64,000 nt of DNA, from the IMG/VR virus record IMGVR_UViG_3300037067_014608, one strand, 5' to 3'. The translations under genes and the position numbers were made by a program. This document shows positions 1 through 64,000 of the stretch, one piece after another (positions within the stretch are counted from its first letter, which is position 1; every line of letters starts with the position of its first letter). This DNA is from a virus (taxonomy: Duplodnaviria; Caudoviricetes). The notes under the pieces were generated by a model that saw only the letters and a program-made list of their open reading frames with translations, did not search any database and was not told where the DNA came from.

Positions 1-37
1 AGGGGGTACGGGTAGGTACTAGGGAGGGGGTAGGGGG
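1..37 (+). other. G-run tract (potential G-quadruplex / terminal or packaging signal)
   Basis: AGGGGGTACGGGTAGGTACTAGGGAGGGGGTAGGGGG: five runs of 3 or more G in 37 nt. Confidence 0.4.
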
Positions 38-340
38 ATGTAATACATAGGTAATATTCGCATAATTACCCATTACGTGCAATAGGCGCTTACGCGCATG
101 TACGCGCAGATTACCCCCCACTTATTTTACTTTACTTATGTCCGTGCCGCAGTACCGGAACGTATTTTTTTGAGAGAGGTTCCCCGGGCGCTCGCCAATC
201 CGGGTGCGTAAAATTTTCCGCTGTTCTGGATCTCTGCGTAAATCGCTCTGATTATAGTTAACCTGTTTTAGTTAACTTAACTTACACATTTTGCGTACCG
301 TGTGCAGAGAGGCATGTAAAAAAGGGTGATTTTTTGTGAT

Positions 341-487
341 TTTTCAGAACCCGCGCGTGCGGGTTCGGAGATTTTTACTTTTTTCCATCCCTTAATTTTG
401 CTCATTTTTCAGAACCCGTGCGTGCGCGGGTTCGTAGATTTTTGGAAGTTCTAGTTTTCAGAACCCGCGTGCGCTCGGGTTCGTAGA
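341..487. repeat. Three direct repeats of palindromic TTTTCA-GAACCCG-N6-8-CGGGTTC-GKAGA
   Basis: Copies at 341-376, 406-443, 455-487; arms GAACCCG/CGGGTTC perfectly complementary. Confidence 0.9.
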
Positions 488-508
488 GAAGCGCGTTTTT
501 GGGAGGTT

Positions 509-862
509 TCACTTTTTGATGGATGCGAGTTCTTTTTTCGTGAATGGGCCGCAGTTCTTGAACTTTTCCCGTAGTTTCATGAGTTCTTGTATCGTGAGCC
601 TGTAGTCCACTTTTGCACCCACGGACTTATAATATTCACTCGCATTAAACAAACGGTCGTGCTGCGATTCCCACACCCACTTGTAAGGTTTATAACTCAA
701 TTCTACCCATGCATGATCTATCCGTTTTCCCGTTTTTCCCACTACGGTTCCGTGCACAATTTCCACTTTATCCATGTTAACTAACCGTTCATACGGTATG
801 GCTTTTGAGCCGCGTAACCCGAACAATAACGTGTCTGTATAGCACTTCCCCATAGCAGTCAT
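509..862 (-). CDS. Small transglutaminase/papain-like fold protein (putative)
   Basis: G-K-C-Y ... VHG ... HAWVE motif order typical of Cys-His-acid proteins in viruses. Confidence 0.5.
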   Translation of the reverse strand: MTAMGKCYTDTLLFGLRGSKAIPYERLVNMDKVEIVHGTVVGKTGKRIDHAWVELSYKPYKWVWESQHDRLFNASEYYKSVGAKVDYRLTIQELMKLREKFKNCGPFTKKELASIKK

Positions 863-874
863 TTTCGGTATTTC

Positions 875-1105
875 TCACGCATTCACTATATACCATCGGC
901 CTTTTTTGTTTTCGACTTTGACCATGTTTTTAAGGTGTCCGGAACGTTTATTTTTAGTTAAATAGACTCTCGTGAGTTTTCCTCCACGTAGAGGTACGTC
1001 CCTTGATTTCGGGTCATCTGTATAGACCACGACCATTATTGAGCCATAGTCTTCTTTCGGGAATAATTGGTCTTCTATTTCTTGTTTAAGGCTTTTTCTT
1101 GGCAT
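875..1105 (-). CDS. Small basic hypothetical protein
   Basis: Tight packing in minus-strand gene run. Confidence 0.7.
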   Translation of the reverse strand: MPRKSLKQEIEDQLFPKEDYGSIMVVVYTDDPKSRDVPLRGGKLTRVYLTKNKRSGHLKNMVKVENKKGRWYIVNA

Positions 1106-1121
1106 TTTTTACACACGCTCT

Positions 1122-1463
1122 CTATTCCTTTAAGCTCCATGCTTTCCCCGCTTTTTTGAGTTTTAGCATCTTTTGATAGGTCTCTTTTAACTCGGCTTCC
1201 CACTCTTCGTTTAAGTATTTAGCTGCGAGTCGGCGCAGTTCCAGATTTACCCTGATCGGGTTTTTCTTATAGTATTCCGTGTTTTTTAGTCCCCATTCCA
1301 CAACGTTTAACCACGCTTTTTTTGCAAGATTTGCATCGTATGTCCCGTTCACTTTTCTTCTTGTCAGATTTAGAATTGTAGGTCTAATCGCACGGTGATA
1401 CGTGGAAAAATCTGTGCTAATTGTTAACGAGATGTCGTTTGCTTCGTATTCTCTTTCTGTCAT
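1122..1463 (-). CDS. Phage-type hypothetical protein
   Basis: NL.R+..nGtYD...A.KAW pattern recalled from phage hypotheticals; AAGGGGG RBS. Confidence 0.7.
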   Translation of the reverse strand: MTEREYEANDISLTISTDFSTYHRAIRPTILNLTRRKVNGTYDANLAKKAWLNVVEWGLKNTEYYKKNPIRVNLELRRLAAKYLNEEWEAELKETYQKMLKLKKAGKAWSLKE

Positions 1464-1490
1464 TTTTCCCCCTTTTTACGATAGACCTAT

Positions 1491-1859
1491 TTATGCGGCC
1501 TTTGATACAATCCTCTTCCCGATCTTTAACCGTGCTGATGCCGAGACTGTTGATTTTGGTAATGTCACCCGAATTTCTTTTATCCTCCGGTGAAGTCCAA
1601 CATATCCTTGCTTGACCGTGTATAGCGGTTCGGAAAAATACCCTATAGCAACATATCCTTCTCGTTGCTTGGTAATCCCCATACCATATCGGATCTTTGG
1701 GATCTTGATCTCTTTACTGTGTTTTTTACCATTGAAGTCCTCATAGAGAACTTCTGCGGTTTCCAGTTCCTGTTTTATTTTCATTCCCCCCCATTTTATG
1801 TTTTTATCCATTTCCCGTTCTTCTTGATCCATTCTTGCCCACATGATGGGCAAAACCAC
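1491..1859 (-). CDS. Basic hypothetical protein
   Basis: 122-aa ORF in co-oriented run; start uncertain. Confidence 0.65.
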   Translation of the reverse strand: MVLPIMWARMDQEEREMDKNIKWGGMKIKQELETAEVLYEDFNGKKHSKEIKIPKIRYGMGITKQREGYVAIGYFSEPLYTVKQGYVGLHRRIKEIRVTLPKSTVSASARLKIGKRIVSKAA

Positions 1860-1929
1860 TTTTTACCCATTTTCCTCATTGGGACTTTCTCCCATTCCCT
1901 ATCTCCGGAACAGTGTGGACAGTTCGCCA

Positions 1930-2214
1930 TTATGGACTCCTATCATTTACGCGAGTTATATACAGTACATATGCATTTTTATAATTTTTTAACGGTTCCC
2001 AGTTTGCTTTAGGGACGCTCTCTATTTTCACAATTACGGTATCGTGTACCCCATTATCCAAGTATTTCCGTTCTTCGTCTTTTATTAAACGATATATCCT
2101 CGAAACGTTTACCCTATCCCATTCTTTGCCCTCGTGTACGAGCGTCGCCGGAGGCCACCCCTTGTACTTTTTCGGCAATAAAATCATTTTGTGAGATTTT
2201 GTTTTTACTGACAT
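1930..2214 (-). CDS. Basic hypothetical protein
   Basis: GAGGTGA RBS upstream of ATG. Confidence 0.75.
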   Translation of the reverse strand: MSVKTKSHKMILLPKKYKGWPPATLVHEGKEWDRVNVSRIYRLIKDEERKYLDNGVHDTVIVKIESVPKANWEPLKNYKNAYVLYITRVNDRSP

Positions 2215-2233
2215 TTTTTGTCACCTCTTCCTC

Positions 2234-2272
2234 TTAATTACTTAATTAATTACTTTGTAATTAAGTAATTAA
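2234..2272. promoter_or_regulatory. Perfect 15-bp inverted repeat (operator/hairpin)
   Basis: TTAATTACTTAATTA-attactttg-TAATTAAGTAATTAA, intergenic, just upstream of the RBS of 1930-2214. Confidence 0.6.
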
Positions 2273-2325
2273 CGGTTTTTTTACCTCTGAACCAATAATA
2301 AAATTGTTGGGATTTTAATACCCCG

Positions 2326-2526
2326 TTACCTTTCTTTACTCTCGACAAGACCCTGTTTATTGATAAACACGAACCTGCCACTGCGTTCAACTCTCTCATT
2401 GTTAGCTCTGTACCTCTGACCGCCCGCATTGTGTTTCATTGGTGCCCCCCAAATGTATCCATCTTTTCCTATGAAATACAAATATCCCGGTTTTCTCTGT
2501 AACGGTACTCTTGTCAAGATTGCCAT
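2326..2526 (-). CDS. Cc1-like small chromatin/DNA-binding protein
   Basis: RKPGYLYFIGKDG.I...PM and second half-repeat FVFINKQG resemble the Cc1 signature (REPGYLYFIDKDG). Confidence 0.55.
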   Translation of the reverse strand: MAILTRVPLQRKPGYLYFIGKDGYIWGAPMKHNAGGQRYRANNERVERSGRFVFINKQGLVESKER

Positions 2527-2533
2527 GATTTAC

Positions 2534-2764
2534 TTACTCTCCTTTGGTTTTTAAGTCGTCTGACGACTTCATAGTTCTTTCTTCTGTACATATTAATAAA
2601 TGCATCGCCTTGGTTCGCGATAAACCTAATGGGATCGCTTGTTGATTTATATTACTCATTTCTTCTTTCTTTAGGAGTTTTATATTTGTTTCGTGATCTA
2701 TTGCATCCGTTGCACGGATATCCGGGTTTAGTGCCGACCCCATATCAAGCACTCGGTTCCTCAT
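2534..2764 (-). CDS. Hypothetical protein
   Basis: Fills the gap exactly between flanking genes. Confidence 0.5.
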   Translation of the reverse strand: MRNRVLDMGSALNPDIRATDAIDHETNIKLLKKEEMSNINQQAIPLGLSRTKAMHLLICTEERTMKSSDDLKTKGE

Positions 2765-2998
2765 TTATTTCACCTCAACAATATCTCCACCGCGAGATGA
2801 CGTTGGGACTAATTTTACCTTAATCTTATATTCTGCATATATATCTTTTTCAACTGCAATGGGGGAGAATGGATCGTCTGGATTACCTAAATACTTTGAT
2901 TTCTCGGGATACCATTTTCCCCCAACTCTTCTCATTCTCGGCATATTCACTGTAATATTTCCTTTAGCCCGCGACCATTTCCCGATAATTGTTGGCAT
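2765..2998 (-). CDS. Basic hypothetical protein
   Basis: GGGTG RBS; coupled to neighbours. Confidence 0.7.
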   Translation of the reverse strand: MPTIIGKWSRAKGNITVNMPRMRRVGGKWYPEKSKYLGNPDDPFSPIAVEKDIYAEYKIKVKLVPTSSRGGDIVEVK

Positions 2999-3015
2999 CT
3001 CTTACACCCACATTA

Positions 3016-3246
3016 TTACATATTTTTAATAATGTATTTTACAATTTCATCTCTTGATGCAGAATCCGCTATGCCTTCTTTCTGGTATTTTTTAGCAACA
3101 CGTTTGTGTTCTGCCAAGAATTTATCACAAACAATTTTCATCTCCATCGTGGCTTGTTTTGATCGTGGCATCCCTTCATATACACTGAATATATCCCATG
3201 ATTCGCGTTTCTTAAATGGAATTGCCCGTGATTTTTGTGTTGTCAT
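3016..3246 (-). CDS. Hypothetical protein (start revised to MTTQK)
   Basis: ATGA overlap with upstream stop at 3243. Confidence 0.7.
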   Translation of the reverse strand: MTTQKSRAIPFKKRESWDIFSVYEGMPRSKQATMEMKIVCDKFLAEHKRVAKKYQKEGIADSASRDEIVKYIIKNM

Positions 3247-3491
3247 TCCTTTCTTCTCCCTCTTTTTCTTGCAGATCTTGTACCGCGACGGTATGATTTC
3301 GAACTCCATACCACATATTGCGTTACATTGTCTTTTTTCTGTTCGGTAATATGCCCGAAGTGTTCGCTATCCTCTAACTGTTTTTTTCGGAATTCAGCTT
3401 CCGCTTCTCTACCCCAAACAGAATCTTCGTAATATAATATTTTATTAAAGTACCTGTGAGTTTTCCCATCAGAATACCTAATTAATACCAT
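3243..3491 (-). CDS. SPOR-like small basic protein
   Basis: ..EAE.....L...G......YVVW pattern; Arg/Lys tail. Confidence 0.65.
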   Translation of the reverse strand: MVLIRYSDGKTHRYFNKILYYEDSVWGREAEAEFRKKQLEDSEHFGHITEQKKDNVTQYVVWSSKSYRRGTRSARKRGRRKE

Positions 3492-3772
3492 TATTTCCTC
3501 GCCTTGAATTTTGGCGTGTATGTTTTTACTTTTGGTGCGTCTAACCCTTTGAGTGACTTTATCAATGTATCACCAACACCGCGTTTTACACCCTTTACTT
3601 TTTTAAGGTCAGATACGAGTTTGTCCCCAACTTCCGTCTTTCTCTCCCGTATCTCTTCAATGCTCTCTCCAAGTGCGGATTCTTCAAAATCTTCACTTGG
3701 TTTTAATCCTTTAACTCCTGCCTTTGGAGAACGCTTTTTTGCGTCTTTCAATACGTCCATGAACCCTGTCAT
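3491..3772 (-). CDS. Lys-rich hypothetical protein
   Basis: GGAGGAAAATAAATG start context. Confidence 0.75.
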   Translation of the reverse strand: MTGFMDVLKDAKKRSPKAGVKGLKPSEDFEESALGESIEEIRERKTEVGDKLVSDLKKVKGVKRGVGDTLIKSLKGLDAPKVKTYTPKFKARK

Positions 3773-3787
3773 TTATTTTCCTCCTTT

Positions 3788-4087
3788 TTACCCCGAATAA
3801 GGTACTCTAATCATTAATCTCTTAATTTCAATCGGATAATCGTTTTCTTCGTGGATTATATATTCTTGCCCACTCTTCTTAACTCCTGCTACCACACGAT
3901 CAAATGCTTCTTTCGAGAGAGATCCTTTCTGTACATACGATTTATTGGCGGGCGTTATTTTTTCTGCATACATGTAGTCACCGGTGTTAGCAAATATCTT
4001 ATTACCGCGCTTTACTGCAAATACACCGTTAAAGGTGTGATTTTTTGCATCCCATCCCATCGTTGGTTGAATTTTTTTTGTTACCAT
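3788..4087 (-). CDS. Hypothetical protein
   Basis: GGAGGAAAATAAATG start context. Confidence 0.75.
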   Translation of the reverse strand: MVTKKIQPTMGWDAKNHTFNGVFAVKRGNKIFANTGDYMYAEKITPANKSYVQKGSLSKEAFDRVVAGVKKSGQEYIIHEENDYPIEIKRLMIRVPYSG

Positions 4088-4207
4088 TTATTTTCCTCCT
4101 TTTTTCTTATTAAGGTATGTTTTAGTGTCCTCTTCTATTTTTTTCCATTTTGGTTCATCTATCTTCATCTGTCTTCGGATTCTCGTTCCTCTAATAATCC
4201 CTGTCAT
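4088..4207 (-). CDS. 39-aa basic peptide (not in ORF track)
   Basis: MTGIIRGTRIRRQMKIDEPKWKKIEEDTKTYLNKKKGGK*, strong RBS, abuts both neighbours. Confidence 0.65.
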   Translation of the reverse strand: MTGIIRGTRIRRQMKIDEPKWKKIEEDTKTYLNKKKGGK

Positions 4208-4402
4208 TTATTTTCCTCCTCTTTTTTTAGTAGTTTTTTTGCTTTCCTTTTTTCGTTTCTCGTTCAAATCGTGTAATACTTGCCCAAGCGATTTTCCTTT
4301 TAATGTTGGATGACAGTTTATACACGAATCAAATTCTTTTTTGTTTGTATATAATACATCAACCAGTTTTCCACATGTCGGACATTTCTGTTTCGTTATC
4401 AT
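4208..4402 (-). CDS. Zn-ribbon protein
   Basis: CPTC...CINC; Lys-rich tail. Confidence 0.7.
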   Translation of the reverse strand: MITKQKCPTCGKLVDVLYTNKKEFDSCINCHPTLKGKSLGQVLHDLNEKRKKESKKTTKKRGGK

Positions 4403-4752
4403 GATTTTTTCCTCTTACGAGACTTCTTTTTTGTCAAAGATGTCATTACCGGCTCCCATTTCCCCGGATGGTTTTTTACCATATTCCCCGGGACTGTCAT
4501 AACACCCCAATCAATCCCTTGTTTCTGGCGTTTCAGGTGTTTTAACATAACGTTCTTGTATTCTCTGAATCTTGGATCGATAACTACTTCTTGAATGTAG
4601 AGCCGTCGGTTCCTTATTAAATACGTAATTATGCCGTAAGTTTCATCTGAGTTCGGATTGCCTAATTTAATATATCCTTCGGTTTTATCTCGACGTACAT
4701 CAGTAACTTCATCTACTATTGCAAGATTGCTGTTAATGACAAACATCGACAT
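4399..4752 (-). CDS. Hypothetical protein
   Basis: ATGA coupling to next gene. Confidence 0.7.
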   Translation of the reverse strand: MSMFVINSNLAIVDEVTDVRRDKTEGYIKLGNPNSDETYGIITYLIRNRRLYIQEVVIDPRFREYKNVMLKHLKRQKQGIDWGVMTVPGNMVKNHPGKWEPVMTSLTKKKSRKRKKS

Positions 4753-4756
4753 TTTT

Positions 4757-4966
4757 TTATACCTTCTTTTTCTTGTTTATCTTGATATTTTTTTGTAAGT
4801 GAGTGTCTAGACTGCCGAACAGAGGTTTAACGTTTTTTGCCTCTACCCTACCCTGTTCGATTATCCCAACAAACCCACCATCAAGATCTAATTTGAGGTC
4901 ACCTTCAGGAAAGAACCTATCTAAAAAGTCTCCTGCCTTTTCTTCATTGTTTTTTTTAGTTACCAT
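4757..4966 (-). CDS. Hypothetical protein (start revised to MVTKK)
   Basis: GGGTG RBS upstream of ATG 4966. Confidence 0.65.
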   Translation of the reverse strand: MVTKKNNEEKAGDFLDRFFPEGDLKLDLDGGFVGIIEQGRVEAKNVKPLFGSLDTHLQKNIKINKKKKV

Positions 4967-5307
4967 CCAGACACCCAATCATATGCTTTCATACTACCAT
5001 TTGGATTGAACCAAATCGCGAACATCGGTTTTTTGTTTCTTCTTATACTAGTTACTCTAGCAAGTCCACCCAACTTACGGATCTTGTTTGCGTTTGATTC
5101 TGCGGATTCTGGAGATGTTGATGCGACACCTAGTCGGACATATTCCACATTTCCGAAGACCCTTGCTGGGGCATCTGAATCTGTTGATCTTTGCAAATCC
5201 GAATCTACAAAATTATCCCTCTGGATTGCCCAATTTATATACTCTTTTGTGTAATATCCTCGTGCATCAACATATTTCTCAAATGGTGCTGCTTTTATTT
5301 TTGCCAT
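4960..5307 (-). CDS. SPOR-like small protein
   Basis: ESAESNANKIRKLGGLARV...FAIW. Confidence 0.65.
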   Translation of the reverse strand: MAKIKAAPFEKYVDARGYYTKEYINWAIQRDNFVDSDLQRSTDSDAPARVFGNVEYVRLGVASTSPESAESNANKIRKLGGLARVTSIRRNKKPMFAIWFNPNGSMKAYDWVSGW

Positions 5308-5311
5308 ATAT

Positions 5312-5599
5312 TTACCTACTTTTTACTTCCCCTACGATTTTATCTTTTTTCGTGAGTATATATGTACTTCCCACAGATCGGGATGTGCGCATTAACAGGA
5401 ACGCTGGTTTCCATCCCATTGTAACCCCAACCGTCCCGCTAACCACCTTTCCTTCAATATACATATCAACTTTAATTCGCTTTCCATTTTCATAATAAGG
5501 AATGAAATCTTTAACTAAATCACTCGGATCAAATTTTGATCCATACTCTTGCTTTTTTCGTTTTAAAAAGTCACTAAAATCTCTTTTCATGTTTTCCAC
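5312..5599 (-). CDS. Phage-type hypothetical protein
   Basis: G.VG.TmGWKP.fLl.....S.G pattern recalled from phage proteins. Confidence 0.7.
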   Translation of the reverse strand: MENMKRDFSDFLKRKKQEYGSKFDPSDLVKDFIPYYENGKRIKVDMYIEGKVVSGTVGVTMGWKPAFLLMRTSRSVGSTYILTKKDKIVGEVKSR

Positions 5600-5622
5600 A
5601 ACTCCTCATTTGAATTTACAAT

Positions 5623-5877
5623 TTACTTTACATCCGATAATTTCTCGACCGTGATCTCTTTCCCATTTATCTTAACCCATACTGGATGAAAATTACCTAT
5701 TTGTTTGCCATCTCCGATTCTTAATATGATTTTGCCAGTATAATTATCTTTTATCCATACCGGAACCCTCGTATGATATCCCCCTTGATCGTAAAATAGC
5801 GAATCCCCCATACAGATATCATATTTCTCTCCATGATGCCAATGCGGATTTTTTGGAAACTTGTCTTTTATTACCAT
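5623..5877 (-). CDS. Hypothetical protein (start revised to MVIKDK)
   Basis: AAGGT RBS; avoids overlap with 5894-6112. Confidence 0.65.
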   Translation of the reverse strand: MVIKDKFPKNPHWHHGEKYDICMGDSLFYDQGGYHTRVPVWIKDNYTGKIILRIGDGKQIGNFHPVWVKINGKEITVEKLSDVK

Positions 5878-5893
5878 GTTATTTACCTTACTA

Positions 5894-6112
5894 TTAATCT
5901 CTCTTTCTACTCCATACTGCATATTTAGCAGGACTTGTTTTTGTTGCCGGGATTTTACTAGTTGTTGCTTCTGTTATTTTACCAGTTAATATATGTATCC
6001 TACCATTTAAGTCATTTGCCTTTTTTTCTGCTTCGTTTAACGTTGGATAATAATCATACAACGCATATATTTTATTTTTGATCTTCTTTGTGATAATTTC
6101 TTTTGCTGCCAT
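5894..6112 (-). CDS. SPOR-like small basic protein
   Basis: YPTLNEAEKKANDL...YAVWSRK; GAGGT RBS. Confidence 0.7.
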   Translation of the reverse strand: MAAKEIITKKIKNKIYALYDYYPTLNEAEKKANDLNGRIHILTGKITEATTSKIPATKTSPAKYAVWSRKRD

Positions 6113-6124
6113 TTTTACCTCGTG

Positions 6125-6397
6125 TTATTTCCTAATCTTTTTAAATGATCTACTTAACTTTTTTTGGGCTTTTTTAACGAAATCTGGATTTGCTTCATCA
6201 AGTTGTTTAAAGATCCAATCATCAAACTCTTCTTTAGTCATCGATTTAAAGTTTTTTTCAACCAATTCATTATATTGATCCTGTGTCATTTTTTTACCAA
6301 GAACAATATATTTTTTTGTCGATTCCGTTGTGGGTTTTTTATATGTTCCGATAAACTGTCCTTTGTTAAAGTTTTTTGTTGATTTTGTTGCTGCCAT
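6125..6397 (-). CDS. Lys-rich hypothetical protein
   Basis: Coupled gene in run. Confidence 0.7.
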   Translation of the reverse strand: MAATKSTKNFNKGQFIGTYKKPTTESTKKYIVLGKKMTQDQYNELVEKNFKSMTKEEFDDWIFKQLDEANPDFVKKAQKKLSRSFKKIRK

Positions 6398-6399
6398 CT

Positions 6400-6627
6400 T
6401 TAACGTCCTTTAAGATGTTTTTCTTTCCACATCTCAACGCGATCCAAAAACATCATCACATTCGGAAACTTCTCCGGGTGCTTATTTACAATAACCCGAA
6501 TCTCTTTTACAGCTTCCTTCATAACAGCACGGATCTCTTCTTTGTTTTTTATGATCTTCGCCAGTGCCGGATATTCCTTTGGATGGGCTTTCGCCTCATT
6601 CTTGATTAGTTTTAGTTTGTCAAACAT
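6400..6627 (-). CDS. Small helical basic protein
   Basis: GGAGGAAAATAAAATG start context. Confidence 0.75.
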   Translation of the reverse strand: MFDKLKLIKNEAKAHPKEYPALAKIIKNKEEIRAVMKEAVKEIRVIVNKHPEKFPNVMMFLDRVEMWKEKHLKGR

Positions 6628-6646
6628 TTTATTTTCCTCCTTTATT

Positions 6647-6814
6647 TTACGCTGGTTTATATGTTGAACTGTTGAACATATTACAACAGTCTTTTGCTTT
6701 TATCGTTCCATCTACGATTGCGCATTTCCCTTTACTGAAGTACATACATACACCGCAACTGAATCCCGTTGGGTTTGATCCATACCCTGCTTTGTGTTTA
6801 GATAATTTTCCCAT
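6647..6814 (-). CDS. HiPIP-like 4-Cys iron-sulfur protein, 55 aa (not in ORF track)
   Basis: MGKLSKHKAGYGSNPTGFSCGVCMYFSKGKCAIVDGTIKAKDCCNMF...: K.sK..A.Y...P....C..C..F....C..V.G.I.....C..F matches small HiPIP pattern. Confidence 0.65.
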   Translation of the reverse strand: MGKLSKHKAGYGSNPTGFSCGVCMYFSKGKCAIVDGTIKAKDCCNMFNSSTYKPA

Positions 6815-6816
6815 GA

Positions 6817-7065
6817 TTACCGCACCTTGTTAACTGCAAATATTACGTGTTTTAGTGAGGTATTCCCCACTTCTTTTGGCTCCCCATACCCGTGCGATGA
6901 TAATGCGCGTCTTACCCAATCTGCTAATCCACGGTTGCTGTATGTAAATATCCAATTAAATCGTTTTGCTTTGTCGCGTTGGTCTTCAGTTTTGAACTTA
7001 TACTCTTTTGTATTTATCAACTCTATTTTTCGTCCGGTTTTTTTGTCTGTTATAGTTCTTGACAT
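6817..7065 (-). CDS. Small basic protein (start revised to MSRTIT)
   Basis: AGGTG RBS; follows stop at 7068. Confidence 0.65.
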   Translation of the reverse strand: MSRTITDKKTGRKIELINTKEYKFKTEDQRDKAKRFNWIFTYSNRGLADWVRRALSSHGYGEPKEVGNTSLKHVIFAVNKVR

Positions 7066-7067
7066 AC

Positions 7068-7319
7068 TCACACACCTTTTTTTAGACCGAGCCATCTTTC
7101 CACAAAATCAATACACGCATCTTTTCTTCCCTCAAACAAAGTAATCGCATTCGTGGTTATCTTGAATACATACCAAGTTCCATAATCCGGATCGTTTTTT
7201 CGGCTTGATTGTAATACATACCGGGTGCGTTTGCCTTTTTCCTTATACTCGATAAAGGCTTTTCCCTCGGGGTTTTCTCCTTTGGTTACAGTAACTTCTT
7301 TTTGTTTTTGTGTTGTCAA
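7068..7319 (-). CDS. Hypothetical protein
   Basis: TTG start with GGGGG RBS. Confidence 0.65.
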   Translation of the reverse strand: MTTQKQKEVTVTKGENPEGKAFIEYKEKGKRTRYVLQSSRKNDPDYGTWYVFKITTNAITLFEGRKDACIDFVERWLGLKKGV

Positions 7320-7321
7320 AT

Positions 7322-7630
7322 TTATCCCCCGTGTGGTATTGCTTTTTCTTTTTTAATTGTGTAATCTATTTTTTTCGGGTAACTGGGATACCTGTCTAAT
7401 ATTGCAGGTATTCCTTCTTTTCCGGCTTTTTTTACTGCATCTTCTGTTTTGAAATATATAAATACATTAAATCCATTTTCTACAGCATATGATCCAACAA
7501 CATTCCCCTTATATTTTGTCGCCAAGTAATCCCCTATACTATCCAGATCTCGCATTCGCTTGAGACTTGTTTTTAGATCTTCGTGTTTTTTTACAAATAT
7601 CGTTAGTTTATATACATATTTTTCTGACAT
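7322..7630 (-). CDS. Hypothetical protein
   Basis: GAGGGT RBS. Confidence 0.7.
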   Translation of the reverse strand: MSEKYVYKLTIFVKKHEDLKTSLKRMRDLDSIGDYLATKYKGNVVGSYAVENGFNVFIYFKTEDAVKKAGKEGIPAILDRYPSYPKKIDYTIKKEKAIPHGG

Positions 7631-7661
7631 TTATGTTACCCTCTATTTTTGTTGATGTTTT

Positions 7662-7883
7662 TTATACAACAGCCATTTGGAAGTTATCTATCGTCTTCCA
7701 CTTGTTTCCATCGCGTTTAAGCATTTCTGCATAAATACCATTGCCTTTTTCTACCCGTTTTGATTTTAGTTTGTTAAAGTAAGTTTTTGTTTCTTCTAAT
7801 GTTTTGAAGCCTTTTCCGCCTTCTTTACCGTTGTCATATACATATGTAACTGCGTATTTTGAATCTGCATTGACTGATACCAT
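7662..7883 (-). CDS. Hypothetical protein
   Basis: TAATG overlap with upstream stop; GAGGTGG RBS. Confidence 0.65.
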   Translation of the reverse strand: MVSVNADSKYAVTYVYDNGKEGGKGFKTLEETKTYFNKLKSKRVEKGNGIYAEMLKRDGNKWKTIDNFQMAVV

Positions 7884-8161
7884 TATCTTTTCCACCTCTT
7901 ACGTTCTTCTGCTCGTTTCTGTTTACCTATCTTTGTAGCGTAACTTAATCGTTCGCTCTTTCCTTTTTTATGTCCACCCATTCCACTTGTGTCAACCGGG
8001 TAGATATGATAGATACCTTTCTTTTTACCTTGTATAATTATTGGGTTTTTATCAACCCACTCTTTGGCTTCCCTATATGACCCAAAATATTTGCGGTATG
8101 CTGCCGTACCTTCGAGAACGATATAGTGGGTTTTTCCCTGCGGGTGAACTTCTTCTGTCAT
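7883..8161 (-). CDS. Basic hypothetical protein
   Basis: GGTGAGG RBS. Confidence 0.75.
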   Translation of the reverse strand: MTEEVHPQGKTHYIVLEGTAAYRKYFGSYREAKEWVDKNPIIIQGKKKGIYHIYPVDTSGMGGHKKGKSERLSYATKIGKQKRAEERKRWKR

Positions 8162-8171
8162 TTTTTATTCC

Positions 8172-8486
8172 TCACCTATACTTGAAATATGTTGTTAACG
8201 CTGCTGAGGGTTGTTTTATCGGTTGAGTTGTCGGCTGTTTAATAAATGTTTTTCTTACCGGGTTTAGTGTAAACTTATACTTACATAATTTACACATACA
8301 TCTTTGAGCTGCATCACTTTTATCAATCCCCCTTTCCCTATACCCTTTCCGGATAATCTGATCGCTTCCGCAACGTGGGCATGTCCCCTCGCTTTTTACT
8401 ATAGGATATTCATATGCATTATTTGTGAATGTATTACTACCTAACCGGGTTACTTTGTTTTGCGGGATGCCGGGAATGTTTTTCAT
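8172..8486 (-). CDS. Zn-ribbon protein
   Basis: CPRCGS...KG...QRCMCKLC; internal IKQP repeat. Confidence 0.7.
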   Translation of the reverse strand: MKNIPGIPQNKVTRLGSNTFTNNAYEYPIVKSEGTCPRCGSDQIIRKGYRERGIDKSDAAQRCMCKLCKYKFTLNPVRKTFIKQPTTQPIKQPSAALTTYFKYR

Positions 8487-8487
8487 G

Positions 8488-8652
8488 TTACTTCTCCTTT
8501 TTCAATCTATCGAGTAAATGGACTGTATAGTGCGCAATTCCTGAGGATAACGGGAATAACATCCACCGCTCTTTATCCATATCTAATTCTTGTTTGAGAG
8601 TGTATTTTGTTGCTGTTGGCATTTCAACTTTAGGAAATTCATTTGTTTTCAT
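8488..8652 (-). CDS. 54-aa hypothetical protein (not in ORF track)
   Basis: MKTNEFPKVEMPTATKY...LKKEK*; ATGA overlap with 8649 stop; fills the gap. Confidence 0.55.
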   Translation of the reverse strand: MKTNEFPKVEMPTATKYTLKQELDMDKERWMLFPLSSGIAHYTVHLLDRLKKEK

Positions 8653-8930
8653 TTTAGGTTGAATACCTCCTTGAATGCCATTTTTGCACCACGTTTTTTA
8701 ACAAGACCTACTCCGGGTATTGTCTTTGATTCCTGTCCAAACACCTCACGGTACGCTCCTAATGTTCCTTCGTTTCTTATTTGTGGTTGCGCTGCTATCT
8801 GGGCGGAGGTTAGATCTAATTGTCTCTGTTGCGCTGCTATTTGCTCAGCTTGGACTTGCTGAGCATATAACTGTTGAAGTAGTTGCTGTTGTTCCAGTGG
8901 GTTTAACGTTGTTCCGTTACGATTTGGCAT
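8649..8930 (-). CDS. Gln-rich protein
   Basis: QQQLLQQLYAQQVQAEQIAAQQRQ; similar to C-terminus of 15968-17782. Confidence 0.7.
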   Translation of the reverse strand: MPNRNGTTLNPLEQQQLLQQLYAQQVQAEQIAAQQRQLDLTSAQIAAQPQIRNEGTLGAYREVFGQESKTIPGVGLVKKRGAKMAFKEVFNLK

Positions 8931-8953
8931 TTTGTCCACCTGATTTATTTAGA

Positions 8954-9148
8954 TTATTGCATTTTCACCCGATACAGTTCATAACTTGAGAATCCCGCTT
9001 TTCTTCCGAGAAATTTAAGTTCCGGTTTAAATCCCAATCTCGTGTATCCTTTGTCTTTAAACAGTTTTTTTGCAAGTTTTAGTGCAGATGGTTTGTCATC
9101 TGTTGTCATATGTGTTACAAACATTCTTACCATTGTGTTTACCTCCAT
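8954..9148 (-). CDS. Small basic protein (SPOR-like pattern)
   Basis: DDKPSALKLAKKLFKDKGY...YELY. Confidence 0.65.
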   Translation of the reverse strand: MEVNTMVRMFVTHMTTDDKPSALKLAKKLFKDKGYTRLGFKPELKFLGRKAGFSSYELYRVKMQ

Positions 9149-9438
9149 TATTTCTTATCCCTTGTTGCGGTCAGGCTGTAGATTATACGAGTACCTGTGT
9201 TTGTGAATGATTCCACTTTTGGTTCAGCACACACAGTAAATTTATCCTGTCTCATATCTCTTGCAAGGCGGTCTCGTTTTATTGTTAAATTGTATGGTAT
9301 GGGTTCTGAATGGAGTTTTGTAGAATAATCTACTATTACCCCTTCTTTCCGCTTATTCCATTCTGAAGTTCTTGTTATGGGTTTTGCTTCAGCCCCATCT
9401 CTTTTAATTTTTTTAATCCATTCTTTAAGGGTTGACAT
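9148..9438 (-). CDS. Basic hypothetical protein
   Basis: Coupled gene. Confidence 0.7.
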   Translation of the reverse strand: MSTLKEWIKKIKRDGAEAKPITRTSEWNKRKEGVIVDYSTKLHSEPIPYNLTIKRDRLARDMRQDKFTVCAEPKVESFTNTGTRIIYSLTATRDKK

Positions 9439-9459
9439 TATTTATATACCTAACTTTCT

Positions 9460-9720
9460 TTATTTATTTGCTGCATATATTGCGTATTGAACAACATTTG
9501 GATTTATACTCCCTTCGGCCATGCGATATGGGTGTATACGAACTATTTTCGTTATTGGTCTCGCACGTATCATATCTCTGATCTCTTCAGCTTTGGCTTT
9601 TGATTTTATCCTACTATATCTTAATGTAAGTGTGTCGTTTTTAACTTTAATTTCACTTGGAAGTTTTGGTTTTAGATCTGCCCACGGTTCGTGATATGTG
9701 GGGGTCTTTTTTGTTACCAT
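9460..9720 (-). CDS. SPOR-like small basic protein
   Basis: KSKAKAEEIRDMIR...VRI...QYAIY. Confidence 0.7.
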   Translation of the reverse strand: MVTKKTPTYHEPWADLKPKLPSEIKVKNDTLTLRYSRIKSKAKAEEIRDMIRARPITKIVRIHPYRMAEGSINPNVVQYAIYAANK

Positions 9721-9722
9721 TC

Positions 9723-10016
9723 CTACTTCTCCACGATTGTGATCCTTGCATCCATCCTACTTACATTATATGGGCCGTAATGGTCGTTGTTTTTCTTAAG
9801 TTGTGTTTCGAGAAATTTAAGTGCGGTTTCCCGTGACATGTCATAATGCCCACGAGCGTAAGAGGGTGTTCTGCGCCCGTCTTTAATTTGTTCGTTTACT
9901 GAATACGCCCATTTAATTTCTTTTTTTGGGTTTCTCAAGACCACATACCTAAACGGATATTCTCCATTCCCCCCTTTTGACCACCCGCTGTGTGCTACAA
10001 GTTTGAATTCGGCCAT
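9723..10016 (-). CDS. Hypothetical protein, paralog of 10796-11086
   Basis: Shared VAH[ST]GW.KGG, GHYDM...AL.FL motifs; GGTGA RBS. Confidence 0.8.
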   Translation of the reverse strand: MAEFKLVAHSGWSKGGNGEYPFRYVVLRNPKKEIKWAYSVNEQIKDGRRTPSYARGHYDMSRETALKFLETQLKKNNDHYGPYNVSRMDARITIVEK

Positions 10017-10027
10017 TTTTATTTCAC

Positions 10028-10318
10028 CTATCTATTTATAACCCCATCTACTACATACAGATACGCTTTTTTATCAATTGGGGGTGCATCCGGACTGTAG
10101 AACTTTTTTGCTACTAACCACGCGCCTTCCTTTCCCTCCAAATGTTGATCCTCTGGGAAATCATTAAGTGCGTACCCAACTTCCCTTGCCATACGGATCG
10201 CTCCGGCCTGCCCCTTATAGGTTACCCATAGATGGTTTCTGCCTTTTGTCATAAGATCGGCGATGTGTGCCATATATTGTTTCGCGGTTTTGTTAGTTAT
10301 TTTTTTAGTGACTGCCAT
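10028..10318 (-). CDS. Hypothetical protein
   Basis: Coupled gene. Confidence 0.7.
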   Translation of the reverse strand: MAVTKKITNKTAKQYMAHIADLMTKGRNHLWVTYKGQAGAIRMAREVGYALNDFPEDQHLEGKEGAWLVAKKFYSPDAPPIDKKAYLYVVDGVINR

Positions 10319-10324
10319 CCTTTA

Positions 10325-10516
10325 TTATACCCCCTTTTCGTTTATTTTGATCACTTTAACTTTATATGTGTGAAGTTCACCGGGTTTTACTTTATGAACC
10401 TCTTCAAGATCAATTTTTATGTTTTTTGTGAGGTGAAATAATTTACGTGCGTTCTTTTCACCTTCTTTTTTAGTTTTCGCAAATACTAACCCGCTTAAAT
10501 ATTCACCGACTTTCAT
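10325..10516 (-). CDS. Small basic protein
   Basis: GGAGG RBS, TAATG overlap. Confidence 0.7.
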   Translation of the reverse strand: MKVGEYLSGLVFAKTKKEGEKNARKLFHLTKNIKIDLEEVHKVKPGELHTYKVKVIKINEKGV

Positions 10517-10794
10517 TACTTCCTCCGTTTGCCTTTATACACTTCTTTTTTCGGGATTGATTGCGGTACATCGAGTGTTACCATACCCATATTTCTTGGA
10601 GTAACTTCTCCATTCTCATACAGTCCGCGCTTTACCGGGATACGGAAATCATTCGGTCTTGTTTTCCAGAACTGGATTTTTCCACTTTGTCTATAATTCA
10701 TAGGTGTCCCGTCGGCATTGTAATAACCTATGAGATAAAGTGGTTCATTACCCTTCATTTTCTTGACTTGGTCTACTGTAAGTGATTTTACCAT
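10516..10794 (-). CDS. Phage-type hypothetical protein
   Basis: R.sG+...WKTRP..F.IPVK.GLY pattern recalled from phage proteins; GGTGA RBS. Confidence 0.75.
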   Translation of the reverse strand: MVKSLTVDQVKKMKGNEPLYLIGYYNADGTPMNYRQSGKIQFWKTRPNDFRIPVKRGLYENGEVTPRNMGMVTLDVPQSIPKKEVYKGKRRK

Positions 10795-10795
10795 C

Positions 10796-11086
10796 TTATT
10801 TCACCAGCGTTATCGGCCCGGGAACGTGGCTCGGATTACCTACACCAAACTCTCTGTTGTTTTTTGCATGATATTTTTTTAAGAATTCGAGCGCGTCTTC
10901 TTTGTGCATATCATAATGCCCAAAAATGTAATATGTTTCACCACTTGATTTTTTTACTTCAGTAAACATTTCGTACTGACCAAATCTTGGGTCTTTTTTA
11001 TCGTTTTTAACAACAACAAAACGGATCGGGAGATCAATTTTTCCCCCTTTTGCCCATCCTGTATGAGCTACTATAACTTCTGCCAT
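10796..11086 (-). CDS. Hypothetical protein, paralog of 9723-10016
   Basis: Same motifs; GAGGAG RBS before MAEV. Confidence 0.8.
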   Translation of the reverse strand: MAEVIVAHTGWAKGGKIDLPIRFVVVKNDKKDPRFGQYEMFTEVKKSSGETYYIFGHYDMHKEDALEFLKKYHAKNNREFGVGNPSHVPGPITLVK

Positions 11087-11148
11087 TCTCCTCACTCCTT
11101 AAAAGATTGAAAATAAATTGTGCTTGTTAGATAGAGAGAACAGACAGA

Positions 11149-11301
11149 TTAGCGTCTGCCTTTCTCCTTATTCTTGATTCCCATAGCTTTTGACCATCCA
11201 CCAGATCCAAGTTGACCCAGCCCTTCCTTGCTCGCTGGTTCCTTGTCCATTTTGTCTCTATACGAATCAAAACTTGCTCCACCTTTTCTTTTTCCTGCCA
11301 T
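11149..11301 (-). CDS. 50-aa Gly/Lys-rich peptide (not in ORF track)
   Basis: MAGKRKGGASFDSYRDKMDK...GRR*; GGAGGT RBS. Confidence 0.65.
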   Translation of the reverse strand: MAGKRKGGASFDSYRDKMDKEPASKEGLGQLGSGGWSKAMGIKNKEKGRR

Positions 11302-11369
11302 ATTTTTTTACCTCCATTTATATACTATATTATTCTTTTCTTCCTTAAATCTCTTTGTCTAGGATTTAT

Positions 11370-11729
11370 TTATAATCTCCAATTCGGGCCACGTTCAAAT
11401 GACACCTTTGCTTCTTTTGTCTCTTTTCTTTTTTGATCTAATAGATCTTCCATTGATGCAAACAATTTCGCGTCCTTTCCTTTAGATGCCTGCTCCGCAT
11501 AATTACCGAGATTGATTTTTTTCTTTTTTGTGTCCTCATGATAATATTGACCGTACCCCATTCCCTCATCTAGATATTCTTTGGGATTAGTGACTCCCCC
11601 ATAATTGAATCCTCCTTTTTTCTGGCTCATCTTTTCCGCATAATCACCAAAGTTTACTTTTTTCGTGTCATATATTTTTTGTGCGGTTAACTTAGTTATA
11701 CCCAAAGATTCGATTTTTATTTTCTTCAT
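11370..11729 (-). CDS. Hypothetical protein with internal repeat
   Basis: DTKKVNFGDYAEK / DTKKKKINLGNYAEQ; GGTGA RBS. Confidence 0.7.
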   Translation of the reverse strand: MKKIKIESLGITKLTAQKIYDTKKVNFGDYAEKMSQKKGGFNYGGVTNPKEYLDEGMGYGQYYHEDTKKKKINLGNYAEQASKGKDAKLFASMEDLLDQKRKETKEAKVSFERGPNWRL

Positions 11730-11739
11730 TGTTTTTCAC

Positions 11740-12114
11740 CTACTTATATTCCCCAAGTCTTGGCTTTTTTGTTGCTCTTATTATACCAACAGTCTTTAAC
11801 TCTGCTTTTACAACCTTATCCACTCCACCAAGAGCATACTGTTTGCCCTTCACCCCACCGAGTGAATACTGGTTATTTTTTACAATTGCAGATTTTATAT
11901 CCACACTGCCCAATCCATCAATTCCAGAAAGGTGTTTTGTTTTTTTAATAAACTGTTTAGAGGTTTCTTTTTCCCCAATGTGATCTCCGGTGTGGTGCCT
12001 TCCACCATGCAACCCCCAACCGAGATCTTCGGGTTTAACATCATAACCCCCTTTTCCACCCATTGCTAGAACTTCTTCAGTTACACTTACTTTATCTGGC
12101 ATATTTTTAGTCAT
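11740..12114 (-). CDS. Gly/Lys-rich protein, first gene of left operon
   Basis: GGTGAGG RBS; QY.LGGV repeat. Confidence 0.7.
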   Translation of the reverse strand: MTKNMPDKVSVTEEVLAMGGKGGYDVKPEDLGWGLHGGRHHTGDHIGEKETSKQFIKKTKHLSGIDGLGSVDIKSAIVKNNQYSLGGVKGKQYALGGVDKVVKAELKTVGIIRATKKPRLGEYK

Positions 12115-12157
12115 GACTAACCTCACCTATCTGCATATACAGAGTTCGGGTTAAATA

Positions 12158-12190
12158 GTAACAATGTCGTTACCCCTATATATAACTAAC
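12158..12190 (-). promoter_or_regulatory. Putative TATA promoter of left operon with GTAAC-N6-GTTAC palindrome
   Basis: Minus-strand GTTAGTTATATATAG; palindrome 12158-12173 near predicted start site. Confidence 0.45.
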
Positions 12191-12399
12191 GGGGCTTAAC
12201 GGGTCTTTTGTGTTGTTTTAAGATACTTTATCAAAAAAGACTCTTATATTACATCCCTCACACTTACATAAGACCTGTGGTTTTTTACGTTTGTCTGTGG
12301 GGGGTGTCGCGGATTCTTTTATTATCACCATGTCTTGGTGACACCTTGGACAGTTATATCCCGATTCGTTCATCATATATATATATTAAATGGGATGGG

Positions 12400-13674
12400 T
12401 TAAGAAGATACCCCCAACTGCCTTTTAAGATCGTCGTTTTCTTTTCTCACCCTTAATATCTCTTCCATCATCGCTAACCTCTGCGTGTCTGATGCATCTG
12501 CACGAGCATCCACTTTTTCTACCATCTTTGACATGCTTTCAACCACACTTAGTAACGTCTGTTGCATAGTATGTAGTTGATTTTGTTGACCCGATACTAT
12601 AGCTGTTACAGCATTAAATTGTTGCTGGAGTGGCGTTCCACCCAAACACGCTGCATGCACATTATTACACGTTTCATCAATATGATTGACCGTGTTATTC
12701 ATATTCAGGATTGCATCCCTAATGTTTACTAATTCTTCGGAAACTTGTGGTGTGCTTTGTTCCCTCTCCGTCAGTGATTTCGCAACTTGGACTTCGATGA
12801 GTCCCGGTAGATCTTCTTCTAATCTCGCGGCAACCCTTAACCCGCGATCTACTGTATACGCAATATCCGCATCTTCGAATTCTATCTCGGAATGTTTATC
12901 GTCCCCCAAATGTTCCAGAGAGTTATCAACTTCCGCTATTCCACCCCCAAGTTGTAAGTGTGTCCGTCCCGACTTAATAATCTCCTTTGCCATCGCAGAT
13001 TTCAGAGCGTAATGCGGTGACCCTATTAGATGAAACTCACCTATATTAACATCTATATCACACCATGATTGTTCCTGCACGAACCTAGCTGCCGCTTCCC
13101 GTAACGCCATTGATAATATGAAACTTGTCTCTTCTTCGTTCTTGGCTAATATATGTTTACGATGTTTCTGGTAGACTTCTATTGAATTCGGGTGTACTAT
13201 TAATCCAATTTTACCTATCGTGGGATGGTTCATCTCAAATAACATGTGTTCCACACGGTGTGGATACCATGATTTAATATATTTCATTTGTGTATGGGCA
13301 AACCGATTTACTTTTTTATTGATTTTCTTGTTTTTCTTAACTATCGGTGCACCGAACCGTATTTTATGCGGTAATATAAGAGTAAAATCGGATTTATCTA
13401 CAAACCGCGCGTTCCTTAACCGAACGTCCATTCGATAAACAACTGCGCGGCGTTGTAATGGATCTTTATAGTCTTTTTCTATAAGTTTCAGGTTTTCTAA
13501 CTTATCGCAGAATCGGCTAACGGTCGTCTTTGATATTTTCAATCGTCGCGCGATCATGGCTTGATACATGCCCTGATCCAGACACTTAATAATAGCCTGT
13601 TGTTTTGGAGTTAATCTTGATATGAAATCTTGTTTTGAGAAAAAGTCGGTAGTGGTATGCTTTTTTTCTGACAA
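12400..13674 (-). CDS. wHTH (MarR-like N-terminus) DNA-binding protein with C-terminal coiled coil; possible replication/regulatory protein
   Basis: LT.KQ..II..L..G...A.IARRL.ISKTTVSR....LE...LI; TTG start with GGGGAGTG RBS. Confidence 0.7.
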   Translation of the reverse strand: MSEKKHTTTDFFSKQDFISRLTPKQQAIIKCLDQGMYQAMIARRLKISKTTVSRFCDKLENLKLIEKDYKDPLQRRAVVYRMDVRLRNARFVDKSDFTLILPHKIRFGAPIVKKNKKINKKVNRFAHTQMKYIKSWYPHRVEHMLFEMNHPTIGKIGLIVHPNSIEVYQKHRKHILAKNEEETSFILSMALREAAARFVQEQSWCDIDVNIGEFHLIGSPHYALKSAMAKEIIKSGRTHLQLGGGIAEVDNSLEHLGDDKHSEIEFEDADIAYTVDRGLRVAARLEEDLPGLIEVQVAKSLTEREQSTPQVSEELVNIRDAILNMNNTVNHIDETCNNVHAACLGGTPLQQQFNAVTAIVSGQQNQLHTMQQTLLSVVESMSKMVEKVDARADASDTQRLAMMEEILRVRKENDDLKRQLGVSS

Positions 13675-13830
13675 GAAATCACTCCCCGGTGATTTAATAG
13701 AGTTGTGTCGATTCAGAAAGGCAGGTTAGCACGGGTTGCAACGCACGTTCCCTGACACCGGGGCGTGTTCTTGTGTGCCGCCTTAGATCGGCATAGTAAG
13801 AGGATTACTAATTGTTATAAACCTATTCCT
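13675..13830 (-). promoter_or_regulatory. BRE/TATA promoter and ~120-nt structured leader of wHTH gene
   Basis: GAATAGGTTTATAA at ~13815-13828; hairpin 13676-13695 over the RBS; alternative 8-bp pairing 13684-13691 with 13756-13763. Confidence 0.55.
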
Positions 13831-13899
13831 GTCCGACGAGAAATTAGAATGATTATATTTGAATGTGTTGTTGTTCCATAGGAGCAGATACCTATTCAA

Positions 13900-14186
13900 C
13901 GAAAGCAGCAAGGATTCCCTATCTTTTAGGGTAGGGATGAATTGCGACTACATTTCACCAACACAATATATAAATCTTTAGAGAGAGATAGCAATTTACT
14001 CAGTTTATGAGTTATAAAATATCTGTAACGTTGGGCACCAATTAATTGGATAAAACAGCTAAAGCATATGTTACAGTAGTTGCGTACTTCTTGGTATACC
14101 TCTGAAGTACAGGGGTGTGAGTCAGCCACCCGAACGGATGTCACCAAGCACGTCCAAGCCCCATCTTTTAGGTTGGGGTAGTTGAC
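13900..14186 (+). mobile_element. Non-autonomous IS200/IS605-family element (MITE/PATE) with TnpB reRNA-like right end
   Basis: Left hairpin GATT-CCCTATCTTTTAGGGTAGGG after target TTCAA; right hairpin CAAG-CCCCATCTTTTAGGTTGGGG-TAGTTGAC; guide/cleavage tetranucleotides obey Y1 TnpA pairing rule; no transposase ORF. Confidence 0.75.
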
Positions 14187-14322
14187 AATATACAACCCAT
14201 TCACGACCACGTTTGCGCAGTCGCATCATCCAACGGCGGCAGAAGAGTGCGATCTGGTGTTCAGTCGCACCTCCACACGCCATTCTACAACACCGTATTG
14301 CTAATGCTTCTGTGAGCATCAT
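14187..14322 (-). pseudogene. Small gene whose 3' end is interrupted by the IS200/605 MITE
   Basis: MMLTEALAIRCC...EWVVY; removing 13900-14186 gives ...EWVVYFE-stop. Confidence 0.35.
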
Positions 14323-14330
14323 TTTCGGTG

Positions 14331-14591
14331 TTACTCCAACTGTTGCGTCTCTTTTTCTGTGGGTCGTGGTGTAATAGATGTACCGCATTCGGTACATTGA
14401 TACGTCCTGCACTTATGAGGTAACTTTCTGGATACCTGATGTCCCTTTTTATTCATACGATTCCCACAGTTCGGGCAGACAGGTCGTTCTTTAGGTTCCC
14501 AAATATCCGAAACCTTTGGTTCCAGATCTTCAGGAATTTGCTCGGGGGTTTCCTCGGGGGTAACCTGAGCTGGTTTCCTGCGAGCTGCCAC
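14331..14591 (-). CDS. Zn-ribbon protein with Pro/Glu-rich N-terminus
   Basis: CPNCG...KKG...YQCTECG; GAGGTGA RBS, GTG start. Confidence 0.75.
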   Translation of the reverse strand: MAARRKPAQVTPEETPEQIPEDLEPKVSDIWEPKERPVCPNCGNRMNKKGHQVSRKLPHKCRTYQCTECGTSITPRPTEKETQQLE

Positions 14592-14602
14592 CGAAGATCA
14601 CC

Positions 14603-14761
14603 TCAAATAAGAAGGATCTTCGAGATCGTTAAATACCATCCGGCTACAATACCTGCACCGAAAACAATACCAAACGCTACAGCAAGTTTGACGTTTTCGA
14701 TTGTGCCCCAATCTTTAACTTGTTGGGGGATATCTTTTGCTTTTTGTGGAACTTCTACCAT
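14603..14761 (-). CDS. 52-aa single-pass membrane protein (not in ORF track)
   Basis: ...LAVAFGIVFGAGIVAGWYLTISKILLI*; GGAG RBS. Confidence 0.65.
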   Translation of the reverse strand: MVEVPQKAKDIPQQVKDWGTIENVKLAVAFGIVFGAGIVAGWYLTISKILLI

Positions 14762-14763
14762 AT

Positions 14764-14904
14764 TTAGACTCCTTTGATTTTGCTCATTAAATATTCTTTA
14801 CATGTCATCTTATTTTCTGCTGCGGTGTTGATCCAAGTACCGATGATGATTCCCCCGATAAGGAGAGCCACTACAAAGATTAAAAGGGTTATTTGATCTG
14901 TCAT
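14764..14904 (-). CDS. 46-aa single-pass membrane protein (not in ORF track)
   Basis: MTDQITLLIFVVALLIGGIIIGTWI...; GGAG RBS. Confidence 0.65.
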   Translation of the reverse strand: MTDQITLLIFVVALLIGGIIIGTWINTAAENKMTCKEYLMSKIKGV

Positions 14905-14922
14905 GATTATCATCTCCAGTGA

Positions 14923-15075
14923 TTAAAGATGCGCTAATACAGCGTTAATCTTTTCCCACATATTTCCATACCCTTTTGCGAGTAGGTCGATCACCGTATT
15001 CCAGATGAAGGATACTATGAAAATATCCCATATGATGTGTTTTATACCTGCTACAATTGAATTTATTATACCCAT
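14923..15075 (-). CDS. 50-aa hydrophobic protein (start revised to MGIINS)
   Basis: AGGA RBS; TATA-like GAAGGCTTATAT ~60 nt upstream. Confidence 0.55.
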   Translation of the reverse strand: MGIINSIVAGIKHIIWDIFIVSFIWNTVIDLLAKGYGNMWEKINAVLAHL

Positions 15076-15660
15076 TTTAATTTCCTGAGGATGAGAGGAG
15101 GTCTCAATCCCTACCAGTATTAATAACTTGCCAGCATATAAGCCTTCCCCCCAACATCCTTGCTTGCTTGCTATAAAGTTTCGGTTGCAACGTCCGATTC
15201 TTATTTCTCGGCGTTTACGCAGTTGGAATGTTAATTGCAACTCAACTACGTCCCCCCTCACCCTGTGTATATTTATGAAACGATTGTATATGCATCTTTT
15301 ATCCAAGAATTATATTTTAGAATCTGATTTTTAGTGCCTTGCGTGTGGGGACTAACGTAAATTATCGATATTGGTTGATATGATCTGTTGAATTGCAACA
15401 CTATTTTTTCGAGTGTCCCTCCCAAAAACTCTCCAAATCCCCCTGTTTAATGTTTACACCACGCTCACACCATGTGTACTTAAGTTGCATTTTTGTTAAT
15501 ATTTCAGAAGGTTTGACCTTTTAGAAAAACGTTACTTATTTTCCGGAAATTAGCGTGACCGTATTTATTATATACCTTTTTGAAAACTGGGGGTCTGTTA
15601 TTTATGCATATACAGAATTTTTCTTGTTCAGACGTATAGTAATGTGAGATTTAATTGATT

Positions 15661-15677
15661 AAAAAAATAAAAAAAAA
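15661..15677 (-). terminator. Oligo-U terminator
   Basis: T9-A-T7 on minus strand just after stop of 15686-15961. Confidence 0.55.
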
Positions 15678-15685
15678 CAGATAAC

Positions 15686-15961
15686 TTATTTTCTTGGTTT
15701 TCTTCCACGCGGCTTTGGTACACTAGATTTTCCTTTTCTAACCCAGATCTCATAAAGCGGTGAATCTATACCCCGCCCGCTCAATTTGCCCCCTTTATCC
15801 ATAGCTTCTGTTCGTCTTACAGAATACCCCCCTCGATTAGTTAAACTATATTCTCGGTTAAATGCACTAGTATAGTCTGACCAAACTGAATCGAGTGTAA
15901 AAATAACATTGCCAAATAATAAGGTTTTTATTCCCTCTTCACCTGTATTAACTATTCCCAT
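15686..15961 (-). CDS. SPOR-like small basic protein
   Basis: YTSAF.....L...GG..VR...YEIWVRK; GGTGAG RBS. Confidence 0.7.
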   Translation of the reverse strand: MGIVNTGEEGIKTLLFGNVIFTLDSVWSDYTSAFNREYSLTNRGGYSVRRTEAMDKGGKLSGRGIDSPLYEIWVRKGKSSVPKPRGRKPRK

Positions 15962-15967
15962 ATTATC

Positions 15968-17782
15968 TCACCAACTCACTCGTCTACCAAATACTTCGTT
16001 CAACCCAGATAATATACTACCACCATTACCAATCTGATTCTGGCGTCTTTGCATTGCAACTTGTTGGGCTTGTGCTGCCTGAATCAGTGCTAGTTGCTGT
16101 AACTGCTGCTCTCTTATTGCCATTGCTTGTTGTTGTGCCAAAGCTTGCTGTTGATAATTTTTAGTATATGTACGATAATCTTTTTTAGACATTCCTTTTG
16201 GTTTTGGAGGCATTCTCATTTGTGGTGTTCGTTGTGTTTGGATTGGTAGTGTCTGAACTATCATTGGTTGTTGTGATGGCGGTGCTTCAACCATTACAGA
16301 TTGTTGCACGGGTCGGGCGCTTTCCGGATGGTTAAACCTAAACATTCCACTTGATATAGCACCCATATTTCCATTAAATAACCGTCTCTCTTGTGTTGCC
16401 GATTGCGGAGTTACAATCTGTTGGGATTGTGGTTGTGATCTTGGAACTGTATTATATTTGAATGTCCCTGACGATATCGAACTTAAACTACCTGAAGATA
16501 CGCCGCCTAAATTATTAGTAAACAATCCTTCTCTCTGAACCGGGGGTTGGGGTATCTCCTGAGGAGATTGTTCATATTGTTGTTGATAATAGGGTTGTTG
16601 TCTTACCGGTCTATTATATGAATATCTCCCAAACGCACCGGAAGATAATGCATTTAAATTATTGCCAAACAACTGAACGTCCTGTTGTGGGGCACGCCCA
16701 CCATATTTAAAGGCTGAATATGTCCTTTCCCCAGCACCGAATGGTTGTGGTTCGGTTTCCATTCTGGTTCGGCTTCCATATTTGAATGCCGATAATCCTC
16801 CGCTTCCTGCACCGAACCGCTGTGTTCGCATAGGTTGGCCGGATCCGTATTCAAAGGCAGATAATAATTCTTTTCCAGCACCAAATTTTCCACCGCCCGA
16901 TGGAACTTTGCTTCCGTAGGTAAATCCTGTTGAATATATATCTGACCCTGCACCAAATCTACCCATTGGTTGGGACGTTGACTCTCCAGTACTTCTTCCA
17001 CCAAGTACGCCTGATGAAAATTTACTTGATCCTCCGCCAATATCTACATCTTCATCGTCGTCTTCATCGGTATCTTCAGCTTCGATCTGGAGACCTGTTG
17101 TTGAGTCAACCATCTTTTTTGGAAGAGTGTGTTTTGCTTTTTTACCAGTATCGATCCACTCACCGTTTTTGTTTTTAGCTAATATATGGCCGGTTTCCTC
17201 ATCGGTTTTATACATCCCTTCGCTGGTACGTCGTCCCGCTGAAGTGATGAACTCTTCGTCCGGTTTGATCTGTTTAGAGATATCTTCTGATACACTCTCC
17301 CCCATTTGAGCCATATGTGAACTAATCCCTAGAAGACCGGCTTTCACACCTTTTACAACTTCTTTTCCAATATATTTTGCCTCTTGCATTCTCTGTTGTA
17401 TTTTTGTGGGGGGTTGTTGTGGTGCACCGGTCTGTTCAGGTGCTCCTTCTATTGGGGTTCGTGTTGCTTCGCCTCTTTGTTCTGGTTCGCCCAATTGTCT
17501 TGATTTAAACTCTTCTCTTCGCTGTCGTGAAATTTCTCTGCGTTCTTCTTTAGATCTGCGAGATCTCGATTGTACCGGGATGTCTGACCCAGCAAGATCT
17601 TCGCGCTCCGCTAACTTTTCTCTGAAGTCCTGTTGCGCTGTTCTCTCAAATGAGGGTTGTGAATATTCTGCGGGCGGTTCGTTGGATTCAGAAGTATTAA
17701 CTTCTTTTGAGGGCTGATATAACTTTTCGGTGTATCTTTCGTCGTGTCTTCTTTTAGAGATTGTGCGTGATCGTATTGCCAT
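15968..17782 (-). CDS. 604-aa intrinsically disordered protein with FG repeats and Gln-rich C-terminus
   Basis: Low complexity; repeats FGAG-x4-S.F.YG; GGGGGAG RBS. Confidence 0.8.
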   Translation of the reverse strand: MAIRSRTISKRRHDERYTEKLYQPSKEVNTSESNEPPAEYSQPSFERTAQQDFREKLAEREDLAGSDIPVQSRSRRSKEERREISRQRREEFKSRQLGEPEQRGEATRTPIEGAPEQTGAPQQPPTKIQQRMQEAKYIGKEVVKGVKAGLLGISSHMAQMGESVSEDISKQIKPDEEFITSAGRRTSEGMYKTDEETGHILAKNKNGEWIDTGKKAKHTLPKKMVDSTTGLQIEAEDTDEDDDEDVDIGGGSSKFSSGVLGGRSTGESTSQPMGRFGAGSDIYSTGFTYGSKVPSGGGKFGAGKELLSAFEYGSGQPMRTQRFGAGSGGLSAFKYGSRTRMETEPQPFGAGERTYSAFKYGGRAPQQDVQLFGNNLNALSSGAFGRYSYNRPVRQQPYYQQQYEQSPQEIPQPPVQREGLFTNNLGGVSSGSLSSISSGTFKYNTVPRSQPQSQQIVTPQSATQERRLFNGNMGAISSGMFRFNHPESARPVQQSVMVEAPPSQQPMIVQTLPIQTQRTPQMRMPPKPKGMSKKDYRTYTKNYQQQALAQQQAMAIREQQLQQLALIQAAQAQQVAMQRRQNQIGNGGSILSGLNEVFGRRVSW

Positions 17783-18064
17783 TTAGGTCTCCCCCCGTCG
17801 TGATTCTGCGAGACGTGTCCGCAATAAATATAATTTTCGTTCCTCTTCAGATGTTTCAGGGTAATCTTCAAGAGAGATACGTTTTTTCATTGAACCCATC
17901 AGGATACGTAATTTTTCTAAATCACGTTCAAATGTGGGTTTCGGATATTTCGGTCTGATTAATACTTTTTGTATAACTTTAGGTAAGGGTTTATTATACT
18001 CGCGTTCAAACCGTCGTTTTTCAAACGCATCCGAATGTTTCTTTGTACGTGACCTTACTGACAT
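17783..18064 (-). CDS. Basic protein (N-term MSVRSR)
   Basis: GGAG RBS; abuts both neighbours. Confidence 0.75.
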   Translation of the reverse strand: MSVRSRTKKHSDAFEKRRFEREYNKPLPKVIQKVLIRPKYPKPTFERDLEKLRILMGSMKKRISLEDYPETSEEERKLYLLRTRLAESRRGET

Positions 18065-18592
18065 TTAGTTTCTCCTTGATCTTTGACGAGGGGCTCGTGG
18101 CGCTCTTGGTGCCCGTGGTTTTCTTTGTCTTGGTGCTCTCTCTTCCTTTCGGGATGATCGTTCTTTTTCTTTTGAGACCTCGAATTTAATCGGAGATTTT
18201 TGTGGGTGTGGATGTGCAATATCGTGAATGAGATTCGGATCTTGCCTCATTTTTGAACGCAGATATTGCCTTTGTTCTTTACCAAATTCCCCACTCCGTT
18301 CGACAACCCTACCCGGTATTCGTGCTAAATCCTGCCCGAATGTTGTATCGTGAGGATGTGCTTTTTGATAGGCCGCTTGATTTTTTTCAATATATTGCCC
18401 AAATGCTTTGGCTGTCGCTTTAATTTCTTTAATTGTCGGTTCTAACTTCCGTTTAACCTCCCCAAAACGATTACTACTTTGTTGTTGGGATTGCGGGGGT
18501 TCCTGACTTGGTTCTACTGGTCTTTTTAAAGGATATGCTGTCCTGCGTTCTGATGGCGGTTTCGTGTGGCTGTAACTTGATCTGACTGGCAT
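18065..18592 (-). CDS. Basic disordered protein (N-term MPVRSS; PRA repeats)
   Basis: GGTGAGG RBS before ATG 18592; C-term RAPRAPRAPR. Confidence 0.75.
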   Translation of the reverse strand: MPVRSSYSHTKPPSERRTAYPLKRPVEPSQEPPQSQQQSSNRFGEVKRKLEPTIKEIKATAKAFGQYIEKNQAAYQKAHPHDTTFGQDLARIPGRVVERSGEFGKEQRQYLRSKMRQDPNLIHDIAHPHPQKSPIKFEVSKEKERSSRKEERAPRQRKPRAPRAPRAPRQRSRRN

Positions 18593-18638
18593 TTTATTCC
18601 TCACCCCTATTTCGGTTTATATAATAAAAATATAGATT

Positions 18639-19109
18639 TCATGATTGTTTTCTTTTTTTACCCATCAGGAAATCAGTTAGTTCGTCGTCTGCACTTGGAT
18701 CGTGTTTCGCTCTTTTACGAGCGGATATGTTTGCAATCTCCTCTTCCCCTAGACTACCCGCACCGTTTGCAATACCTTTCATCCAACTACCTCCCGTCCC
18801 CTGAAGGTCGTCCATTAAAGAAGTCTCCCCGGCTGCTTTCATGGCTTTAAGATTTCTGGAACGATAATCACAGAACCTTTGGAATAACCCTTTTTTACCG
18901 GTGTTTTCCTGAATGGGTTGTTGTTGCGCAGCAACAATCTGTGATACAGGAGTGACTGCATACCCCGGATTTGTAACGGATGGGCCGGTACTGCCGATAT
19001 TTGTTGTCATTACCTGTCCTTTCCCGGACTCTTTTTCTTTCATATATTGTTCTGCTAACCGTTTGTAGATGCAGGCTTTACATTCTTCCGGTTCTTTATT
19101 TCCTGCCAT
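18639..19109 (-). CDS. Hypothetical protein with CxxC
   Basis: GGGAGTG RBS. Confidence 0.75.
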   Translation of the reverse strand: MAGNKEPEECKACIYKRLAEQYMKEKESGKGQVMTTNIGSTGPSVTNPGYAVTPVSQIVAAQQQPIQENTGKKGLFQRFCDYRSRNLKAMKAAGETSLMDDLQGTGGSWMKGIANGAGSLGEEEIANISARKRAKHDPSADDELTDFLMGKKRKQS

Positions 19110-19115
19110 TACAAT

Positions 19116-19277
19116 TCACTCCCGTTCGATATTAATAAAATCCGGTTTTGGATCTGTATAATGTGATCGAATCGCAATTCGTTCGTCTGATACCGGATTA
19201 ATACCTATTCCATGTCTTCGTGTGCCCGGCCTAAAATTCTTGTATGATGTTTTACTATAATGTGATCTAATTGACAT
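19116..19277 (-). CDS. 53-aa protein with two IRSHY motifs (not in ORF track)
   Basis: MSIRSHYSK...RIAIRSHYTDP...; GGAGGAGG RBS. Confidence 0.7.
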   Translation of the reverse strand: MSIRSHYSKTSYKNFRPGTRRHGIGINPVSDERIAIRSHYTDPKPDFINIERE

Positions 19278-19293
19278 TTTTCCTCCTCCTAAT

Positions 19294-19551
19294 TCACCTA
19301 TTAATTCTTGCTTTTTCTCCTCTTCTTATTTTAATATGTCTACGCACAGGGGTATGATAAGTATTTCGGTAACATTGACAGTCATTGATCTCTTTTACCT
19401 CGATATCGGTGATTTTCGTAAGATTGTTTTTATCTTTACTTACGGCTTTTAAAGAGGCGTATAGGTTGTTGGCTTTCTGTTTTTGTGCATCTCCAAATAT
19501 CCTGTTCTGTTGAACGCCCCCCTCTTCCCAACTCACCCTATACTTAGCCAT
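19294..19551 (-). CDS. Hypothetical protein
   Basis: GGTGA RBS. Confidence 0.7.
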   Translation of the reverse strand: MAKYRVSWEEGGVQQNRIFGDAQKQKANNLYASLKAVSKDKNNLTKITDIEVKEINDCQCYRNTYHTPVRRHIKIRRGEKARINR

Positions 19552-19557
19552 AGTTTT

Positions 19558-19758
19558 TCACCACGAGAATACTGATCTGAATTTAATAATGATGTCTTTA
19601 CCGTGCTCTGCTTTTGCCGTGGCAATAGCATCCTCTTTATCATCAGTATAATATGCAGATGCTTCCATGTCTTTTTTACCCGGTACTCGATATTCATTAT
19701 AGACTGTGCTTTTTTTAATAACGATTGTTTTTTTATCTGTTTGTTTTTTTGCTGGCAT
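19558..19758 (-). CDS. Phage-type hypothetical protein
   Basis: EYRV...A.YYTDD.EDA..TA pattern; GGTGA RBS. Confidence 0.7.
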   Translation of the reverse strand: MPAKKQTDKKTIVIKKSTVYNEYRVPGKKDMEASAYYTDDKEDAIATAKAEHGKDIIIKFRSVFSW

Positions 19759-19953
19759 TTATTTCACCTTTTTTACGATAAAACCAAAATTTACACCATA
19801 TGGTTCAAAAGTTATGGTATCACCCTTTTTTATTTTATCTTTTTTAGATGCAATAATATAATAGGGGATTCGTTTTTGTTTTTCACCTTTTGCATATAAC
19901 AATAACCGATCTCCTTCATCTTTAATTGAATCTACAATCATTGTGCGTTGCAT
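19759..19953 (-). CDS. Small beta-rich basic protein
   Basis: GGGGTGA RBS. Confidence 0.7.
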   Translation of the reverse strand: MQRTMIVDSIKDEGDRLLLYAKGEKQKRIPYYIIASKKDKIKKGDTITFEPYGVNFGFIVKKVK

Positions 19954-19955
19954 AT

Positions 19956-20225
19956 TTATTTCACCCCTCTTTTTGGTTTTGATGGTATCTTGTATTCCCC
20001 TTCAAGTTCTTGTTTAAGTTCCATCGCACGTTTTTTGTTTGATTCGTATGCGGCATCACCAATCTGAAAACCGTTTTTGTCTTTTATAGTTAACACCCAC
20101 GTTTTACTATGCCTATCCCAAAACATATCCACGTGGTGAGGTTTCCCGATCTTGCTTTTTGACACGTCTATCGGTTTACCACGGATCATCATTTTAATTA
20201 TAGGTTTTTTCCACCCATCTTTCAT
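19956..20225 (-). CDS. Phage-type hypothetical protein
   Basis: W....D..G.QIG.A.Y...K..A pattern. Confidence 0.7.
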   Translation of the reverse strand: MKDGWKKPIIKMMIRGKPIDVSKSKIGKPHHVDMFWDRHSKTWVLTIKDKNGFQIGDAAYESNKKRAMELKQELEGEYKIPSKPKRGVK

Positions 20226-20226
20226 T

Positions 20227-20568
20227 TTATAGCCCCTTTTTTTCTCTACGTTTCATATAATTTATTGCAAAACGTAATGCATCTCCAAACGTGCCGGGTT
20301 TAGAATCTTGCCGTGACCTTATTGCGAGATTCGCTTCTGTACCAACCATCCCTATTGGTTTTACCGGCAATACATAAAACGGACTTAACGTATATGTTGA
20401 AACAATTCCCTGTTCATAGTTTGGAACGGTTCTTTTAACATTATAATATCCTTTTTCCCTTGAACCCCGAATTTCAACCGTTTCGTTTGTTTCCGGGTTT
20501 ATCCAAATGTACATATCCGGGTATAAACGTCTCCAAATTCTGGATTTTTTTTCTACCGGTATGTTCAT
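20227..20568 (-). CDS. Hypothetical protein
   Basis: Coupled gene. Confidence 0.7.
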   Translation of the reverse strand: MNIPVEKKSRIWRRLYPDMYIWINPETNETVEIRGSREKGYYNVKRTVPNYEQGIVSTYTLSPFYVLPVKPIGMVGTEANLAIRSRQDSKPGTFGDALRFAINYMKRREKKGL

Positions 20569-20571
20569 TAT

Positions 20572-20679
20572 TTAGGCCCAGTTAAATTTGCCTTTCTTTC
20601 TCTTTACTTTGGGTATCCTTCTAGATCCCATTTTCATAGAGTCTGGCAATCCTGTGGGTTTTCTCATTCTACTTTTCAT
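20572..20679 (-). CDS. 35-aa very basic peptide (not in ORF track)
   Basis: MKSRMRKPTGLPDSMKMGSRRIPKVKRKKGKFNWA*; GGGAG RBS. Confidence 0.55.
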   Translation of the reverse strand: MKSRMRKPTGLPDSMKMGSRRIPKVKRKKGKFNWA

Positions 20680-20695
20680 ACGTTTGTCTCCCAGA

Positions 20696-20794
20696 TTATG
20701 CTCTCCTTGGTTTAGGCCAACCTCCCCATGCTTTTCGTGGGGATAGTCTCTTTATCCGTGACCTAACTCTTTTCTGTTTTGTGAACTTCACCAT
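20696..20794 (-). CDS. 32-aa very basic peptide (start revised)
   Basis: MVKFTKQKRVRSRIKRLSPRKAWGGWPKPRRA*. Confidence 0.5.
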   Translation of the reverse strand: MVKFTKQKRVRSRIKRLSPRKAWGGWPKPRRA

Positions 20795-20810
20795 TGCAAT
20801 AACCTTCGGA

Positions 20811-21041
20811 TTATTTGGATAGTCCTTCTGCTTTTGCAGATTTAATTCTGTTAAGTAGTTCCTTTCCACCCAAGGGCTTTTCTTTTTTGTAAACAACTTT
20901 ATCAAACTTCTTTAATTCTTCTTTCAGGCGATTTGCACTCGCCATCATCCCCACTGATTCAAGTTGCGCAATCTTGGTTCTGAGTTCTGCAACCTTTCCA
21001 CCATAATTTCTCTTTTCTCTTGGTTCTCCAAATAATGGCAT
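20811..21041 (-). CDS. Small basic helical protein
   Basis: AAGGGGA RBS. Confidence 0.7.
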   Translation of the reverse strand: MPLFGEPREKRNYGGKVAELRTKIAQLESVGMMASANRLKEELKKFDKVVYKKEKPLGGKELLNRIKSAKAEGLSK

Positions 21042-21054
21042 TTTTTAATCCCCT

Positions 21055-21375
21055 TCATTCCTTTTTATATTTGAGTTCAATAATTGCGTTTTCTCCTCTC
21101 GTTCCATAACCTTTTTTAAGTTTGCGTTTACGGGGAATGTTTATTATAACAAGATATGGTTTCTGATTCTTTTTTATTGGTAAACTCCCAAGGGAATTAC
21201 CATAAATCCATTCTATCATATGATCTAATCCTTCATCGGTTCGTGAAGGTAACCCATGATCCCCATATCTTTCTGATTGTTTACCTTTGTTTACAACATA
21301 AAAGATATATTCAGGATTTCTAACTATTGAACCATGCGCACCAAACGCATTTAAAGTAAATTCTTTTTCTGGCAT
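21055..21375 (-). CDS. Hypothetical protein
   Basis: GGGAG RBS before MPEK. Confidence 0.7.
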   Translation of the reverse strand: MPEKEFTLNAFGAHGSIVRNPEYIFYVVNKGKQSERYGDHGLPSRTDEGLDHMIEWIYGNSLGSLPIKKNQKPYLVIINIPRKRKLKKGYGTRGENAIIELKYKKE

Positions 21376-21411
21376 GTTATTTACTCCCAATTTTTTGTGC
21401 AGATATCATGG

Positions 21412-21723
21412 TTAGTTCCTCTTTGCTACTTTATTATATAATGAATATACTATACTTCGATACTTTTCTGGGATTCCCTTAAATTGCAAGTAGTGTTTGG
21501 AATAAGATCGACCGGTATCGTGTCCACCTTTTGAAACTATATAATTCTCACCCTGATATACTTCTAAACCATACACTTTATTGTGTGGATTATAATAAAC
21601 CGATAATTCTTTTATAACCCCATCGTCGTCTATTTGAATTTGCGCAAAATTCGTATTATACGAACCTTTTGGGCCTTTTCTTTTTTCTGTCTTTAGTGTT
21701 CCCGATATAATTTTTATGGTCAT
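21412..21723 (-). CDS. Hypothetical protein
   Basis: GGAGTGA RBS. Confidence 0.7.
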   Translation of the reverse strand: MTIKIISGTLKTEKRKGPKGSYNTNFAQIQIDDDGVIKELSVYYNPHNKVYGLEVYQGENYIVSKGGHDTGRSYSKHYLQFKGIPEKYRSIVYSLYNKVAKRN

Positions 21724-21726
21724 TTT

Positions 21727-22110
21727 TTATTCACTCCATTTTATTGTATACTTCACTTGGTTCCCTTTACTATTTACTAATATATTAATATCATAACCAT
21801 AATTTCTCTCCCATGTATACCCTTTTTCAATAAGGCTCCGTGCAGTATTTACATTATCTTTGGTGATTAATCCAACATATTTACCATTTATGTAAATCTT
21901 ACCGTTTGCAAAAACATTAACATCTAGGGGGCGACCAAATATTGATTTGGGTTCCGGGAACCTATGTGTTTTTAGATAGGTATTGGTAACTAAAGCTTCC
22001 AATACGTTTAAAATATTACTTCTGGCATTTCGACGCACTACATTCCTATCGTCTTTTTTATGTTTTCGTTCGAGTTGTTTTCTGTTTATTTTATCATAAC
22101 TAATTAACAT
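21727..22110 (-). CDS. Hypothetical protein
   Basis: GAGGTGAGG RBS. Confidence 0.75.
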   Translation of the reverse strand: MLISYDKINRKQLERKHKKDDRNVVRRNARSNILNVLEALVTNTYLKTHRFPEPKSIFGRPLDVNVFANGKIYINGKYVGLITKDNVNTARSLIEKGYTWERNYGYDINILVNSKGNQVKYTIKWSE

Positions 22111-22132
22111 TTTTTCCTCACCTCATTTTTTA

Positions 22133-22450
22133 TTATTTTTTCCTGATTTCACCAAGTGTTTTTATATTACCAAGGTGTGGCATTCTGACGTTTGTTGCTT
22201 CCCTTAACCGGATTGTTGCTTCTTTCCGTGCTCTTGACATTGAATAACCTGAACGTAAAAGAGATTGTTCGATATATTGTAATGCTGTATGTTTCCCCGG
22301 TACTTTCCTTGGGTAATCCAACCTTGCTTTGCATTTTGTACACGCTACAATGTCTTTTTTATACCCAGTCCATGTTTCCCCGCAAAAAGGGCACGTGTGT
22401 AAATAACCGGTTCTCTCCATTTTATCCATTAATAGTAATAATACAATCAC
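22133..22450 (-). CDS. Zn-ribbon protein
   Basis: CPFCG..W......CTKC; start uncertain. Confidence 0.7.
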   Translation of the reverse strand: MIVLLLLMDKMERTGYLHTCPFCGETWTGYKKDIVACTKCKARLDYPRKVPGKHTALQYIEQSLLRSGYSMSRARKEATIRLREATNVRMPHLGNIKTLGEIRKK

Positions 22451-22456
22451 TACTAT

Positions 22457-22825
22457 TTAAGTGTTCTTGTCATTCTCATCTTCTGTTTCGATATCGTTGT
22501 CTTCATCGTCTTCAACAACATAATCTCCCGGGTGTTTTCTTCTGTCGTTGAAAGCAAATATCGATAATACAATCATTGATGCCCCTGATACCAGATCTGC
22601 ATTAATTAAACCGTTCATTAAATCCGAGGGTTCTTTTCCTTTCGTCATTACGCAATTGTTAAGATCCGATAGATCGTGGACGACCGCTTTCGGATTACTG
22701 ATAGAACAGTTCTGACTTCCTTTGTAGGGTTGCTCGATAAAAAACATACTGAGACTCGCTACTGTAAACACAATGGTAGCAACATAACTGATTACTATTA
22801 ACTGTTTATGTAAGTTTGAGATCAT
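22457..22825 (-). CDS. Two-TM membrane protein with acidic tail
   Basis: Two hydrophobic segments, loop with 2 Cys, EDDEDND tail; ATGA overlap. Confidence 0.7.
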   Translation of the reverse strand: MISNLHKQLIVISYVATIVFTVASLSMFFIEQPYKGSQNCSISNPKAVVHDLSDLNNCVMTKGKEPSDLMNGLINADLVSGASMIVLSIFAFNDRRKHPGDYVVEDDEDNDIETEDENDKNT

Positions 22826-23169
22826 TGTTCCGGCACCTGTGCAATTTCTTTAATTTGTTTAACGAGATCAAACCCTAGTTTTACATGTACAAATTCATCG
22901 AGACTGTCAAGAGTACCCCTGATATTCCCTTGTCCACTCTCTTTTTCAAAAAGAACCTGTTTGTTATTATGTGAGTCTTTGTTTAATTTCACCCTGACTG
23001 AATAATGACTTTCGTGTTCCGGATTTATTTTCCTGTTCACTTCTTCTTTCGCAATTGCAATGCCAAGGGCAATATTGCCCTTTGATTGACTCCAATTAAA
23101 AACTGGATTCATTTTATTTGAATTGTAAATCTGTATCAGTAGATAATAATCTGATTCTCTTTCTGGCAT
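22822..23169 (-). CDS. Hypothetical protein
   Basis: GAGGAGGAG RBS. Confidence 0.75.
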   Translation of the reverse strand: MPERESDYYLLIQIYNSNKMNPVFNWSQSKGNIALGIAIAKEEVNRKINPEHESHYSVRVKLNKDSHNNKQVLFEKESGQGNIRGTLDSLDEFVHVKLGFDLVKQIKEIAQVPEQ

Positions 23170-23191
23170 TTCTCCTCCTCTTATTTCGGGA

Positions 23192-26100
23192 TTACCAATC
23201 TGTTTTCCCCCTGACTAACAGATAGATTGATAATACTATAAATATTCCTGAATATACTATAAGCGCATACAATAAATAAGTTATCCCGAATTGGTTATAA
23301 CTGATTGATACACCATACGTCGAAATTAATGTGTTTAATCCTCCTACGATCAATGTCAGCAACTCGTTTCTTGTTACGAGAAGCATCATCAAAATACTTA
23401 ATATTATACTAATAATAACGATGATATACACAACGCTATTGTGCGGGGTTGTTGTTGCGCTGCCTGATGCTACTGGCGTTAAATTGGTTTCTTCTACTAG
23501 TGTAAACGTATGCTCACTATTCGGTTCAAGTAATTCCATATTGTAATATCCAAGGTTGTTTGATACCCGTTTTGTGGATATAATTTTCGTCGGTGTGCCA
23601 TTAAGAACCTCGGTTCGATTAATCTGTTGTGTTACGTACTCTCCGTCTATCATCATGTAATAAGAATTGTTAGTCCCCCACGACCATTGGATATAATCCT
23701 GACCCATATCCACGGCAATTGATAGTTTTGTTGCTGCTGAAACAACTATATAATCTGTCTTGGTCTCCGTTGATTCTAATCCATATGCATTCTTTACCGT
23801 TAATGTGACTGTGTAATTACCTGTATTTACATAATAATGGGTTGGGTTCTTTTGCGTACTATAATTGCCATCTCCGAATGACCAACTCCATGATGTTGCA
23901 TTGTTGGAAGTATCTGCGAAATCGACCTTTGCCGGGATTGTGCCATTACTGTACATAAATGTATGTGTTGGTGATCCGAGGAAATTTGCCGTTAACGGTT
24001 CTGCGATTGTTAGATATCCATGTTTTACTGTACTGTTCGTTGATGATTCATTTTGACCGGTTAAAATTACCGTAAACGTGCCAAAGGTTGCATAGGTGTG
24101 TGTTGGATTCTCCACATTACCATACATTCCATCACCGAATGACCAGTTCCATGATGTCGGCATTAACCCTCCACTCGAACTACTTGTAAATGTTACTGTC
24201 GATGATGGATAGGTCTGATTAATCGGAGTTCCTATAAAGTCTAATATAATATTCCCATTTCCTATCGTGATATAATCTGATTTCGTCTCTGTGAAATACC
24301 CCCCGTAGTTTGCCGCCGTAACTATTACTGTATAAACACCCGGGGTCGAGTAAATATGTAATGGATACTGTTCTGTTGAATACTGGCCGTCTCCAAACGA
24401 CCAGTTCCATTGTGTTGCCTGATTACCGAACGCCAGTGTATAATTAAATTTTATGGCTTGTGGGGATAATCCTGTAGTTGTATTCGCACTCATGTTTACA
24501 ATCGGTTTCGGATCTTGAACAAGGATGTAATTTATTGAGGTTGTTGTATTCGTCCAATAAGCATTGCTTGCGCTTTCTGTGATCGTATAGAATCCTGTTG
24601 AATTAAATGTATACACCGGATGTCGTTCTGCACTTGTGTTGCCATCCCCGAATTCCCAACTCCAACTTGTTGCATTTTTTGAGAAGTCAATAAATTGCAC
24701 TGATAACGGAGCATATCCAAACGTCACGTTGCTTCTAAATTCCGATGTTGATTTGTCAACAACCTGAATTAAATTTGGAATTGTTGTGATGTTTACAGCA
24801 CCCGTATAATTATTCGTGGCTATTTCCATAACCGTAAAGATTCCGCTTGTATTATACAAGTGGTATCCGATTTGGGTTGTACCGTTCTGCCACGTCCCAT
24901 CCCCGAACGACCAGTTCCACATCGTAGCATTATCGTCAGGATTGTTTACATTAAATTGCACACCTAACGGTACATATCCATACGTTACATTCGGAGTAAA
25001 CCCAGCAACGGTCTGGTTATATACTGCAATAAAATCTACTTTTGTTGAAAGATTTGAACCGCCATCGTTTGTTGCGTTTAATGTGATGGTGTAGTTTCCG
25101 CCTCTCCTATAAACATATATAGGATTCTGTGCATTACTGAAGTTTCCATCACCGAAACTCCAGTTCCATTTTGTAATAGCATCTCCCGTTGATAAATCGG
25201 TAAATTGGACTGCTAATGGATATATTCCCGCAACGGGATCTGCTGTAAAATTCGATACGGGTATTGGATAGGTAACATTGATATAATGCACTTTCTTCGA
25301 TACGTTTGATATACTACTGTTTTGCCACATATATGCGGTTAATGTTACGGTTTTTAATCCGTGTGTTGTATATTTGTGCGCCACTGTTGATACGTTTGTT
25401 GAATCGACCGCCCCATCTCCAAACGACCAGTTCCAACTGTTTGGATACGCCCCCCATTCTGAGGAGGTATCGGTAAATTGTACTGTATCGTTTATATGAA
25501 TAATTGTTTCATTCGCCGTAAAATTCGCTGTTAGATTCCACGGGCCATACGATAAATTGGTTGCTATGAAATTGTGTACCGGGTATACAATACCATTCGA
25601 TACGTTGATCATTTTACCATAGGTGAAATAAACCGCCTGCTGTGATTCGTTTGCTGAATAATTATCATAGATCTCGTGCCAGTCGATAATACTAACTCTG
25701 GTATTAAACGGCGCTGAAAACCCGCCCGGTCGAGTAATATTAAACTGAATGATCCCTGTGTTATTATTTATTTCATATGATACTAATTGAATATCATTAT
25801 ACGTAGATGTATTTGGGTGTACACTCAAAATGTATGTGTATAATGGATCGGTTGTTATTGAGCCTAAAATATAATCTGTATACGTAACGTTCTGGATTTG
25901 TAACGTTCGTTCCCCGTGAGGGGTGTTGTTATAAATGTATGCATATGGGTATGGAGTCGGATCTACTTTAAATCGGAGTGTTGAGTTCTGGTTTATATCC
26001 GGAATAAAACCTGCAATCTGGCCTCTATACTGCATATAAGGTGTTGTATGGTTAGTCACCCATCTTGCAATACCTGAATTAATACGGAACTCATCAATTA

Positions 26101-28660
26101 GTCCATAATATACATATTTTACATCTTTATTCGAATACCCGATCTGGACATTATTTGCCAATACATCATATACTCCAACTTGTCCGGGTTTTGTAACAAC
26201 CAAATCGCCATTTTTGTAGATATAGATATTCCCATTTAATCTTTCAATATCCAGTTTCGTCCATTGATTGTTTGGAATGTATATTGAATCTGTTGCATTC
26301 GCAGAACTACTCCCCATGAAGAAATAATACCCGGATTCTGTTCCATTAAGGTTTGCAAACCCCCACCCACTTGATAATGTTGATGTTGTTCTGGCTACTA
26401 CAACTGACCCTGCTTCTGGGTTTTGTGTTGGATACATCCAGAACTCTATTGTAAAATCCCCACTGCCAAAATTTAATGTTGCGTAGGATGCACGATATAA
26501 TCCCGTTTTACTTACTGTAAAACCTCCAGAACCATCCGGATATTTATATCCCGTTGTGTTAATTGTTGGGCTACCAGATTGAGTCCATACTATTCCCATT
26601 TCATCATAAAATGGCGGAACTGGCGTTCCGTTGAAGTGCATCCATGATGCGACATATGAATCCACATCACTCGTTAAATTAATATATCTCGTGTATGTTG
26701 TGCTATTACTACCATAACTATTGCTTGCATACAGTGAGACATTGTATTCCCCTGCAACTGCATATATGTAAAGGGGATGTTGTGCTGATGCGTTTGTCCC
26801 ATTATACCATCGTCCGTCTCCAAACGACCAATTCCACATTGTCGGGGGGGGCGAGGACATATCTGTAAATTGTACTGGGAATGGATATGATCCCTGCATT
26901 GTGGTGTTTGCAACAAACGATACTACCGGGATAATATTAGATACCGTAATATAATCTGTTTTGGTAACGGTGTTGTTAACGCTAGCGTTTTGATATAAAT
27001 ATTCTGTCAACGTAACTGTTTTTAATCCTGATGTTGTATATGTATGGCTGACGTTTGCCTCTGTCCCATTTGTGAATGTCCCGTCGCCCCAACTCCAATT
27101 CCATATATTTGGATATGATCCCGTAAAGGTGCTGTTAAATAAGATCGGTGCATTAACGACTTGTGTTGTTGTATTCGCTGTGAAATTTGCTGTAAACGTC
27201 CATTCACCATACTCCAGATTTGTAATCTGGAAGTTATGGATCGGGTAAGTAACCTGAGTTGTTTTATTTGTTATAAACCCATATGCGAACCCGTACGCAT
27301 AAGGATCAGATCCGTCTGAATAGTGTGTATATATTGCATCACATTCAACAAAAGATATCCCTGTTAAATCGTTCGTTGTAATGCCGCTTGCCGATGAGAC
27401 GTTAAACGAAACAACGTTTGTTGATGCGTTGATTTCGCTTGAGACTAATACAAGATCGGGTTGCATCGACGTATTAACACGTATATTTGATACTGTGATG
27501 TGCGCGGGATCATAAGTAATACCTCCGGAAATATACTGTATACCTGAAACGTTCAGAACGTCAAGCGTGAATATATATGATGTCCCGTTATATACTGTCA
27601 GGTTCTGATCAACCGGTCGATTAAACTTTAAAGTTGAATATGGGTCTATATCCGGATATATTGTTTCCAACATTCCGCGATATTGATCGTATGGCGTCGT
27701 GAAATTTGCATTCCATCGTGTACCGTTACTGATACGGAACTCATCCATATAGAAATGGTTACTTGCACCACCAGCAGAAGTATCACCTATTACTAATGGA
27801 TTAATCGTATCATAACTTCCAGTGATTCCTGTTCCTATGGCAGTTAACGATCCGTTTTTGTATATATATACTGATGTTCCATTTCTCTCAATTACCACAT
27901 GCGTCCATGAATTTAATGGTAAACTAAACGCTGTATAGTTTACCGCTGAATTCCCCCACCAGATTGCATATCCGTTTGAAGTTCCGTTGATATTGGTTAT
28001 ACCGTATCCGTTAGAGGTAGACCCCGCATTACTGCGTGAAATGATCGGGCGGTTCGCCTTTGCTCCTGTGGGGTATATCCAGAATTCTAAAGTAAAATCG
28101 TCCCCATTAATATTTAGGAGCTCTGATGAGGGGGTTGAAATACGTGCACGATCCTGTGTAAACTGGCCCGACGCTCCACCATATACATATTCCGATGTTG
28201 AAATGCGTGCACCATTTATTGCCGTCCATGAGAGTCCTTGTTCTCCATTAAATTTTGTACTGCCTGAGGTTCCATTCATATGTAACCATGTCAATACATT
28301 TGGATCAACATCACTTGTAAGATTTATAAAATCTGTATATGTTGTAATGTTACTATCAGAGGTATCGTTTACTAGTAGAGAGATGTTGTATTTACCAGCA
28401 ACGGCATAGATATAAATTGGATTTTGTGCTGATGCGTTCGTTCCATTATACCATCTTCCATCGCCAAAACTCCAATTCCACGTTGTTGGCGAACCGGTCG
28501 ATGTGTCTGTGAATTGAACAACCATTGGATATGTTGAAGCAATGGTCTGGTTCACAGTAAATGAAGATACCGGAACTGCCTGAACTATAGAGACCAATAA
28601 AAAGAGCACCAGAAGTATTAATATACTTCTAATATCTTTGCGCTGTTCTCCACTTTTCAA
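23192..28660 (-). CDS. 1822-aa surface glycoprotein: signal peptide, ~10 PKD, 2x LamG + cohesin-like, C-terminal FN3-like domain + 3 TM
   Basis: WNWSFGDG PKD motifs; FT.EFW.YP/DEFRIS LamG motifs; TTG start after GGTGAGG. Confidence 0.88.
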   Translation of the reverse strand: MKSGEQRKDIRSILILLVLFLLVSIVQAVPVSSFTVNQTIASTYPMVVQFTDTSTGSPTTWNWSFGDGRWYNGTNASAQNPIYIYAVAGKYNISLLVNDTSDSNITTYTDFINLTSDVDPNVLTWLHMNGTSGSTKFNGEQGLSWTAINGARISTSEYVYGGASGQFTQDRARISTPSSELLNINGDDFTLEFWIYPTGAKANRPIISRSNAGSTSNGYGITNINGTSNGYAIWWGNSAVNYTAFSLPLNSWTHVVIERNGTSVYIYKNGSLTAIGTGITGSYDTINPLVIGDTSAGGASNHFYMDEFRISNGTRWNANFTTPYDQYRGMLETIYPDIDPYSTLKFNRPVDQNLTVYNGTSYIFTLDVLNVSGIQYISGGITYDPAHITVSNIRVNTSMQPDLVLVSSEINASTNVVSFNVSSASGITTNDLTGISFVECDAIYTHYSDGSDPYAYGFAYGFITNKTTQVTYPIHNFQITNLEYGEWTFTANFTANTTTQVVNAPILFNSTFTGSYPNIWNWSWGDGTFTNGTEANVSHTYTTSGLKTVTLTEYLYQNASVNNTVTKTDYITVSNIIPVVSFVANTTMQGSYPFPVQFTDMSSPPPTMWNWSFGDGRWYNGTNASAQHPLYIYAVAGEYNVSLYASNSYGSNSTTYTRYINLTSDVDSYVASWMHFNGTPVPPFYDEMGIVWTQSGSPTINTTGYKYPDGSGGFTVSKTGLYRASYATLNFGSGDFTIEFWMYPTQNPEAGSVVVARTTSTLSSGWGFANLNGTESGYYFFMGSSSANATDSIYIPNNQWTKLDIERLNGNIYIYKNGDLVVTKPGQVGVYDVLANNVQIGYSNKDVKYVYYGLIDEFRINSGIARWVTNHTTPYMQYRGQIAGFIPDINQNSTLRFKVDPTPYPYAYIYNNTPHGERTLQIQNVTYTDYILGSITTDPLYTYILSVHPNTSTYNDIQLVSYEINNNTGIIQFNITRPGGFSAPFNTRVSIIDWHEIYDNYSANESQQAVYFTYGKMINVSNGIVYPVHNFIATNLSYGPWNLTANFTANETIIHINDTVQFTDTSSEWGAYPNSWNWSFGDGAVDSTNVSTVAHKYTTHGLKTVTLTAYMWQNSSISNVSKKVHYINVTYPIPVSNFTADPVAGIYPLAVQFTDLSTGDAITKWNWSFGDGNFSNAQNPIYVYRRGGNYTITLNATNDGGSNLSTKVDFIAVYNQTVAGFTPNVTYGYVPLGVQFNVNNPDDNATMWNWSFGDGTWQNGTTQIGYHLYNTSGIFTVMEIATNNYTGAVNITTIPNLIQVVDKSTSEFRSNVTFGYAPLSVQFIDFSKNATSWSWEFGDGNTSAERHPVYTFNSTGFYTITESASNAYWTNTTTSINYILVQDPKPIVNMSANTTTGLSPQAIKFNYTLAFGNQATQWNWSFGDGQYSTEQYPLHIYSTPGVYTVIVTAANYGGYFTETKSDYITIGNGNIILDFIGTPINQTYPSSTVTFTSSSSGGLMPTSWNWSFGDGMYGNVENPTHTYATFGTFTVILTGQNESSTNSTVKHGYLTIAEPLTANFLGSPTHTFMYSNGTIPAKVDFADTSNNATSWSWSFGDGNYSTQKNPTHYYVNTGNYTVTLTVKNAYGLESTETKTDYIVVSAATKLSIAVDMGQDYIQWSWGTNNSYYMMIDGEYVTQQINRTEVLNGTPTKIISTKRVSNNLGYYNMELLEPNSEHTFTLVEETNLTPVASGSATTTPHNSVVYIIVIISIILSILMMLLVTRNELLTLIVGGLNTLISTYGVSISYNQFGITYLLYALIVYSGIFIVLSIYLLVRGKTDW

Positions 28661-28664
28661 CGTA

Positions 28665-28834
28665 TCCTCACCTGAAATATTGTATGACGTGTTACTGGCA
28701 CAACACATCTAATATATATACATTTACATTAGTCTTCTCTACCCTCTTTATTTATAAACCTTTCACCGAGAGTTAATTTTGGAAATAATCCAGAAATATC
28801 AGGTAGTACGTCGATAGGTATACCAAAGGTTAAT
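28665..28834 (-). repeat. Promoter/5'-UTR cassette copy A
   Basis: 3 substitutions vs copy D; BRE-TATA CGGTGAAAGGTTTATAAA, hairpin, RBS. Confidence 0.92.
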
Positions 28835-28844
28835 TTCTTTGCTC

Positions 28845-31547
28845 TCATATCGGCACCACGTTGGTTTGATAAATAATATTCCTGTGTTCATCCATCACGG
28901 TGAATGTTAGGTTATCGGTTGAACTATACGTATCATTGTAGTAGATTCCGAGTAGTATCGTTCCATTTGATTCGTTTCTGTATGTGTAGAAGTCTGTCGA
29001 GATTCCTGCTGTTGCATATACTGGTGTCTGTGTAAAGAACGTCTCAATATACTCAGTTTCAGACGGGTAATAATACCGCGTCTCGTTAATGCCATACGAT
29101 GGTGCATTATACCAAATCGAATATTTTGATGTTGGAACCATTACATACGTTATTGACCCGTCAGTACCGGTAATCCCGGACATGGTTGTATTTAGAACCG
29201 GTGTCGTTTCTAAATTAATACCGAATAAGATCGAGACCCAACTTACTGGTATTGATGATGAAATTGCATTCAGTGTAGTGTTCATTCCAGTAATTGCTTC
29301 CCCATTATAATTCTGGCAGACAAACCGTACAACTTTGGTTGTTACATATTGTGTTTGCGATGATGTTGATGTGGATGAAAGGTGCATTGTGACATTCTGG
29401 TTATGATCCATTATGTAATTCTCTGATAAACTTCCATATCCGGTTGCAGATGCACTAATCGCTACTACGCCATACGAATAATATCCAATATAGGTTCCGT
29501 TTGTTGTCGTTGTTGTATTACCCGTTGAATCGATTACTTTAACAACATTTATTGTGTCCCCGCTTTGATCGAGGAATTGGATTATTAAACGATATTGTGG
29601 AGTCAGTGATAGATCCTGTCGGTTTACACCGACAATGGTATTGATTAAATTGGATTTTGTTACTGTATCAGTCCCATATGGGTTAACCACCGTTAATGAT
29701 ACTGTATACAATCCTGATGAGTTATAAACATAAACCGGGTTCTGCTCGTTCGAATAATTACCATCTCCAAACGACCAGTTCCATGCCGTCGGATAATTCA
29801 TAGTTGTATCGTTAAATTGAACGGCTAATGGTGCTGCTCCTGCGGTTACATTAGAGGTATATGACGCTACGGGTGTCTGGCCTACAATATTGATATATCC
29901 CGATCTTGATAACGTATTATTCCCGTAAGTATTTGTTACTGTTAACGTTACTTTATATGACCCGAGTGCGTTATAAGTATAGGATGGGTTCTGTAAGGGA
30001 GATAACATTCCATCCCCAAACGACCAGTTCCACGACGTTGGGGAATTTGTTGACAGGTCTGTGAATTGTACGGTAGTTCCAATATCACCCGTTGTGGGTA
30101 TCGCTGAAAAGTTTGCTACAGGTAATGGCGAAGTTATTGTAATATACCCCACTTTTGTTGATGTGTTTGATCCATAGGCGTTTTCTACGGTCAGTATAAT
30201 TGTGTGAGAGCCGATTACATTGTATGTGTGGTTTGGATTCTGATCGTTTGAATAGTTACCGTCGCCGAATGTCCAGTTCCATGCTGTGGGGATATTTGTG
30301 GATGTGTCGGTGAACTGAACCAACGTTCCACTGTTTCCTGATCTTGGAGTTCCCGTAAAATTAGCAACGGGCGTTGGAGCTGCTGTCACCGTAATATAAC
30401 TTGTCTTTGTTACTGTATTTGAACCACCGGCATTTGTTGCGTTCAAGGTCACCGTATAAACACCGGCGTTCGTGTATGCACATATAGGATTTTGCTGGGT
30501 ACTCGTCCCTCCATCTCCAAATGCCCATTCCCATGACGAAGGTGTGTTTGTTGATGTGTCGGTAAATTGAACGTATAATGTGGCATACCCTGAAGTTGTA
30601 TTCGAAGTAAAATTCGCTACCGGTGCATTCATTGATACGTTAATAAATGTTACTTGCGTCGAGATATTCGAACCTCCTTCGTTGGTAGCATTTAATGTAA
30701 TTAAGAAATTACCTACTCCAAACGTTTGGGACGGATGTTGGGATGTACTAAATGAAACAGGGGTGTTATTTCCAGTCACGTTTGTAAAATTCCATATCCA
30801 CCCTGTTGGCGTATTCGTTGACGTGTCTGTGAATGTTGTCAAAACCGACATGTACCCGGTTGTTGGATCGGCTGTAAATGACGATACTGGCACGGGTTGC
30901 GCATAATCAAATGAAACGTATCCGCTTCCACCAGTACCTCCATTACCACCGATTGCTATTCCATCACCGGGTTCTGCTCCGGCAGCTCCCCCACCCCCAC
31001 CGGCCCCATATCCACCGGTTCCACCTGCTGCACCAAGGGTCGTTGCACCTGTACCACCAGTACCCACTGTGCTGCTTCCACCATTCGTACCATAATACGC
31101 AATTACTGTGCTCCCACCGTTTCCCCCTGATCCTGTATATCCAAATGCCGATGATGCTGTTCCGGAATAACCGCTTGATCCAAACCCGTGATTGCCAGTA
31201 CCCCCGGTTCCACCAATACCCGCCGTTATTTCATACGTAAATCCGCTGGATACTGCGACGGCACTTGCTGCTGATGTTGACCCTGCAAAACCACCGGCCC
31301 CGGCATTTTGGTTCTCGTCGCCGCCCCCACCGCCTCCGCCACCACCGGCTCCAACAACCACTAAATTGGTTATTTGAGATACACCTGTTGGAATTAAAAT
31401 CGAATCGTTTGAGGTGTAAATACACGTTACCGTATCCCCGGATTGTGTGCACCCTGCACTAACAATTCCGACAATGGATAAACTAACTAACAATAAGAGT
31501 AACCACTTATTCGCTGAAATACAATTACGATTACTCTTACCTTTCAA
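28845..31547 (-). CDS. 900-aa secreted protein: Gly-rich domain, ~5 PKD, shared C-terminal domain
   Basis: TTG start after GGTGAGG; ends IIYQTNVVPI; no TM anchor. Confidence 0.88.
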   Translation of the reverse strand: MKGKSNRNCISANKWLLLLLVSLSIVGIVSAGCTQSGDTVTCIYTSNDSILIPTGVSQITNLVVVGAGGGGGGGGGDENQNAGAGGFAGSTSAASAVAVSSGFTYEITAGIGGTGGTGNHGFGSSGYSGTASSAFGYTGSGGNGGSTVIAYYGTNGGSSTVGTGGTGATTLGAAGGTGGYGAGGGGGAAGAEPGDGIAIGGNGGTGGSGYVSFDYAQPVPVSSFTADPTTGYMSVLTTFTDTSTNTPTGWIWNFTNVTGNNTPVSFSTSQHPSQTFGVGNFLITLNATNEGGSNISTQVTFINVSMNAPVANFTSNTTSGYATLYVQFTDTSTNTPSSWEWAFGDGGTSTQQNPICAYTNAGVYTVTLNATNAGGSNTVTKTSYITVTAAPTPVANFTGTPRSGNSGTLVQFTDTSTNIPTAWNWTFGDGNYSNDQNPNHTYNVIGSHTIILTVENAYGSNTSTKVGYITITSPLPVANFSAIPTTGDIGTTVQFTDLSTNSPTSWNWSFGDGMLSPLQNPSYTYNALGSYKVTLTVTNTYGNNTLSRSGYINIVGQTPVASYTSNVTAGAAPLAVQFNDTTMNYPTAWNWSFGDGNYSNEQNPVYVYNSSGLYTVSLTVVNPYGTDTVTKSNLINTIVGVNRQDLSLTPQYRLIIQFLDQSGDTINVVKVIDSTGNTTTTTNGTYIGYYSYGVVAISASATGYGSLSENYIMDHNQNVTMHLSSTSTSSQTQYVTTKVVRFVCQNYNGEAITGMNTTLNAISSSIPVSWVSILFGINLETTPVLNTTMSGITGTDGSITYVMVPTSKYSIWYNAPSYGINETRYYYPSETEYIETFFTQTPVYATAGISTDFYTYRNESNGTILLGIYYNDTYSSTDNLTFTVMDEHRNIIYQTNVVPI

Positions 31548-31549
31548 TC

Positions 31550-31720
31550 TCCTCACCTGAAATATTGTATGACGTGTTACTGGCACAACACATCTAATAT
31601 ATATACATTTACATTAGTCTTCTCTACCCTCTTTATTTATAAACCTTTCACCGGCGTGTTTTTTATTGATTTGTTATGTTTCTGGCAGAGTACGTCGGTG
31701 GGTGTACCAAAGATTAATAT
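31550..31720 (-). repeat. Promoter/5'-UTR cassette copy B
   Basis: Identical to A/D from RBS to BRE; different ~35-nt spacer. Confidence 0.92.
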
Positions 31721-31728
31721 GCGTTGTG

Positions 31729-34700
31729 TTATGTTGGAGTCACCTTTGTCTGGTAGATTATTGTCTTGTTCTTATCCATTACGGTGAACGTCAGGTTGTC
31801 GGTTGAACTGTAGGTGTCGTTGTATAGTGCTCCGAGTGTGATTGTTCCGTTTGTTTGGTCTCTGTAGGTATAGAAATCAGTTGCAATACCCTGTTTTCCG
31901 TAGGTTACTGGTTGCGTGAAGAACGTCTCAACGTATTCGTTTTCCTGTGGGTAGTAATAACGGGTCTCGTTAATTCCCATCTCAACATCTTCAAAGTGAA
32001 TTGCATATTGGGATGTTGGAACCATTACGTATACGATTGAACCGTCTGTACCTGTTGATCCATTCATTGTTGTGTTCAGTAGGGGAGTTGTTCCTAAATT
32101 AATTCCGAATAAGGTGGTGACCCAACTTAATGGGATTGTTGAACCGACTGCGTATACTGTTGTGTTCATTCCTGCAATCGCTTCCCCATTGTAATTCTGG
32201 CAGACGAACCGCACGGTCTTTGTAACGACAAGTTGCGTTGCATTTGTGGATGTTGACGGGGACAGAGTAATATTTACAAGCCTGTTATAATCCATCGTAT
32301 ACGTTTGCGTGATACTGCCATATCCAGATGCGGAGGTTGTGATTGTAACCATTCCGTATGGATAATACCCAACAAAGGTTCCGTTTGAGGTTACTGTCGT
32401 ATTTCCTGCTGAGTCAAATACTGTTACGATTGGGATTACCCTGCCGCTTGGATCTGTAAACTTAGCAATTAACCTGAATTGTGGCGTTAAATTGAGATCC
32501 TGTCTGTTCTGGCCTACAACCGTTGTAATATAATTTATTCTTGTTGATGTGTTACTACCGTATGCATTTGTTGCCGTTAATGAGACTGTGAAGATTCCTG
32601 TCTTATTATACCAGTGAACTGGGCTCTGCTCGTTTGAATAATTGCCATCCCCAAACGACCAGTTCCAACTCGTCGGTAAATTATACGATTGATCGGTAAA
32701 CAGGATCGCAAATGGCGGTGCACCAACCGTAGTGTTTGCCACGAATTGTGCTATCGGGACTGGTGCTATGATATTGATATATCCTACTTTCGTGTTACTA
32801 TTACTTCCATAGGAATTTGTGGCATTCAATGATATTGTGAATAACCCTGCTACATTATACGTGTGATTTGGATTCTGTTCGTTTGAATAGTTACCGTCAC
32901 CAAATGACCAGTTCCATGAAGTCGGTGATACCGTTGACAGATCATTGAACTGGACGTTTGTTCCTAAATATCCGCTTCTTGGAGTCCCATTAAAGTTTGT
33001 ACCCGGTACTGGATATGATCCAACGTTGATGTAATTTGCTTTTATTGTCTTGTTCGAACCGTACTCGTTCGATACCGTTAACATTACCGTGTAATTACCC
33101 ATTGATGTATATATGTTAACCGGGTTTTGGGCTGTTGAATAGGTTCCATCTCCGAATGACCAGTTATAATTCGTTGGACTTCCTGTTGATGCATCGGTAA
33201 ATTCAACTGCCAGAGGTGGATATCCCGCCGTCTGGTTTGCACTAAATGCCGCCACGGGTAATTTTACACTCACTGTGATATAATTTGTTCTTGTTGCAGT
33301 ACTACTCCCGTATACGTTTGTCGCGATTAATCTTACTGTAAATACTCCAGCAACATTGTATGTGTGGTTTGGATTCTGATCGTTTGAATAGTTACCGTCG
33401 CCGAATGACCAGTTCCATACCGTTGGGCTTCCTGTCGATAAGTCCGTGAACTGGACGGTCATTCCGGTGTCACCTGATGTCGGTGAACCTACGAAGTTTG
33501 CGCTTGGTAGTGGCGTTGAACTGACGGTTATGTATCCATTCTTGATCGTGATGTTTGAACCGCCAGCGTTGTAAACGGTCTGTTTTACATTGTATACTCC
33601 GACGTTTGTATAGTTGTGGGATGGGTTCTGTAAGGTGCTCGTGTATCCATCTCCAAACTCCCAATACCAAGATGTTGCATTATGTGATGAATCTATAAAC
33701 TGAACTGATAATGGAGGATATCCCACTAAAGGTGTTGCACTAAATCCTCCAACCGGAGGTTGGACTGTCATATTGATGTAATCTACTTTTGTTGTTGTAA
33801 CACTACCGTATTGGTTTGTGGTGTTCAAACTGATACTGTAAACTCCTGCTACTATATATGTATGGTTCGGGTTCTGTAATTCTGAATAATTTCCATCTCC
33901 GAACGACCAGTTCCATGAAGTTGGTGTATTATTTGTGAGATCCGTGAATTGAACCATCGTATATATTGTTCCGTTTCTCGGAGTTGCTGAGAACTCTGCG
34001 TATGGGATTGGTGCCGGGTTTACACGGATATAATCTGTCTTGGTTTTTATACTATACCCATGTGAATTCGCTGCATCTAATGTTACGGTGAAGTTGCCAA
34101 TTGCGTTGTAAACGTGTACGGGGTTCTGCTCGTTCGAGTAGTTGCCATCTCCGAACGACCAGTTCCATTGAACTGGTGTGTTTGTGGACGTATCTGTGAA
34201 CTTCACGGCAAGCGCCTGATAACCTGACGTTACGTTACTGGTAAAATTTGCAACTGGCCCCGGTAATGACAATACGTTGATGTAATTAACATAGGTTGTT
34301 GCATTAAATCCACTGGCGTTTGTTACATTTAACGTAACGTTATAATACCCCGGGCCAACGAATGTGTAAACCGGGTTCTGTAATGTACTTACGTTATATG
34401 CACCGTTGCCAAACGTCCAATTCCATGTTGTTATATCCGTTACACTCGTATCCGTGAACTGGACGGTTAACATCTCATACCCGGTAGTTATATTTGCGGT
34501 GAAACTTGGTTTTGGTTTCACGATGATTGTGATGTAATCTGTTATCGTGGTTGAATTGGTGGCGTATGGATTGTTTGCATATTCTGTCACGGTGTAAGTT
34601 CCAGCAACAGTATATGTGTGAGTTCCGTTCTGGGTTGTACCGTTCTGCCATGTCCCGTCTCCGAACGACCAGTTCCATGACGTTGCGTTGTCTTTTGGAG

Positions 34701-37700
34701 CGGTTACATTAAACTTAATCGTGTATGGAGCTACACCAAACGTTGAGTTGGCTGTGAATCCCGAGATGGTTGTGTTATATACCGATATATAATTTGTCTT
34801 TGTCGAGATGTTTGAACCCCCGGCATTAGCAGTGTTTAATGAAACGGTGTAGTTCCCTCCTGACCAATAGGTGTGTGTAACGTTCCGCTCCGTACTATAC
34901 CCGCCATCTCCAAACAACCAATTCCACGAGGTTGCATTTCCGGATGAAGTGTCGTTGAACTGGACAGTCAATGGGAATAATCCAGAGGTTACGTTTGACG
35001 TGAAGTCTGATACTGGAGCTGGGACTACATTTGCCGTTATGTAATACGAGAGATTCGTCCAGTTCGTCCAATTAACTCCATTTACTGTAGAGAAGTTAAT
35101 GGTGTATCGTCCGGAAGATGTATATGTATATACCGGGTTCTGCTCGGTCGAGGTATTGCCATCGCCGAACATCCAGTAGTATCCGGTAACATTCGACCCT
35201 GACCCATTGAATTGAACTGCCACTGGCACTATTCCTGTGGTAACGTTGCTTGTGATATTTGATGAGGACTGGTTGTAAACTGTAATGTAATCGGTTCTTG
35301 ATGTTGTGTTTGAACCTCCAGCGTTTGTTGCTGTGAAGTTGACTGTGAATGTACCTCCTGTTCTGTAGATATGCGTTGCATTACGTATATTACTAAACGT
35401 GCCATCACCGAACGAGTAGTTATATGAGGTTACTGCCAACCCGTTTATCGTGTCTGAGAAGGTAACGGTTAACGGATACGTTCCACTTAATGGTGTTCCA
35501 TTGAACGCTGTGATCGGGATCTTTGGATTGATCGTAATGTAATTCGTTCTGGTCTTTGTGTTTGAACCATATGTGTTCGTTGCATTTAACCTAACGTTAA
35601 ATTTACCTATTACGTCATACGTGTGGGTTGGGCTCTGTTCGCTTGAATAGTTGCCATCGCCAAATGACCAGTTCCACTCAATCGGGGAGTTTGTTGACGT
35701 ATCGGTAAATGTTACTGTTGTTCCATTATATCCAGATAATGGATCTGCTGTGAAATTTGTGACCGGGACTGGTAGTTCAGCTACTACAATGTATCCGCTC
35801 TTGGTTATTTGATCTGATCCTCCTGAATTCGAGACCTTTAAGGTAATTGAATACGTTCCCGCTGATGCAAAGGTGTGTGTCGGGTTCTGTGCGTCTGAAT
35901 ACGATCCGTCATTGAATGTCCAGTTCCACCATGTCGGCACGTTTGTTGTTTGATCTGTGAACGATACGGTGAGTGGCGGATACCCTGCTGTCTGGTTTGC
36001 TCCGAAATCTGCTACTGGCGTATATGCTACTATTGAGACATAATTTGTTCTGGTCTTTGTATTGCTGCCATATCCGTTTGTTGCGTTTAATGAAATTGTA
36101 TACGTTCCGGGTGAGTTATACACATACGTTGGGTTCTGCTCATTCGAGTAGTTACCATCCCCGAACGACCAGTTCCATTGGTTCGGCAGGTTCGTTGAAT
36201 AATCAGTGAACGCAATTGTATCTCCAATTGTGGTGCTTGTCGGTGACGCGGTAAAGTTTGATTCTGGGATTGGTAATGTTGTGACGGTTATGTAATTCGT
36301 TCTTGTTGATGTGTTATATCCCACTACGTTAGTTGCATTATCTATTACCGTATACGTCCCGGGGTTAACGTATATGTGAACCGGGTTCTGCTCGGTTGAG
36401 TAATTTCCATCGCCGAACGACCAGTTCCATGAAATCGGGAATCCGATTGTCGCATCAACAAACTGGACTGCTAATGGCGGGTATCCGGATGTGCTGTTTG
36501 CACTGAAGTATGCTGTTGGCAACTGATCGTTGATATAGATATAATTTACTTTTGTTGTTTCATTATACCCATACGGATTGCTTGCATTTAATGTAACAGT
36601 GTAATTTCCACCCGCTGTATAGGTATGTGTGGTGTTTCTTGACTCCGAATAGTAACCATCTCCGAAACTCCAGTTCCATGCTGTCGGGTTGCGTGTGGAT
36701 AGATCATTGAACGTTACCGTTAATCCGACACTCCCACTTAATGGCGTCCCAACGAAGTTTACTATCGGTATCGGTGCTTGAGTTACAGAAATATATCCGT
36801 ATCTTGTCGAGGTGTTTGTCCAATACCCGTTTGTTGCTGAGAACGTAACCGTATAACTTCCGGGGTACTTGTATACATAGAGTGGGGATTGTACCTCTGA
36901 ATAGTTACCGTCTCCAAATGACCAGTTCCATGCCGTCGCATTTGTACTGTATCCTGTGAATTGAACCGCTAGTGGGTTATATCCGCTTGATATATTTGAT
37001 GTGAACCCGTTCGTTGTTTTATTGTATATCGTTATGTAATTTGTTTTCGTTGATACATTGGTCTCATGATAATTACTTGCGTATTCAGTAACATTGTATA
37101 CGCCACCTAATCCATAGACGTGTGTTGGACTCTGCACCGTTCCATTCTTCCACGTCCCGTCACCGAACGACCAGTTCCAGAAGGTCGCGTTATCGTTTGT
37201 ATTATTTACTGTGAATTTGATTGCTATCGGTTCAAACCCTGAAGTTACATTTGCGGTGAAACCTATTTGGGTTGAGTTGTAAACTGTGATGAAATAATCT
37301 CTTGTTGATAAGTTTGATCCTCCAGAGTTCGTTACATTTTCTATAACTGTATAACATCCTCCGTTTGCATAGGTATGTACCGGGTGCTGATTGTTACTGT
37401 ATTGACCGTCTCCGAACGACCAGTTCCACATGTAGATTGATCCGGCCCCCCCCGGAACTGTTGAATTGTCCATGAACGTTACTTCTAATGGGAATAATCC
37501 GCTTGTTGGAGTTGCATTGAACGCTGCTGATGGTAATGGCGCGGCAAAGGCTGTAATGTAATACGAGATGTTTGTCCAGTTTGTCCAGTGCCCGTTGCTT
37601 GTTGAGAAGTTTATATTATAGAGCCTGACATCCGAGAATATATGTACCGGGTTCTGTTCCGTAGAGGTATTGCCATCGCCAAACATCCAGTAATAGGATG

Positions 37701-40700
37701 ATGAGTTCTGGCCGTAGCCATTGAATTGGATCGCTAACGGTGCATATCCCTCAGTTTCATTACTTGTAAACGTACTTGTTGTGTGGTTATATACTGTTAT
37801 GAAGTCTGAAACGGTTGTTGTATTTGTTGTAAATAAACTTCTTGCTGTTTGTGATACCGTGAAATTTCCACCAGTCATGTACGTATGCGTTGCATTCTGC
37901 GTGTTTGCGTAATTGCCATCCCCGAATGACCAGTTCCACGAGGTTGCGTTGTCTTTTGGAGTGGTTACGTTAAACATAACCGTTAATGGGTAAAGACCGT
38001 CCGTTATATTTGCTGTGAACCCGGTTCTTGTCTGGTTCTTTACATCAACATATTGATATTTCGTTGTAGAACTGTATCCTCCATGCTCGTTCTGGACGAT
38101 CCTTGTTATCGTGTAATTTGATCCTGTATTATAAGTATGCGTTGCATTTTGTGTGTCGGCGTAATTGCCATCACCGAACGACCAATTCCACATTGTGCCG
38201 TTATCGTTTATAACACTGCTATTGAATTGAACCGTTAAGGGGAACACACCAAAGGTTGTGTTTGCATAGAAGTTCGAGGTGGTTTGGTTATAGATCGTAA
38301 CGTAATCGACTTTTGTAGATGTGTTTGATCCTCCGAGGTTCGTTGTTGTTAAACTAACGGTGTAATTTCCACCCGACCGATAAGTATGCGTTGCGTTGTG
38401 CGTGGTTCCATTCTGCCAATTGCCGTCTCCAAACGACCAGTTCCAACTTTCAATGGTGTATCCTGTCGAGTCTTCAATAAAGGTTATTGTTACCGGGTTA
38501 ATTCCACTTAATGGGGTTAAGTTGGTAAAGTTTGTAATCGGCGGTTCGATTGCGTTTGCTGTAATGTAATCCGATACGTTCGTCCAATTCGTATAATACG
38601 GGTTGGTTACACTGAAGTTAACACTGAACGTTCCTACGTCCCGGTAAGTATGGACTGGGTTTTGTTCACTGCTTGTATACCCGTCTCCGAATATCCATAA
38701 GTATAACGACCCGTTTGTTCCAGAACCATTAAACTGGATCGCTAACGGTACTAATCCAGACGTGGCATTGCTTGTGAAATTTGAAGTTGTCTGGTTATAT
38801 ACGGTAATGTAATTCGTGCGGGTGGTTGCGCTATATCCCCCGTGCTCGTTCTGGACAACCCTGATAATTGTGAATGAACCTCCGGAGTCAAATATGTGTG
38901 TTATGTTCTGCGTTGATTCGTTATCCCAATCTACACCACCATTGAACGACCAATTCCATGTTGTGCCGTTATCATTGACAACTGTTGTGTTGAACTGAAC
39001 GGCTAATGGATATGTTCCTGCTGTTGTAGTATTCGCTGAGAACCCGGATGACGTTGTGTTATATATAGTGATATAATCCGGAACGGTTAATGTTGTATCG
39101 CCACCACGGTTAGTTGCGATTAAACTAACGGTGAAATTTCCGCCACGAGTATAAATATGGATCGGGTTTTTGTTTGTTGAATATGTATCGTCACCGAAAC
39201 TCCAATTCCACTGGAGGAGATCTTCACCTGTTGTTGTATCTGTAAACTGGATGGCTGTTGGGAACAAACCTGTAGTCACGTTGCTTGTGAAATTCGTATT
39301 TGGTGCTGGAACCAATGCCGCTCGTATATAATCTGTCCAGTTCGTCCAGTTCGTCCAGTGCCCGTTAGAGACACTGAAATTAACGGTATAATTACCGACA
39401 TCAACATACGTGTGAACTGGATTTAATATGGTTGCGTTTGAACCGTCACCGAACAGCCAATAGAAGATCGTTCCGTTTGTATGAACTCCTGTGAACTGGA
39501 CGGTTAATGGCGCATTTCCTGTTGTAACGTTACTTGTAATTTTTGATGTGGTTTTGTTGTAAACTGTGATGTAATAATTCTTAGTATTCGTGTTTGATCC
39601 ACCTATATTTGTAATATTCAAACTGACTGTGTAACTCCCACCCGTATAATAGATGTGACTTGCATTCTGCATGTTTGAATATTGACCGTCACCAAACGAC
39701 CAGTTCCAGCTCTGGACGAGAGGTGCGTTCGACATATCTACAAACTGTACGCCCAATGGGTACAATCCTTCTGTTGGAGTCCCGTTGAATTCCGTTGCCG
39801 GAATCGGAACTGAATATGCGTGGATGTACTCCGTTACATTCGTCCAGTTCGTCCAATAATCATTACTTGCTGAGAAATTAATTGTATAGTTACCCAATAC
39901 TTCATAAACGTGTTCTGGTGTTTGTAAATCTGAATACGTTCCATCTCCGAATGACCAGTTATATCTTGTTGCGTTTGAACCTGAACCCGTGAAATTTACC
40001 GCTAATGGGATATACCCTTCAGTTACGTTGCTGACAAAGATACTGCTTGTTCGGTTATATATCGTGATATAATCCGGTAAAATTGTAAGATTATATCCTC
40101 CATGCGTGTTTTGAACGGATCTATATATTGTATAATTCCCACCAGATGCAAAGGTATGACTTGTATTCTGAGCACTTGTATTCTGCCATGTGTATCCTCC
40201 GTCAAACGAATAGTTCCACATTGTACCGTTATCGTTTACAACACTTGTATTGAACTGGACGGTCAATGGGAATACTCCTGTCCTCGGAGTTCCGATGAAA
40301 CCCGAGGTTGTGCGGTTATATACGGTAATGTAATCCGTTAAAATCGTCTGGTTATACCCCCCGAGCGGGTTCTGGACGGTTCTGATAATGGTATATGTTC
40401 CACCATTTCCAAATACGTAGGATACGTTTTGCGTACTTGCATTTAACCAGACTTTTCCGCCATCGAAAGACCAATTCCAATATGTGCCGTTATCGTCAAC
40501 AACGGTTGTATTAAACTGGACAGCTAATGGGAATAACCCCACCGTATTATTTGCACTGAATCCCGATACGGTTTGTGCGTTTACTGTGATGTAATCGGTT
40601 AATGTTGTGCTGTTTGTCCAATACGGGTTACTTGCATACTCGGTTACTGTATACACTCCTGATGTCCCATACGTGTGTGTTACGTTCTGACTCGTGCCAT

Positions 40701-43700
40701 TCTGCCATAATCCATCTCCGAACGACCAGTTCCACCACGTCGCATTGTCTTTTGGAGTGGTTACGTTAAACCTTGCTGTGAATGGGAATATTCCTGAAGT
40801 TTTATTCGCCGTGAATCCTGTAAGGGTCTGGTTATATACTGTGATGTAATTGATTTTTGTGGTCTTGTTAAATCCACCGTCGTTAGTAACATTATACGTT
40901 ACGGAATATTTTCCTCCTGCATTGTAGATGTGAGTTGAATTCCGTGTATCTGCATAGTTACCATCGCCGAACGACCAGTTCCATGCCAGCTCTACTCCAG
41001 ATGAACTATCCGTAAAGTTAACTGCTAATGGATATGCGCCATACGTAACATTGCTTGTGAAATCGATAATTGGCGGATCGTTCAATACCGTGATCGTCTT
41101 GTTTGTTACATTAAAGACCGATCTGTTCTGCCATATTGAAATGTTATCATACAGGTCATATACTCCCGGAACAGTATACTTGAATATTACTGTCTTTGCT
41201 GTCCCGTTCGTGAAGTTTCCGTCTCCCCACGACCAGTTCCAGATGTTTGGATATGCTCCGTACGATGAACTGTCATCAGTAACACTTACATATGAATTAA
41301 TGTAAACCCTTGTTGCATTGACGGTAAAGTTCGGGATTAATACCCACGGTTCAATGATTGTTACACGGTCATCAAAGTAATTAAACGGATAGGTTATATG
41401 GGTTGTTCCGTTGATTAAATATCCATAATTATAAATTGATGTGTAATTCGGTGCATCAGTGTAATTCCAATATAATACCGGGATATCGGCAATTGAAATA
41501 TCGTTCGTTCCTGCTGAGAACCCTCCGGGTCTTGTCAGGTTAAACAACACAATTCCATTGACTTTATCAACAGTGTATGATACGACCTGAATGTTATTGT
41601 AATATGACGTGTTCGGAATTACTGTGCTTACATAGCCGTGTTTTGCATCATAACTTGTTGACCCCACAACGTATGTAGCATTTGTCACGTTCTTAATGTT
41701 AATTGTACGATAGGTTACCCCTCCGTTTGTCTGGTTTGCTATTGATATAACTGGTAAATCAAACTTTAATGTAGAGTCTGGGTTAATGTCCGGATATAAT
41801 GGCATTAATTCTCCACGATACATTGAATAGGGGGTTGTAAAGTTTGCATTCCATCTTGCTGCAATTGGCGCAAACCCTATACTCATTCTTGTTTCTTGGA
41901 GGTGTCCATTGAATTGGGATGTCGCACCACCGTATGGCATATACCCTATTGAAACGGTTGAGGATGTATCAAACGTTCCGCCGAGTCCCGTCTTTGTTGT
42001 TACCAGTTGCCCGTTAATGTAAACATAGATCGTTCCGATCTTTCTTTCAATAACTACATGTGTCCATTGGTTATTTGGAATGGTAAATGCTGATGTTGAA
42101 TTAACAGAACTGTTACCCATGTAGAAGACGTATCCGTTCTCGGTTCCACTCGGGTTAATTAAACCCCATCCAGATCTGTAACTTGCATTCGGGGCGTTTG
42201 ATATAATCTGTGAACCTGCGCTGACTGAAAGCGGGTATACCCATCCCTCAACGGTGAAATTCTTGCTGTTCAATAACGCTACCGGTAAGGTATTTCCTAA
42301 ATATGCCTGATACCCGGTGAAATCTCCGGAACCGTTACCGAAATAACCGTGTGTTGAATTTATCGTTGCGTTTGAGACAACCCATGTAAGGCCACCATGA
42401 TCTTGGAATGCATAATCATCCGTTGTACCCATGTGCATCCATGAGAACACATACGAGTCTACATCTGATTGTAAGGTTATATATCCAGTTTTGTTTGTTG
42501 AGTTTGCCCCACCGTTGTTTGATGCCCATAATGATACGTCGTATGATCCTGCAACAGCATATGTATACACCGGGTTCTTTGCTGAAATGTTTGTACCGTT
42601 ATACCATCGTCCATCACCGAATGACCAGTTCCACATCGATGGTGCACCTGCACTTGAATCGTTGAACTGGACTACCATCGGATATGTTGATGCTGTCGTT
42701 TTATTTGATGTAAAATCTACAACTGGAACGCCCGTGTAGATCTGTATGTAATCTACTATTGTTGTAGTGTTTGTGGCGTGCGTGTTGTTTGCAGTCTCTG
42801 AAACGGTATAGTTTCCAGCAACATTGTAGGTATGCGTTGCATTTTGCGTATTTGCATAATCTCCGTCTCCGAACGACCAGTTCCAAGACGTTGCATTATC
42901 AATGGGTGTCGTCACATTGAACATTACGGTTAATGGGAAACTACCTTCTGTTACATTCGCTGTAAATCCGGTTACTGTTGAATTATAGACTTCAATATAA
43001 TTTGTTAACGTGGTTGTATTTGATGCATAGGTATTGCTTGTGGTTAATGTTACTGTATATCTTCCACCATTTCCATAAACATAACTTGCATTCTGTAATT
43101 CTGTACTGTTTTGGAAATTCCCATCACCGAACGACCAGTTCCACATTGTGGCATTATCGTTAGGGATAGTTACGTTGAACGACACCGCCAGCGGGAATAA
43201 CCCAAAGGTTTTGTTACCACTAAATCCTGATATTGTCCGGTTATGCACGCTAATATAATCTGAATATGTTACTATGTTGGTTGCATTCGGGTTGCTTGCA
43301 TACTCGGTTACTGTATATAATCCACCGTTGCCATAGACGTGAGTTACATTCTGTGTTGTACCGTTCTGCCACGCACCGTCTCCGAATGACCAGTTCCAGA
43401 ACGTCGCGTTGTCATGCGGGAGGGTTACATTGAATTTAACCGCCATCGGTGCTAATCCATCGGTTACATTTGCCTCAAACCCTACTACCGTTGAATTGTC
43501 AACTATAATGTAATTCGTTCTTGTTGAGGTGTTTGAACTACCGGCATTTGCTACTGTTTGGATTACTGTATATGTTCCACCAGATGCGTATATATGAACC
43601 GGGTTTTGTTCATCACTGTACTGACCGTCACCAAACGAATAATTCCAATAATTTATTTCTATTCCTGTTGACGCATCAATAAATCCTACTACTAATGGGA

Positions 43701-46700
43701 ACAAACCCCCAGTTACATTCGCATTAAAGTCGGCTGTCGGGGTTGGGAGATAATATGCATTTATGTAATCAGTCAAATTCGTCCAGTTTGTCCAGTGCCC
43801 GTTGCTTGTTGAGAAATTGATTGTATATACTCCCACATCAGGATATATATAAATTGGTGATTGTTCATCTGAATAATTACCATCTCCGAACGACCAGTTC
43901 CAAATCGTTGCATTTTCTCCTGCCCCTGTAAACTGAACTGCTAATGAAGCGTATCCTGAAGTTACATTACTCGTGATATTTGAGGTTGTCTTGCTATATA
44001 TTGTAATATAATCAATAATTGTTGTAGTATTATTTGCATAAAGATTGTTCGAAATTTCAGTTACCGTATAAATTCCACCAGTACCATACAGGTGGGTTAC
44101 ATTTTGGGATGTGCCGTTCTGCCATATACCATCACCAAACGACCAGTTCCAGAAGGTCGCATTATCTTTTGGAGTGGTTACATTAAATTTAATTGCTGAC
44201 GGTTCTAAACCTGCGGTTATATTTGCTGTGAATCCTGTTACTGTTGTATTGTATACATTCACATATCCGCGTTTATAAGACAGCCCTCCGGAATTTATAA
44301 CAGATAAATTAACCGTAAAGTTTCCACCGGTGTTATATGTGTGCGTTGTGTTTCGGCTATCTGCATAGTTCCCGTCTCCGAAAGACCAGTTCCAATATAA
44401 TGCCTCTCCACCGGTTGTTGAATTATCAAGAAATTCTACAGTTACTGGGAATACTCCGCTTGTCACATTCTGTGTGAAATTAGCTACCGGGGCAACATCT
44501 GTAACATTAATATAATTTGTAAATGTCGTTGTATTTATAATACTGCTGTTTTGCCACATATACACAGTTAATGTGACATTCATTAATCCTTGTGTAGTAT
44601 ATTGGTGGACTGGTGATGATGAGTTTGTCGAATCTACTGCCCCATCACCGAAACTCCAGTTCCAACTATTTGGCATCGCGCCGTGCAGATACGAATCGTC
44701 TGTGAATTTGGCATATCCTCCTTTTTGGACGCTTGTTACATTTGAGGTGAAATTACTTGTCAGATTCCATTCTCCATACGTAAGATTAGTCCCAATGAAA
44801 TTATATATCGGATACGTCCATCCAATAGATCCGTTAATTAATCTACCATATGTGAAAAATGGCGAGTCTTGCGTGTCGTTTGCAGAGTAGTTGTAGTATA
44901 TCATATTCCAATCTACTACACTTGTTCTTGTTGTACCCGGAGCGAAACCTCCCGTTCTTGTAACGTTGAACTGAATTACACCGGTATTATTATCAATACT
45001 TGAACTTACCAGTTGAATATTATTATATGTTGTGCGGTTTGGTACAACTGCCGTCGCTCTTAAGTATAATGGATTAAATGTGATTGAACCTGCAATATAT
45101 GTTGCATTATTAACATTCTGTATTTGGAGTGTTCGGTTGCGACTACCTGTTGTTAAATTATTAATATATGCGACCGGGTATGCTGCCGGATCGGTCTTAA
45201 ACCTAAATGTCGAGTTCAGATTAATATCCGGATATAATGGATATAAATTGCCTTTATATGCATCATATGGTGTGGTGAAGTTGGCCTTCCATCGTGAAGT
45301 TCCATTACTAATACGGAATTCACTTACATATCCAGACCATTTTTCAGAAGAACCGGGGCCGAGATATCCAATCTGTGTTGTCGCATTGTACACATCAAAA
45401 TTACCGCCCATTCCAATCTTTTTTGCATTTAACATACCATTGATATATACATTAATTACACCGTTGTCTCTTTCGACAACAACATGTGACCATTGATTAT
45501 CAGGTATTGCAAATAAGGGTGTTATATTTGCAGTTGTACCCATGTAAAATGCATAGTGATTTGCATTACCATCGGTATTTATCAATCCCCATCCGTTGCT
45601 TAATGATTGGTTAGCTCTTGTGACTAACGGGGCAAGTGGTGTGTGTCCTGTTGGGTATGCCCATAACTCAATTGTAAAGTCATTTGCACTGAAGTTCAAT
45701 GTTGCATAGGATTGGCGGTAAATACTTGATCCTTCAGCAGTAAAGTCACCAACCCCATTTCCGAATTTTGTTGGACTTGCACCAATTGTGGCATTATTAA
45801 CTGTCCATGTTAATCCCGTTAAATCTTGGAATGGAGTGAGTGACTGGTTCATGTGCATCCATGAAACCACACCAGAATCTACATCTGATGTCAGATTAAT
45901 AAAATCGTTTTTAGTTATATCACCTGACTGGTATGATGCATTTGTAACAGATAGTTGAACCGTATATCTTCCTGCAACTGCATATGTATACACAGGATTT
46001 TTCGCAGAACTGTTTGTACCATTATACCATCTTCCATCACCGAAACTCCAGTTCCAATATATTGGATTGCCTGATGAGGAATCGTTGAATTGGACTACCA
46101 TTGGGTATGTATTAGATATTGTGTTATTTGCTTTGAAATTGGCAACTACGGTTGTTGGTGTGAGGAATTGGACTATAACTACACCGGAACCTCCTGCTCC
46201 GCTGGAAAAGAATCCTCCATAACTACCACCCCCACCCCCACCTGTATTTGCTATTCCATTTGTTGGAGCGGTTGTTGAATTAAATGCTCCTGCACCTCCT
46301 CCACCAAGTCCTCCTCTTGATGCAGCAAACGCTCGACCTCCTCCTCCTCCACCTGCGTAATAAATTTGACTTCCGTTAATTGTGTATACTGTACCGTTAG
46401 CTCCAAGTGCAGTTGTTGCCGTTTCTCCTTTTCCACCACCGCCGCCACCATCGTTTGGTGATTGGAATGCTGCACCTGCATTACCCTGACCTGTTGTTCC
46501 TGTACCTGCCGTACCTGAGCTGTATCCCCCACCCCCACCAGAACCTCCGGGTTGCCCGTTTGAACTAACTCCACCAGCACCACCGCCACCACCACCTCTC
46601 GCTTGGATGCCATCTAATAGAGTTGTATTGGCAAATGATGAATTACCACCGTTTGCTCCTATTGATGGAGAACTGCTTGAAACACCACCAGATCCTACAA

Positions 46701-49700
46701 CTACATTAAGGTCTGTTCCTGCTGTCACTGCGTAATCTAAACCGTAAAGTACACCTCCAGCTCCTCCTCCACCCGCACCTGAATATGAAGTTAAACTATT
46801 ACCTCCAGCACCTCCTCCTGCAACCACTAAATAATTAACACTTGTAATCCCACCCATTACCGTCCATGTTGTACCCCCTGTGGCATTCCACATGATATCG
46901 GTCATTGTATCATTATAACTAGTCCAATATCCATTCTCGTTGTATTCCCACGGCGTGAAGAAGGCGGGATTAAATGATACATTGATCAATGTAGCGTTTG
47001 TTGTACTGTTTTCACCTGCACTAGTTATTGCTGTTAAAGTCACTGACCAGTTACCAATCGGGAACGGGTATGTTACATTTTGTAATGTACTAATTGTTAC
47101 TGGGGTGTTATTTCCAGTTACATTTGTTATGTTCCATACCCACGATGTTGGGTAATTTGTTGAGGTATCATTTAACAGGACATAATATGGGGCATATCCA
47201 CTTGTATTATTTATCGTGAACGATACGATTGGTATTTGTGGTGGAACGGGAGTATATTGGATTATGACAATACCTGATCCGCCCCCTGTTCCTTGTGGAT
47301 TTAAGTATTCATAGTCTCCACCTCCACCTCCTCCTCCACCGGTTCCCGGCACACCGGGATCTGTTGGGTTATGTGAATTTGTGTATGGCCCCCATCCCCC
47401 TGCTGCACCGCCGCCGAGTCCACCTTGTGCTTGAGTTGATGATGGTGTATTACCAGCTCCACCACCTGCATAATAAGTCAAAGTTCCGGTTATTGCTGAC
47501 TGTCTTCCAATACCTCCTGTAGAATTGACCGCAGATGCACCGGCACCACCCCCACCCCCATCTGGATAACCATTATTACCTTGACCTGCTACCCCAATAC
47601 CTCCTGCACCACCACGACCGCCTCCGCCTCCAGATCCTCCGTTGTGACCTGCTAACGCACTGCCACCGGCCATGTTATAGGCACCGGCACCCCCTCCTTT
47701 TGCATTAATACCATTCCCCACGGTTGTATTTGCAAATGACGAGTTACTTCCATCAGTCCCGTAGTTATTGTAATATCCGCCAGCTCCACCACTACCGACT
47801 GCGATAATTACATTTGTTCCCGGACTAACCGTGTAATTGCCTGTGAGCATACCCCCAGCTCCACCGCCACCACCACGGTTTCCACCACCCCCACCTCCTC
47901 CTGCAACTACAAGGTAATTCACTTCCGTAATTCTATCCGGGATTGTCCATGTTATTTTACCTGTGGCATTCCACATTACATTGATCATGGTATCATTATA
48001 ACTAGTCCAACACCCATTACTATATACCCACTGTGAGAAAAATTTTGGATCGCGGGTTACATTTATGAAATAACTAGTTGTATTTGACCCCACGATATTT
48101 GATGTGTTTAATTGGACTGACCAGTTACCAATATCAAATATCATGGTTGTGTTTTGTGAAGTGCTGATAGTAATTGGAGTGTTGTTTCCAGTTACATTTG
48201 TTATATTCCATTCCCATGATGTGGGATAATTTGTTGATGTATCATTAAAAACAACATATAATGGCGCATATCCGCCAGTAGCATTAGTACTTGAGAAGTT
48301 AGCAACCGGGGCTGGTGCTCGCGCAGAAGTATTAATCCATATTGGTGTAGAAATATTGCTTCCTGCCACGTTTGTGACATTAAGAGATATACTAAAATTA
48401 CCTATACCAAATATTTGTGTGATATTTTGTGAAATACTGAACGTCACTGGTGTATTATTACCTGTTACATTTGTAAAATTCCATTCCCAAGAGGTTGGAT
48501 TATTTTCTGACGTGTCGTTAAACTGAATGGTTATTGGAGCGTATCCCTCCGTGTTGTTAGTGGTGAACGATACGATTGGTATTTCCGGAGTATATTGAAG
48601 TATAACGATACCAGATCCACCCGCAGATCCTTGTGGGGTTACGTATTGATAGTCTCCTCCTGCACCACCACCTCCACCAGTTCCCGGCACACCGGGAGAG
48701 GTCGGGTTGATCTCTCCATTAATTCCATACGCCCCCGAAGCACCCCCTCCAAGCCCACCGGCATATGGGACTGCACTTTTCCGGAGACTCGCTCCACCAC
48801 CAGCGTAATATGTGTCAACTCCCGTTATCGATGATGTTCTCCCATTACCTCCGGGGCCGATACCTACACTAGCCGCACCTGCACCACCACCAGACCCACC
48901 AAATCCCGCAGATCCACTACCATTGTTGCCCTGTCCGGGCACTCCTAACCCTCCTGTGCCCCCACGTGCACCGCCTCCACCAGATCCCCCGTTGTGACCA
49001 CTCGATGCCCCGCCAGCGGCGTTGTTAAATCCACCCCCCCCACCACCTTTCGCATTAACTCCATCCCCCACGGTTGTATTTGCAAATGACGAGTTACTTC
49101 CATCAATTCCGTAATTATTGTAATATCCGCCAGCTCCACCACTACCGACTGCGATAATTACATTTGTTCCCGGACTAACCGTGTAATTGCCTGTGAGCAT
49201 ACCCCCAGCTCCACCGCCACCACCACGGTTTCCACCACCCCCACCTCCTCCTGCAACTACTAAATAATTTACATTCGTAATTCTATCTGGTATTGTCCAT
49301 GACGTTTTACCTGTGGCATTCCACATTACATTGATCACGGTATCATTATAACTAGTCCAGCACCCGTTACTATAAACCCACGGTGAAAATATTAAAGATG
49401 GATTAAAAGACACATTTACGAATTGTGATCCGTTTGTAATATTAGGTCTACCATAATTTATTGCTGTTAATGTCACTGACCAATTTCCTATTGGGAATAT
49501 GTATGTTATATTTTGTGATGTGCTGATTGTGATTGGAGTGTTGTTTCCAGTTACATTTGTTATATTCCATATCCATCTTATTGGTGTATTCGTTGACGTA
49601 TCATTTAACTGTACCGCTAATGGATAATATCCCGAGGTTACATTGTTTGTAAATGAAGATACTGGAGTTTCAATTGCATCGTTATTAAATTGGATAATAA

Positions 49701-50589
49701 CAACCCCCGATCCTCCCATTTTTCCTCCAAGACCGTGATTAGTACCTGCTCCGCCACCTCCACCTGTTCCATTTATACCGGCAGTCGCGTCATACCCGGG
49801 AGTATTGGAACCTCCCCCATTACCTCCACCCCCAATACCACCCACTCCTCCAGCGGAAGAGGAATAATCACGGCTTCCTCCACCACCGCCACCAGAATAA
49901 GGTATATTCTCTCCTGTGATCGACGAGTATATTCCATTCCCTCCATTGCCCCCAACCCATGAGGAGACATCCGATCCTTTTCCTGATGCTCCCCCCCCAC
50001 CGGCACCACCCCCATTACCTCCATTAGTATTACCTCCTGCATATCCTTCTACGGGCGAATAATTACCGATATTCCCAGTTCCCCCCGATAGGGTTGAGGA
50101 TGCTGCTCCCCCAGCTCCACCACCAGAACCACCTGTTCCTCCATTGCTACTATAACCCCCATATCCCCCACCCGTTGCAGTAATGGTGTGGAATGTCGAG
50201 TTTTGACCGTTATACTTCAACCCTCCAACCGTTTGTAAAGCCCCACCTGCACCTACAGAAATATTAACCGTTCCAGATACCTCAAGGGATGTCCCATTAA
50301 GGAACCCCCCCCCACCGCCACCACCTCCGACGCTGTATCCTCCCGATCCTCCCCCTCCAACCACTAAATATTCTACTGTGGTAACACCAGCAGGAATATT
50401 CCACGTCGTGTTGCCAGTGGCATTCCACATTATATATGTATTATTACCATTTATTGCTGTCCAGCATCCATTTGTAGGTATCCACGTTATTGCAGATACC
50501 GGTATTATTATTAAAGTAATTAAAATTAAAAAGAGCGCCAGAAGTATTAATATACCTCTAATATCTCTGCGATCCTCCCCACTCTTCAA
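31729..50589 (-). CDS. 6286-aa giant secreted adhesin-like glycoprotein: 4 Gly-rich domains, 2x LamG + cohesin-like, ~49 PKD, shared C-terminal domain
   Basis: Uninterrupted 18.9-kb ORF; signal peptide; PKD motifs counted by eye; ends IIYQTKVTPT. Confidence 0.92.
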   Translation of the reverse strand: MKSGEDRRDIRGILILLALFLILITLIIIPVSAITWIPTNGCWTAINGNNTYIMWNATGNTTWNIPAGVTTVEYLVVGGGGSGGYSVGGGGGGGGFLNGTSLEVSGTVNISVGAGGALQTVGGLKYNGQNSTFHTITATGGGYGGYSSNGGTGGSGGGAGGAASSTLSGGTGNIGNYSPVEGYAGGNTNGGNGGGAGGGGASGKGSDVSSWVGGNGGNGIYSSITGENIPYSGGGGGGSRDYSSSAGGVGGIGGGGNGGGSNTPGYDATAGINGTGGGGGAGTNHGLGGKMGGSGVVIIQFNNDAIETPVSSFTNNVTSGYYPLAVQLNDTSTNTPIRWIWNITNVTGNNTPITISTSQNITYIFPIGNWSVTLTAINYGRPNITNGSQFVNVSFNPSLIFSPWVYSNGCWTSYNDTVINVMWNATGKTSWTIPDRITNVNYLVVAGGGGGGGNRGGGGGAGGMLTGNYTVSPGTNVIIAVGSGGAGGYYNNYGIDGSNSSFANTTVGDGVNAKGGGGGGFNNAAGGASSGHNGGSGGGGARGGTGGLGVPGQGNNGSGSAGFGGSGGGAGAASVGIGPGGNGRTSSITGVDTYYAGGGASLRKSAVPYAGGLGGGASGAYGINGEINPTSPGVPGTGGGGGAGGDYQYVTPQGSAGGSGIVILQYTPEIPIVSFTTNNTEGYAPITIQFNDTSENNPTSWEWNFTNVTGNNTPVTFSISQNITQIFGIGNFSISLNVTNVAGSNISTPIWINTSARAPAPVANFSSTNATGGYAPLYVVFNDTSTNYPTSWEWNITNVTGNNTPITISTSQNTTMIFDIGNWSVQLNTSNIVGSNTTSYFINVTRDPKFFSQWVYSNGCWTSYNDTMINVMWNATGKITWTIPDRITEVNYLVVAGGGGGGGNRGGGGGAGGMLTGNYTVSPGTNVIIAVGSGGAGGYYNNYGTDGSNSSFANTTVGNGINAKGGGAGAYNMAGGSALAGHNGGSGGGGGRGGAGGIGVAGQGNNGYPDGGGGGAGASAVNSTGGIGRQSAITGTLTYYAGGGAGNTPSSTQAQGGLGGGAAGGWGPYTNSHNPTDPGVPGTGGGGGGGGDYEYLNPQGTGGGSGIVIIQYTPVPPQIPIVSFTINNTSGYAPYYVLLNDTSTNYPTSWVWNITNVTGNNTPVTISTLQNVTYPFPIGNWSVTLTAITSAGENSTTNATLINVSFNPAFFTPWEYNENGYWTSYNDTMTDIMWNATGGTTWTVMGGITSVNYLVVAGGGAGGNSLTSYSGAGGGGAGGVLYGLDYAVTAGTDLNVVVGSGGVSSSSPSIGANGGNSSFANTTLLDGIQARGGGGGGAGGVSSNGQPGGSGGGGGYSSGTAGTGTTGQGNAGAAFQSPNDGGGGGGKGETATTALGANGTVYTINGSQIYYAGGGGGGRAFAASRGGLGGGGAGAFNSTTAPTNGIANTGGGGGGSYGGFFSSGAGGSGVVIVQFLTPTTVVANFKANNTISNTYPMVVQFNDSSSGNPIYWNWSFGDGRWYNGTNSSAKNPVYTYAVAGRYTVQLSVTNASYQSGDITKNDFINLTSDVDSGVVSWMHMNQSLTPFQDLTGLTWTVNNATIGASPTKFGNGVGDFTAEGSSIYRQSYATLNFSANDFTIELWAYPTGHTPLAPLVTRANQSLSNGWGLINTDGNANHYAFYMGTTANITPLFAIPDNQWSHVVVERDNGVINVYINGMLNAKKIGMGGNFDVYNATTQIGYLGPGSSEKWSGYVSEFRISNGTSRWKANFTTPYDAYKGNLYPLYPDINLNSTFRFKTDPAAYPVAYINNLTTGSRNRTLQIQNVNNATYIAGSITFNPLYLRATAVVPNRTTYNNIQLVSSSIDNNTGVIQFNVTRTGGFAPGTTRTSVVDWNMIYYNYSANDTQDSPFFTYGRLINGSIGWTYPIYNFIGTNLTYGEWNLTSNFTSNVTSVQKGGYAKFTDDSYLHGAMPNSWNWSFGDGAVDSTNSSSPVHQYTTQGLMNVTLTVYMWQNSSIINTTTFTNYINVTDVAPVANFTQNVTSGVFPVTVEFLDNSTTGGEALYWNWSFGDGNYADSRNTTHTYNTGGNFTVNLSVINSGGLSYKRGYVNVYNTTVTGFTANITAGLEPSAIKFNVTTPKDNATFWNWSFGDGIWQNGTSQNVTHLYGTGGIYTVTEISNNLYANNTTTIIDYITIYSKTTSNITSNVTSGYASLAVQFTGAGENATIWNWSFGDGNYSDEQSPIYIYPDVGVYTINFSTSNGHWTNWTNLTDYINAYYLPTPTADFNANVTGGLFPLVVGFIDASTGIEINYWNYSFGDGQYSDEQNPVHIYASGGTYTVIQTVANAGSSNTSTRTNYIIVDNSTVVGFEANVTDGLAPMAVKFNVTLPHDNATFWNWSFGDGAWQNGTTQNVTHVYGNGGLYTVTEYASNPNATNIVTYSDYISVHNRTISGFSGNKTFGLFPLAVSFNVTIPNDNATMWNWSFGDGNFQNSTELQNASYVYGNGGRYTVTLTTSNTYASNTTTLTNYIEVYNSTVTGFTANVTEGSFPLTVMFNVTTPIDNATSWNWSFGDGDYANTQNATHTYNVAGNYTVSETANNTHATNTTTIVDYIQIYTGVPVVDFTSNKTTASTYPMVVQFNDSSAGAPSMWNWSFGDGRWYNGTNISAKNPVYTYAVAGSYDVSLWASNNGGANSTNKTGYITLQSDVDSYVFSWMHMGTTDDYAFQDHGGLTWVVSNATINSTHGYFGNGSGDFTGYQAYLGNTLPVALLNSKNFTVEGWVYPLSVSAGSQIISNAPNASYRSGWGLINPSGTENGYVFYMGNSSVNSTSAFTIPNNQWTHVVIERKIGTIYVYINGQLVTTKTGLGGTFDTSSTVSIGYMPYGGATSQFNGHLQETRMSIGFAPIAARWNANFTTPYSMYRGELMPLYPDINPDSTLKFDLPVISIANQTNGGVTYRTINIKNVTNATYVVGSTSYDAKHGYVSTVIPNTSYYNNIQVVSYTVDKVNGIVLFNLTRPGGFSAGTNDISIADIPVLYWNYTDAPNYTSIYNYGYLINGTTHITYPFNYFDDRVTIIEPWVLIPNFTVNATRVYINSYVSVTDDSSSYGAYPNIWNWSWGDGNFTNGTAKTVIFKYTVPGVYDLYDNISIWQNRSVFNVTNKTITVLNDPPIIDFTSNVTYGAYPLAVNFTDSSSGVELAWNWSFGDGNYADTRNSTHIYNAGGKYSVTYNVTNDGGFNKTTKINYITVYNQTLTGFTANKTSGIFPFTARFNVTTPKDNATWWNWSFGDGLWQNGTSQNVTHTYGTSGVYTVTEYASNPYWTNSTTLTDYITVNAQTVSGFSANNTVGLFPLAVQFNTTVVDDNGTYWNWSFDGGKVWLNASTQNVSYVFGNGGTYTIIRTVQNPLGGYNQTILTDYITVYNRTTSGFIGTPRTGVFPLTVQFNTSVVNDNGTMWNYSFDGGYTWQNTSAQNTSHTFASGGNYTIYRSVQNTHGGYNLTILPDYITIYNRTSSIFVSNVTEGYIPLAVNFTGSGSNATRYNWSFGDGTYSDLQTPEHVYEVLGNYTINFSASNDYWTNWTNVTEYIHAYSVPIPATEFNGTPTEGLYPLGVQFVDMSNAPLVQSWNWSFGDGQYSNMQNASHIYYTGGSYTVSLNITNIGGSNTNTKNYYITVYNKTTSKITSNVTTGNAPLTVQFTGVHTNGTIFYWLFGDGSNATILNPVHTYVDVGNYTVNFSVSNGHWTNWTNWTDYIRAALVPAPNTNFTSNVTTGLFPTAIQFTDTTTGEDLLQWNWSFGDDTYSTNKNPIHIYTRGGNFTVSLIATNRGGDTTLTVPDYITIYNTTSSGFSANTTTAGTYPLAVQFNTTVVNDNGTTWNWSFNGGVDWDNESTQNITHIFDSGGSFTIIRVVQNEHGGYSATTRTNYITVYNQTTSNFTSNATSGLVPLAIQFNGSGTNGSLYLWIFGDGYTSSEQNPVHTYRDVGTFSVNFSVTNPYYTNWTNVSDYITANAIEPPITNFTNLTPLSGINPVTITFIEDSTGYTIESWNWSFGDGNWQNGTTHNATHTYRSGGNYTVSLTTTNLGGSNTSTKVDYVTIYNQTTSNFYANTTFGVFPLTVQFNSSVINDNGTMWNWSFGDGNYADTQNATHTYNTGSNYTITRIVQNEHGGYSSTTKYQYVDVKNQTRTGFTANITDGLYPLTVMFNVTTPKDNATSWNWSFGDGNYANTQNATHTYMTGGNFTVSQTARSLFTTNTTTVSDFITVYNHTTSTFTSNETEGYAPLAIQFNGYGQNSSSYYWMFGDGNTSTEQNPVHIFSDVRLYNINFSTSNGHWTNWTNISYYITAFAAPLPSAAFNATPTSGLFPLEVTFMDNSTVPGGAGSIYMWNWSFGDGQYSNNQHPVHTYANGGCYTVIENVTNSGGSNLSTRDYFITVYNSTQIGFTANVTSGFEPIAIKFTVNNTNDNATFWNWSFGDGTWKNGTVQSPTHVYGLGGVYNVTEYASNYHETNVSTKTNYITIYNKTTNGFTSNISSGYNPLAVQFTGYSTNATAWNWSFGDGNYSEVQSPLYVYKYPGSYTVTFSATNGYWTNTSTRYGYISVTQAPIPIVNFVGTPLSGSVGLTVTFNDLSTRNPTAWNWSFGDGYYSESRNTTHTYTAGGNYTVTLNASNPYGYNETTKVNYIYINDQLPTAYFSANSTSGYPPLAVQFVDATIGFPISWNWSFGDGNYSTEQNPVHIYVNPGTYTVIDNATNVVGYNTSTRTNYITVTTLPIPESNFTASPTSTTIGDTIAFTDYSTNLPNQWNWSFGDGNYSNEQNPTYVYNSPGTYTISLNATNGYGSNTKTRTNYVSIVAYTPVADFGANQTAGYPPLTVSFTDQTTNVPTWWNWTFNDGSYSDAQNPTHTFASAGTYSITLKVSNSGGSDQITKSGYIVVAELPVPVTNFTADPLSGYNGTTVTFTDTSTNSPIEWNWSFGDGNYSSEQSPTHTYDVIGKFNVRLNATNTYGSNTKTRTNYITINPKIPITAFNGTPLSGTYPLTVTFSDTINGLAVTSYNYSFGDGTFSNIRNATHIYRTGGTFTVNFTATNAGGSNTTSRTDYITVYNQSSSNITSNVTTGIVPVAVQFNGSGSNVTGYYWMFGDGNTSTEQNPVYTYTSSGRYTINFSTVNGVNWTNWTNLSYYITANVVPAPVSDFTSNVTSGLFPLTVQFNDTSSGNATSWNWLFGDGGYSTERNVTHTYWSGGNYTVSLNTANAGGSNISTKTNYISVYNTTISGFTANSTFGVAPYTIKFNVTAPKDNATSWNWSFGDGTWQNGTTQNGTHTYTVAGTYTVTEYANNPYATNSTTITDYITIIVKPKPSFTANITTGYEMLTVQFTDTSVTDITTWNWTFGNGAYNVSTLQNPVYTFVGPGYYNVTLNVTNASGFNATTYVNYINVLSLPGPVANFTSNVTSGYQALAVKFTDTSTNTPVQWNWSFGDGNYSNEQNPVHVYNAIGNFTVTLDAANSHGYSIKTKTDYIRVNPAPIPYAEFSATPRNGTIYTMVQFTDLTNNTPTSWNWSFGDGNYSELQNPNHTYIVAGVYSISLNTTNQYGSVTTTKVDYINMTVQPPVGGFSATPLVGYPPLSVQFIDSSHNATSWYWEFGDGYTSTLQNPSHNYTNVGVYNVKQTVYNAGGSNITIKNGYITVSSTPLPSANFVGSPTSGDTGMTVQFTDLSTGSPTVWNWSFGDGNYSNDQNPNHTYNVAGVFTVRLIATNVYGSSTATRTNYITVSVKLPVAAFSANQTAGYPPLAVEFTDASTGSPTNYNWSFGDGTYSTAQNPVNIYTSMGNYTVMLTVSNEYGSNKTIKANYINVGSYPVPGTNFNGTPRSGYLGTNVQFNDLSTVSPTSWNWSFGDGNYSNEQNPNHTYNVAGLFTISLNATNSYGSNSNTKVGYINIIAPVPIAQFVANTTVGAPPFAILFTDQSYNLPTSWNWSFGDGNYSNEQSPVHWYNKTGIFTVSLTATNAYGSNTSTRINYITTVVGQNRQDLNLTPQFRLIAKFTDPSGRVIPIVTVFDSAGNTTVTSNGTFVGYYPYGMVTITTSASGYGSITQTYTMDYNRLVNITLSPSTSTNATQLVVTKTVRFVCQNYNGEAIAGMNTTVYAVGSTIPLSWVTTLFGINLGTTPLLNTTMNGSTGTDGSIVYVMVPTSQYAIHFEDVEMGINETRYYYPQENEYVETFFTQPVTYGKQGIATDFYTYRDQTNGTITLGALYNDTYSSTDNLTFTVMDKNKTIIYQTKVTPT
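47716..49260. repeat. Near-identical 195-bp intragenic duplication (47716-47910 vs 49066-49260)
   Basis: 3 mismatches, offset 1350 bp; N-terminal half of Gly-rich domains 2 and 3. Confidence 0.85.
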
Positions 50590-50593
50590 CGCA

Positions 50594-50773
50594 TCCCCAC
50601 CTAAATATTTATAACCTACACTGCTGGATCAGTATAGATCTATTATATATACATTTACATTACATTAGTCTTGTACAACGTCCTTATTAATAAACCTTTC
50701 ACCGAAATGTATTTTATTAAATTATAAAAAAAGATTTGGTAGTACGACGATGGGTATACCAAAGGTTAATATC
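50594..50773 (-). repeat. Promoter/5'-UTR cassette copy C (diverged)
   Basis: Conserved BRE-TATA, AAGACTAATG, upstream motif; compensatory hairpin. Confidence 0.85.
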
Positions 50774-51355
50774 TTAGAACCAATTCAGACTTTCGTGTGC
50801 TAGTTCATAAATTGCATATACTATCATTATCCCTGAAAAGAATGACATACCTAAAAACAATAAATCCATCCCATAGTAATTATATGAGATGGTTCTCCCA
50901 AACATACACAAAATAATATTCAATGCACCGGTGAGAATGACTTTTATTGGATCGTCACCTAAAAATAATAAAAAGATACTTAAAAGTATCGATATAATAA
51001 ATAAAATCTGGACTATTGACGCTGGCGGAAGTGTTTTTGTACTTATTATCTTGTAATCTGATGTGTTGCTAGCATTTACTAACTGGATTGTATGTTGTGA
51101 ATTCGAACTTAATTTTGAGAGATAATAATAACCAATTGTATTATTTGTTGCTCTTGTTGTACCGCTTAACTCATCCGTTATTAATGCACCATCTACATAG
51201 ATTTGGGCGGTGACTGAACTATTCCAACTCACTTTAATCCATGATTCTCCTACATCTGATTTTATGTTTGTGAAGGTTGATGCTTGGACGGGGATCACTA
51301 GAACTGCAAGTATTATAATAAATAGTAGTAGTATATTAAGCGGTTTCATTATCAT
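50774..51355 (-). CDS. Membrane protein: signal peptide, FN3-like domain, 3 TM; paralog of C-terminus of 23192-28660
   Basis: D.G..[WY]I..SW...[IV]DG...NN..GYY....L..NS.HT..LV shared. Confidence 0.8.
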   Translation of the reverse strand: MIMKPLNILLLFIIILAVLVIPVQASTFTNIKSDVGESWIKVSWNSSVTAQIYVDGALITDELSGTTRATNNTIGYYYLSKLSSNSQHTIQLVNASNTSDYKIISTKTLPPASIVQILFIISILLSIFLLFLGDDPIKVILTGALNIILCMFGRTISYNYYGMDLLFLGMSFFSGIMIVYAIYELAHESLNWF

Positions 51356-51360
51356 TTCAA

Positions 51361-51735
51361 TTACCACCAGTTCCGCTTCTTTTTAAAGAAGAAATAGAAC
51401 ATGTAGAGTAGCATTAGACCTACAATTACATATAATGCTCCTTCCCAAAGTCTCATCACCATTGTCTGGTTTTTTACTCCTTCCTCTTTAAACGCTTCTA
51501 AATTTGGATTTTCTCCCTCTATAAAAACATACGTACAATTCAGATTGCTTGTGATATTCATGAAGGTACAATTAATATCTCCGGGAATTGAACTATTTGA
51601 TGTATTTTCCCATCTTGATAAACTTTCTGGTGATTCTATTGTATCATTCCCAAAAAATGATAGGGATAACAATAAAAGTAATGCTATTCCTACTAACGCC
51701 ACAAATAATGTGAATGGATTTGCTCGTATCGGCAT
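51361..51735 (-). CDS. Two-TM membrane protein with sequon-rich loop
   Basis: Hydrophobic ends, NxS/T sites, KKKR tail. Confidence 0.75.
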   Translation of the reverse strand: MPIRANPFTLFVALVGIALLLLLSLSFFGNDTIESPESLSRWENTSNSSIPGDINCTFMNITSNLNCTYVFIEGENPNLEAFKEEGVKNQTMVMRLWEGALYVIVGLMLLYMFYFFFKKKRNWW

Positions 51736-51738
51736 TTT

Positions 51739-52440
51739 TTATCTCCTCCGTATTGTCCACCAATAAAATATTCCCATAAATCCCAATACCAGTAATATTT
51801 CTGCAAACATTACGAACTCTGGTGGGAACAATGCCCAAATCGTTCCGCTGCAAAGCATAACTACCAGTACCGCCATTGCGATTGAACGTTGTTTTGTAAC
51901 CATGTTTAAGATACTCATTCCAATTATTATACCATAGAACACTGTTGCGCCGATTGTTATAGTATACACTATCCAAATATCGGTAGTAATGATCTTTACC
52001 GGGTCGTTTTGGAGATCTTCAAGGAATACATCTGTGTATACTGCATATGTTGTTGTCACATGCGGCTGTTGAACCGGCGTGGTAAATGTTTCATTATCCC
52101 CATATTCAATTATTGATCCATCTGAACCCACGGCTTGAACTACATACGTTTGATTGGGAATTAACGGGATACCACAAATTGTATGGTTATAGTTTGCTGA
52201 TGTTGTGACGTTCGGGGTTTTAAATGATTTATACCCCCCTATCGAGAAGGGATCGTTTGTATGATCGATTCCATATTCAAACCATCCGATTCCGTCGTTT
52301 GTAGTTCCCGAGAATTTTACACAGAACGTACTGGAATTCACCGTTACAGGATTGGTAATTACCGCTGCCTGTGTTGGGATAATTAAGATTGTTAATACCA
52401 ATAATAATGGCATTAACTTTCTTACGTCTTTATTCTCCAT
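51739..52440 (-). CDS. Membrane protein: signal peptide, FN3/Ig-like domain, ~3 TM (start revised to MENKD)
   Basis: TGATG overlap with upstream stop; WFEYG ... Y.VQA motif. Confidence 0.75.
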   Translation of the reverse strand: MENKDVRKLMPLLLVLTILIIPTQAAVITNPVTVNSSTFCVKFSGTTNDGIGWFEYGIDHTNDPFSIGGYKSFKTPNVTTSANYNHTICGIPLIPNQTYVVQAVGSDGSIIEYGDNETFTTPVQQPHVTTTYAVYTDVFLEDLQNDPVKIITTDIWIVYTITIGATVFYGIIIGMSILNMVTKQRSIAMAVLVVMLCSGTIWALFPPEFVMFAEILLVLGFMGIFYWWTIRRR

Positions 52441-52880
52441 CACTGGATCATACCTCCAGACCGGCCAGCCTTCCACTGTGCAAGACTCCAGACAAGGGCG
52501 TAATAGACTATCGCTTGCAACACCAGTGCCAGTGGTAATGGGCAATGGAAGAATACAATTAATGTCGGTAAAACCGTAACAAACGTCGATATTACCGTTA
52601 TTATCATAAGGGTTCCAGATACGAACGTCGCTACACCCAACGTTACCGCATCCATAGTACCCATATTCTTTTGATCTTCTATCATTTCACCGGTCTGATC
52701 GTTATAATCGCCAGTCACATATCCTTTTGTTGAATTTATTGTTGCGTTTGCTGGATTTGACGATACAAACTGTCCATTAAGTCCAAGATAATCTTCCGGG
52801 AATAACCCAATGCTTGCTACGAATATCTGTGATACTTGTGATCCCATGATCAAAAGTAAAATAAGTTCCCATCCTCTCAT
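52440..52880 (-). CDS. Membrane protein
   Basis: Hydrophobic N-term and two C-terminal TMs ending Q...GR. Confidence 0.75.
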   Translation of the reverse strand: MRGWELILLLIMGSQVSQIFVASIGLFPEDYLGLNGQFVSSNPANATINSTKGYVTGDYNDQTGEMIEDQKNMGTMDAVTLGVATFVSGTLMIITVISTFVTVLPTLIVFFHCPLPLALVLQAIVYYALVWSLAQWKAGRSGGMIQ

Positions 52881-53021
52881 TGGGAGTGCTCCGTTTTTAA
52901 TATTATAGTATACTTTACATTCGTTATCCTTATATACACCAATACCCTCACCTTTATAATTGATAAGATTGCTACAATATATATAATTGATGGTCTATTG
53001 AGATTATTATGGGTTTAAAAA

Positions 53022-53495
53022 TTATGAGAGCGATTCTTCTTCAGCATACCTCATATACATAATTATTGAATACGCAACTGCGGTACTGATTAACATTACA
53101 CTGATCTGTAACCAGCCTGCTACCAGCCAGAAGATCGCTCCCCAAATCGCTACGAATACTATATTAAACCGTAGTCTCAATCTTCCACTGATATATGCAT
53201 ATATACAAATTATACTACATGCAAACCCATTGTAGATAAACCCAGCTACCGGATCTCCATTTGCTGCACCCATCGGGTTCCAGTGCCATTGGCTGTCGTC
53301 GATATGAATGTAATTTGTTTCATTTATTGGATTGGCAAATAACGTTGAGTTGCCACTAACTGTCCAATAATAGTACGCTCCTTGTTCGTAAGGTACTGTA
53401 TATGAAAGATTTGCTGTCGATGCTGCTGCTCCTGTTACCATTAGCATTAAGCTGCTTATCAATACCCCCATTAAAATAAGTCTTTTTGTTATCAT
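53022..53495 (-). CDS. Putative shared membrane anchor: signal peptide, short beta-rich ectodomain, ~3 TM
   Basis: GAAA|STANLSYTVPYEQGAYYYWTVSG; ATGA overlap with 2629-aa gene. Confidence 0.8.
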   Translation of the reverse strand: MITKRLILMGVLISSLMLMVTGAAASTANLSYTVPYEQGAYYYWTVSGNSTLFANPINETNYIHIDDSQWHWNPMGAANGDPVAGFIYNGFACSIICIYAYISGRLRLRFNIVFVAIWGAIFWLVAGWLQISVMLISTAVAYSIIMYMRYAEEESLS

Positions 53496-56400
53496 GATGG
53501 TGTCACCTGTGTCTGATAGATGATTGTCTTGTTCCGATCCATTATAGTGAATGTCAGGTTATCGGTTGAACTGTAGGTGTCGTTGTATAGTGCTCCGAGC
53601 ACGATTGTTCCATTTGTTTCGTCTCTGTATGTGTAGAAGTCTGTCGTGATTCCTGTTGATGCATATGTCGGTGTCTGCGTCCAGAACGTCTCGATGTATT
53701 CAGACTCTTGCGGATAATAATATCGTGTTTCATTAATTCCGAGCGGTATATATTGATAGTGAACAGCATATTGTCCTGTGCTCAACATAATAAAGGTTAC
53801 TCCTCCATCCACACCTGTGGTTCCATTCATTGTTGAATTCAATACTGGCGTTGTTCCTAAATCTATTCCGAATAGTGCCGGAACCCAACTTAGTGGTACG
53901 GTTGAAGTTACTGCTATTGCAGATGCGTTCATCCCAACAATTGGTTCTCCGTTGTAATTCTGGCAGACAAACCGTACTGTCTTTGTAGATACGACTAACG
54001 TTTGACCGGATAATGCTGGCGATAGTTCAAGCGTATCATTAATGTTCATATCGATACTGTATGTGTCTGTCCGTTCTGCAAACCCTGATGCGGACGATGT
54101 AAATTCGACTGTTCCGAACGGATAATATCCGATGAACGTTCCGTTTGAGGTGGTTGTTGAATTCCCTAATGAATCTGTTACACCAACCGTAGGTATGAGG
54201 TTCCCACTTAAATCGGTATACATAAACATAACTTTATATAATGGATCTAATGTAATGTCTAAATCGTTGTACCCACTTACCATTGATGAAATAATATAAT
54301 TATTCATCGTAACGGTTGCGTTCCCATATTCGTTTGATGCTGTTAATGATATCGTATATATTCCGGTTCCGTTATACCAGTGCTTTGGATTTTGTTCGGT
54401 CGAGTAGTTGCCATCCCCGAAGCTCCAGTTCCAGATCGTAGGACTGTTTCCAGACGTATCGGTAAACTGGACGGAAAAGGGCGGTGTGCCACTTGTTACG
54501 TTACTTGTGAAGGAAGGAACCGGGATTGGGATTGAAGTTACATTAATATAATCATCATAGACGGTGAAGTTCGAACCTCCAGCATTTGTTGCTGTGAGGG
54601 CTACTGAAAAATTGCCACCGGTCGTATAGATATGGATTGGGTTTTGTTCGGTTGAGTTATATCCATCGCCAAAGTTCCAGAACCAGATTATTGGTGTGTT
54701 CCCGCTTGTATCCGTGAACTGCACTGCTAACGGTGTATCTCCTGAAGTTATATTTGCAGTAAATGAGGTTACGGGTGCCGGGGGTTTACTTACATATATA
54801 TAATTCGGTCTCGAAAGGGTATTGGTTCCTCCAGCGTTTGAAACTGTTAAATTAACCGTGTAACTTCCTCCATCCGGATACGTGTAAATTATATCCTCAT
54901 CATTACTATAATTGCCATCGCCGAACGACCAGTTCCATGCCGTCGGATATGATCCCCATTGCATTGAGGTATCGGTAAATTTAACAGTTAACGGTGCATC
55001 CCCTGTTGTTGGTGTTGCGGTAAAGTTTGCTACAGGGGGTGACGTTGGGTTTACCCAAATATAGTTCGTTGTTGTTGTTTTATTAAACCCGCCTGAATTT
55101 GAGGCGTTGAGTGATACGGTATAATTGCCTTGTGTGAGATATTTATGGGTTGGGTTTTGTTGATTTGAATAGTACCCATCACCGAACGACCAGTTCCATG
55201 CAATCGGAACGTTGCCAGAAGTGTCTGTGAATAGCACAGATAATGGCGCTTCTCCAAACGTTGTATTACTTGTGAAACTCGTTATTGGTTTTTGCACTGT
55301 GGTTGTTATATATCCTACTTTCGTCATGGCATTTGTGTTGTGTTCATTCGATACAGTCAGACTTACAGTAAATGTACCTGTTAAATTATATATATACATT
55401 GGGTTCTGATCGGTTGAATAGTTGCCATCACCGAACGACCAGTTCCAGTATAATGGATCTCCTGTTGAAGTATCTGTGAATTGAACGGCAAATGGTATTG
55501 ACCCGGTTGTTGCGTTTGCCGTAAAGTTTGCATAGGGTACTGATATATACCTGAATATTACCGCTCCTGAATATCCATATCCCGATCTTCCTGTTGCCCA
55601 TCCACCACCACCGCCACCAGCACCGTATTGTGTAGCGTTTGTTGCTGGTGTGTCACTATACCCACCTCTTCCACCGCCACCAAGTCCACCATAACTTTGC
55701 GCAGCACCTCCCGTGATACCACCGCCACCGCCACCTGCGTAATAGGTATAATTGCCGTTGATGTTTATTGGAAGACCAATCCCTCCGTTCCCTGCTACGG
55801 TGCCATTACCATTTGCACCAAGTCCGCCAGCACCGCCGCCACCACCTGATCCTACGTATTGAAGAACCGACCCCACACCACCATCATATCCTTGGCCGGT
55901 CGTGCCGTGTCCGCCACTTCCTTGTGAACCTCCCCCACCAGAACCCCCCTCATATCCGTATTTAAGGGCGTTATACGCTCCACCGCCCCCACCACCAATC
56001 GTCAAGATCTCTGCGGTTCCATTATTAATTGAAGAGTTTGAACCGTTTACACCCATTGTTGCAGATCCCGTTATACCCAATCCTCCACTACCTACCATAA
56101 TATTATAAGTAACTCCGGGAATAATCGAGTAATAATATCCGGATAACAATCCGCCAGCACCTCCGCCGCCACCGCCAGAACCTCCGCCAGAACCCCCGCC
56201 GGCTATTACCAAATAATCAATAAATATCGCGCCTTCCGGTGCTGTCCACGTATAGGTTCCCGGTGTTGTGAAGTTGACGACCGTGAAGTTAGATTGTAAG
56301 TAAATTGATTGTGTTTTTGAGACGTGGTTTGTTCCACTCGCATTTACGATATAATGAGTTATTGTATAATTTCCAAAGGTTGGGTATTTATACGTCACGT

Positions 56401-59400
56401 TTCTATTGGTTGACCCGTTACTCCAGTTCCCGTCCCCAAAATCCCACCTGTATTCTGTAATATCCATCCATTCGCTCGTATCATTGAAGTTCCAAATGTT
56501 TGGAGTTAAGTTTATAACTTCAGACATTGTGAAATTTGCTTCCGGAGGTGGTGAGACGTTGATAAAATACGTCTCTTGTGTGAAGTTTGTTCCGGCAATG
56601 TTATTTACACCTAACACAATCGACCAATTTCCTGTACCGAAGATCTGCGTTACATTCCTAGAACTACTGAACGTAACGGGCGTGTTATTTCCGGTAACAT
56701 TCGTGAAATTCCACTGCCACGCGGTTGGAATATTCTGGCTTGTATCATTAAACAGGACTGCCATTGGTTCAAACCCGATTGTAACATTTGATATAAAGGA
56801 TGCAATCGGGACTTGTATTGGGTATACATTGATGTAATCCACTCTTGCTGAAGACCCCGTTCCGCCAGCATTAGTTACATTTAATGTAACTGTATAATTA
56901 CCAACAACATAATAAGTAACAACAGGGTTTTGTTCTTCTGAAAATTCCCCGTTTCCAAATGACCAATTCCATGCTGTTAATTTTAATCCGATTGTTGTAT
57001 CATTAAACTGGACTGCCATCGGAACGATCCCTACGGTTATATTTGCTATGAAACTTGGTTCCGGAATCGGAACCTGACTTGTGATTATATACCCTGTTTT
57101 TGTCGTTGTGCTTGATGCATAGATACTATTTGCAATTTCTGTTACATCATACGTTCCCGGTACTTCGTATACGTGACTTACCGTTTGGTTTGTTCCATTA
57201 CTCCAATTTCCGTCTCCAAACGACCAGTTCCACCACGTTGCATTATCGTTTGTTTTTGTTACCGTGAATGTTACAGGGAATGGCACATATCCGGTTGTCT
57301 GGTTCGCCGTGAAATCCGAATATGTTTGGTTATACACGGTAATATAATTTGTTTTCGTTGAGGTGTTTGAACCACCAGCATTTATTGCCGTCATTGTTAC
57401 GGTATAATTACCACCAGAATAGAACGTGTGAACGGGGTTCTGTTCTGATACTAGGTTCCCATCTCCAAATAACCAATACCAGTTATAGATCCCTAATCCT
57501 GTTGATTGATCGGTAAACTCTACTGATAATGGATATACTCCCGACGTAATATTACTAGTAAACTTAGCGACCGGTGCTGCATAGGGCGTTGCCGAAATGT
57601 AATTTGTTATATTCGTCCAGTTCGTCCAGTGTCCATTACTTGTCGAGTACCTGACAGTATACGTTCCGATTATTTCATAAGTGTGGGTTGGGTTCTGATC
57701 TGTTGATGTGTTACCATCTCCAAACTCCCAATAGTATGATGTTGCGTTTTGACCATACCCGGAGAATGCGATTGATACCGGTGTTATACCGGTTGTTGCA
57801 TTGCTTGTGAAACTTGACGTTGTTTTATTATAAACTGTTATGTAATCAGTGATTGTTGTTGTATTTGATGTATATGCATTACTTGCTTTTTCCGATACTG
57901 TATACGATCCGCCTGTCCAATATGTATGCGTTATGTTCTGAGTTGTACTATTAACCCAGTTCCCATCGCCAAATGACCAGTTCCAATAGGTGGCGTTATC
58001 ATCAGGAGTGGTTACGTTAAATACAACCGTTAAGGGGAATATACCTTCTGTGACGTTCGCCGTAAATCCTGTAACGGTTGTATTCCTTACCTCGATATAT
58101 TTTGGCATTATTGATAGGTTATATCCCCCATGATCGTTCTGGACTACCCGCATTATGGTATAATTTCCACCAGATGCAAAGATATAACTAATATTTTGCG
58201 TGCTACCGTTCGTCCAGTTTAATCCCCCGTTAAATGACCAATTCCAGATAGTGCCATTGTCATTGACAACAGTTGTGTTGAAATCAACCGTGAGTGGGAT
58301 CATACCATATCTTGGCGTACCTGTAAATCCAGATGTGGTTTGATTGTATATTGTTATGTAATCAACTTTTGTCGATGTGTTTGAACCACCAAGGTTGGTT
58401 ACTGTCTGCGATACTGTGTAAGTTCCACCTGAATAGAATGTATGTGCCGGGTTCTGGGTCTGGTTCGTTCCGCCGTCTCCAAACGCCCATGTCCATGTCT
58501 GTGGGTTTATTGTATTGGATTCATCAACAAATGATACTGTCAATGGGAAAAGTCCACTTAATGGTGAACCACTAAAATTAGCTACTGGTGCCGGAGGTTC
58601 TATTGCCGTAATATAATCTGTTAATACTGTCGTATTTGAATAGTATGGATTATTTGCTATTTCCGTGACTGAATATGTGCCTGCGGTTGTGTAAACGTGC
58701 GTTGCGTTTTGTGTGGTTGAGTTAAACCATCCGCCGTCCCCATACCCCCAACTCCAACTTGTTGCATTATCCTTTGGGTTAGTTACACTAAATGAGACTA
58801 CGAGTGGAGTATATCCCGTCGTTGGGACTCCATTAAATCCAGATAGGGTCTGATTATATACCGTGATATAATTTGGTTTTGTTGTTACGTTCGAGGCATA
58901 TTGGTTCGTCGCCCATTCTGATACGGTGTATGATCCTCCGTTCGCATACGTATGAACCGGGTTTTTCTCACCAGAATCCGACGTATTAAACCAAACCCCA
59001 TCACCAAACGACCAGTTCCAATAGGATGCGTTATCGTTTGATGATGTCAATGTAAACTGGACTGCTAATGGGAATACGCCTGTTGTCTGATTTGCTGTAA
59101 ACCCTGTAAATGTCGAGTTATATACGGTAATATAATCTGGAATTGTTGTGGTATTCGTCCAATATGCATTACCCGCGTTTTGCGTTACTGTGAATGTGCC
59201 ACCAGTTGCATAAACATGCGTTGGACTTTGGGTAGATCCGTTGAGGTACGTCCCATCACCAAAACTCCAGTTCCACCATGTTGCATTATCATTGAACTTT
59301 GATGGAGAGAATTTTACGGCTAATGAGAATACTCCGCTTGTTTTGTTTGCAGAAAATCCCGAAACCGTTTTATTATATACGGTAATGTAATTTAGTTTCG

Positions 59401-61381
59401 TGGTCTGGTTTGATCCACCAAGGTTTGATGCCGTTAATGTGACTGTATATGAACCTCCGGATGCATAGGAATGTATCGGGTTCTGGAGTGCACTTGATTG
59501 CCCATCACCAAATGACCAGACCCACGTTGTTGGTGCGTTTGACGTGGTGTCGGTAAACTGAACGTCCAGCGGATATAGTCCTGTTGTCTGGTTCGCTGTA
59601 AAGTCCGCTTGTGGAATGGGTAATGTTACATTAATCCATGTTGGTTGTGTCGAGGTGCTTGTCCCTGCAATGTTGCTTGCAGTCAAGGTTATTTTATAAT
59701 TTCCATATCCAAAGATTTGTGTTGGGTTCTTAGAATTACTAAAGGTTACCGGAGTATTATTCCCTGTAACATTGGTGAAATTCCATATCCATCCTGTTGG
59801 CGTATTGGTTGTTGTATCTGTAAATGCAACTGCAAGCGGCATAACCCCGGACGTTTTATTTACAGTAAAACTCGCAACCGGAGAGAATATTGTAGTATAT
59901 GTTAAATAAACGAATCCTTTTGATCCTGCCCCACCACTATCCGTCACAAGGTGACCGTATAACTCCGGGCCACCTCCACCGCCACCAGCACCATAATTAC
60001 TTCCTCCCGCAGCACCAGCACCTGCATATCCTGCTGTACCTGACGATGCTGATGTCGATGACATTCCAGAGACGATATTACCATTACTTCCGGTTGCTGC
60101 ATGATCACGGATAATCTGCCACGATGTCCACCCCTGCTTCCAAACACCGGTTACGTTTCCTCCGTTTCCACCAGCAGCAGAGTATCCAAATGCGGTTGTT
60201 GATACTCCATTGCTACCTTTGAGTTGTATTGTCTGGTTATCTTCTGTACAAATATCATACGGGTAATTATTACCCATAAGTGATGTGAGTACACCTCCCC
60301 CAGTACCAGATCCTGCTGTACCTACAACAATTGAATATCCTGTTCCGGGAGTCACTGATATGTTTGTTTGAGGGTTATACTCAGATGCAAATCCTCCGGC
60401 TCCTTGCCCCGATGGGCCTATATTTGTGTTTGTAAGCGTACAGGCATAAAGTCCTGTTTGGGTATACATTGAGATGGAGGTGCCATATCCGCCACCAGCA
60501 CCACCGCCACCTCCAACAAGTATTGCACTTGCATTATGCACGTTTGCCGGGGCTGTCCACGTTCCGCTACCATAAAATATAACGGTTGGGTCTGGCCCGT
60601 CGAACGTTGGATCTCCATATGGCGCGTATGAAAAAGCGTTCGCCAGATTTACCAGCAATGCGTTTGCCGGTGACTCGACTTCAACCGTAACATTCTCGTA
60701 TCTCGATGACACTATTGATAAATTATCCATTGTTGATTGGTTGTATAGTTTCGTTCCGTTGTGAGGGAAATATACATCCGGAGCCAACTGATCTAATGAG
60801 ACGGTTGTATTGACCAATACTTTTTTTGGTTCTTGTATGGTAAATGGTGCATCATATACTCTCACCGGGTTATGGACTTCAACGGCGTTCCCATTTCTCG
60901 TTACAGTTAAATTAAATTTGTTTGTTTTTGTTTCCGGGTCATATGTTTGACTGTAAACAGTAATATTAATTAAGTCGCCGTTATTTAAGGTAATTGACGA
61001 TTTGCCACGAAGATCAACATACTTGTTAATGTATTGAGCTACCGCATCTGCTTTTTCAGTTTCATTTAGTCCTTGTAATGACTCGTTAAGTGAATTTTTA
61101 GGTATGTCGTATTTTTTATTAGAATACGTATCGTTTGTGATAAATCCCTGATCAATTACCAGTGTTTTTTCCGCTCGGGTTACTTTGTCAGATTCACTAA
61201 TTAGTTTACCGGTCTCTATTCTAGGTGTTTCCTGACTTGGTTTTGTAATATACTGATCTTCACTAGGACTAGGATTTAAATACACAAAATAGTAAATTAC
61301 CGCACTGATAACAGCGACGACTATTAACCCTAAAATACATAATAGTGCAATACGTCTTCTATTATCTGTAGAACTTGTCAT
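53492..61381 (-). CDS. 2629-aa surface protein: N-terminal signal-anchor, unique domain, 2 Gly-rich domains, ~19 PKD, shared C-terminal domain
   Basis: GGTGAGG RBS; ends IIYQTQVTPS. Confidence 0.9.
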   Translation of the reverse strand: MTSSTDNRRRIALLCILGLIVVAVISAVIYYFVYLNPSPSEDQYITKPSQETPRIETGKLISESDKVTRAEKTLVIDQGFITNDTYSNKKYDIPKNSLNESLQGLNETEKADAVAQYINKYVDLRGKSSITLNNGDLINITVYSQTYDPETKTNKFNLTVTRNGNAVEVHNPVRVYDAPFTIQEPKKVLVNTTVSLDQLAPDVYFPHNGTKLYNQSTMDNLSIVSSRYENVTVEVESPANALLVNLANAFSYAPYGDPTFDGPDPTVIFYGSGTWTAPANVHNASAILVGGGGGAGGGYGTSISMYTQTGLYACTLTNTNIGPSGQGAGGFASEYNPQTNISVTPGTGYSIVVGTAGSGTGGGVLTSLMGNNYPYDICTEDNQTIQLKGSNGVSTTAFGYSAAGGNGGNVTGVWKQGWTSWQIIRDHAATGSNGNIVSGMSSTSASSGTAGYAGAGAAGGSNYGAGGGGGGPELYGHLVTDSGGAGSKGFVYLTYTTIFSPVASFTVNKTSGVMPLAVAFTDTTTNTPTGWIWNFTNVTGNNTPVTFSNSKNPTQIFGYGNYKITLTASNIAGTSTSTQPTWINVTLPIPQADFTANQTTGLYPLDVQFTDTTSNAPTTWVWSFGDGQSSALQNPIHSYASGGSYTVTLTASNLGGSNQTTKLNYITVYNKTVSGFSANKTSGVFSLAVKFSPSKFNDNATWWNWSFGDGTYLNGSTQSPTHVYATGGTFTVTQNAGNAYWTNTTTIPDYITVYNSTFTGFTANQTTGVFPLAVQFTLTSSNDNASYWNWSFGDGVWFNTSDSGEKNPVHTYANGGSYTVSEWATNQYASNVTTKPNYITVYNQTLSGFNGVPTTGYTPLVVSFSVTNPKDNATSWSWGYGDGGWFNSTTQNATHVYTTAGTYSVTEIANNPYYSNTTVLTDYITAIEPPAPVANFSGSPLSGLFPLTVSFVDESNTINPQTWTWAFGDGGTNQTQNPAHTFYSGGTYTVSQTVTNLGGSNTSTKVDYITIYNQTTSGFTGTPRYGMIPLTVDFNTTVVNDNGTIWNWSFNGGLNWTNGSTQNISYIFASGGNYTIMRVVQNDHGGYNLSIMPKYIEVRNTTVTGFTANVTEGIFPLTVVFNVTTPDDNATYWNWSFGDGNWVNSTTQNITHTYWTGGSYTVSEKASNAYTSNTTTITDYITVYNKTTSSFTSNATTGITPVSIAFSGYGQNATSYYWEFGDGNTSTDQNPTHTYEIIGTYTVRYSTSNGHWTNWTNITNYISATPYAAPVAKFTSNITSGVYPLSVEFTDQSTGLGIYNWYWLFGDGNLVSEQNPVHTFYSGGNYTVTMTAINAGGSNTSTKTNYITVYNQTYSDFTANQTTGYVPFPVTFTVTKTNDNATWWNWSFGDGNWSNGTNQTVSHVYEVPGTYDVTEIANSIYASSTTTKTGYIITSQVPIPEPSFIANITVGIVPMAVQFNDTTIGLKLTAWNWSFGNGEFSEEQNPVVTYYVVGNYTVTLNVTNAGGTGSSARVDYINVYPIQVPIASFISNVTIGFEPMAVLFNDTSQNIPTAWQWNFTNVTGNNTPVTFSSSRNVTQIFGTGNWSIVLGVNNIAGTNFTQETYFINVSPPPEANFTMSEVINLTPNIWNFNDTSEWMDITEYRWDFGDGNWSNGSTNRNVTYKYPTFGNYTITHYIVNASGTNHVSKTQSIYLQSNFTVVNFTTPGTYTWTAPEGAIFIDYLVIAGGGSGGGSGGGGGGAGGLLSGYYYSIIPGVTYNIMVGSGGLGITGSATMGVNGSNSSINNGTAEILTIGGGGGGAYNALKYGYEGGSGGGGSQGSGGHGTTGQGYDGGVGSVLQYVGSGGGGGAGGLGANGNGTVAGNGGIGLPININGNYTYYAGGGGGGITGGAAQSYGGLGGGGRGGYSDTPATNATQYGAGGGGGGWATGRSGYGYSGAVIFRYISVPYANFTANATTGSIPFAVQFTDTSTGDPLYWNWSFGDGNYSTDQNPMYIYNLTGTFTVSLTVSNEHNTNAMTKVGYITTTVQKPITSFTSNTTFGEAPLSVLFTDTSGNVPIAWNWSFGDGYYSNQQNPTHKYLTQGNYTVSLNASNSGGFNKTTTTNYIWVNPTSPPVANFTATPTTGDAPLTVKFTDTSMQWGSYPTAWNWSFGDGNYSNDEDIIYTYPDGGSYTVNLTVSNAGGTNTLSRPNYIYVSKPPAPVTSFTANITSGDTPLAVQFTDTSGNTPIIWFWNFGDGYNSTEQNPIHIYTTGGNFSVALTATNAGGSNFTVYDDYINVTSIPIPVPSFTSNVTSGTPPFSVQFTDTSGNSPTIWNWSFGDGNYSTEQNPKHWYNGTGIYTISLTASNEYGNATVTMNNYIISSMVSGYNDLDITLDPLYKVMFMYTDLSGNLIPTVGVTDSLGNSTTTSNGTFIGYYPFGTVEFTSSASGFAERTDTYSIDMNINDTLELSPALSGQTLVVSTKTVRFVCQNYNGEPIVGMNASAIAVTSTVPLSWVPALFGIDLGTTPVLNSTMNGTTGVDGGVTFIMLSTGQYAVHYQYIPLGINETRYYYPQESEYIETFWTQTPTYASTGITTDFYTYRDETNGTIVLGALYNDTYSSTDNLTFTIMDRNKTIIYQTQVTPS

Positions 61382-61558
61382 TCCTCACCTGAAATATTGT
61401 ATGACGTGTTACTGGCACAACACATCTAATATATATACATTTACATTAGTCTTCTCTACCCTCTTTATTTATAAACCTTTCACCGAGAGATAATTTTGGA
61501 AATAATCCAGAAATATCAGGTATTACGTCGATAGGTGTACCAAAGGTTAATATCTTAG
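61382..61558 (-). repeat. Promoter/5'-UTR cassette copy D
   Basis: Near-identical to copy A 33 kb away. Confidence 0.92.
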
Positions 61559-61561
61559 TAA

Positions 61562-63685
61562 TCATGCTGGTGTCACCCACGTCTGGTAGATTATTGTTCT
61601 GTTTCCATTCATTACCGTGAATGTCAGGTTATCCGTTGAACCGAACGTATCGTTATATACCACCCCGAGTGTGATTGTTCCATTTGATTCGTTTTTGTAT
61701 GTGTAGAAATCTGTGATAATTCCTGATGATGCATACGTCGGTGCCTGTGTCCAGAATGTCTCGATATACTCTGTTTCTTGCGGATAGTAATATCGGGTCT
61801 CGTTAATGCCGTAGGCTGGTGCATTATACCATACCCGATATTTCGAGGTCGGCAACATCACAAAGGTTATGCCACCATCATGACCGGTTGTACCTGACAT
61901 TGTTGTGTTTGTTAATGCGGTTGATCCTAGATCTATACCGAATAATGCCGGAACCCAACTATCCGGCATTGTCGATGACACTGCTACTGCCGATACGTTC
62001 ATTCCAACAATCGGATTTCCGTTGTAATTCTGGCAGACAAACCTTACTGTATTTGTATTAACCATCTGGATCTGAGATTGTGCTGGCGCTTTCATGAGCT
62101 GGACTACAATTGAACGGTTGCTATCTAAAATATATGAGTTTGATTGGCTGACATATCCACTTGCTGATATGTAAAATGCAGCAACTCCCGTTGGGTAATA
62201 TCCAGTAAACGTTCCATTTGTCGTCGTTGTTGAATTGCCCGTATGATCCAACACTGTAACTGCCGAAATATTATTTCCGTTTGTATCTTGGAACGAGAGG
62301 ACTATCTGGAATAGCGGGGTTAAGTATAGGTTCGCTTTGTTTCTTCCATTTGAATATGCACCGATATAATTGTATTTTGTTGTTGTGTTACTCCCATACG
62401 AATTCGTTGCGGTAAGCGCGACATTATACGTCCCGATAGCCCCGTATATATTTACCGGGTTCTGATCTGTTGATGTGTTTCCATCTCCAAAATCCCAACT
62501 CCAACTTGTCGGGGAATTTGTTGAAGTGTCGGTAAACTTTACTGCAAATGACGGGTTGCCTTGCGTAATATTGCTCGTAAAGTTTGCTACCGGTACGGGT
62601 GCCCCAATTGCAACGTAGTCCGGTATTGATGACGTGTTGCTTCCATACGAGTTTGTTGCGGTAAAGGTTACGCGGAACGATCCATTTACATTATACGTAT
62701 GTGTTGGATTCTGTGCATTCGAATAATTACCATCACCGAAACTCCAGTTCCAACTTGTTGGATTTAATGTCGAAAGATCGGTGAAGGTTACTGTTGTTCC
62801 TACATACCCGCTTCGTGGTGTTGCAGAGAAGTTTGCAACTGGCACGGGTGAGACTATAGTAACATAATACGGGCGGGTCATTACACTATACCCATATGAA
62901 TTTGATGCGTTTAATGCAACAGAGAATGTGCCGTTCGTTGAGTATACGTGATCCGGGTTTTGTAGTTCTGAATAACTGCCGTCTCCGAACGACCAGTTCC
63001 ATGCCGTTGGGGAGTTTGTCGATGTATCGGTAAATTGCGTATCTGTTCCAACGTATCCCAATAATGGTGTTCCTGTGAAATTCGTTCCCGGAACCGGTGC
63101 GTCATAAACCCTGATATAATCTACAATGGATGTATTATTAAATCCTAATACATTTGTTACATTTAGTGTGACGGTATAATTCATTAAAAGGAAGTAAGTA
63201 TGGATCGGGTTTTGTACGGTGCTATTCGAACCATCTCCGAAATCCCATAATCTGCCTGTAGGGTTTCCTGTCGAGATGTCATAGAACTGGACGGTAAATG
63301 GCCTATACCCTGACGTTTGGTTTGCTCCGAAAATGGATACTGGCTCTACGGCAGTCATGTTAACAAATTGGGTGTATTTGCTGTACCCCTCTGAATTTGA
63401 TGCGTTTAATTCTATTAACCAGTTCCCAAACCCAAATATCCCTGCTGTGTTCTGTAAAGTACTGAACTGTATCGGAGTGTTATTCCCGGTTACGTTTGTA
63501 AATGTCCACAGCCATGCGGTGGGGACGTATAATGAAGTGTCTGTAAACACTGCAATTACGGTTGTTTCGTTATATTCTGTTGATACACTGAATGATGATA
63601 TTGGTGCTGATGCCGCACTTACAGGCATAACTATCGCTAACAAACACACAAAAATAAAGACATATGTATATTTTTTCGGTTGCAT
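61562..63685 (-). CDS. 707-aa secreted protein: ~5 PKD, shared C-terminal domain
   Basis: Signal peptide VSA|A; ends IIYQTWVTPA. Confidence 0.88.
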   Translation of the reverse strand: MQPKKYTYVFIFVCLLAIVMPVSAASAPISSFSVSTEYNETTVIAVFTDTSLYVPTAWLWTFTNVTGNNTPIQFSTLQNTAGIFGFGNWLIELNASNSEGYSKYTQFVNMTAVEPVSIFGANQTSGYRPFTVQFYDISTGNPTGRLWDFGDGSNSTVQNPIHTYFLLMNYTVTLNVTNVLGFNNTSIVDYIRVYDAPVPGTNFTGTPLLGYVGTDTQFTDTSTNSPTAWNWSFGDGSYSELQNPDHVYSTNGTFSVALNASNSYGYSVMTRPYYVTIVSPVPVANFSATPRSGYVGTTVTFTDLSTLNPTSWNWSFGDGNYSNAQNPTHTYNVNGSFRVTFTATNSYGSNTSSIPDYVAIGAPVPVANFTSNITQGNPSFAVKFTDTSTNSPTSWSWDFGDGNTSTDQNPVNIYGAIGTYNVALTATNSYGSNTTTKYNYIGAYSNGRNKANLYLTPLFQIVLSFQDTNGNNISAVTVLDHTGNSTTTTNGTFTGYYPTGVAAFYISASGYVSQSNSYILDSNRSIVVQLMKAPAQSQIQMVNTNTVRFVCQNYNGNPIVGMNVSAVAVSSTMPDSWVPALFGIDLGSTALTNTTMSGTTGHDGGITFVMLPTSKYRVWYNAPAYGINETRYYYPQETEYIETFWTQAPTYASSGIITDFYTYKNESNGTITLGVVYNDTFGSTDNLTFTVMNGNRTIIYQTWVTPA

Positions 63686-63688
63686 CGT

Positions 63689-64000
63689 TCACGTACCACT
63701 CATTCTCGCTTGAACCATATCTGGTTGGAACCCTGTTGATGTCCCCGTAATATTATACCACATATTATTTGTGAGGTAATCAAACCGATAATACCCTGCA
63801 ATGTTTGTCGTTTTTGATGCGGTATAATTTGTTGACGTGTTAACTATTGTTACCGTTGCATCACCTAATGGTGTGGTATATAATTTGTTGTACACTATCC
63901 CGTTAAGACAGATCCCTAAACATACCGAGTCCGATGGAATCATTGTAATATTATAAGGTATTATTTTAGCGGTCTCCGGAGTGAGGTTTGTATATGACGT
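63689..64000 (-). CDS. Partial gene (5' end beyond window); C-terminal carboxypeptidase-regulatory-like beta domain
   Basis: Frame open to 64000; G.V......PL..ATV......T...GYY.F..L....Y.I.....GF. Confidence 0.65.
   Translation of the reverse strand, partial: TSYTNLTPETAKIIPYNITMIPSDSVCLGICLNGIVYNKLYTTPLGDATVTIVNTSTNYTASKTTNIAGYYRFDYLTNNMWYNITGTSTGFQPDMVQARMSGT

Follow-up and report, generated by a model that had tools for sequence, protein, structure and literature searches.

The translational operators of phages, among them those bound by the coat proteins of MS2 and PP7 and by gp43 and RegA of T4, are short stem-loops of viral mRNA near the ribosome-binding site (RBS); their identity lies in the loop while the stem covaries freely, and one factor can act on several genes. 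They contain or abut the Shine-Dalgarno (SD) sequence or the start codon. The nut sites of phage lambda are loop-defined hairpins that occur both in a leader and past a cistron and mark the start of long units whose terminators need to be overridden; their boxB element, bound by the N protein, has a 5-bp stem, a GNRA-like pentaloop (GAAAA or GAAGA) and a boxA partner. To our knowledge no lambda-type nut system has been described in archaea, and we know of hardly any cis-regulatory RNA signals in archaeal viruses or large archaeal extrachromosomal elements. A further group comprises stable extragenic hairpins, located between cistrons or where a transcript ends, that can give segmental mRNA stability, i.e. 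bacterial intercistronic or REP stabilisers and the 5'-UTR elements through which processing and stability of methanogen mRNAs are regulated (PMC5378194, PMC5499594). In this group it is the stability of the stem that acts, and the loop need not be constant.

The window (the whole 64,000-nt stretch of DNA that we analysed) belongs to a virus-like archaeal element, uncultivated and large, of up to ~217 kb, whose genes all lie on one strand. A promoter and leader unit of ~115 nt occurs four times on its minus (coding) strand, once before each giant secreted PKD-repeat gene: gene A (23192..28660, minus strand; 1822 aa, TTG start, signal peptide, PKD and Laminin_G_3 repeats), whose model agrees with the public record, gene B (28845..31547, minus; 900 aa, TTG start, Gly-rich domain and PKD repeats), gene C (31729..50589, minus; 6286 aa, TTG start, signal peptide homologous to that of gene A) and gene D (53492..61381, minus; 2629 aa, ATG start, PKD repeats and Gly-rich domain). 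Homologues of the gene A N-terminus are ~45% identical, and the signal peptide of A is found in none of them. The PKD genes behave like cassettes, a form without gene B being present in two runs. Nearly all ORFs examined are without family matches. By tblastn against GenBank phages, a 2605-aa protein had no match and the AAA ATPase had distant matches to bacterial phages only.

Each of these units carries a hairpin which, judged by sequence comparison, is probably a real and previously undescribed regulatory RNA signal. Copy A (28686..28709, minus strand) has arms GAUGUGUUG and UAACACGUC around a UGCCAG loop, with 9 bp including two G-U pairs; copies B (31571..31594, minus) and D (61403..61426, minus) have the same sequence. 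Copy C (50613..50640, minus) has arms GAUCUAUACUG and CAGUGUAGGUU, an AUCCAG loop and 11 bp, three of them G-U. The initial annotation had described 8-bp stems, and its sequences are indeed found on the minus strand, AUGUGUUG-UGCCAG-UAACACGU at 28687-28708 (A), 31572-31593 (B) and 61404-61425 (D), and CUAUACUG-AUCCAG-CAGUGUAG at 50616-50637 (C); the pairing is as described, but the stems are longer, by one pair in A, B and D and by three in C. The whole unit is invariant among A, B and D, so the window offers just two independent hairpin sequences, and these three copies, evidently recent duplicates, are counted as one observation. Hairpins are also identical in other assemblies of the element (L043, L048, L049, L051, L052, and L056), hence variation is not increased, and among the differences listed for contigs of four runs over 28400-31800 none falls within hairpins A or B, with changes present nearby.

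Strong SD sequences follow the hairpins on the minus strand at 28665..28673 (A; AGGTGAGGA), 31550-31558 (B), 50594-50602 (C; AGGTGGGGA) and 61382-61390 (D), that of gene A being complementary to the archaeal 16S 3' end (...GGATCACCTCCT). The distance between the 8-bp stem and the SD (AGGUGAGGA or AGGUGGGGA) is 13 nt in all four window copies. A fifth hairpin, copy F, lies ~6 kb past the window end (L051:3919-3948, sense strand), with a UGCCAG loop on a third, unrelated stem of 12 bp; the stop codon of a gene of 263 aa overlaps with it, the next ATG comes 46 nt on and the SD is 29 nt from the stem. The 14-nt RBS distance proposed earlier thus agrees with A-D and fails as a general rule. Neither SD nor start codon lies within any of these hairpins, which differ in this from operators of the MS2/PP7 type; the loop sequence is also unrelated to those of phage operators, and the host is an archaeon. 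Overall, stems are of 8-13 bp and free in sequence, and the hexaloop is N-N-C-C-A-G, although the UGCCAG loops could alternatively fold as a GCCA tetraloop closed by U-G. The helices are continuous, with no bulge or tandem G-A pairs, and hence unlike a K-turn/L7Ae site, where a 3-nt bulge is combined with tandem sheared G-A pairs.

On the sense strand, the predicted fold energies are -9.8 kcal/mol for copy A (z -2.75), -12.8 kcal/mol for copy C (z -4.24) and -14.6 kcal/mol for copy F (z -6.47), while the antisense strand of all three folds weakly or differently. Copies A, C and F together contain six G-U pairs and not a single A-C mismatch, which confines the strong fold to the sense strand and agrees with the earlier remark that the G-U pairs are valid on the mRNA strand. 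The stems of A and C differ at 11 of 16 positions and yet retain 8/8 pairs (four double and three single changes), and the third stem, F, pairs as well, so that the description of a stem that is replaced while pairing is preserved stands. Divergence in the flanks is 3-5 times lower than in the stem (8/58 positions upstream, 17/87 downstream). The probability that all eight pairs survive 11 random substitutions is 0.00035 if these are unbiased and 0.007 if 80% are transitions. Transitions make up nine of the 11 stem changes, as on the route from G-C through G-U to A-U, every step of which retains RNA pairing; the excess of stem over flank divergence fits such stepwise compensation and equally a wholesale replacement of the hairpin. 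When the three independent stems (A, C, and F) are aligned, 27/27 cells are paired and both sides are altered in 8/9 pairs, compared with 30-48% pairing after sliding the partner by 1-3 columns, all of these figures including F, which came from a pairing-dependent search. For NNCCAG loops on stems of at least 8 bp, the window has five hairpins against a chance expectation of 0.11. Across 102.6 kb of element DNA, counted without redundancy, hexaloop hairpins with stems of 9 bp or more carry NNCCAG in 5/27 cases on the sense strand (~0.1 expected) and in 0/43 on the opposite strand.

The evidence base is one element, of whose 216.8-kb contig about half was covered, with three independent hairpin sequences. 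A covariance model, R1, recovered the five known copies and nothing further over 165 kb, and the motif was missing from three related elements (L053, L057, and L061), so we claim no conservation outside the lineage. Exact-pattern scans with two invariant parts of the unit (genome contigs, IMG/VR, and JGI metagenome contigs) gave chance matches only, a relaxed hairpin search with one mismatch allowed gave only noise, and two proteins of the element, used as queries in protein-level scans of IMG/VR, had no match. No Rfam 15 family reached its gathering threshold anywhere in the window, and permissive thresholds around copies A and C brought up unrelated families only (E>5), in line with the claim that the hairpin fits no curated RNA family.

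One could suspect that the hairpin has no function at all, and that a palindromic insertion of small size, or a foldback duplication, was carried along with the duplicated promoter unit and arose again at F. Indeed A, B and D are straightforward duplicates, the relatives lack the motif, and F resembles an inverted copy of the adjoining gene end centred on TGCCAG. Chance or neutral decay, however, would not yield six G-U pairs against zero A-C mismatches, nor full pairing at 69% stem divergence, nor three stems with one loop in common; we therefore regard a functionless origin as quite unlikely.

Copy F also bears on whether the hairpin acts as RNA. No BRE/TATA consensus precedes it, and its intercistronic position without a promoter box means that it lies almost certainly inside a transcript and is not promoter-bound. 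In a syntenic relative the genes matching F's neighbours are 6 nt apart and the hairpin is absent, so that F gained its loop and 3' arm opposite a coding 5' arm already present. The expression unit that follows opens with an 87-aa membrane protein, so that 5/5 copies are upstream of a strong SD and head genes of secreted or membrane proteins. A passive structural role could account for such placement: the hairpin would shield the ends of transcripts or delimit where they are processed, blocking 5'-3' exonuclease at the 5' end in A-D and forming a 3' or intercistronic boundary in F, with no loop-specific factor and a loop shared by common origin. The stem is stable, its position in A-D is close to where the 5' end is predicted and in F precisely at the cistron end, and 5'-UTR processing and stability are known to regulate methanogen mRNAs (PMC5378194, PMC5499594). 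Yet this leaves unexplained why CCAG is constant amid a turnover of 11/16 stem positions and why UGCCAG sits on the unrelated stem of F. REPs conserve their stem sequences (GTAG-type head), whereas here stems vary and the loop is fixed. A passive hairpin seems unlikely to us, though it is the alternative that we take most seriously; if it is a stabiliser and no more, the hairpin would be an unremarkable part of a genome about which little is known.

Upstream of hairpins A-D there are BRE/TATA-like boxes on the minus strand, at 28748..28768 (A; CGGTGAAAGGTTTATAAATAA), 31633-31653 (B), 50684-50704 (C; TTTATTAATAA) and 61465-61485 (D). They resemble other promoter-like boxes of the element and its relatives, and we infer that they are promoters, which would place the transcription start site (TSS) of A near 28728 and the hairpin within the transcript. 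An ORF of 39-44 aa called across the box is probably spurious, since its frame and length vary between units. Between box and hairpin lies an invariant 19-mer, TAATGTAAATGTATATATA (28713..28731 in A, 31598-31616 in B, 50644-50662 in C, and 61430-61448 in D; minus strand), which could be either the leader start or a further element of the TATA type. The second TATA-like stretch, TGTATATATA, is conserved as well as the first, and a start from it would fall within the hairpin; the inverted repeat would then span the TSS and might be the DNA operator of a dimeric repressor. Archaeal operators are often inverted repeats with a 6-bp spacer, those of the NrpR type among them, a layout found here too, and the 19-mer containing the second stretch is invariant in 4/4 units. 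But operators keep their arms and leave the spacer free, and here the arms differ at 11/16 positions between A and C and are unrelated in F while the spacer core CCAG is invariant. Copy F moreover has no promoter, and the upstream box fits the promoter-like consensus of the element far better than the second stretch. We consider a DNA operator extremely improbable.

Another DNA-level explanation would be a hairpin extruded from one strand of single-stranded DNA, or a cruciform, on which an element-encoded nuclease, nickase, recombinase or replication-priming protein could act. HUH-type enzymes recognise ssDNA hairpins, in which G-T wobbles are tolerated, and with all genes on one strand, strand specificity cannot tell RNA from one DNA strand. 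The cassette-like PKD genes and the gene-B-less form would also suit such a site, but the cassette joint is at stop codons, with ~130 nt separating it from the hairpins, and recombination of one repeated unit with another accounts for it. The DNA examined yielded no gene for a recombinase or Rep, and all copies are sense-oriented just upstream of an SD. A DNA-level role strikes us as decidedly improbable. The end hairpins of REP/RAYT or IS200/IS605 systems have a conserved stem sequence or tetranucleotide head and an associated TnpA/RAYT gene; in the roughly half of the element that was covered, the copies have no stem sequence in common, and PHROGs gave a single weak transposase match among 72 scanned window ORFs, unlinked to the hairpins. 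A relative encodes an IS605 OrfB.

The initial annotation had suggested that the hairpin recruits antitermination for transcripts of up to 19 kb. In such a scenario, a loop-specific protein would load on the nascent RNA at a nut-like site, and a processive antitermination or elongation complex would let RNA polymerase complete genes of up to 19 kb; more broadly, the hairpin would be an element-encoded, nut- or operator-like switch of polymerase processivity or of coupled translation. The placement parallels lambda nutL and nutR, one kind in the leader and one past a cistron, and the target genes are extremely long. This idea is weakened by a strong depletion of oligo-T tracts in the giant genes: runs of at least five T number 1, 0, 4, and 2 in genes A-D against 7.9, 3.0, 15.8, and 9.4 expected from codon shuffles, and runs of at least six T number zero against 0.8-4.0 expected. 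The depletion is not seen in the small-gene region, which means that in A-D terminators are removed rather than overridden and sets them apart from the units downstream of lambda nut. Unlike boxB, the loops have 6 nt (UGCCAG or AUCCAG) and no boxA, no conserved boxA-like partner lies beside F, and we found no archaeal RNA-based antitermination system in the literature. A lambda-type system would also call for a cognate arginine-rich N-like protein and for binding to Nus/Spt5; the ORFs examined gave no family match of this kind. Such a switch is very unlikely; if true, it would give archaeal virus-like elements their first described system of RNA-recruited elongation or late-gene control. Nor do the hairpins look like intrinsic terminators or attenuators, which in archaea carry at least five U after the hairpin: the downstream sequences (CAUACAAUAUUUC, GUUAUAAAUAUUU, and CCAAAAUCAUAAAUUUAUUU) contain no U run of that length.

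We tentatively favour, at somewhat less than even confidence, an mRNA stem-loop recognised through its loop that would co-regulate translation or stability of the surface-protein transcripts. With a fixed loop on replaced stems, the signal is most likely recognised at its loop by a factor acting in trans, and control of translation or stability by such a factor is plausible. The hairpin, 13-29 nt before the SD in the mRNA, would head each surface-protein expression unit, i.e.: the four giant PKD genes and the unit beyond the window that begins with the 87-aa membrane protein. The factor, from the element or its host, would set translation initiation, transcript stability or both, jointly for these mRNAs; among the ORFs examined no candidate RNA-binding protein was found. 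Direct pairing of the loop with the 16S 3' end was rejected as a common function: 9 nt of copy C (UGAUCCAGC) have their complement, GCUGGAUCA, in the 16S 3' end, but the UGCCAG copies match CCAG(U) only, and this rRNA segment belongs to helix 45.

For secreted proteins of 2,000-6,000 residues, we know of no described mechanism of expression in such elements. A loop-defined hairpin on all surface-protein units of one element provides a handle on this question and predicts a loop-specific binding factor, and covariance model R1 can be used to scan new archaeal elements for the same signal.

Every gene of the window is encoded on the minus strand, which carries a ~115-nt unit in four copies, each 5' of one very large gene: A (23192-28660, 1822 aa), B (28845-31547, 900 aa) and C (31729-50589, 6286 aa), with TTG starts, and D (53492-61381, 2629 aa), with an ATG start. 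The TTG starts of A and B are the same in a public annotation. On the minus strand the unit reads BRE/TATA-like box (CGGTGAAAGGTTTATAAATAA), invariant 19-mer (TAATGTAAATGTATATATA), hairpin, A/U-rich spacer of 13 nt, Shine-Dalgarno (SD) sequence (AGGTGAGGA; AGGTGGGGA in copy C) and start codon. The products of genes A, B and D are PKD-repeat proteins; those of A and B have signal-peptide-like N-termini, and the signal peptide of gene C is homologous to that of gene A.

Immediately behind the upstream gene's stop codon, all four units open with a conserved box of ~30 nt (TTAACCTTTGGTAYACCYAYCGWCGTA; minus strand, 28795-28835, 31680-31720, 50730-50765 and 61515-61555), which resembles a mirrored BRE/TATA when read on the plus strand. 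Gene callers place an ORF of 39-44 aa across this box and the TATA box, but it is doubtful, since frame and length differ between units. Contigs of two runs (one from landfill, X5, and one from groundwater, X2) connect 28839 to 31731 through 7 other letters and omit 2891 nt. The element thus has a form without gene B and one regulatory unit, which fits either recombination between repeated units or a pre-duplication state. Gene B (tail at 28845-29700) and a 707-aa PKD gene (61562-63685; tail at 61562-62400) share a ~290-aa non-PKD C-terminal tail at 60% identity, distant copies of which occur in other metagenomic proteins.

The initial annotation had described in these leaders a covarying hairpin with an 8-bp stem, at 28687-28708 and, for copy C, 50616-50637. 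Its sequences and coordinates were correct on re-check and the pairing was confirmed, although the stems are longer: 9 bp in A, B and D, and 11 bp in C. A, B and D are identical throughout the unit, so only two independent versions exist in the window. Copy C differs from A at 11 of 16 positions of the stem (9 of them by transitions), and the flanks diverge by 14% upstream and 20% downstream; all eight pairs are kept, four via two-sided changes, as is the CCAG of the loop. Full pairing after 11 random stem substitutions has a probability of 0.00035 to 0.007. In each leader the centroid structure is this hairpin, and the sense strand folds at -9.8 kcal/mol (z -2.75) in A and -12.8 kcal/mol (z -4.24) in C. 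The complementary strands adopt different pairings, at -4.6 and -5.4 kcal/mol respectively, and this weaker folding results from the G-U pairs in the stems. The loop and closing pairs of copy C (50621-50632, UGAUCCAGC) are a 9-nt perfect complement of GCUGGAUCA, at the 3' end of archaeal 16S rRNA as read from four genomes; in the UGCCAG copies, CCAG(U) alone matches this segment.

A fifth hairpin, copy F, lies ~6 kb past the high end of the window (position 64000), in element DNA taken from other assemblies (L051:3919-3948, equivalent to L056:13706-13735; GUAUGGGUUAAA-UGCCAG-UUUAAUCCAUAC). It has 12 pairs, including one G-U, and a sense-strand fold of -14.6 kcal/mol (z -6.47); it has exactly the loop of A on an unrelated stem. 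No BRE/TATA consensus was found upstream of it. The 5' arm consists of the last codons and stop of a 263-aa Q-rich gene, and downstream an 87-aa membrane-protein gene, with its ATG at 46 nt and a strong SD before it, opens a block that encodes CarboxypepD_reg-like proteins and one more PKD protein. In L057, a syntenic relative from another assembly, the genes matching those flanking F are separated by 6 nt, without the hairpin, and the counterpart of the 263-aa protein has the same terminal residues (S-M-G), so F gained its loop and 3' arm against a coding 5' arm that was already there. Upstream of the surface-protein block lies a gene for a 2605-aa protein without a Pfam match (L056:5026-12843), with many Y-P-x-x repeats in its C-terminal part; L057 encodes a 1980-aa homologue (10001-15943, 37% identity).

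The covariation set thus comprises three distinct sequences (A = B = D, C and F), all from one element. All 27 pair cells are standard, with two-sided change in 8 of 9 pairs, and pairing falls to 30-48% when the 3' partner is slid by 1-3 columns. The pairing of F is not independent evidence, because F was found by a search requiring it, but the presence of such a copy is, since chance would not be expected to give a 12-bp stem around exact TGCCAG. Across 102.6 kb of non-redundant element DNA, NNCCAG is the loop of 5 of the 27 sense-strand hexaloop hairpins of at least 9 bp (~0.1 expected) and of 0 of 43 on the opposite strand.

Six of the 32 stem pairs are G-U and none is an A-C mismatch, an asymmetry that argues for one strand. 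A site acting at the DNA level is a reading that we consider improbable. The other remaining readings are likewise less likely. A neutral palindrome is slightly more credible, yet still quite unlikely. The second TATA-like stretch of units A-D is as conserved as the first and, if it were the sole promoter, transcription would start within the hairpin of A-D; that the palindrome is an operator at this promoter is nevertheless the least probable reading, as variable arms with a conserved spacer are the reverse of operator symmetry and copy F has no promoter.

The initial annotation had also proposed antitermination, which the nutL/nutR-like placement of the hairpins fits. On the sense strand, genes A, B, C and D contain 1, 0, 4 and 2 T5+ runs against 7.9, 3.0, 15.8 and 9.4 expected, and no T6+ runs (23192-61381), whereas T5+ runs are not depleted in the small-gene region (509-23169; 19 against 11.7 expected). 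This strong depletion weakens the idea, and no RNA-based processive antitermination in archaea came up in our search of the literature; we regard the idea as very unlikely.

The window belongs to a large element from landfill and groundwater metagenomes, found on contigs of up to 216,809 bp; the analysis covered about half of the element. Some 75 tightly packed genes are on one strand, nearly all without Pfam or PHROG matches. Scans for tRNAs yielded none, and tandem repeats are very scarce. Its promoter-like boxes, the complementarity of the SD to the archaeal 16S 3' end, and PKD homologues whose names come from Methanoregula and Methanospirillum point to a putative archaeal virus-like or extrachromosomal element. 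Relatives of similar gene layout are L053, L057, L061 and a contig of P0025; the NNCCAG hairpin is absent from the first three, whose DNA was read. In the element itself, a perfect 8-bp palindrome with copy C's loop (TCCATTAT-ATCCAG-ATAATGGA) lies on the opposite, plus strand at 35722-35743, antisense within gene C, the chance expectation being ~0.1 such hairpins per window. Another hairpin on the opposite strand, of 7 bp and with the loop AUCCAG (L054:1589-1608), lies in a ~2.3-kb stretch without called genes (window 1-508 and L044:10355-12679) in the otherwise tightly packed, one-strand array.

Rfam gave no match for the hairpin. Its nearest known counterparts are the translational operators of phages, the nut sites of lambda and intercistronic stabiliser hairpins, from which it differs in every defining feature tested (loop type, SD inclusion, following U-run and conserved arms); we class it as a putative loop-defined mRNA hairpin outside every named family. 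It always sits a short distance 5' of an SD, in some copies behind a promoter-like box and in one between cistrons. A hairpin passively protecting mRNA ends would account for this position but leaves the loop unexplained, and is an unlikely, if the strongest, alternative; 5'-UTR processing and stability in methanogens are the subject of studies that the literature search returned (PMC5378194, PMC5499594). Together with this position, a free stem and a fixed loop confined to the sense strand are what one expects of an RNA signal that is read through its loop, and we therefore favour, tentatively, a stem-loop to which a trans-acting factor would bind. Transcription of the hairpin region, factor binding and its outcome are all inferred: such a factor would act on the surface-protein mRNAs together, setting their translation and/or stability.

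Follow-up and report, generated by a model that had tools for sequence, protein, structure and literature searches.

An Ig-like domain apparently split between four fibre proteins and one separately encoded membrane anchor

The window, which is the whole 64,000-nucleotide stretch of DNA analysed here, encodes four fibre proteins that stop inside the last Ig-like domain of a common tail, and a small membrane protein, the anchor, that carries the missing part of this domain. Both halves are homologous to one continuous protein of related elements and, on this homology and on structure models, the domain (D3) is a real split domain, naturally divided between two polypeptides. The reading favoured here, which is probable but held with considerable reserve, is that fibres and anchor make up one divided module, that its parts are exported separately, and that they re-associate outside on a single anchor serving all four fibres.

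The four fibres (Table 1) share a homologous C-terminal region of about 260 residues, which has 56-64% identity relative to the first of the aligned tails and a mean column identity of 74% over the four aligned tails, with VRFVCQNYNG, GINETRYYYP and STDNLTFT as invariant motifs. In all four the stop codon is at the identical aligned residue, after a V-x-P-x end. The hydropathy scan finds an N-terminal hydrophobic segment only, and no C-terminal one in any of the four, and the PGF motif with TM segment and basic tail of the PGF-CTERM/archaeosortase type is absent from these ends. A common end of this kind, with the same stop and no C-terminal TM or PGF-type anchor, had been noticed in a sequence-only reading, and translations, alignment and hydropathy scan bear it out; the protein given there as 900 residues long is present, but it has 913 residues when counted from the first GTG, and the true start may sit slightly downstream. 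Multiple PKD and PKD_4 domains score above the Pfam gathering score in the fibres (PKD_4 E 2e-55 to 1e-103). The tail consists of two CarboxypepD_reg-like sandwiches (D1 and D2) and the Ig-like domain, and is homologous to an unnamed family of fibre tails. The N-terminus of fibre 2 resembles, in sequence and hydropathy, an uncleaved signal-anchor.

Table 1. Fibres, tails and membrane proteins of the window, with their matches to a profile of fused homologues
Feature	Coordinates	Strand	Description	Profile positions (E value)
Fibre 1	61562..63685	-	707 aa; signal peptide, PKD repeats, common tail	4-263 (8e-81)
Fibre 1 tail	61562-62353	-	last 263 aa; half Ig-like domain is about the last 50 aa	
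Fibre 2	53492..61381	-	2629 aa; long N-terminal hydrophobic segment, Gly-rich and PKD domains, common tail	2-264 (1.5e-75)
Fibre 2 tail	53492-54283	-		
Fibre 3	31729..50589	-	6286 aa; signal peptide, four Gly-rich, Laminin_G-like and many PKD domains, common tail	3-264 (4.3e-72)
Fibre 3 tail	31729-32520	-		
Fibre 4	28845..31586	-	913 aa from GTG; signal peptide, Gly_rich_2, PKD repeats, common tail	3-263 (4.8e-75)
Fibre 4 tail	28845-29636	-		
Anchor (P0003)	53022..53495	-	157 aa; signal peptide (residues 1-25), strands (about 26-70), linker, three TM helices	263-393 (3e-44)
146-aa membrane protein	52440..52880	-	homologous to the C-terminal half of longer anchors in related elements	
Three small exported membrane proteins	50774..52545	-	268/233, 124 and 197 aa; between fibres	

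The ATG of the anchor gene overlaps the TGA stop of fibre 2 as ATGA, and a GGTGA Shine-Dalgarno-like motif is located in the last codons of fibre 2, ahead of the anchor start. The N-terminus of the anchor has the K/R, hydrophobic and AAA elements of a signal peptide, as read from the sequence, and is followed by an ectodomain of about 55 residues and by hydrophobic segments at about 86-147 in the hydropathy scan. Translation and scan thus agree with the earlier description of an ATGA-coupled gene with its own signal peptide, an ectodomain of about 50 residues and about three TMs. The three beta strands of the ectodomain correspond to strands 5-7 of the split domain and retain G and Y positions that are near-invariant in the family, the linker carries a W-x-x-N-P...N-G-D motif, and the protein ends in R-Y-A-E-E-E. 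Strands 5-7, linker, three TM segments and the R-[YF]-A-E-x-E-like C-terminal motif of the family are all present, but on a separate polypeptide. In 74 kb, made up of the window and 10 kb upstream of it, a six-frame profile search detects these four tails and this one anchor and no others.

An exhaustive HMMER search of 1.8 billion representatives returns 422 homologues of the tail, most of them continuing by about 120-140 residues more; the family is unnamed and has no Pfam model. About 85 of the best 150 of these 422 run 118-148 residues beyond the tail end, and their C-terminal extensions match the mature anchor with phmmer E-values down to 7.6e-35. Single-ORF homologues of both parts, which had been proposed as something to look for, do exist, and a fused tail and anchor is the majority form among relatives. 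In a profile built from 18 fused homologues, the four tails occupy positions 2-264 and the anchor positions 263-393. The halves are colinear at the junction, with about two loop residues between them. Fused proteins read '..S-T-P-N-S-W-N-I-S-Y-P..' at the junction, and the window has '..V-T-P-S-stop', then a signal peptide and 'S-T-A-N-L-S-Y-T-V-P'. The fused form (for example P0017, P0011, P0012 and P0013) has a head, made of the same kinds of part as in the window (Gly_rich_2, PKD, Kelch), D1-D2-D3 and three TM helices; it is homologous to the window proteins over the whole tail and anchor and, as in the window, a gene like that of the 146-aa protein comes next. Against this single polypeptide stand, in the window, one free anchor and four fibres that all break off in the same loop, at profile position ~264, with tail and anchor nowhere in a single ORF. 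No internal signal peptide is found in the fused forms and the free anchor has one at its N-terminus, as read from the sequence, which makes separate export, although inferred, the only sensible reading.

In the AlphaFold2 model of fused P0017 (residues 293-688, mean pLDDT 80), two sandwiches are followed by a seven-strand Ig-like domain and then by three TM helices. The strands of D3 are at 217-221, 226-235, 240-249 and 254-261 before the break and at 267-275, 281-290 and 297-304 after it, with helices at 322-393, and the break of the window falls in loop 262-266, between strands 4 and 5. The proposal that the last Ig-like domain is split is supported by this model and by the colinear homology, which place four of seven strands on the fibre and strands 5-7 on the anchor. 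The tail might have folded as a complete domain by itself, a result named in advance as unfavourable to the proposal, but this is not seen: it stops after strand 4 of 7, and the tail modelled alone closes with just four strands. These four have pLDDT of 74-88 in blocks of 10 residues, lower than the preceding domain, D2, which is mostly at 82-94 except for an insertion loop (55-57). Foldseek with the whole fused model gives only generic tandem beta-sandwich matches.

The paralogues are 61-67% identical in nucleotides, with synonymous sites near saturation, and are therefore old, so their common stop position is not an artefact of recent duplication. The half-domain is the most conserved region of the tail among the four paralogues, with 73% amino-acid identity against 68% in D2 and 45% in D1, and its dN/dS of about 0.2-0.3 reveals purifying selection. 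Fused homologues show the reverse, with 31% identity in the half-domain and 41% in D2. The raised conservation in the paralogues fits, as far as alignments can tell, a constraint to match one common partner. Synonymous divergence is somewhat low in the half-domain (pS 0.53, against 0.64-0.73), so gene conversion could also contribute to its higher identity.

In most relatives the module is one polypeptide, with a variable head, D1 and D2, a seven-strand D3 and, after a short linker, three TM helices; in the element of the window it is cut in the D3 loop between strands 4 and 5. Each fibre ends after strands 1-4, and the anchor gene consists of a newly gained signal peptide, strands 5-7, linker and TM helices. 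In the proposed mechanism, fibre and anchor would be exported separately via Sec and, outside the membrane, the three strands of the anchor would fill the open half-sandwich of the fibre, giving a non-covalent tether. This could take place on the membrane of the host cell, or on an envelope, of a virus or a vesicle, that comes from this membrane. Four interchangeable fibres, differing widely in length and head composition, would probably use one socket, because they all stop in one loop and only a single anchor gene is present; the 4:1 gene ratio and the higher half-domain conservation agree with this arrangement, which is not demonstrated. Separate anchor export, re-association, stability, stoichiometry and membrane identity are inferences, without any binding experiment.

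Complex prediction for tail and anchor, an AlphaFold-type check suggested by the sequence-only reading, gives an ipSAE of 0.55 (0.55, 0.62 and 0.54 in three runs), while the best of three controls has 0.00, so the score is above the controls but supports binding only weakly. At least 71% of contacts are common to the runs, and partner pLDDT is at least 59. Of 80 solved complexes 58 attained the ipSAE mark, as did 2 of 110 mismatched pairs; both of these mismatches, but only seven of the solved complexes, did so with a score of 0.60 or less. The score lies in a band where passes are more often wrong in the absence of a strong prior. These calibration counts are only rough, since the runs used the alignments of this analysis, and halves of a split gene can pass such a prediction by likeness.

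Related elements are broken at other points. In syntenic relatives (L005, L008 and L009) the module is cut after strand 6, and the adjacent gene, which in L008 has a signal peptide of its own, encodes one strand, a linker and the homologous TM region (6+1). In 7+0 relatives the break lies immediately ahead of the TM helices, the fibre has a complete D3, and the anchor has the TM region only, without ectodomain. A separate fibre and anchor need not, on this showing, share strands, which leaves room in the fibre-tail family for a different contact or for none. In both kinds of relative the anchor gene is adjacent to the fibre. One other fibre (P0010) stops at the same residue as those of the window, on a 2.6-kb contig. 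A further protein ending near the split point, P0035, was rejected, because an Illumina adapter at the end of the contig supplies its stop codon. Searches gave no second free anchor of the 4+3 type: an anchor-only word-index search returned only the anchor itself, and a profile search for free-standing anchors of 67-275 residues gave only N-terminally truncated pieces of fused proteins. A wider statement, for which the chances appear evenly balanced, is that a large fibre family of archaeal viruses or MGEs has a split Ig-like plug and socket with a moving break point (4+3, 6+1, 7+0, and fused in most), in which one socket serves four fibres of 0.7-6.3 thousand residues and heads are swapped with the anchor untouched.

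The split could be real without the anchor being a tether. Fibres would then be released, held by their N-termini or self-associated, for example as a 4+4 strand-swapped dimer through the open half-sandwich, and the anchor would work with the small membrane proteins. The 7+0 relatives, in which fibre and anchor are separable, are in line with this, as are the long hydrophobic N-terminus of fibre 2, which could itself anchor in the membrane, and the weakness of the complex prediction. This remains an unlikely account, since the anchor keeps three strands with near-invariant G and Y that its gained signal peptide places outside, all four fibres keep exactly the four complementary strands under purifying selection, and an exposed half-sandwich is normally unstable. 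Fibres might instead bind the anchor or the membrane cluster by contacts outside D3 (D2, the linker or glycans), with the half-domain partly disordered. The exact colinearity and the high-confidence seven-strand domain of the fused model make completion of D3 the simplest interface, and this possibility is doubtful to a greater degree, even though the 7+0 relatives, if anchored, require a non-strand contact and five small membrane proteins are co-encoded with the fibres.

Gene decay, which would make the fibres pseudogene-like copies cut short and leave the anchor ORF as a remnant, has to be considered given that truncated ORFs are common in metagenome assemblies and that the truncation of P0035 is an assembly artefact. 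It is very improbable for four diverged paralogues (61-67% nucleotide identity) with the same stop and a half-domain dN/dS of about 0.2, next to an anchor with a new, well-formed signal peptide, a Shine-Dalgarno-like motif and ATGA coupling; the identical sequence is recovered from several samples, and the intergenic spacers of 136-180 bp are too short for decayed anchor remnants. Recoding by a -1 frameshift or read-through at ATGA would use the stop/start overlap and the colinear order of the halves to give a fibre 2-anchor fusion, but this product would hold a 25-residue signal peptide internally and keep the three strands from reaching the correct side of the membrane, and the other three fibres have no anchor downstream, so recoding can hardly be credited.

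One known system that resembles re-association on the anchor, the preferred reading, is that of chaperone-usher pili, in which an incomplete Ig-like fold is completed after export by a strand of another subunit (donor-strand complementation or exchange). The pilin lacks only its C-terminal G strand, which is replaced by the N-terminal extension of the next subunit. In both systems an Ig-like fold is completed across polypeptides in a non-covalent and potentially very stable link, and the 6+1 relatives lack exactly the last strand, as pilins do. The window differs in that three strands (5-7) are missing and not one, the donor is a polytopic membrane protein and not the next pilin, nothing points to a polymer, and the system goes back to a protein that most relatives have in one piece; Pfam scans, not exhaustive for every small ORF, find no chaperone or usher families in neighbouring proteins. 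Type V pili of Bacteroidia (see also 10.64898/2026.07.16.738973) have a membrane-anchored terminator subunit. As proposed here, strand exchange connects a fibre with an anchor subunit dedicated to this role and tethered to a membrane, although that anchor is a lipoprotein in a bacterial outer membrane and pilus assembly needs proteolytic priming; no homology to the window is expected. SpyTag/SpyCatcher is an engineered split of the CnaB2 domain, locked by an isopeptide bond. It also reconstitutes a beta-sandwich from two polypeptides as a plug and socket for display, while the split of the window is natural and no covalent lock is indicated. Archaeal filaments with strand donation are Sulfolobus threads (PMC9715654), bundling pili (PMC9245690) and cannulae (10.1101/2024.12.30.630787), and a membrane-anchor subunit, TafF, is proposed for Tat-fimbriae, or tafi (PMC12337348). 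They share with the present proposal extracellular, chaperone-free donation of beta strands and, in tafi, a proposed membrane anchor, but they are homopolymers of small pilins, whereas the present anchor would receive single, giant fibres of many domains. A PDB sequence search with the tail gives only one marginal match (6xx1, E 0.003), so that a sequence relationship with these filaments is not shown. The variant of strand complementation is judged new, with physical binding only inferred. If the halves re-associate, it would be the first case found to join anchor strand donation to heterologous giant fibres, a series of break points in one family and one socket for several fibres. It would explain how proteins of up to 6286 residues are retained at the surface without a C-terminal anchor, offer a route by which adhesin or receptor-binding heads are exchanged as modules in uncultured archaeal elements, and provide a split-domain pair (about 50 + 45 residues), natural and genetically encoded, as a candidate display or ligation tool.

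An archaeal MGE is a plausible source of the fibre cluster, although this is not proven, because syntenic relatives have archaeal Pilin_N genes, the gene order is single-strand, and species genomes give no hits. Pattern scans with close-family alignments detect no relatives in GTDB species genomes or in IMG/VR. By tblastn there is no match in GenBank phage and archaeal-virus records, and PHROGs and Pfam give nothing for the tail, the anchor or about 30 neighbouring small proteins. A repeat scan finds essentially none of the tandem repeats that are a Borg-like hallmark, and no tRNAs were found. Neighbours in the ESM Atlas are mostly labelled viral, which is a lead only.

The 146-aa protein matches P0161 (BLASTP E 2e-8), with an FHCP-x-PLAL motif in common, and a similar gene stands at the equivalent position after the fused form in L004. 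Since it is homologous to the C-terminal half of longer anchors, it is probably, on sequence grounds, part of the same membrane complex as the anchor. The three small exported membrane proteins may act as partners within this envelope or membrane module, and a homologue of the 268-aa protein is found at the matching position in the related locus L009.

An exhaustive HMMER search of 1.84 billion representatives with the tail of the 707-aa fibre (P0002:445-707, E<=0.001) gives 422 matches, and the best 150 of them were sorted by their length past the last residue of the tail. About 85 of these 150 run 118-148 aa past it, 38 run 27-42 aa and about 10 run 50-69 aa, while an extension of 0 aa is found only in the window's own proteins and in P0010 (49% identical, 371 aa). 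In a phmmer search, the mature anchor (residues 26-157) matches the 118-148-aa extensions along their whole length (lowest E 7.6e-35). On the profile A3, built from 18 fused homologues, the tails of the four fibres occupy positions 2/3/4-263/264 (E 1e-72 to 1e-81) and the anchor ORF takes up positions 263-393 (E 3e-44). Because of these matches, homologues with both parts in one ORF, which the sequence-only reading had proposed to look for, are found as the commonest class, and the fused form is, judged by alignment, the common form. The junction is colinear: ..S-T-P-N-S-W-N-I-S-Y-P.. of fused proteins corresponds in the window to ..V-T-P-S-stop, a 25-residue signal peptide and S-T-A-N-L-S-Y-T-V-P...

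The minus strand carries all long ORFs of the window. In the translations and their alignment, the C-terminal ~260 aa are common to the four fibres, with 56-64% identity to the first fibre and the same aligned last residue, and a hydropathy scan places the sole hydrophobic segment of each at the N-terminus, so the earlier description of homologous tails with a common stop and no C-terminal TM is accurate. The description of the ATGA-coupled gene also holds: the N-terminus of its product resembles a signal peptide and ends A-A-A, an ectodomain of about 55 residues follows, and hydrophobic segments lie at ~86-147 (hydropathy scan). A GGTGA motif is located 9 nt upstream of its ATG, and the near-invariant G and Y of the family are retained in the strand equivalent to GAYYYW. 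The 6286-aa fibre contains 407 N-x-S/T sequons, a very high density. The N-terminus of the 2629-aa fibre (window 61290-61381) is a ~25-residue hydrophobic stretch with no obvious A-x-A cleavage site, which might be an uncleaved signal-anchor, so that this fibre could be held at both ends.

Coordinates of fibre-like and anchor ORFs in the window and of gene splits in related loci
Feature	Position	Strand	Description
Fibre-like ORF	28845-31586	minus	913 aa; PKD, Gly_rich_2 (Pfam)
Fibre-like ORF	31729-50589	minus	6286 aa; Gly-rich, PKD-like, lectin-like (Laminin_G-like) stretches, read from translation only, without Pfam scan
Anchor ORF	53022-53495	minus	157 aa; start in ATGA overlap with stop of 2629-aa gene
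Fibre-like ORF	53492-61381	minus	2629 aa; PKD (Pfam, last 402 aa scanned); Gly-rich stretches read from translation
Fibre-like ORF	61562-63685	minus	707 aa; PKD (Pfam)
6+1 splits	L005:3379-7730, L008:2679-6154, L009:5001-8929		adjacent 257-301-aa membrane protein = one strand + TM anchor
7+0 split	L013:1456-4763		fibre ends after complete D3 + linker; next gene overlaps

The AlphaFold2 model of a fused homologue (P0017:293-688; 18-row alignment, mean pLDDT 80) is built by two sandwich domains, D1 (14-87) and D2 (101-201), an Ig-like domain D3 of seven strands (217-221, 226-235, 240-249, 254-261, 267-275, 281-290 and 297-304; block pLDDT 76-92) and three helices within 322-393. Since the last residue of the tails aligns with model residue ~263 and the first residue of the mature anchor with 266, the cut is in the loop between D3 strands 4 and 5. 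When D2 and the half-domain of the window (A4) are modelled alone, D2 is predicted with pLDDT mostly of 82-94 in 10-residue blocks (55-57 in an insertion loop) and is followed by only four strands (block pLDDT 74-88); therefore the tail ends without a complete domain. The proposal that the last Ig-like domain is split is borne out by both models, and the splitting of a once-continuous domain can be regarded, from homology and modelling, as established with little room for doubt.

Several signs point to a functional split and not to gene decay. A frameshift fusion of fibre and anchor is ruled out by the signal peptide, present on the anchor and absent from the fused forms. Assemblies of at least three samples contain identical DNA. 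The four tails, with 61-67% nucleotide identity and a proportion of synonymous differences of 0.53-0.73, are old paralogues. Amino acid identity among them is 45% in D1, 68% in D2 and 73% in the half-domain D3a (strands 1-4; dN/dS about 0.2-0.3), whereas among fused homologues it is 25%, 41% and 31%, so that D3a is the best-conserved tail region in the window and the order of D2 and D3a is reversed in fused proteins. This reversal would be expected if the four fibres must fit one partner; gene conversion may contribute to the D3a identity as well, because synonymous divergence is somewhat lower there. No second anchor-like sequence was found by profile search in any frame of the window and 10 kb upstream.

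Related elements carry independent splits at other points, denoted by the D3 strands kept on the fibre plus those on the anchor gene (4+3 in the window). The loci L005/L006, L008 and L009 share the order archaeal Pilin_N protein, ~580-aa CarboxypepD_reg protein, fibre, 257-301-aa membrane protein, small membrane proteins and large protein. Of these, the window has the tail of the fibre, a 268-aa protein and, at 63689-64000 and further upstream, the CarboxypepD_reg gene. Their fibres end ~30 residues later than those of the window, after strand 6 (..Y-I-W-x-Y-N-A-T-K..), and the gene beside the fibre encodes one strand, the linker and a TM region for which hhalign shows homology with the anchor (probability 91%, E 1e-6); this gene has its own signal peptide in L008 and none in L005 or L009. 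In L013, the fibre stops at ..G-W-G-N-T-C, within a motif with a Cys that is conserved in several representatives (..G-Y-A-T-G-W-G-N-[ET]-C), and the next gene starts at once with the TM helices of the anchor (hhalign 97%, E 7e-11). A TnpB (Cas12f1-like_TNB) gene lies exactly between fibre and anchor genes at L005:5860-6933 and L006:10482-11555 and may be an IS insertion at the junction; the anchor at these sites has no signal peptide, unlike that of L008. The 146-aa membrane protein of the window (52440-52880; FHCP-x-PLAL motif) has its homologous counterpart in the C-terminal half of the longer anchor proteins that relatives encode (E 2e-8), so in the window the ancestral membrane protein, too, has come to be divided between two genes; a similar gene comes after the fused form in L004. 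The apparent early stop of P0035 (L012:2400-2513) comes from an Illumina adapter (AGATCGGAAGAGC) at the end of the contig and is an assembly artefact in a public protein set.

The gene boundary has thus shifted along one colinear module (fused, 7+0, 6+1, 4+3), which argues that the parts would function as one complex whether joined or not. The 7+0 form warns that strand sharing is not the sole possible contact. Prediction of D2 and the half-domain (A4) with anchor ectodomain residues 26-87 (A5) gives an ipSAE of 0.55 (runs 0.55, 0.62 and 0.54; best of three controls 0.00), at least 71% contact agreement and partner pLDDT of at least 59. Of 80 solved complexes, 58 reach the mark, as do 2 of 110 mismatched pairs; those that reach it at ipSAE <=0.60 are only 7 of the 80 and both of the passing mismatches, and these counts hold only roughly for our own alignments. 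Similarity alone may also let the two halves of a split gene pass. The predicted tail-anchor complex thus exceeds its controls and lends only weak support, adding a little to a prior that homology, break position, conservation and the splits of relatives had raised before. Anchoring through strand completion, in which anchor strands would complete the half-domain of the fibre, is in the absence of binding data the most likely mechanism, and is favoured with modest confidence.

Chaperone-usher and type V pili are well-known cases of strand donation. Archaeal cases are threads, bundling pili/tafi and cannulae (PMC9715654, PMC9245690, PMC12337348), and a membrane-anchor subunit was proposed for tafi (PMC12337348). 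In none of these systems do three donated strands plug a giant fibre into a polytopic anchor, nor is descent from a continuous protein visible in any of them. Membership tests for chaperone-usher features are not met in the window, and no paper describing this fibre-tail and anchor family was found. Because of these differences and this absence, the system is filed as a distinct variant of strand complementation, outside any pilus family.

The element is best described as an uncultured virus or other mobile element, probably archaeal. The contigs that carry a window protein reach 217 kb in length, and relatives carry Dam, N4/N6 methylases, HNH and TnpB. The window has no tRNAs, no tandem repeats of note were found in it, and ~30 small ORFs give almost no Pfam or PHROG matches. 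With the methods used, GTDB species genomes, IMG/VR and GenBank phage records yielded no relatives; ESM Atlas neighbours are mostly labelled viral (a lead only). The mature 197-aa protein (50774-51367) has, over its whole length, 30% identity to the last ~185 aa of a 1838-aa PKD protein (window 23192-23740; FN3-like domain and three TM; BLASTP E 3e-22) and represents a second anchor type, which this element encodes in both a fused and a free-standing version. Three paralogues of 575-601 aa with CarboxypepD_reg (window 63689-64000, L010:4597-9940), alike at their C-termini and without TM, are encoded immediately upstream of the 707-aa fibre and are the counterparts of the one ~580-aa gene preceding the fibre in L005/L008/L009. 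A 424-aa HTH protein (window 12400-13674; MarR/GerE-like N-terminus) has a homologue at L006:3205-4278 (E 2e-11; 25% identity over 295 aa), and its gene is among the few non-structural ones common to the window and related elements.
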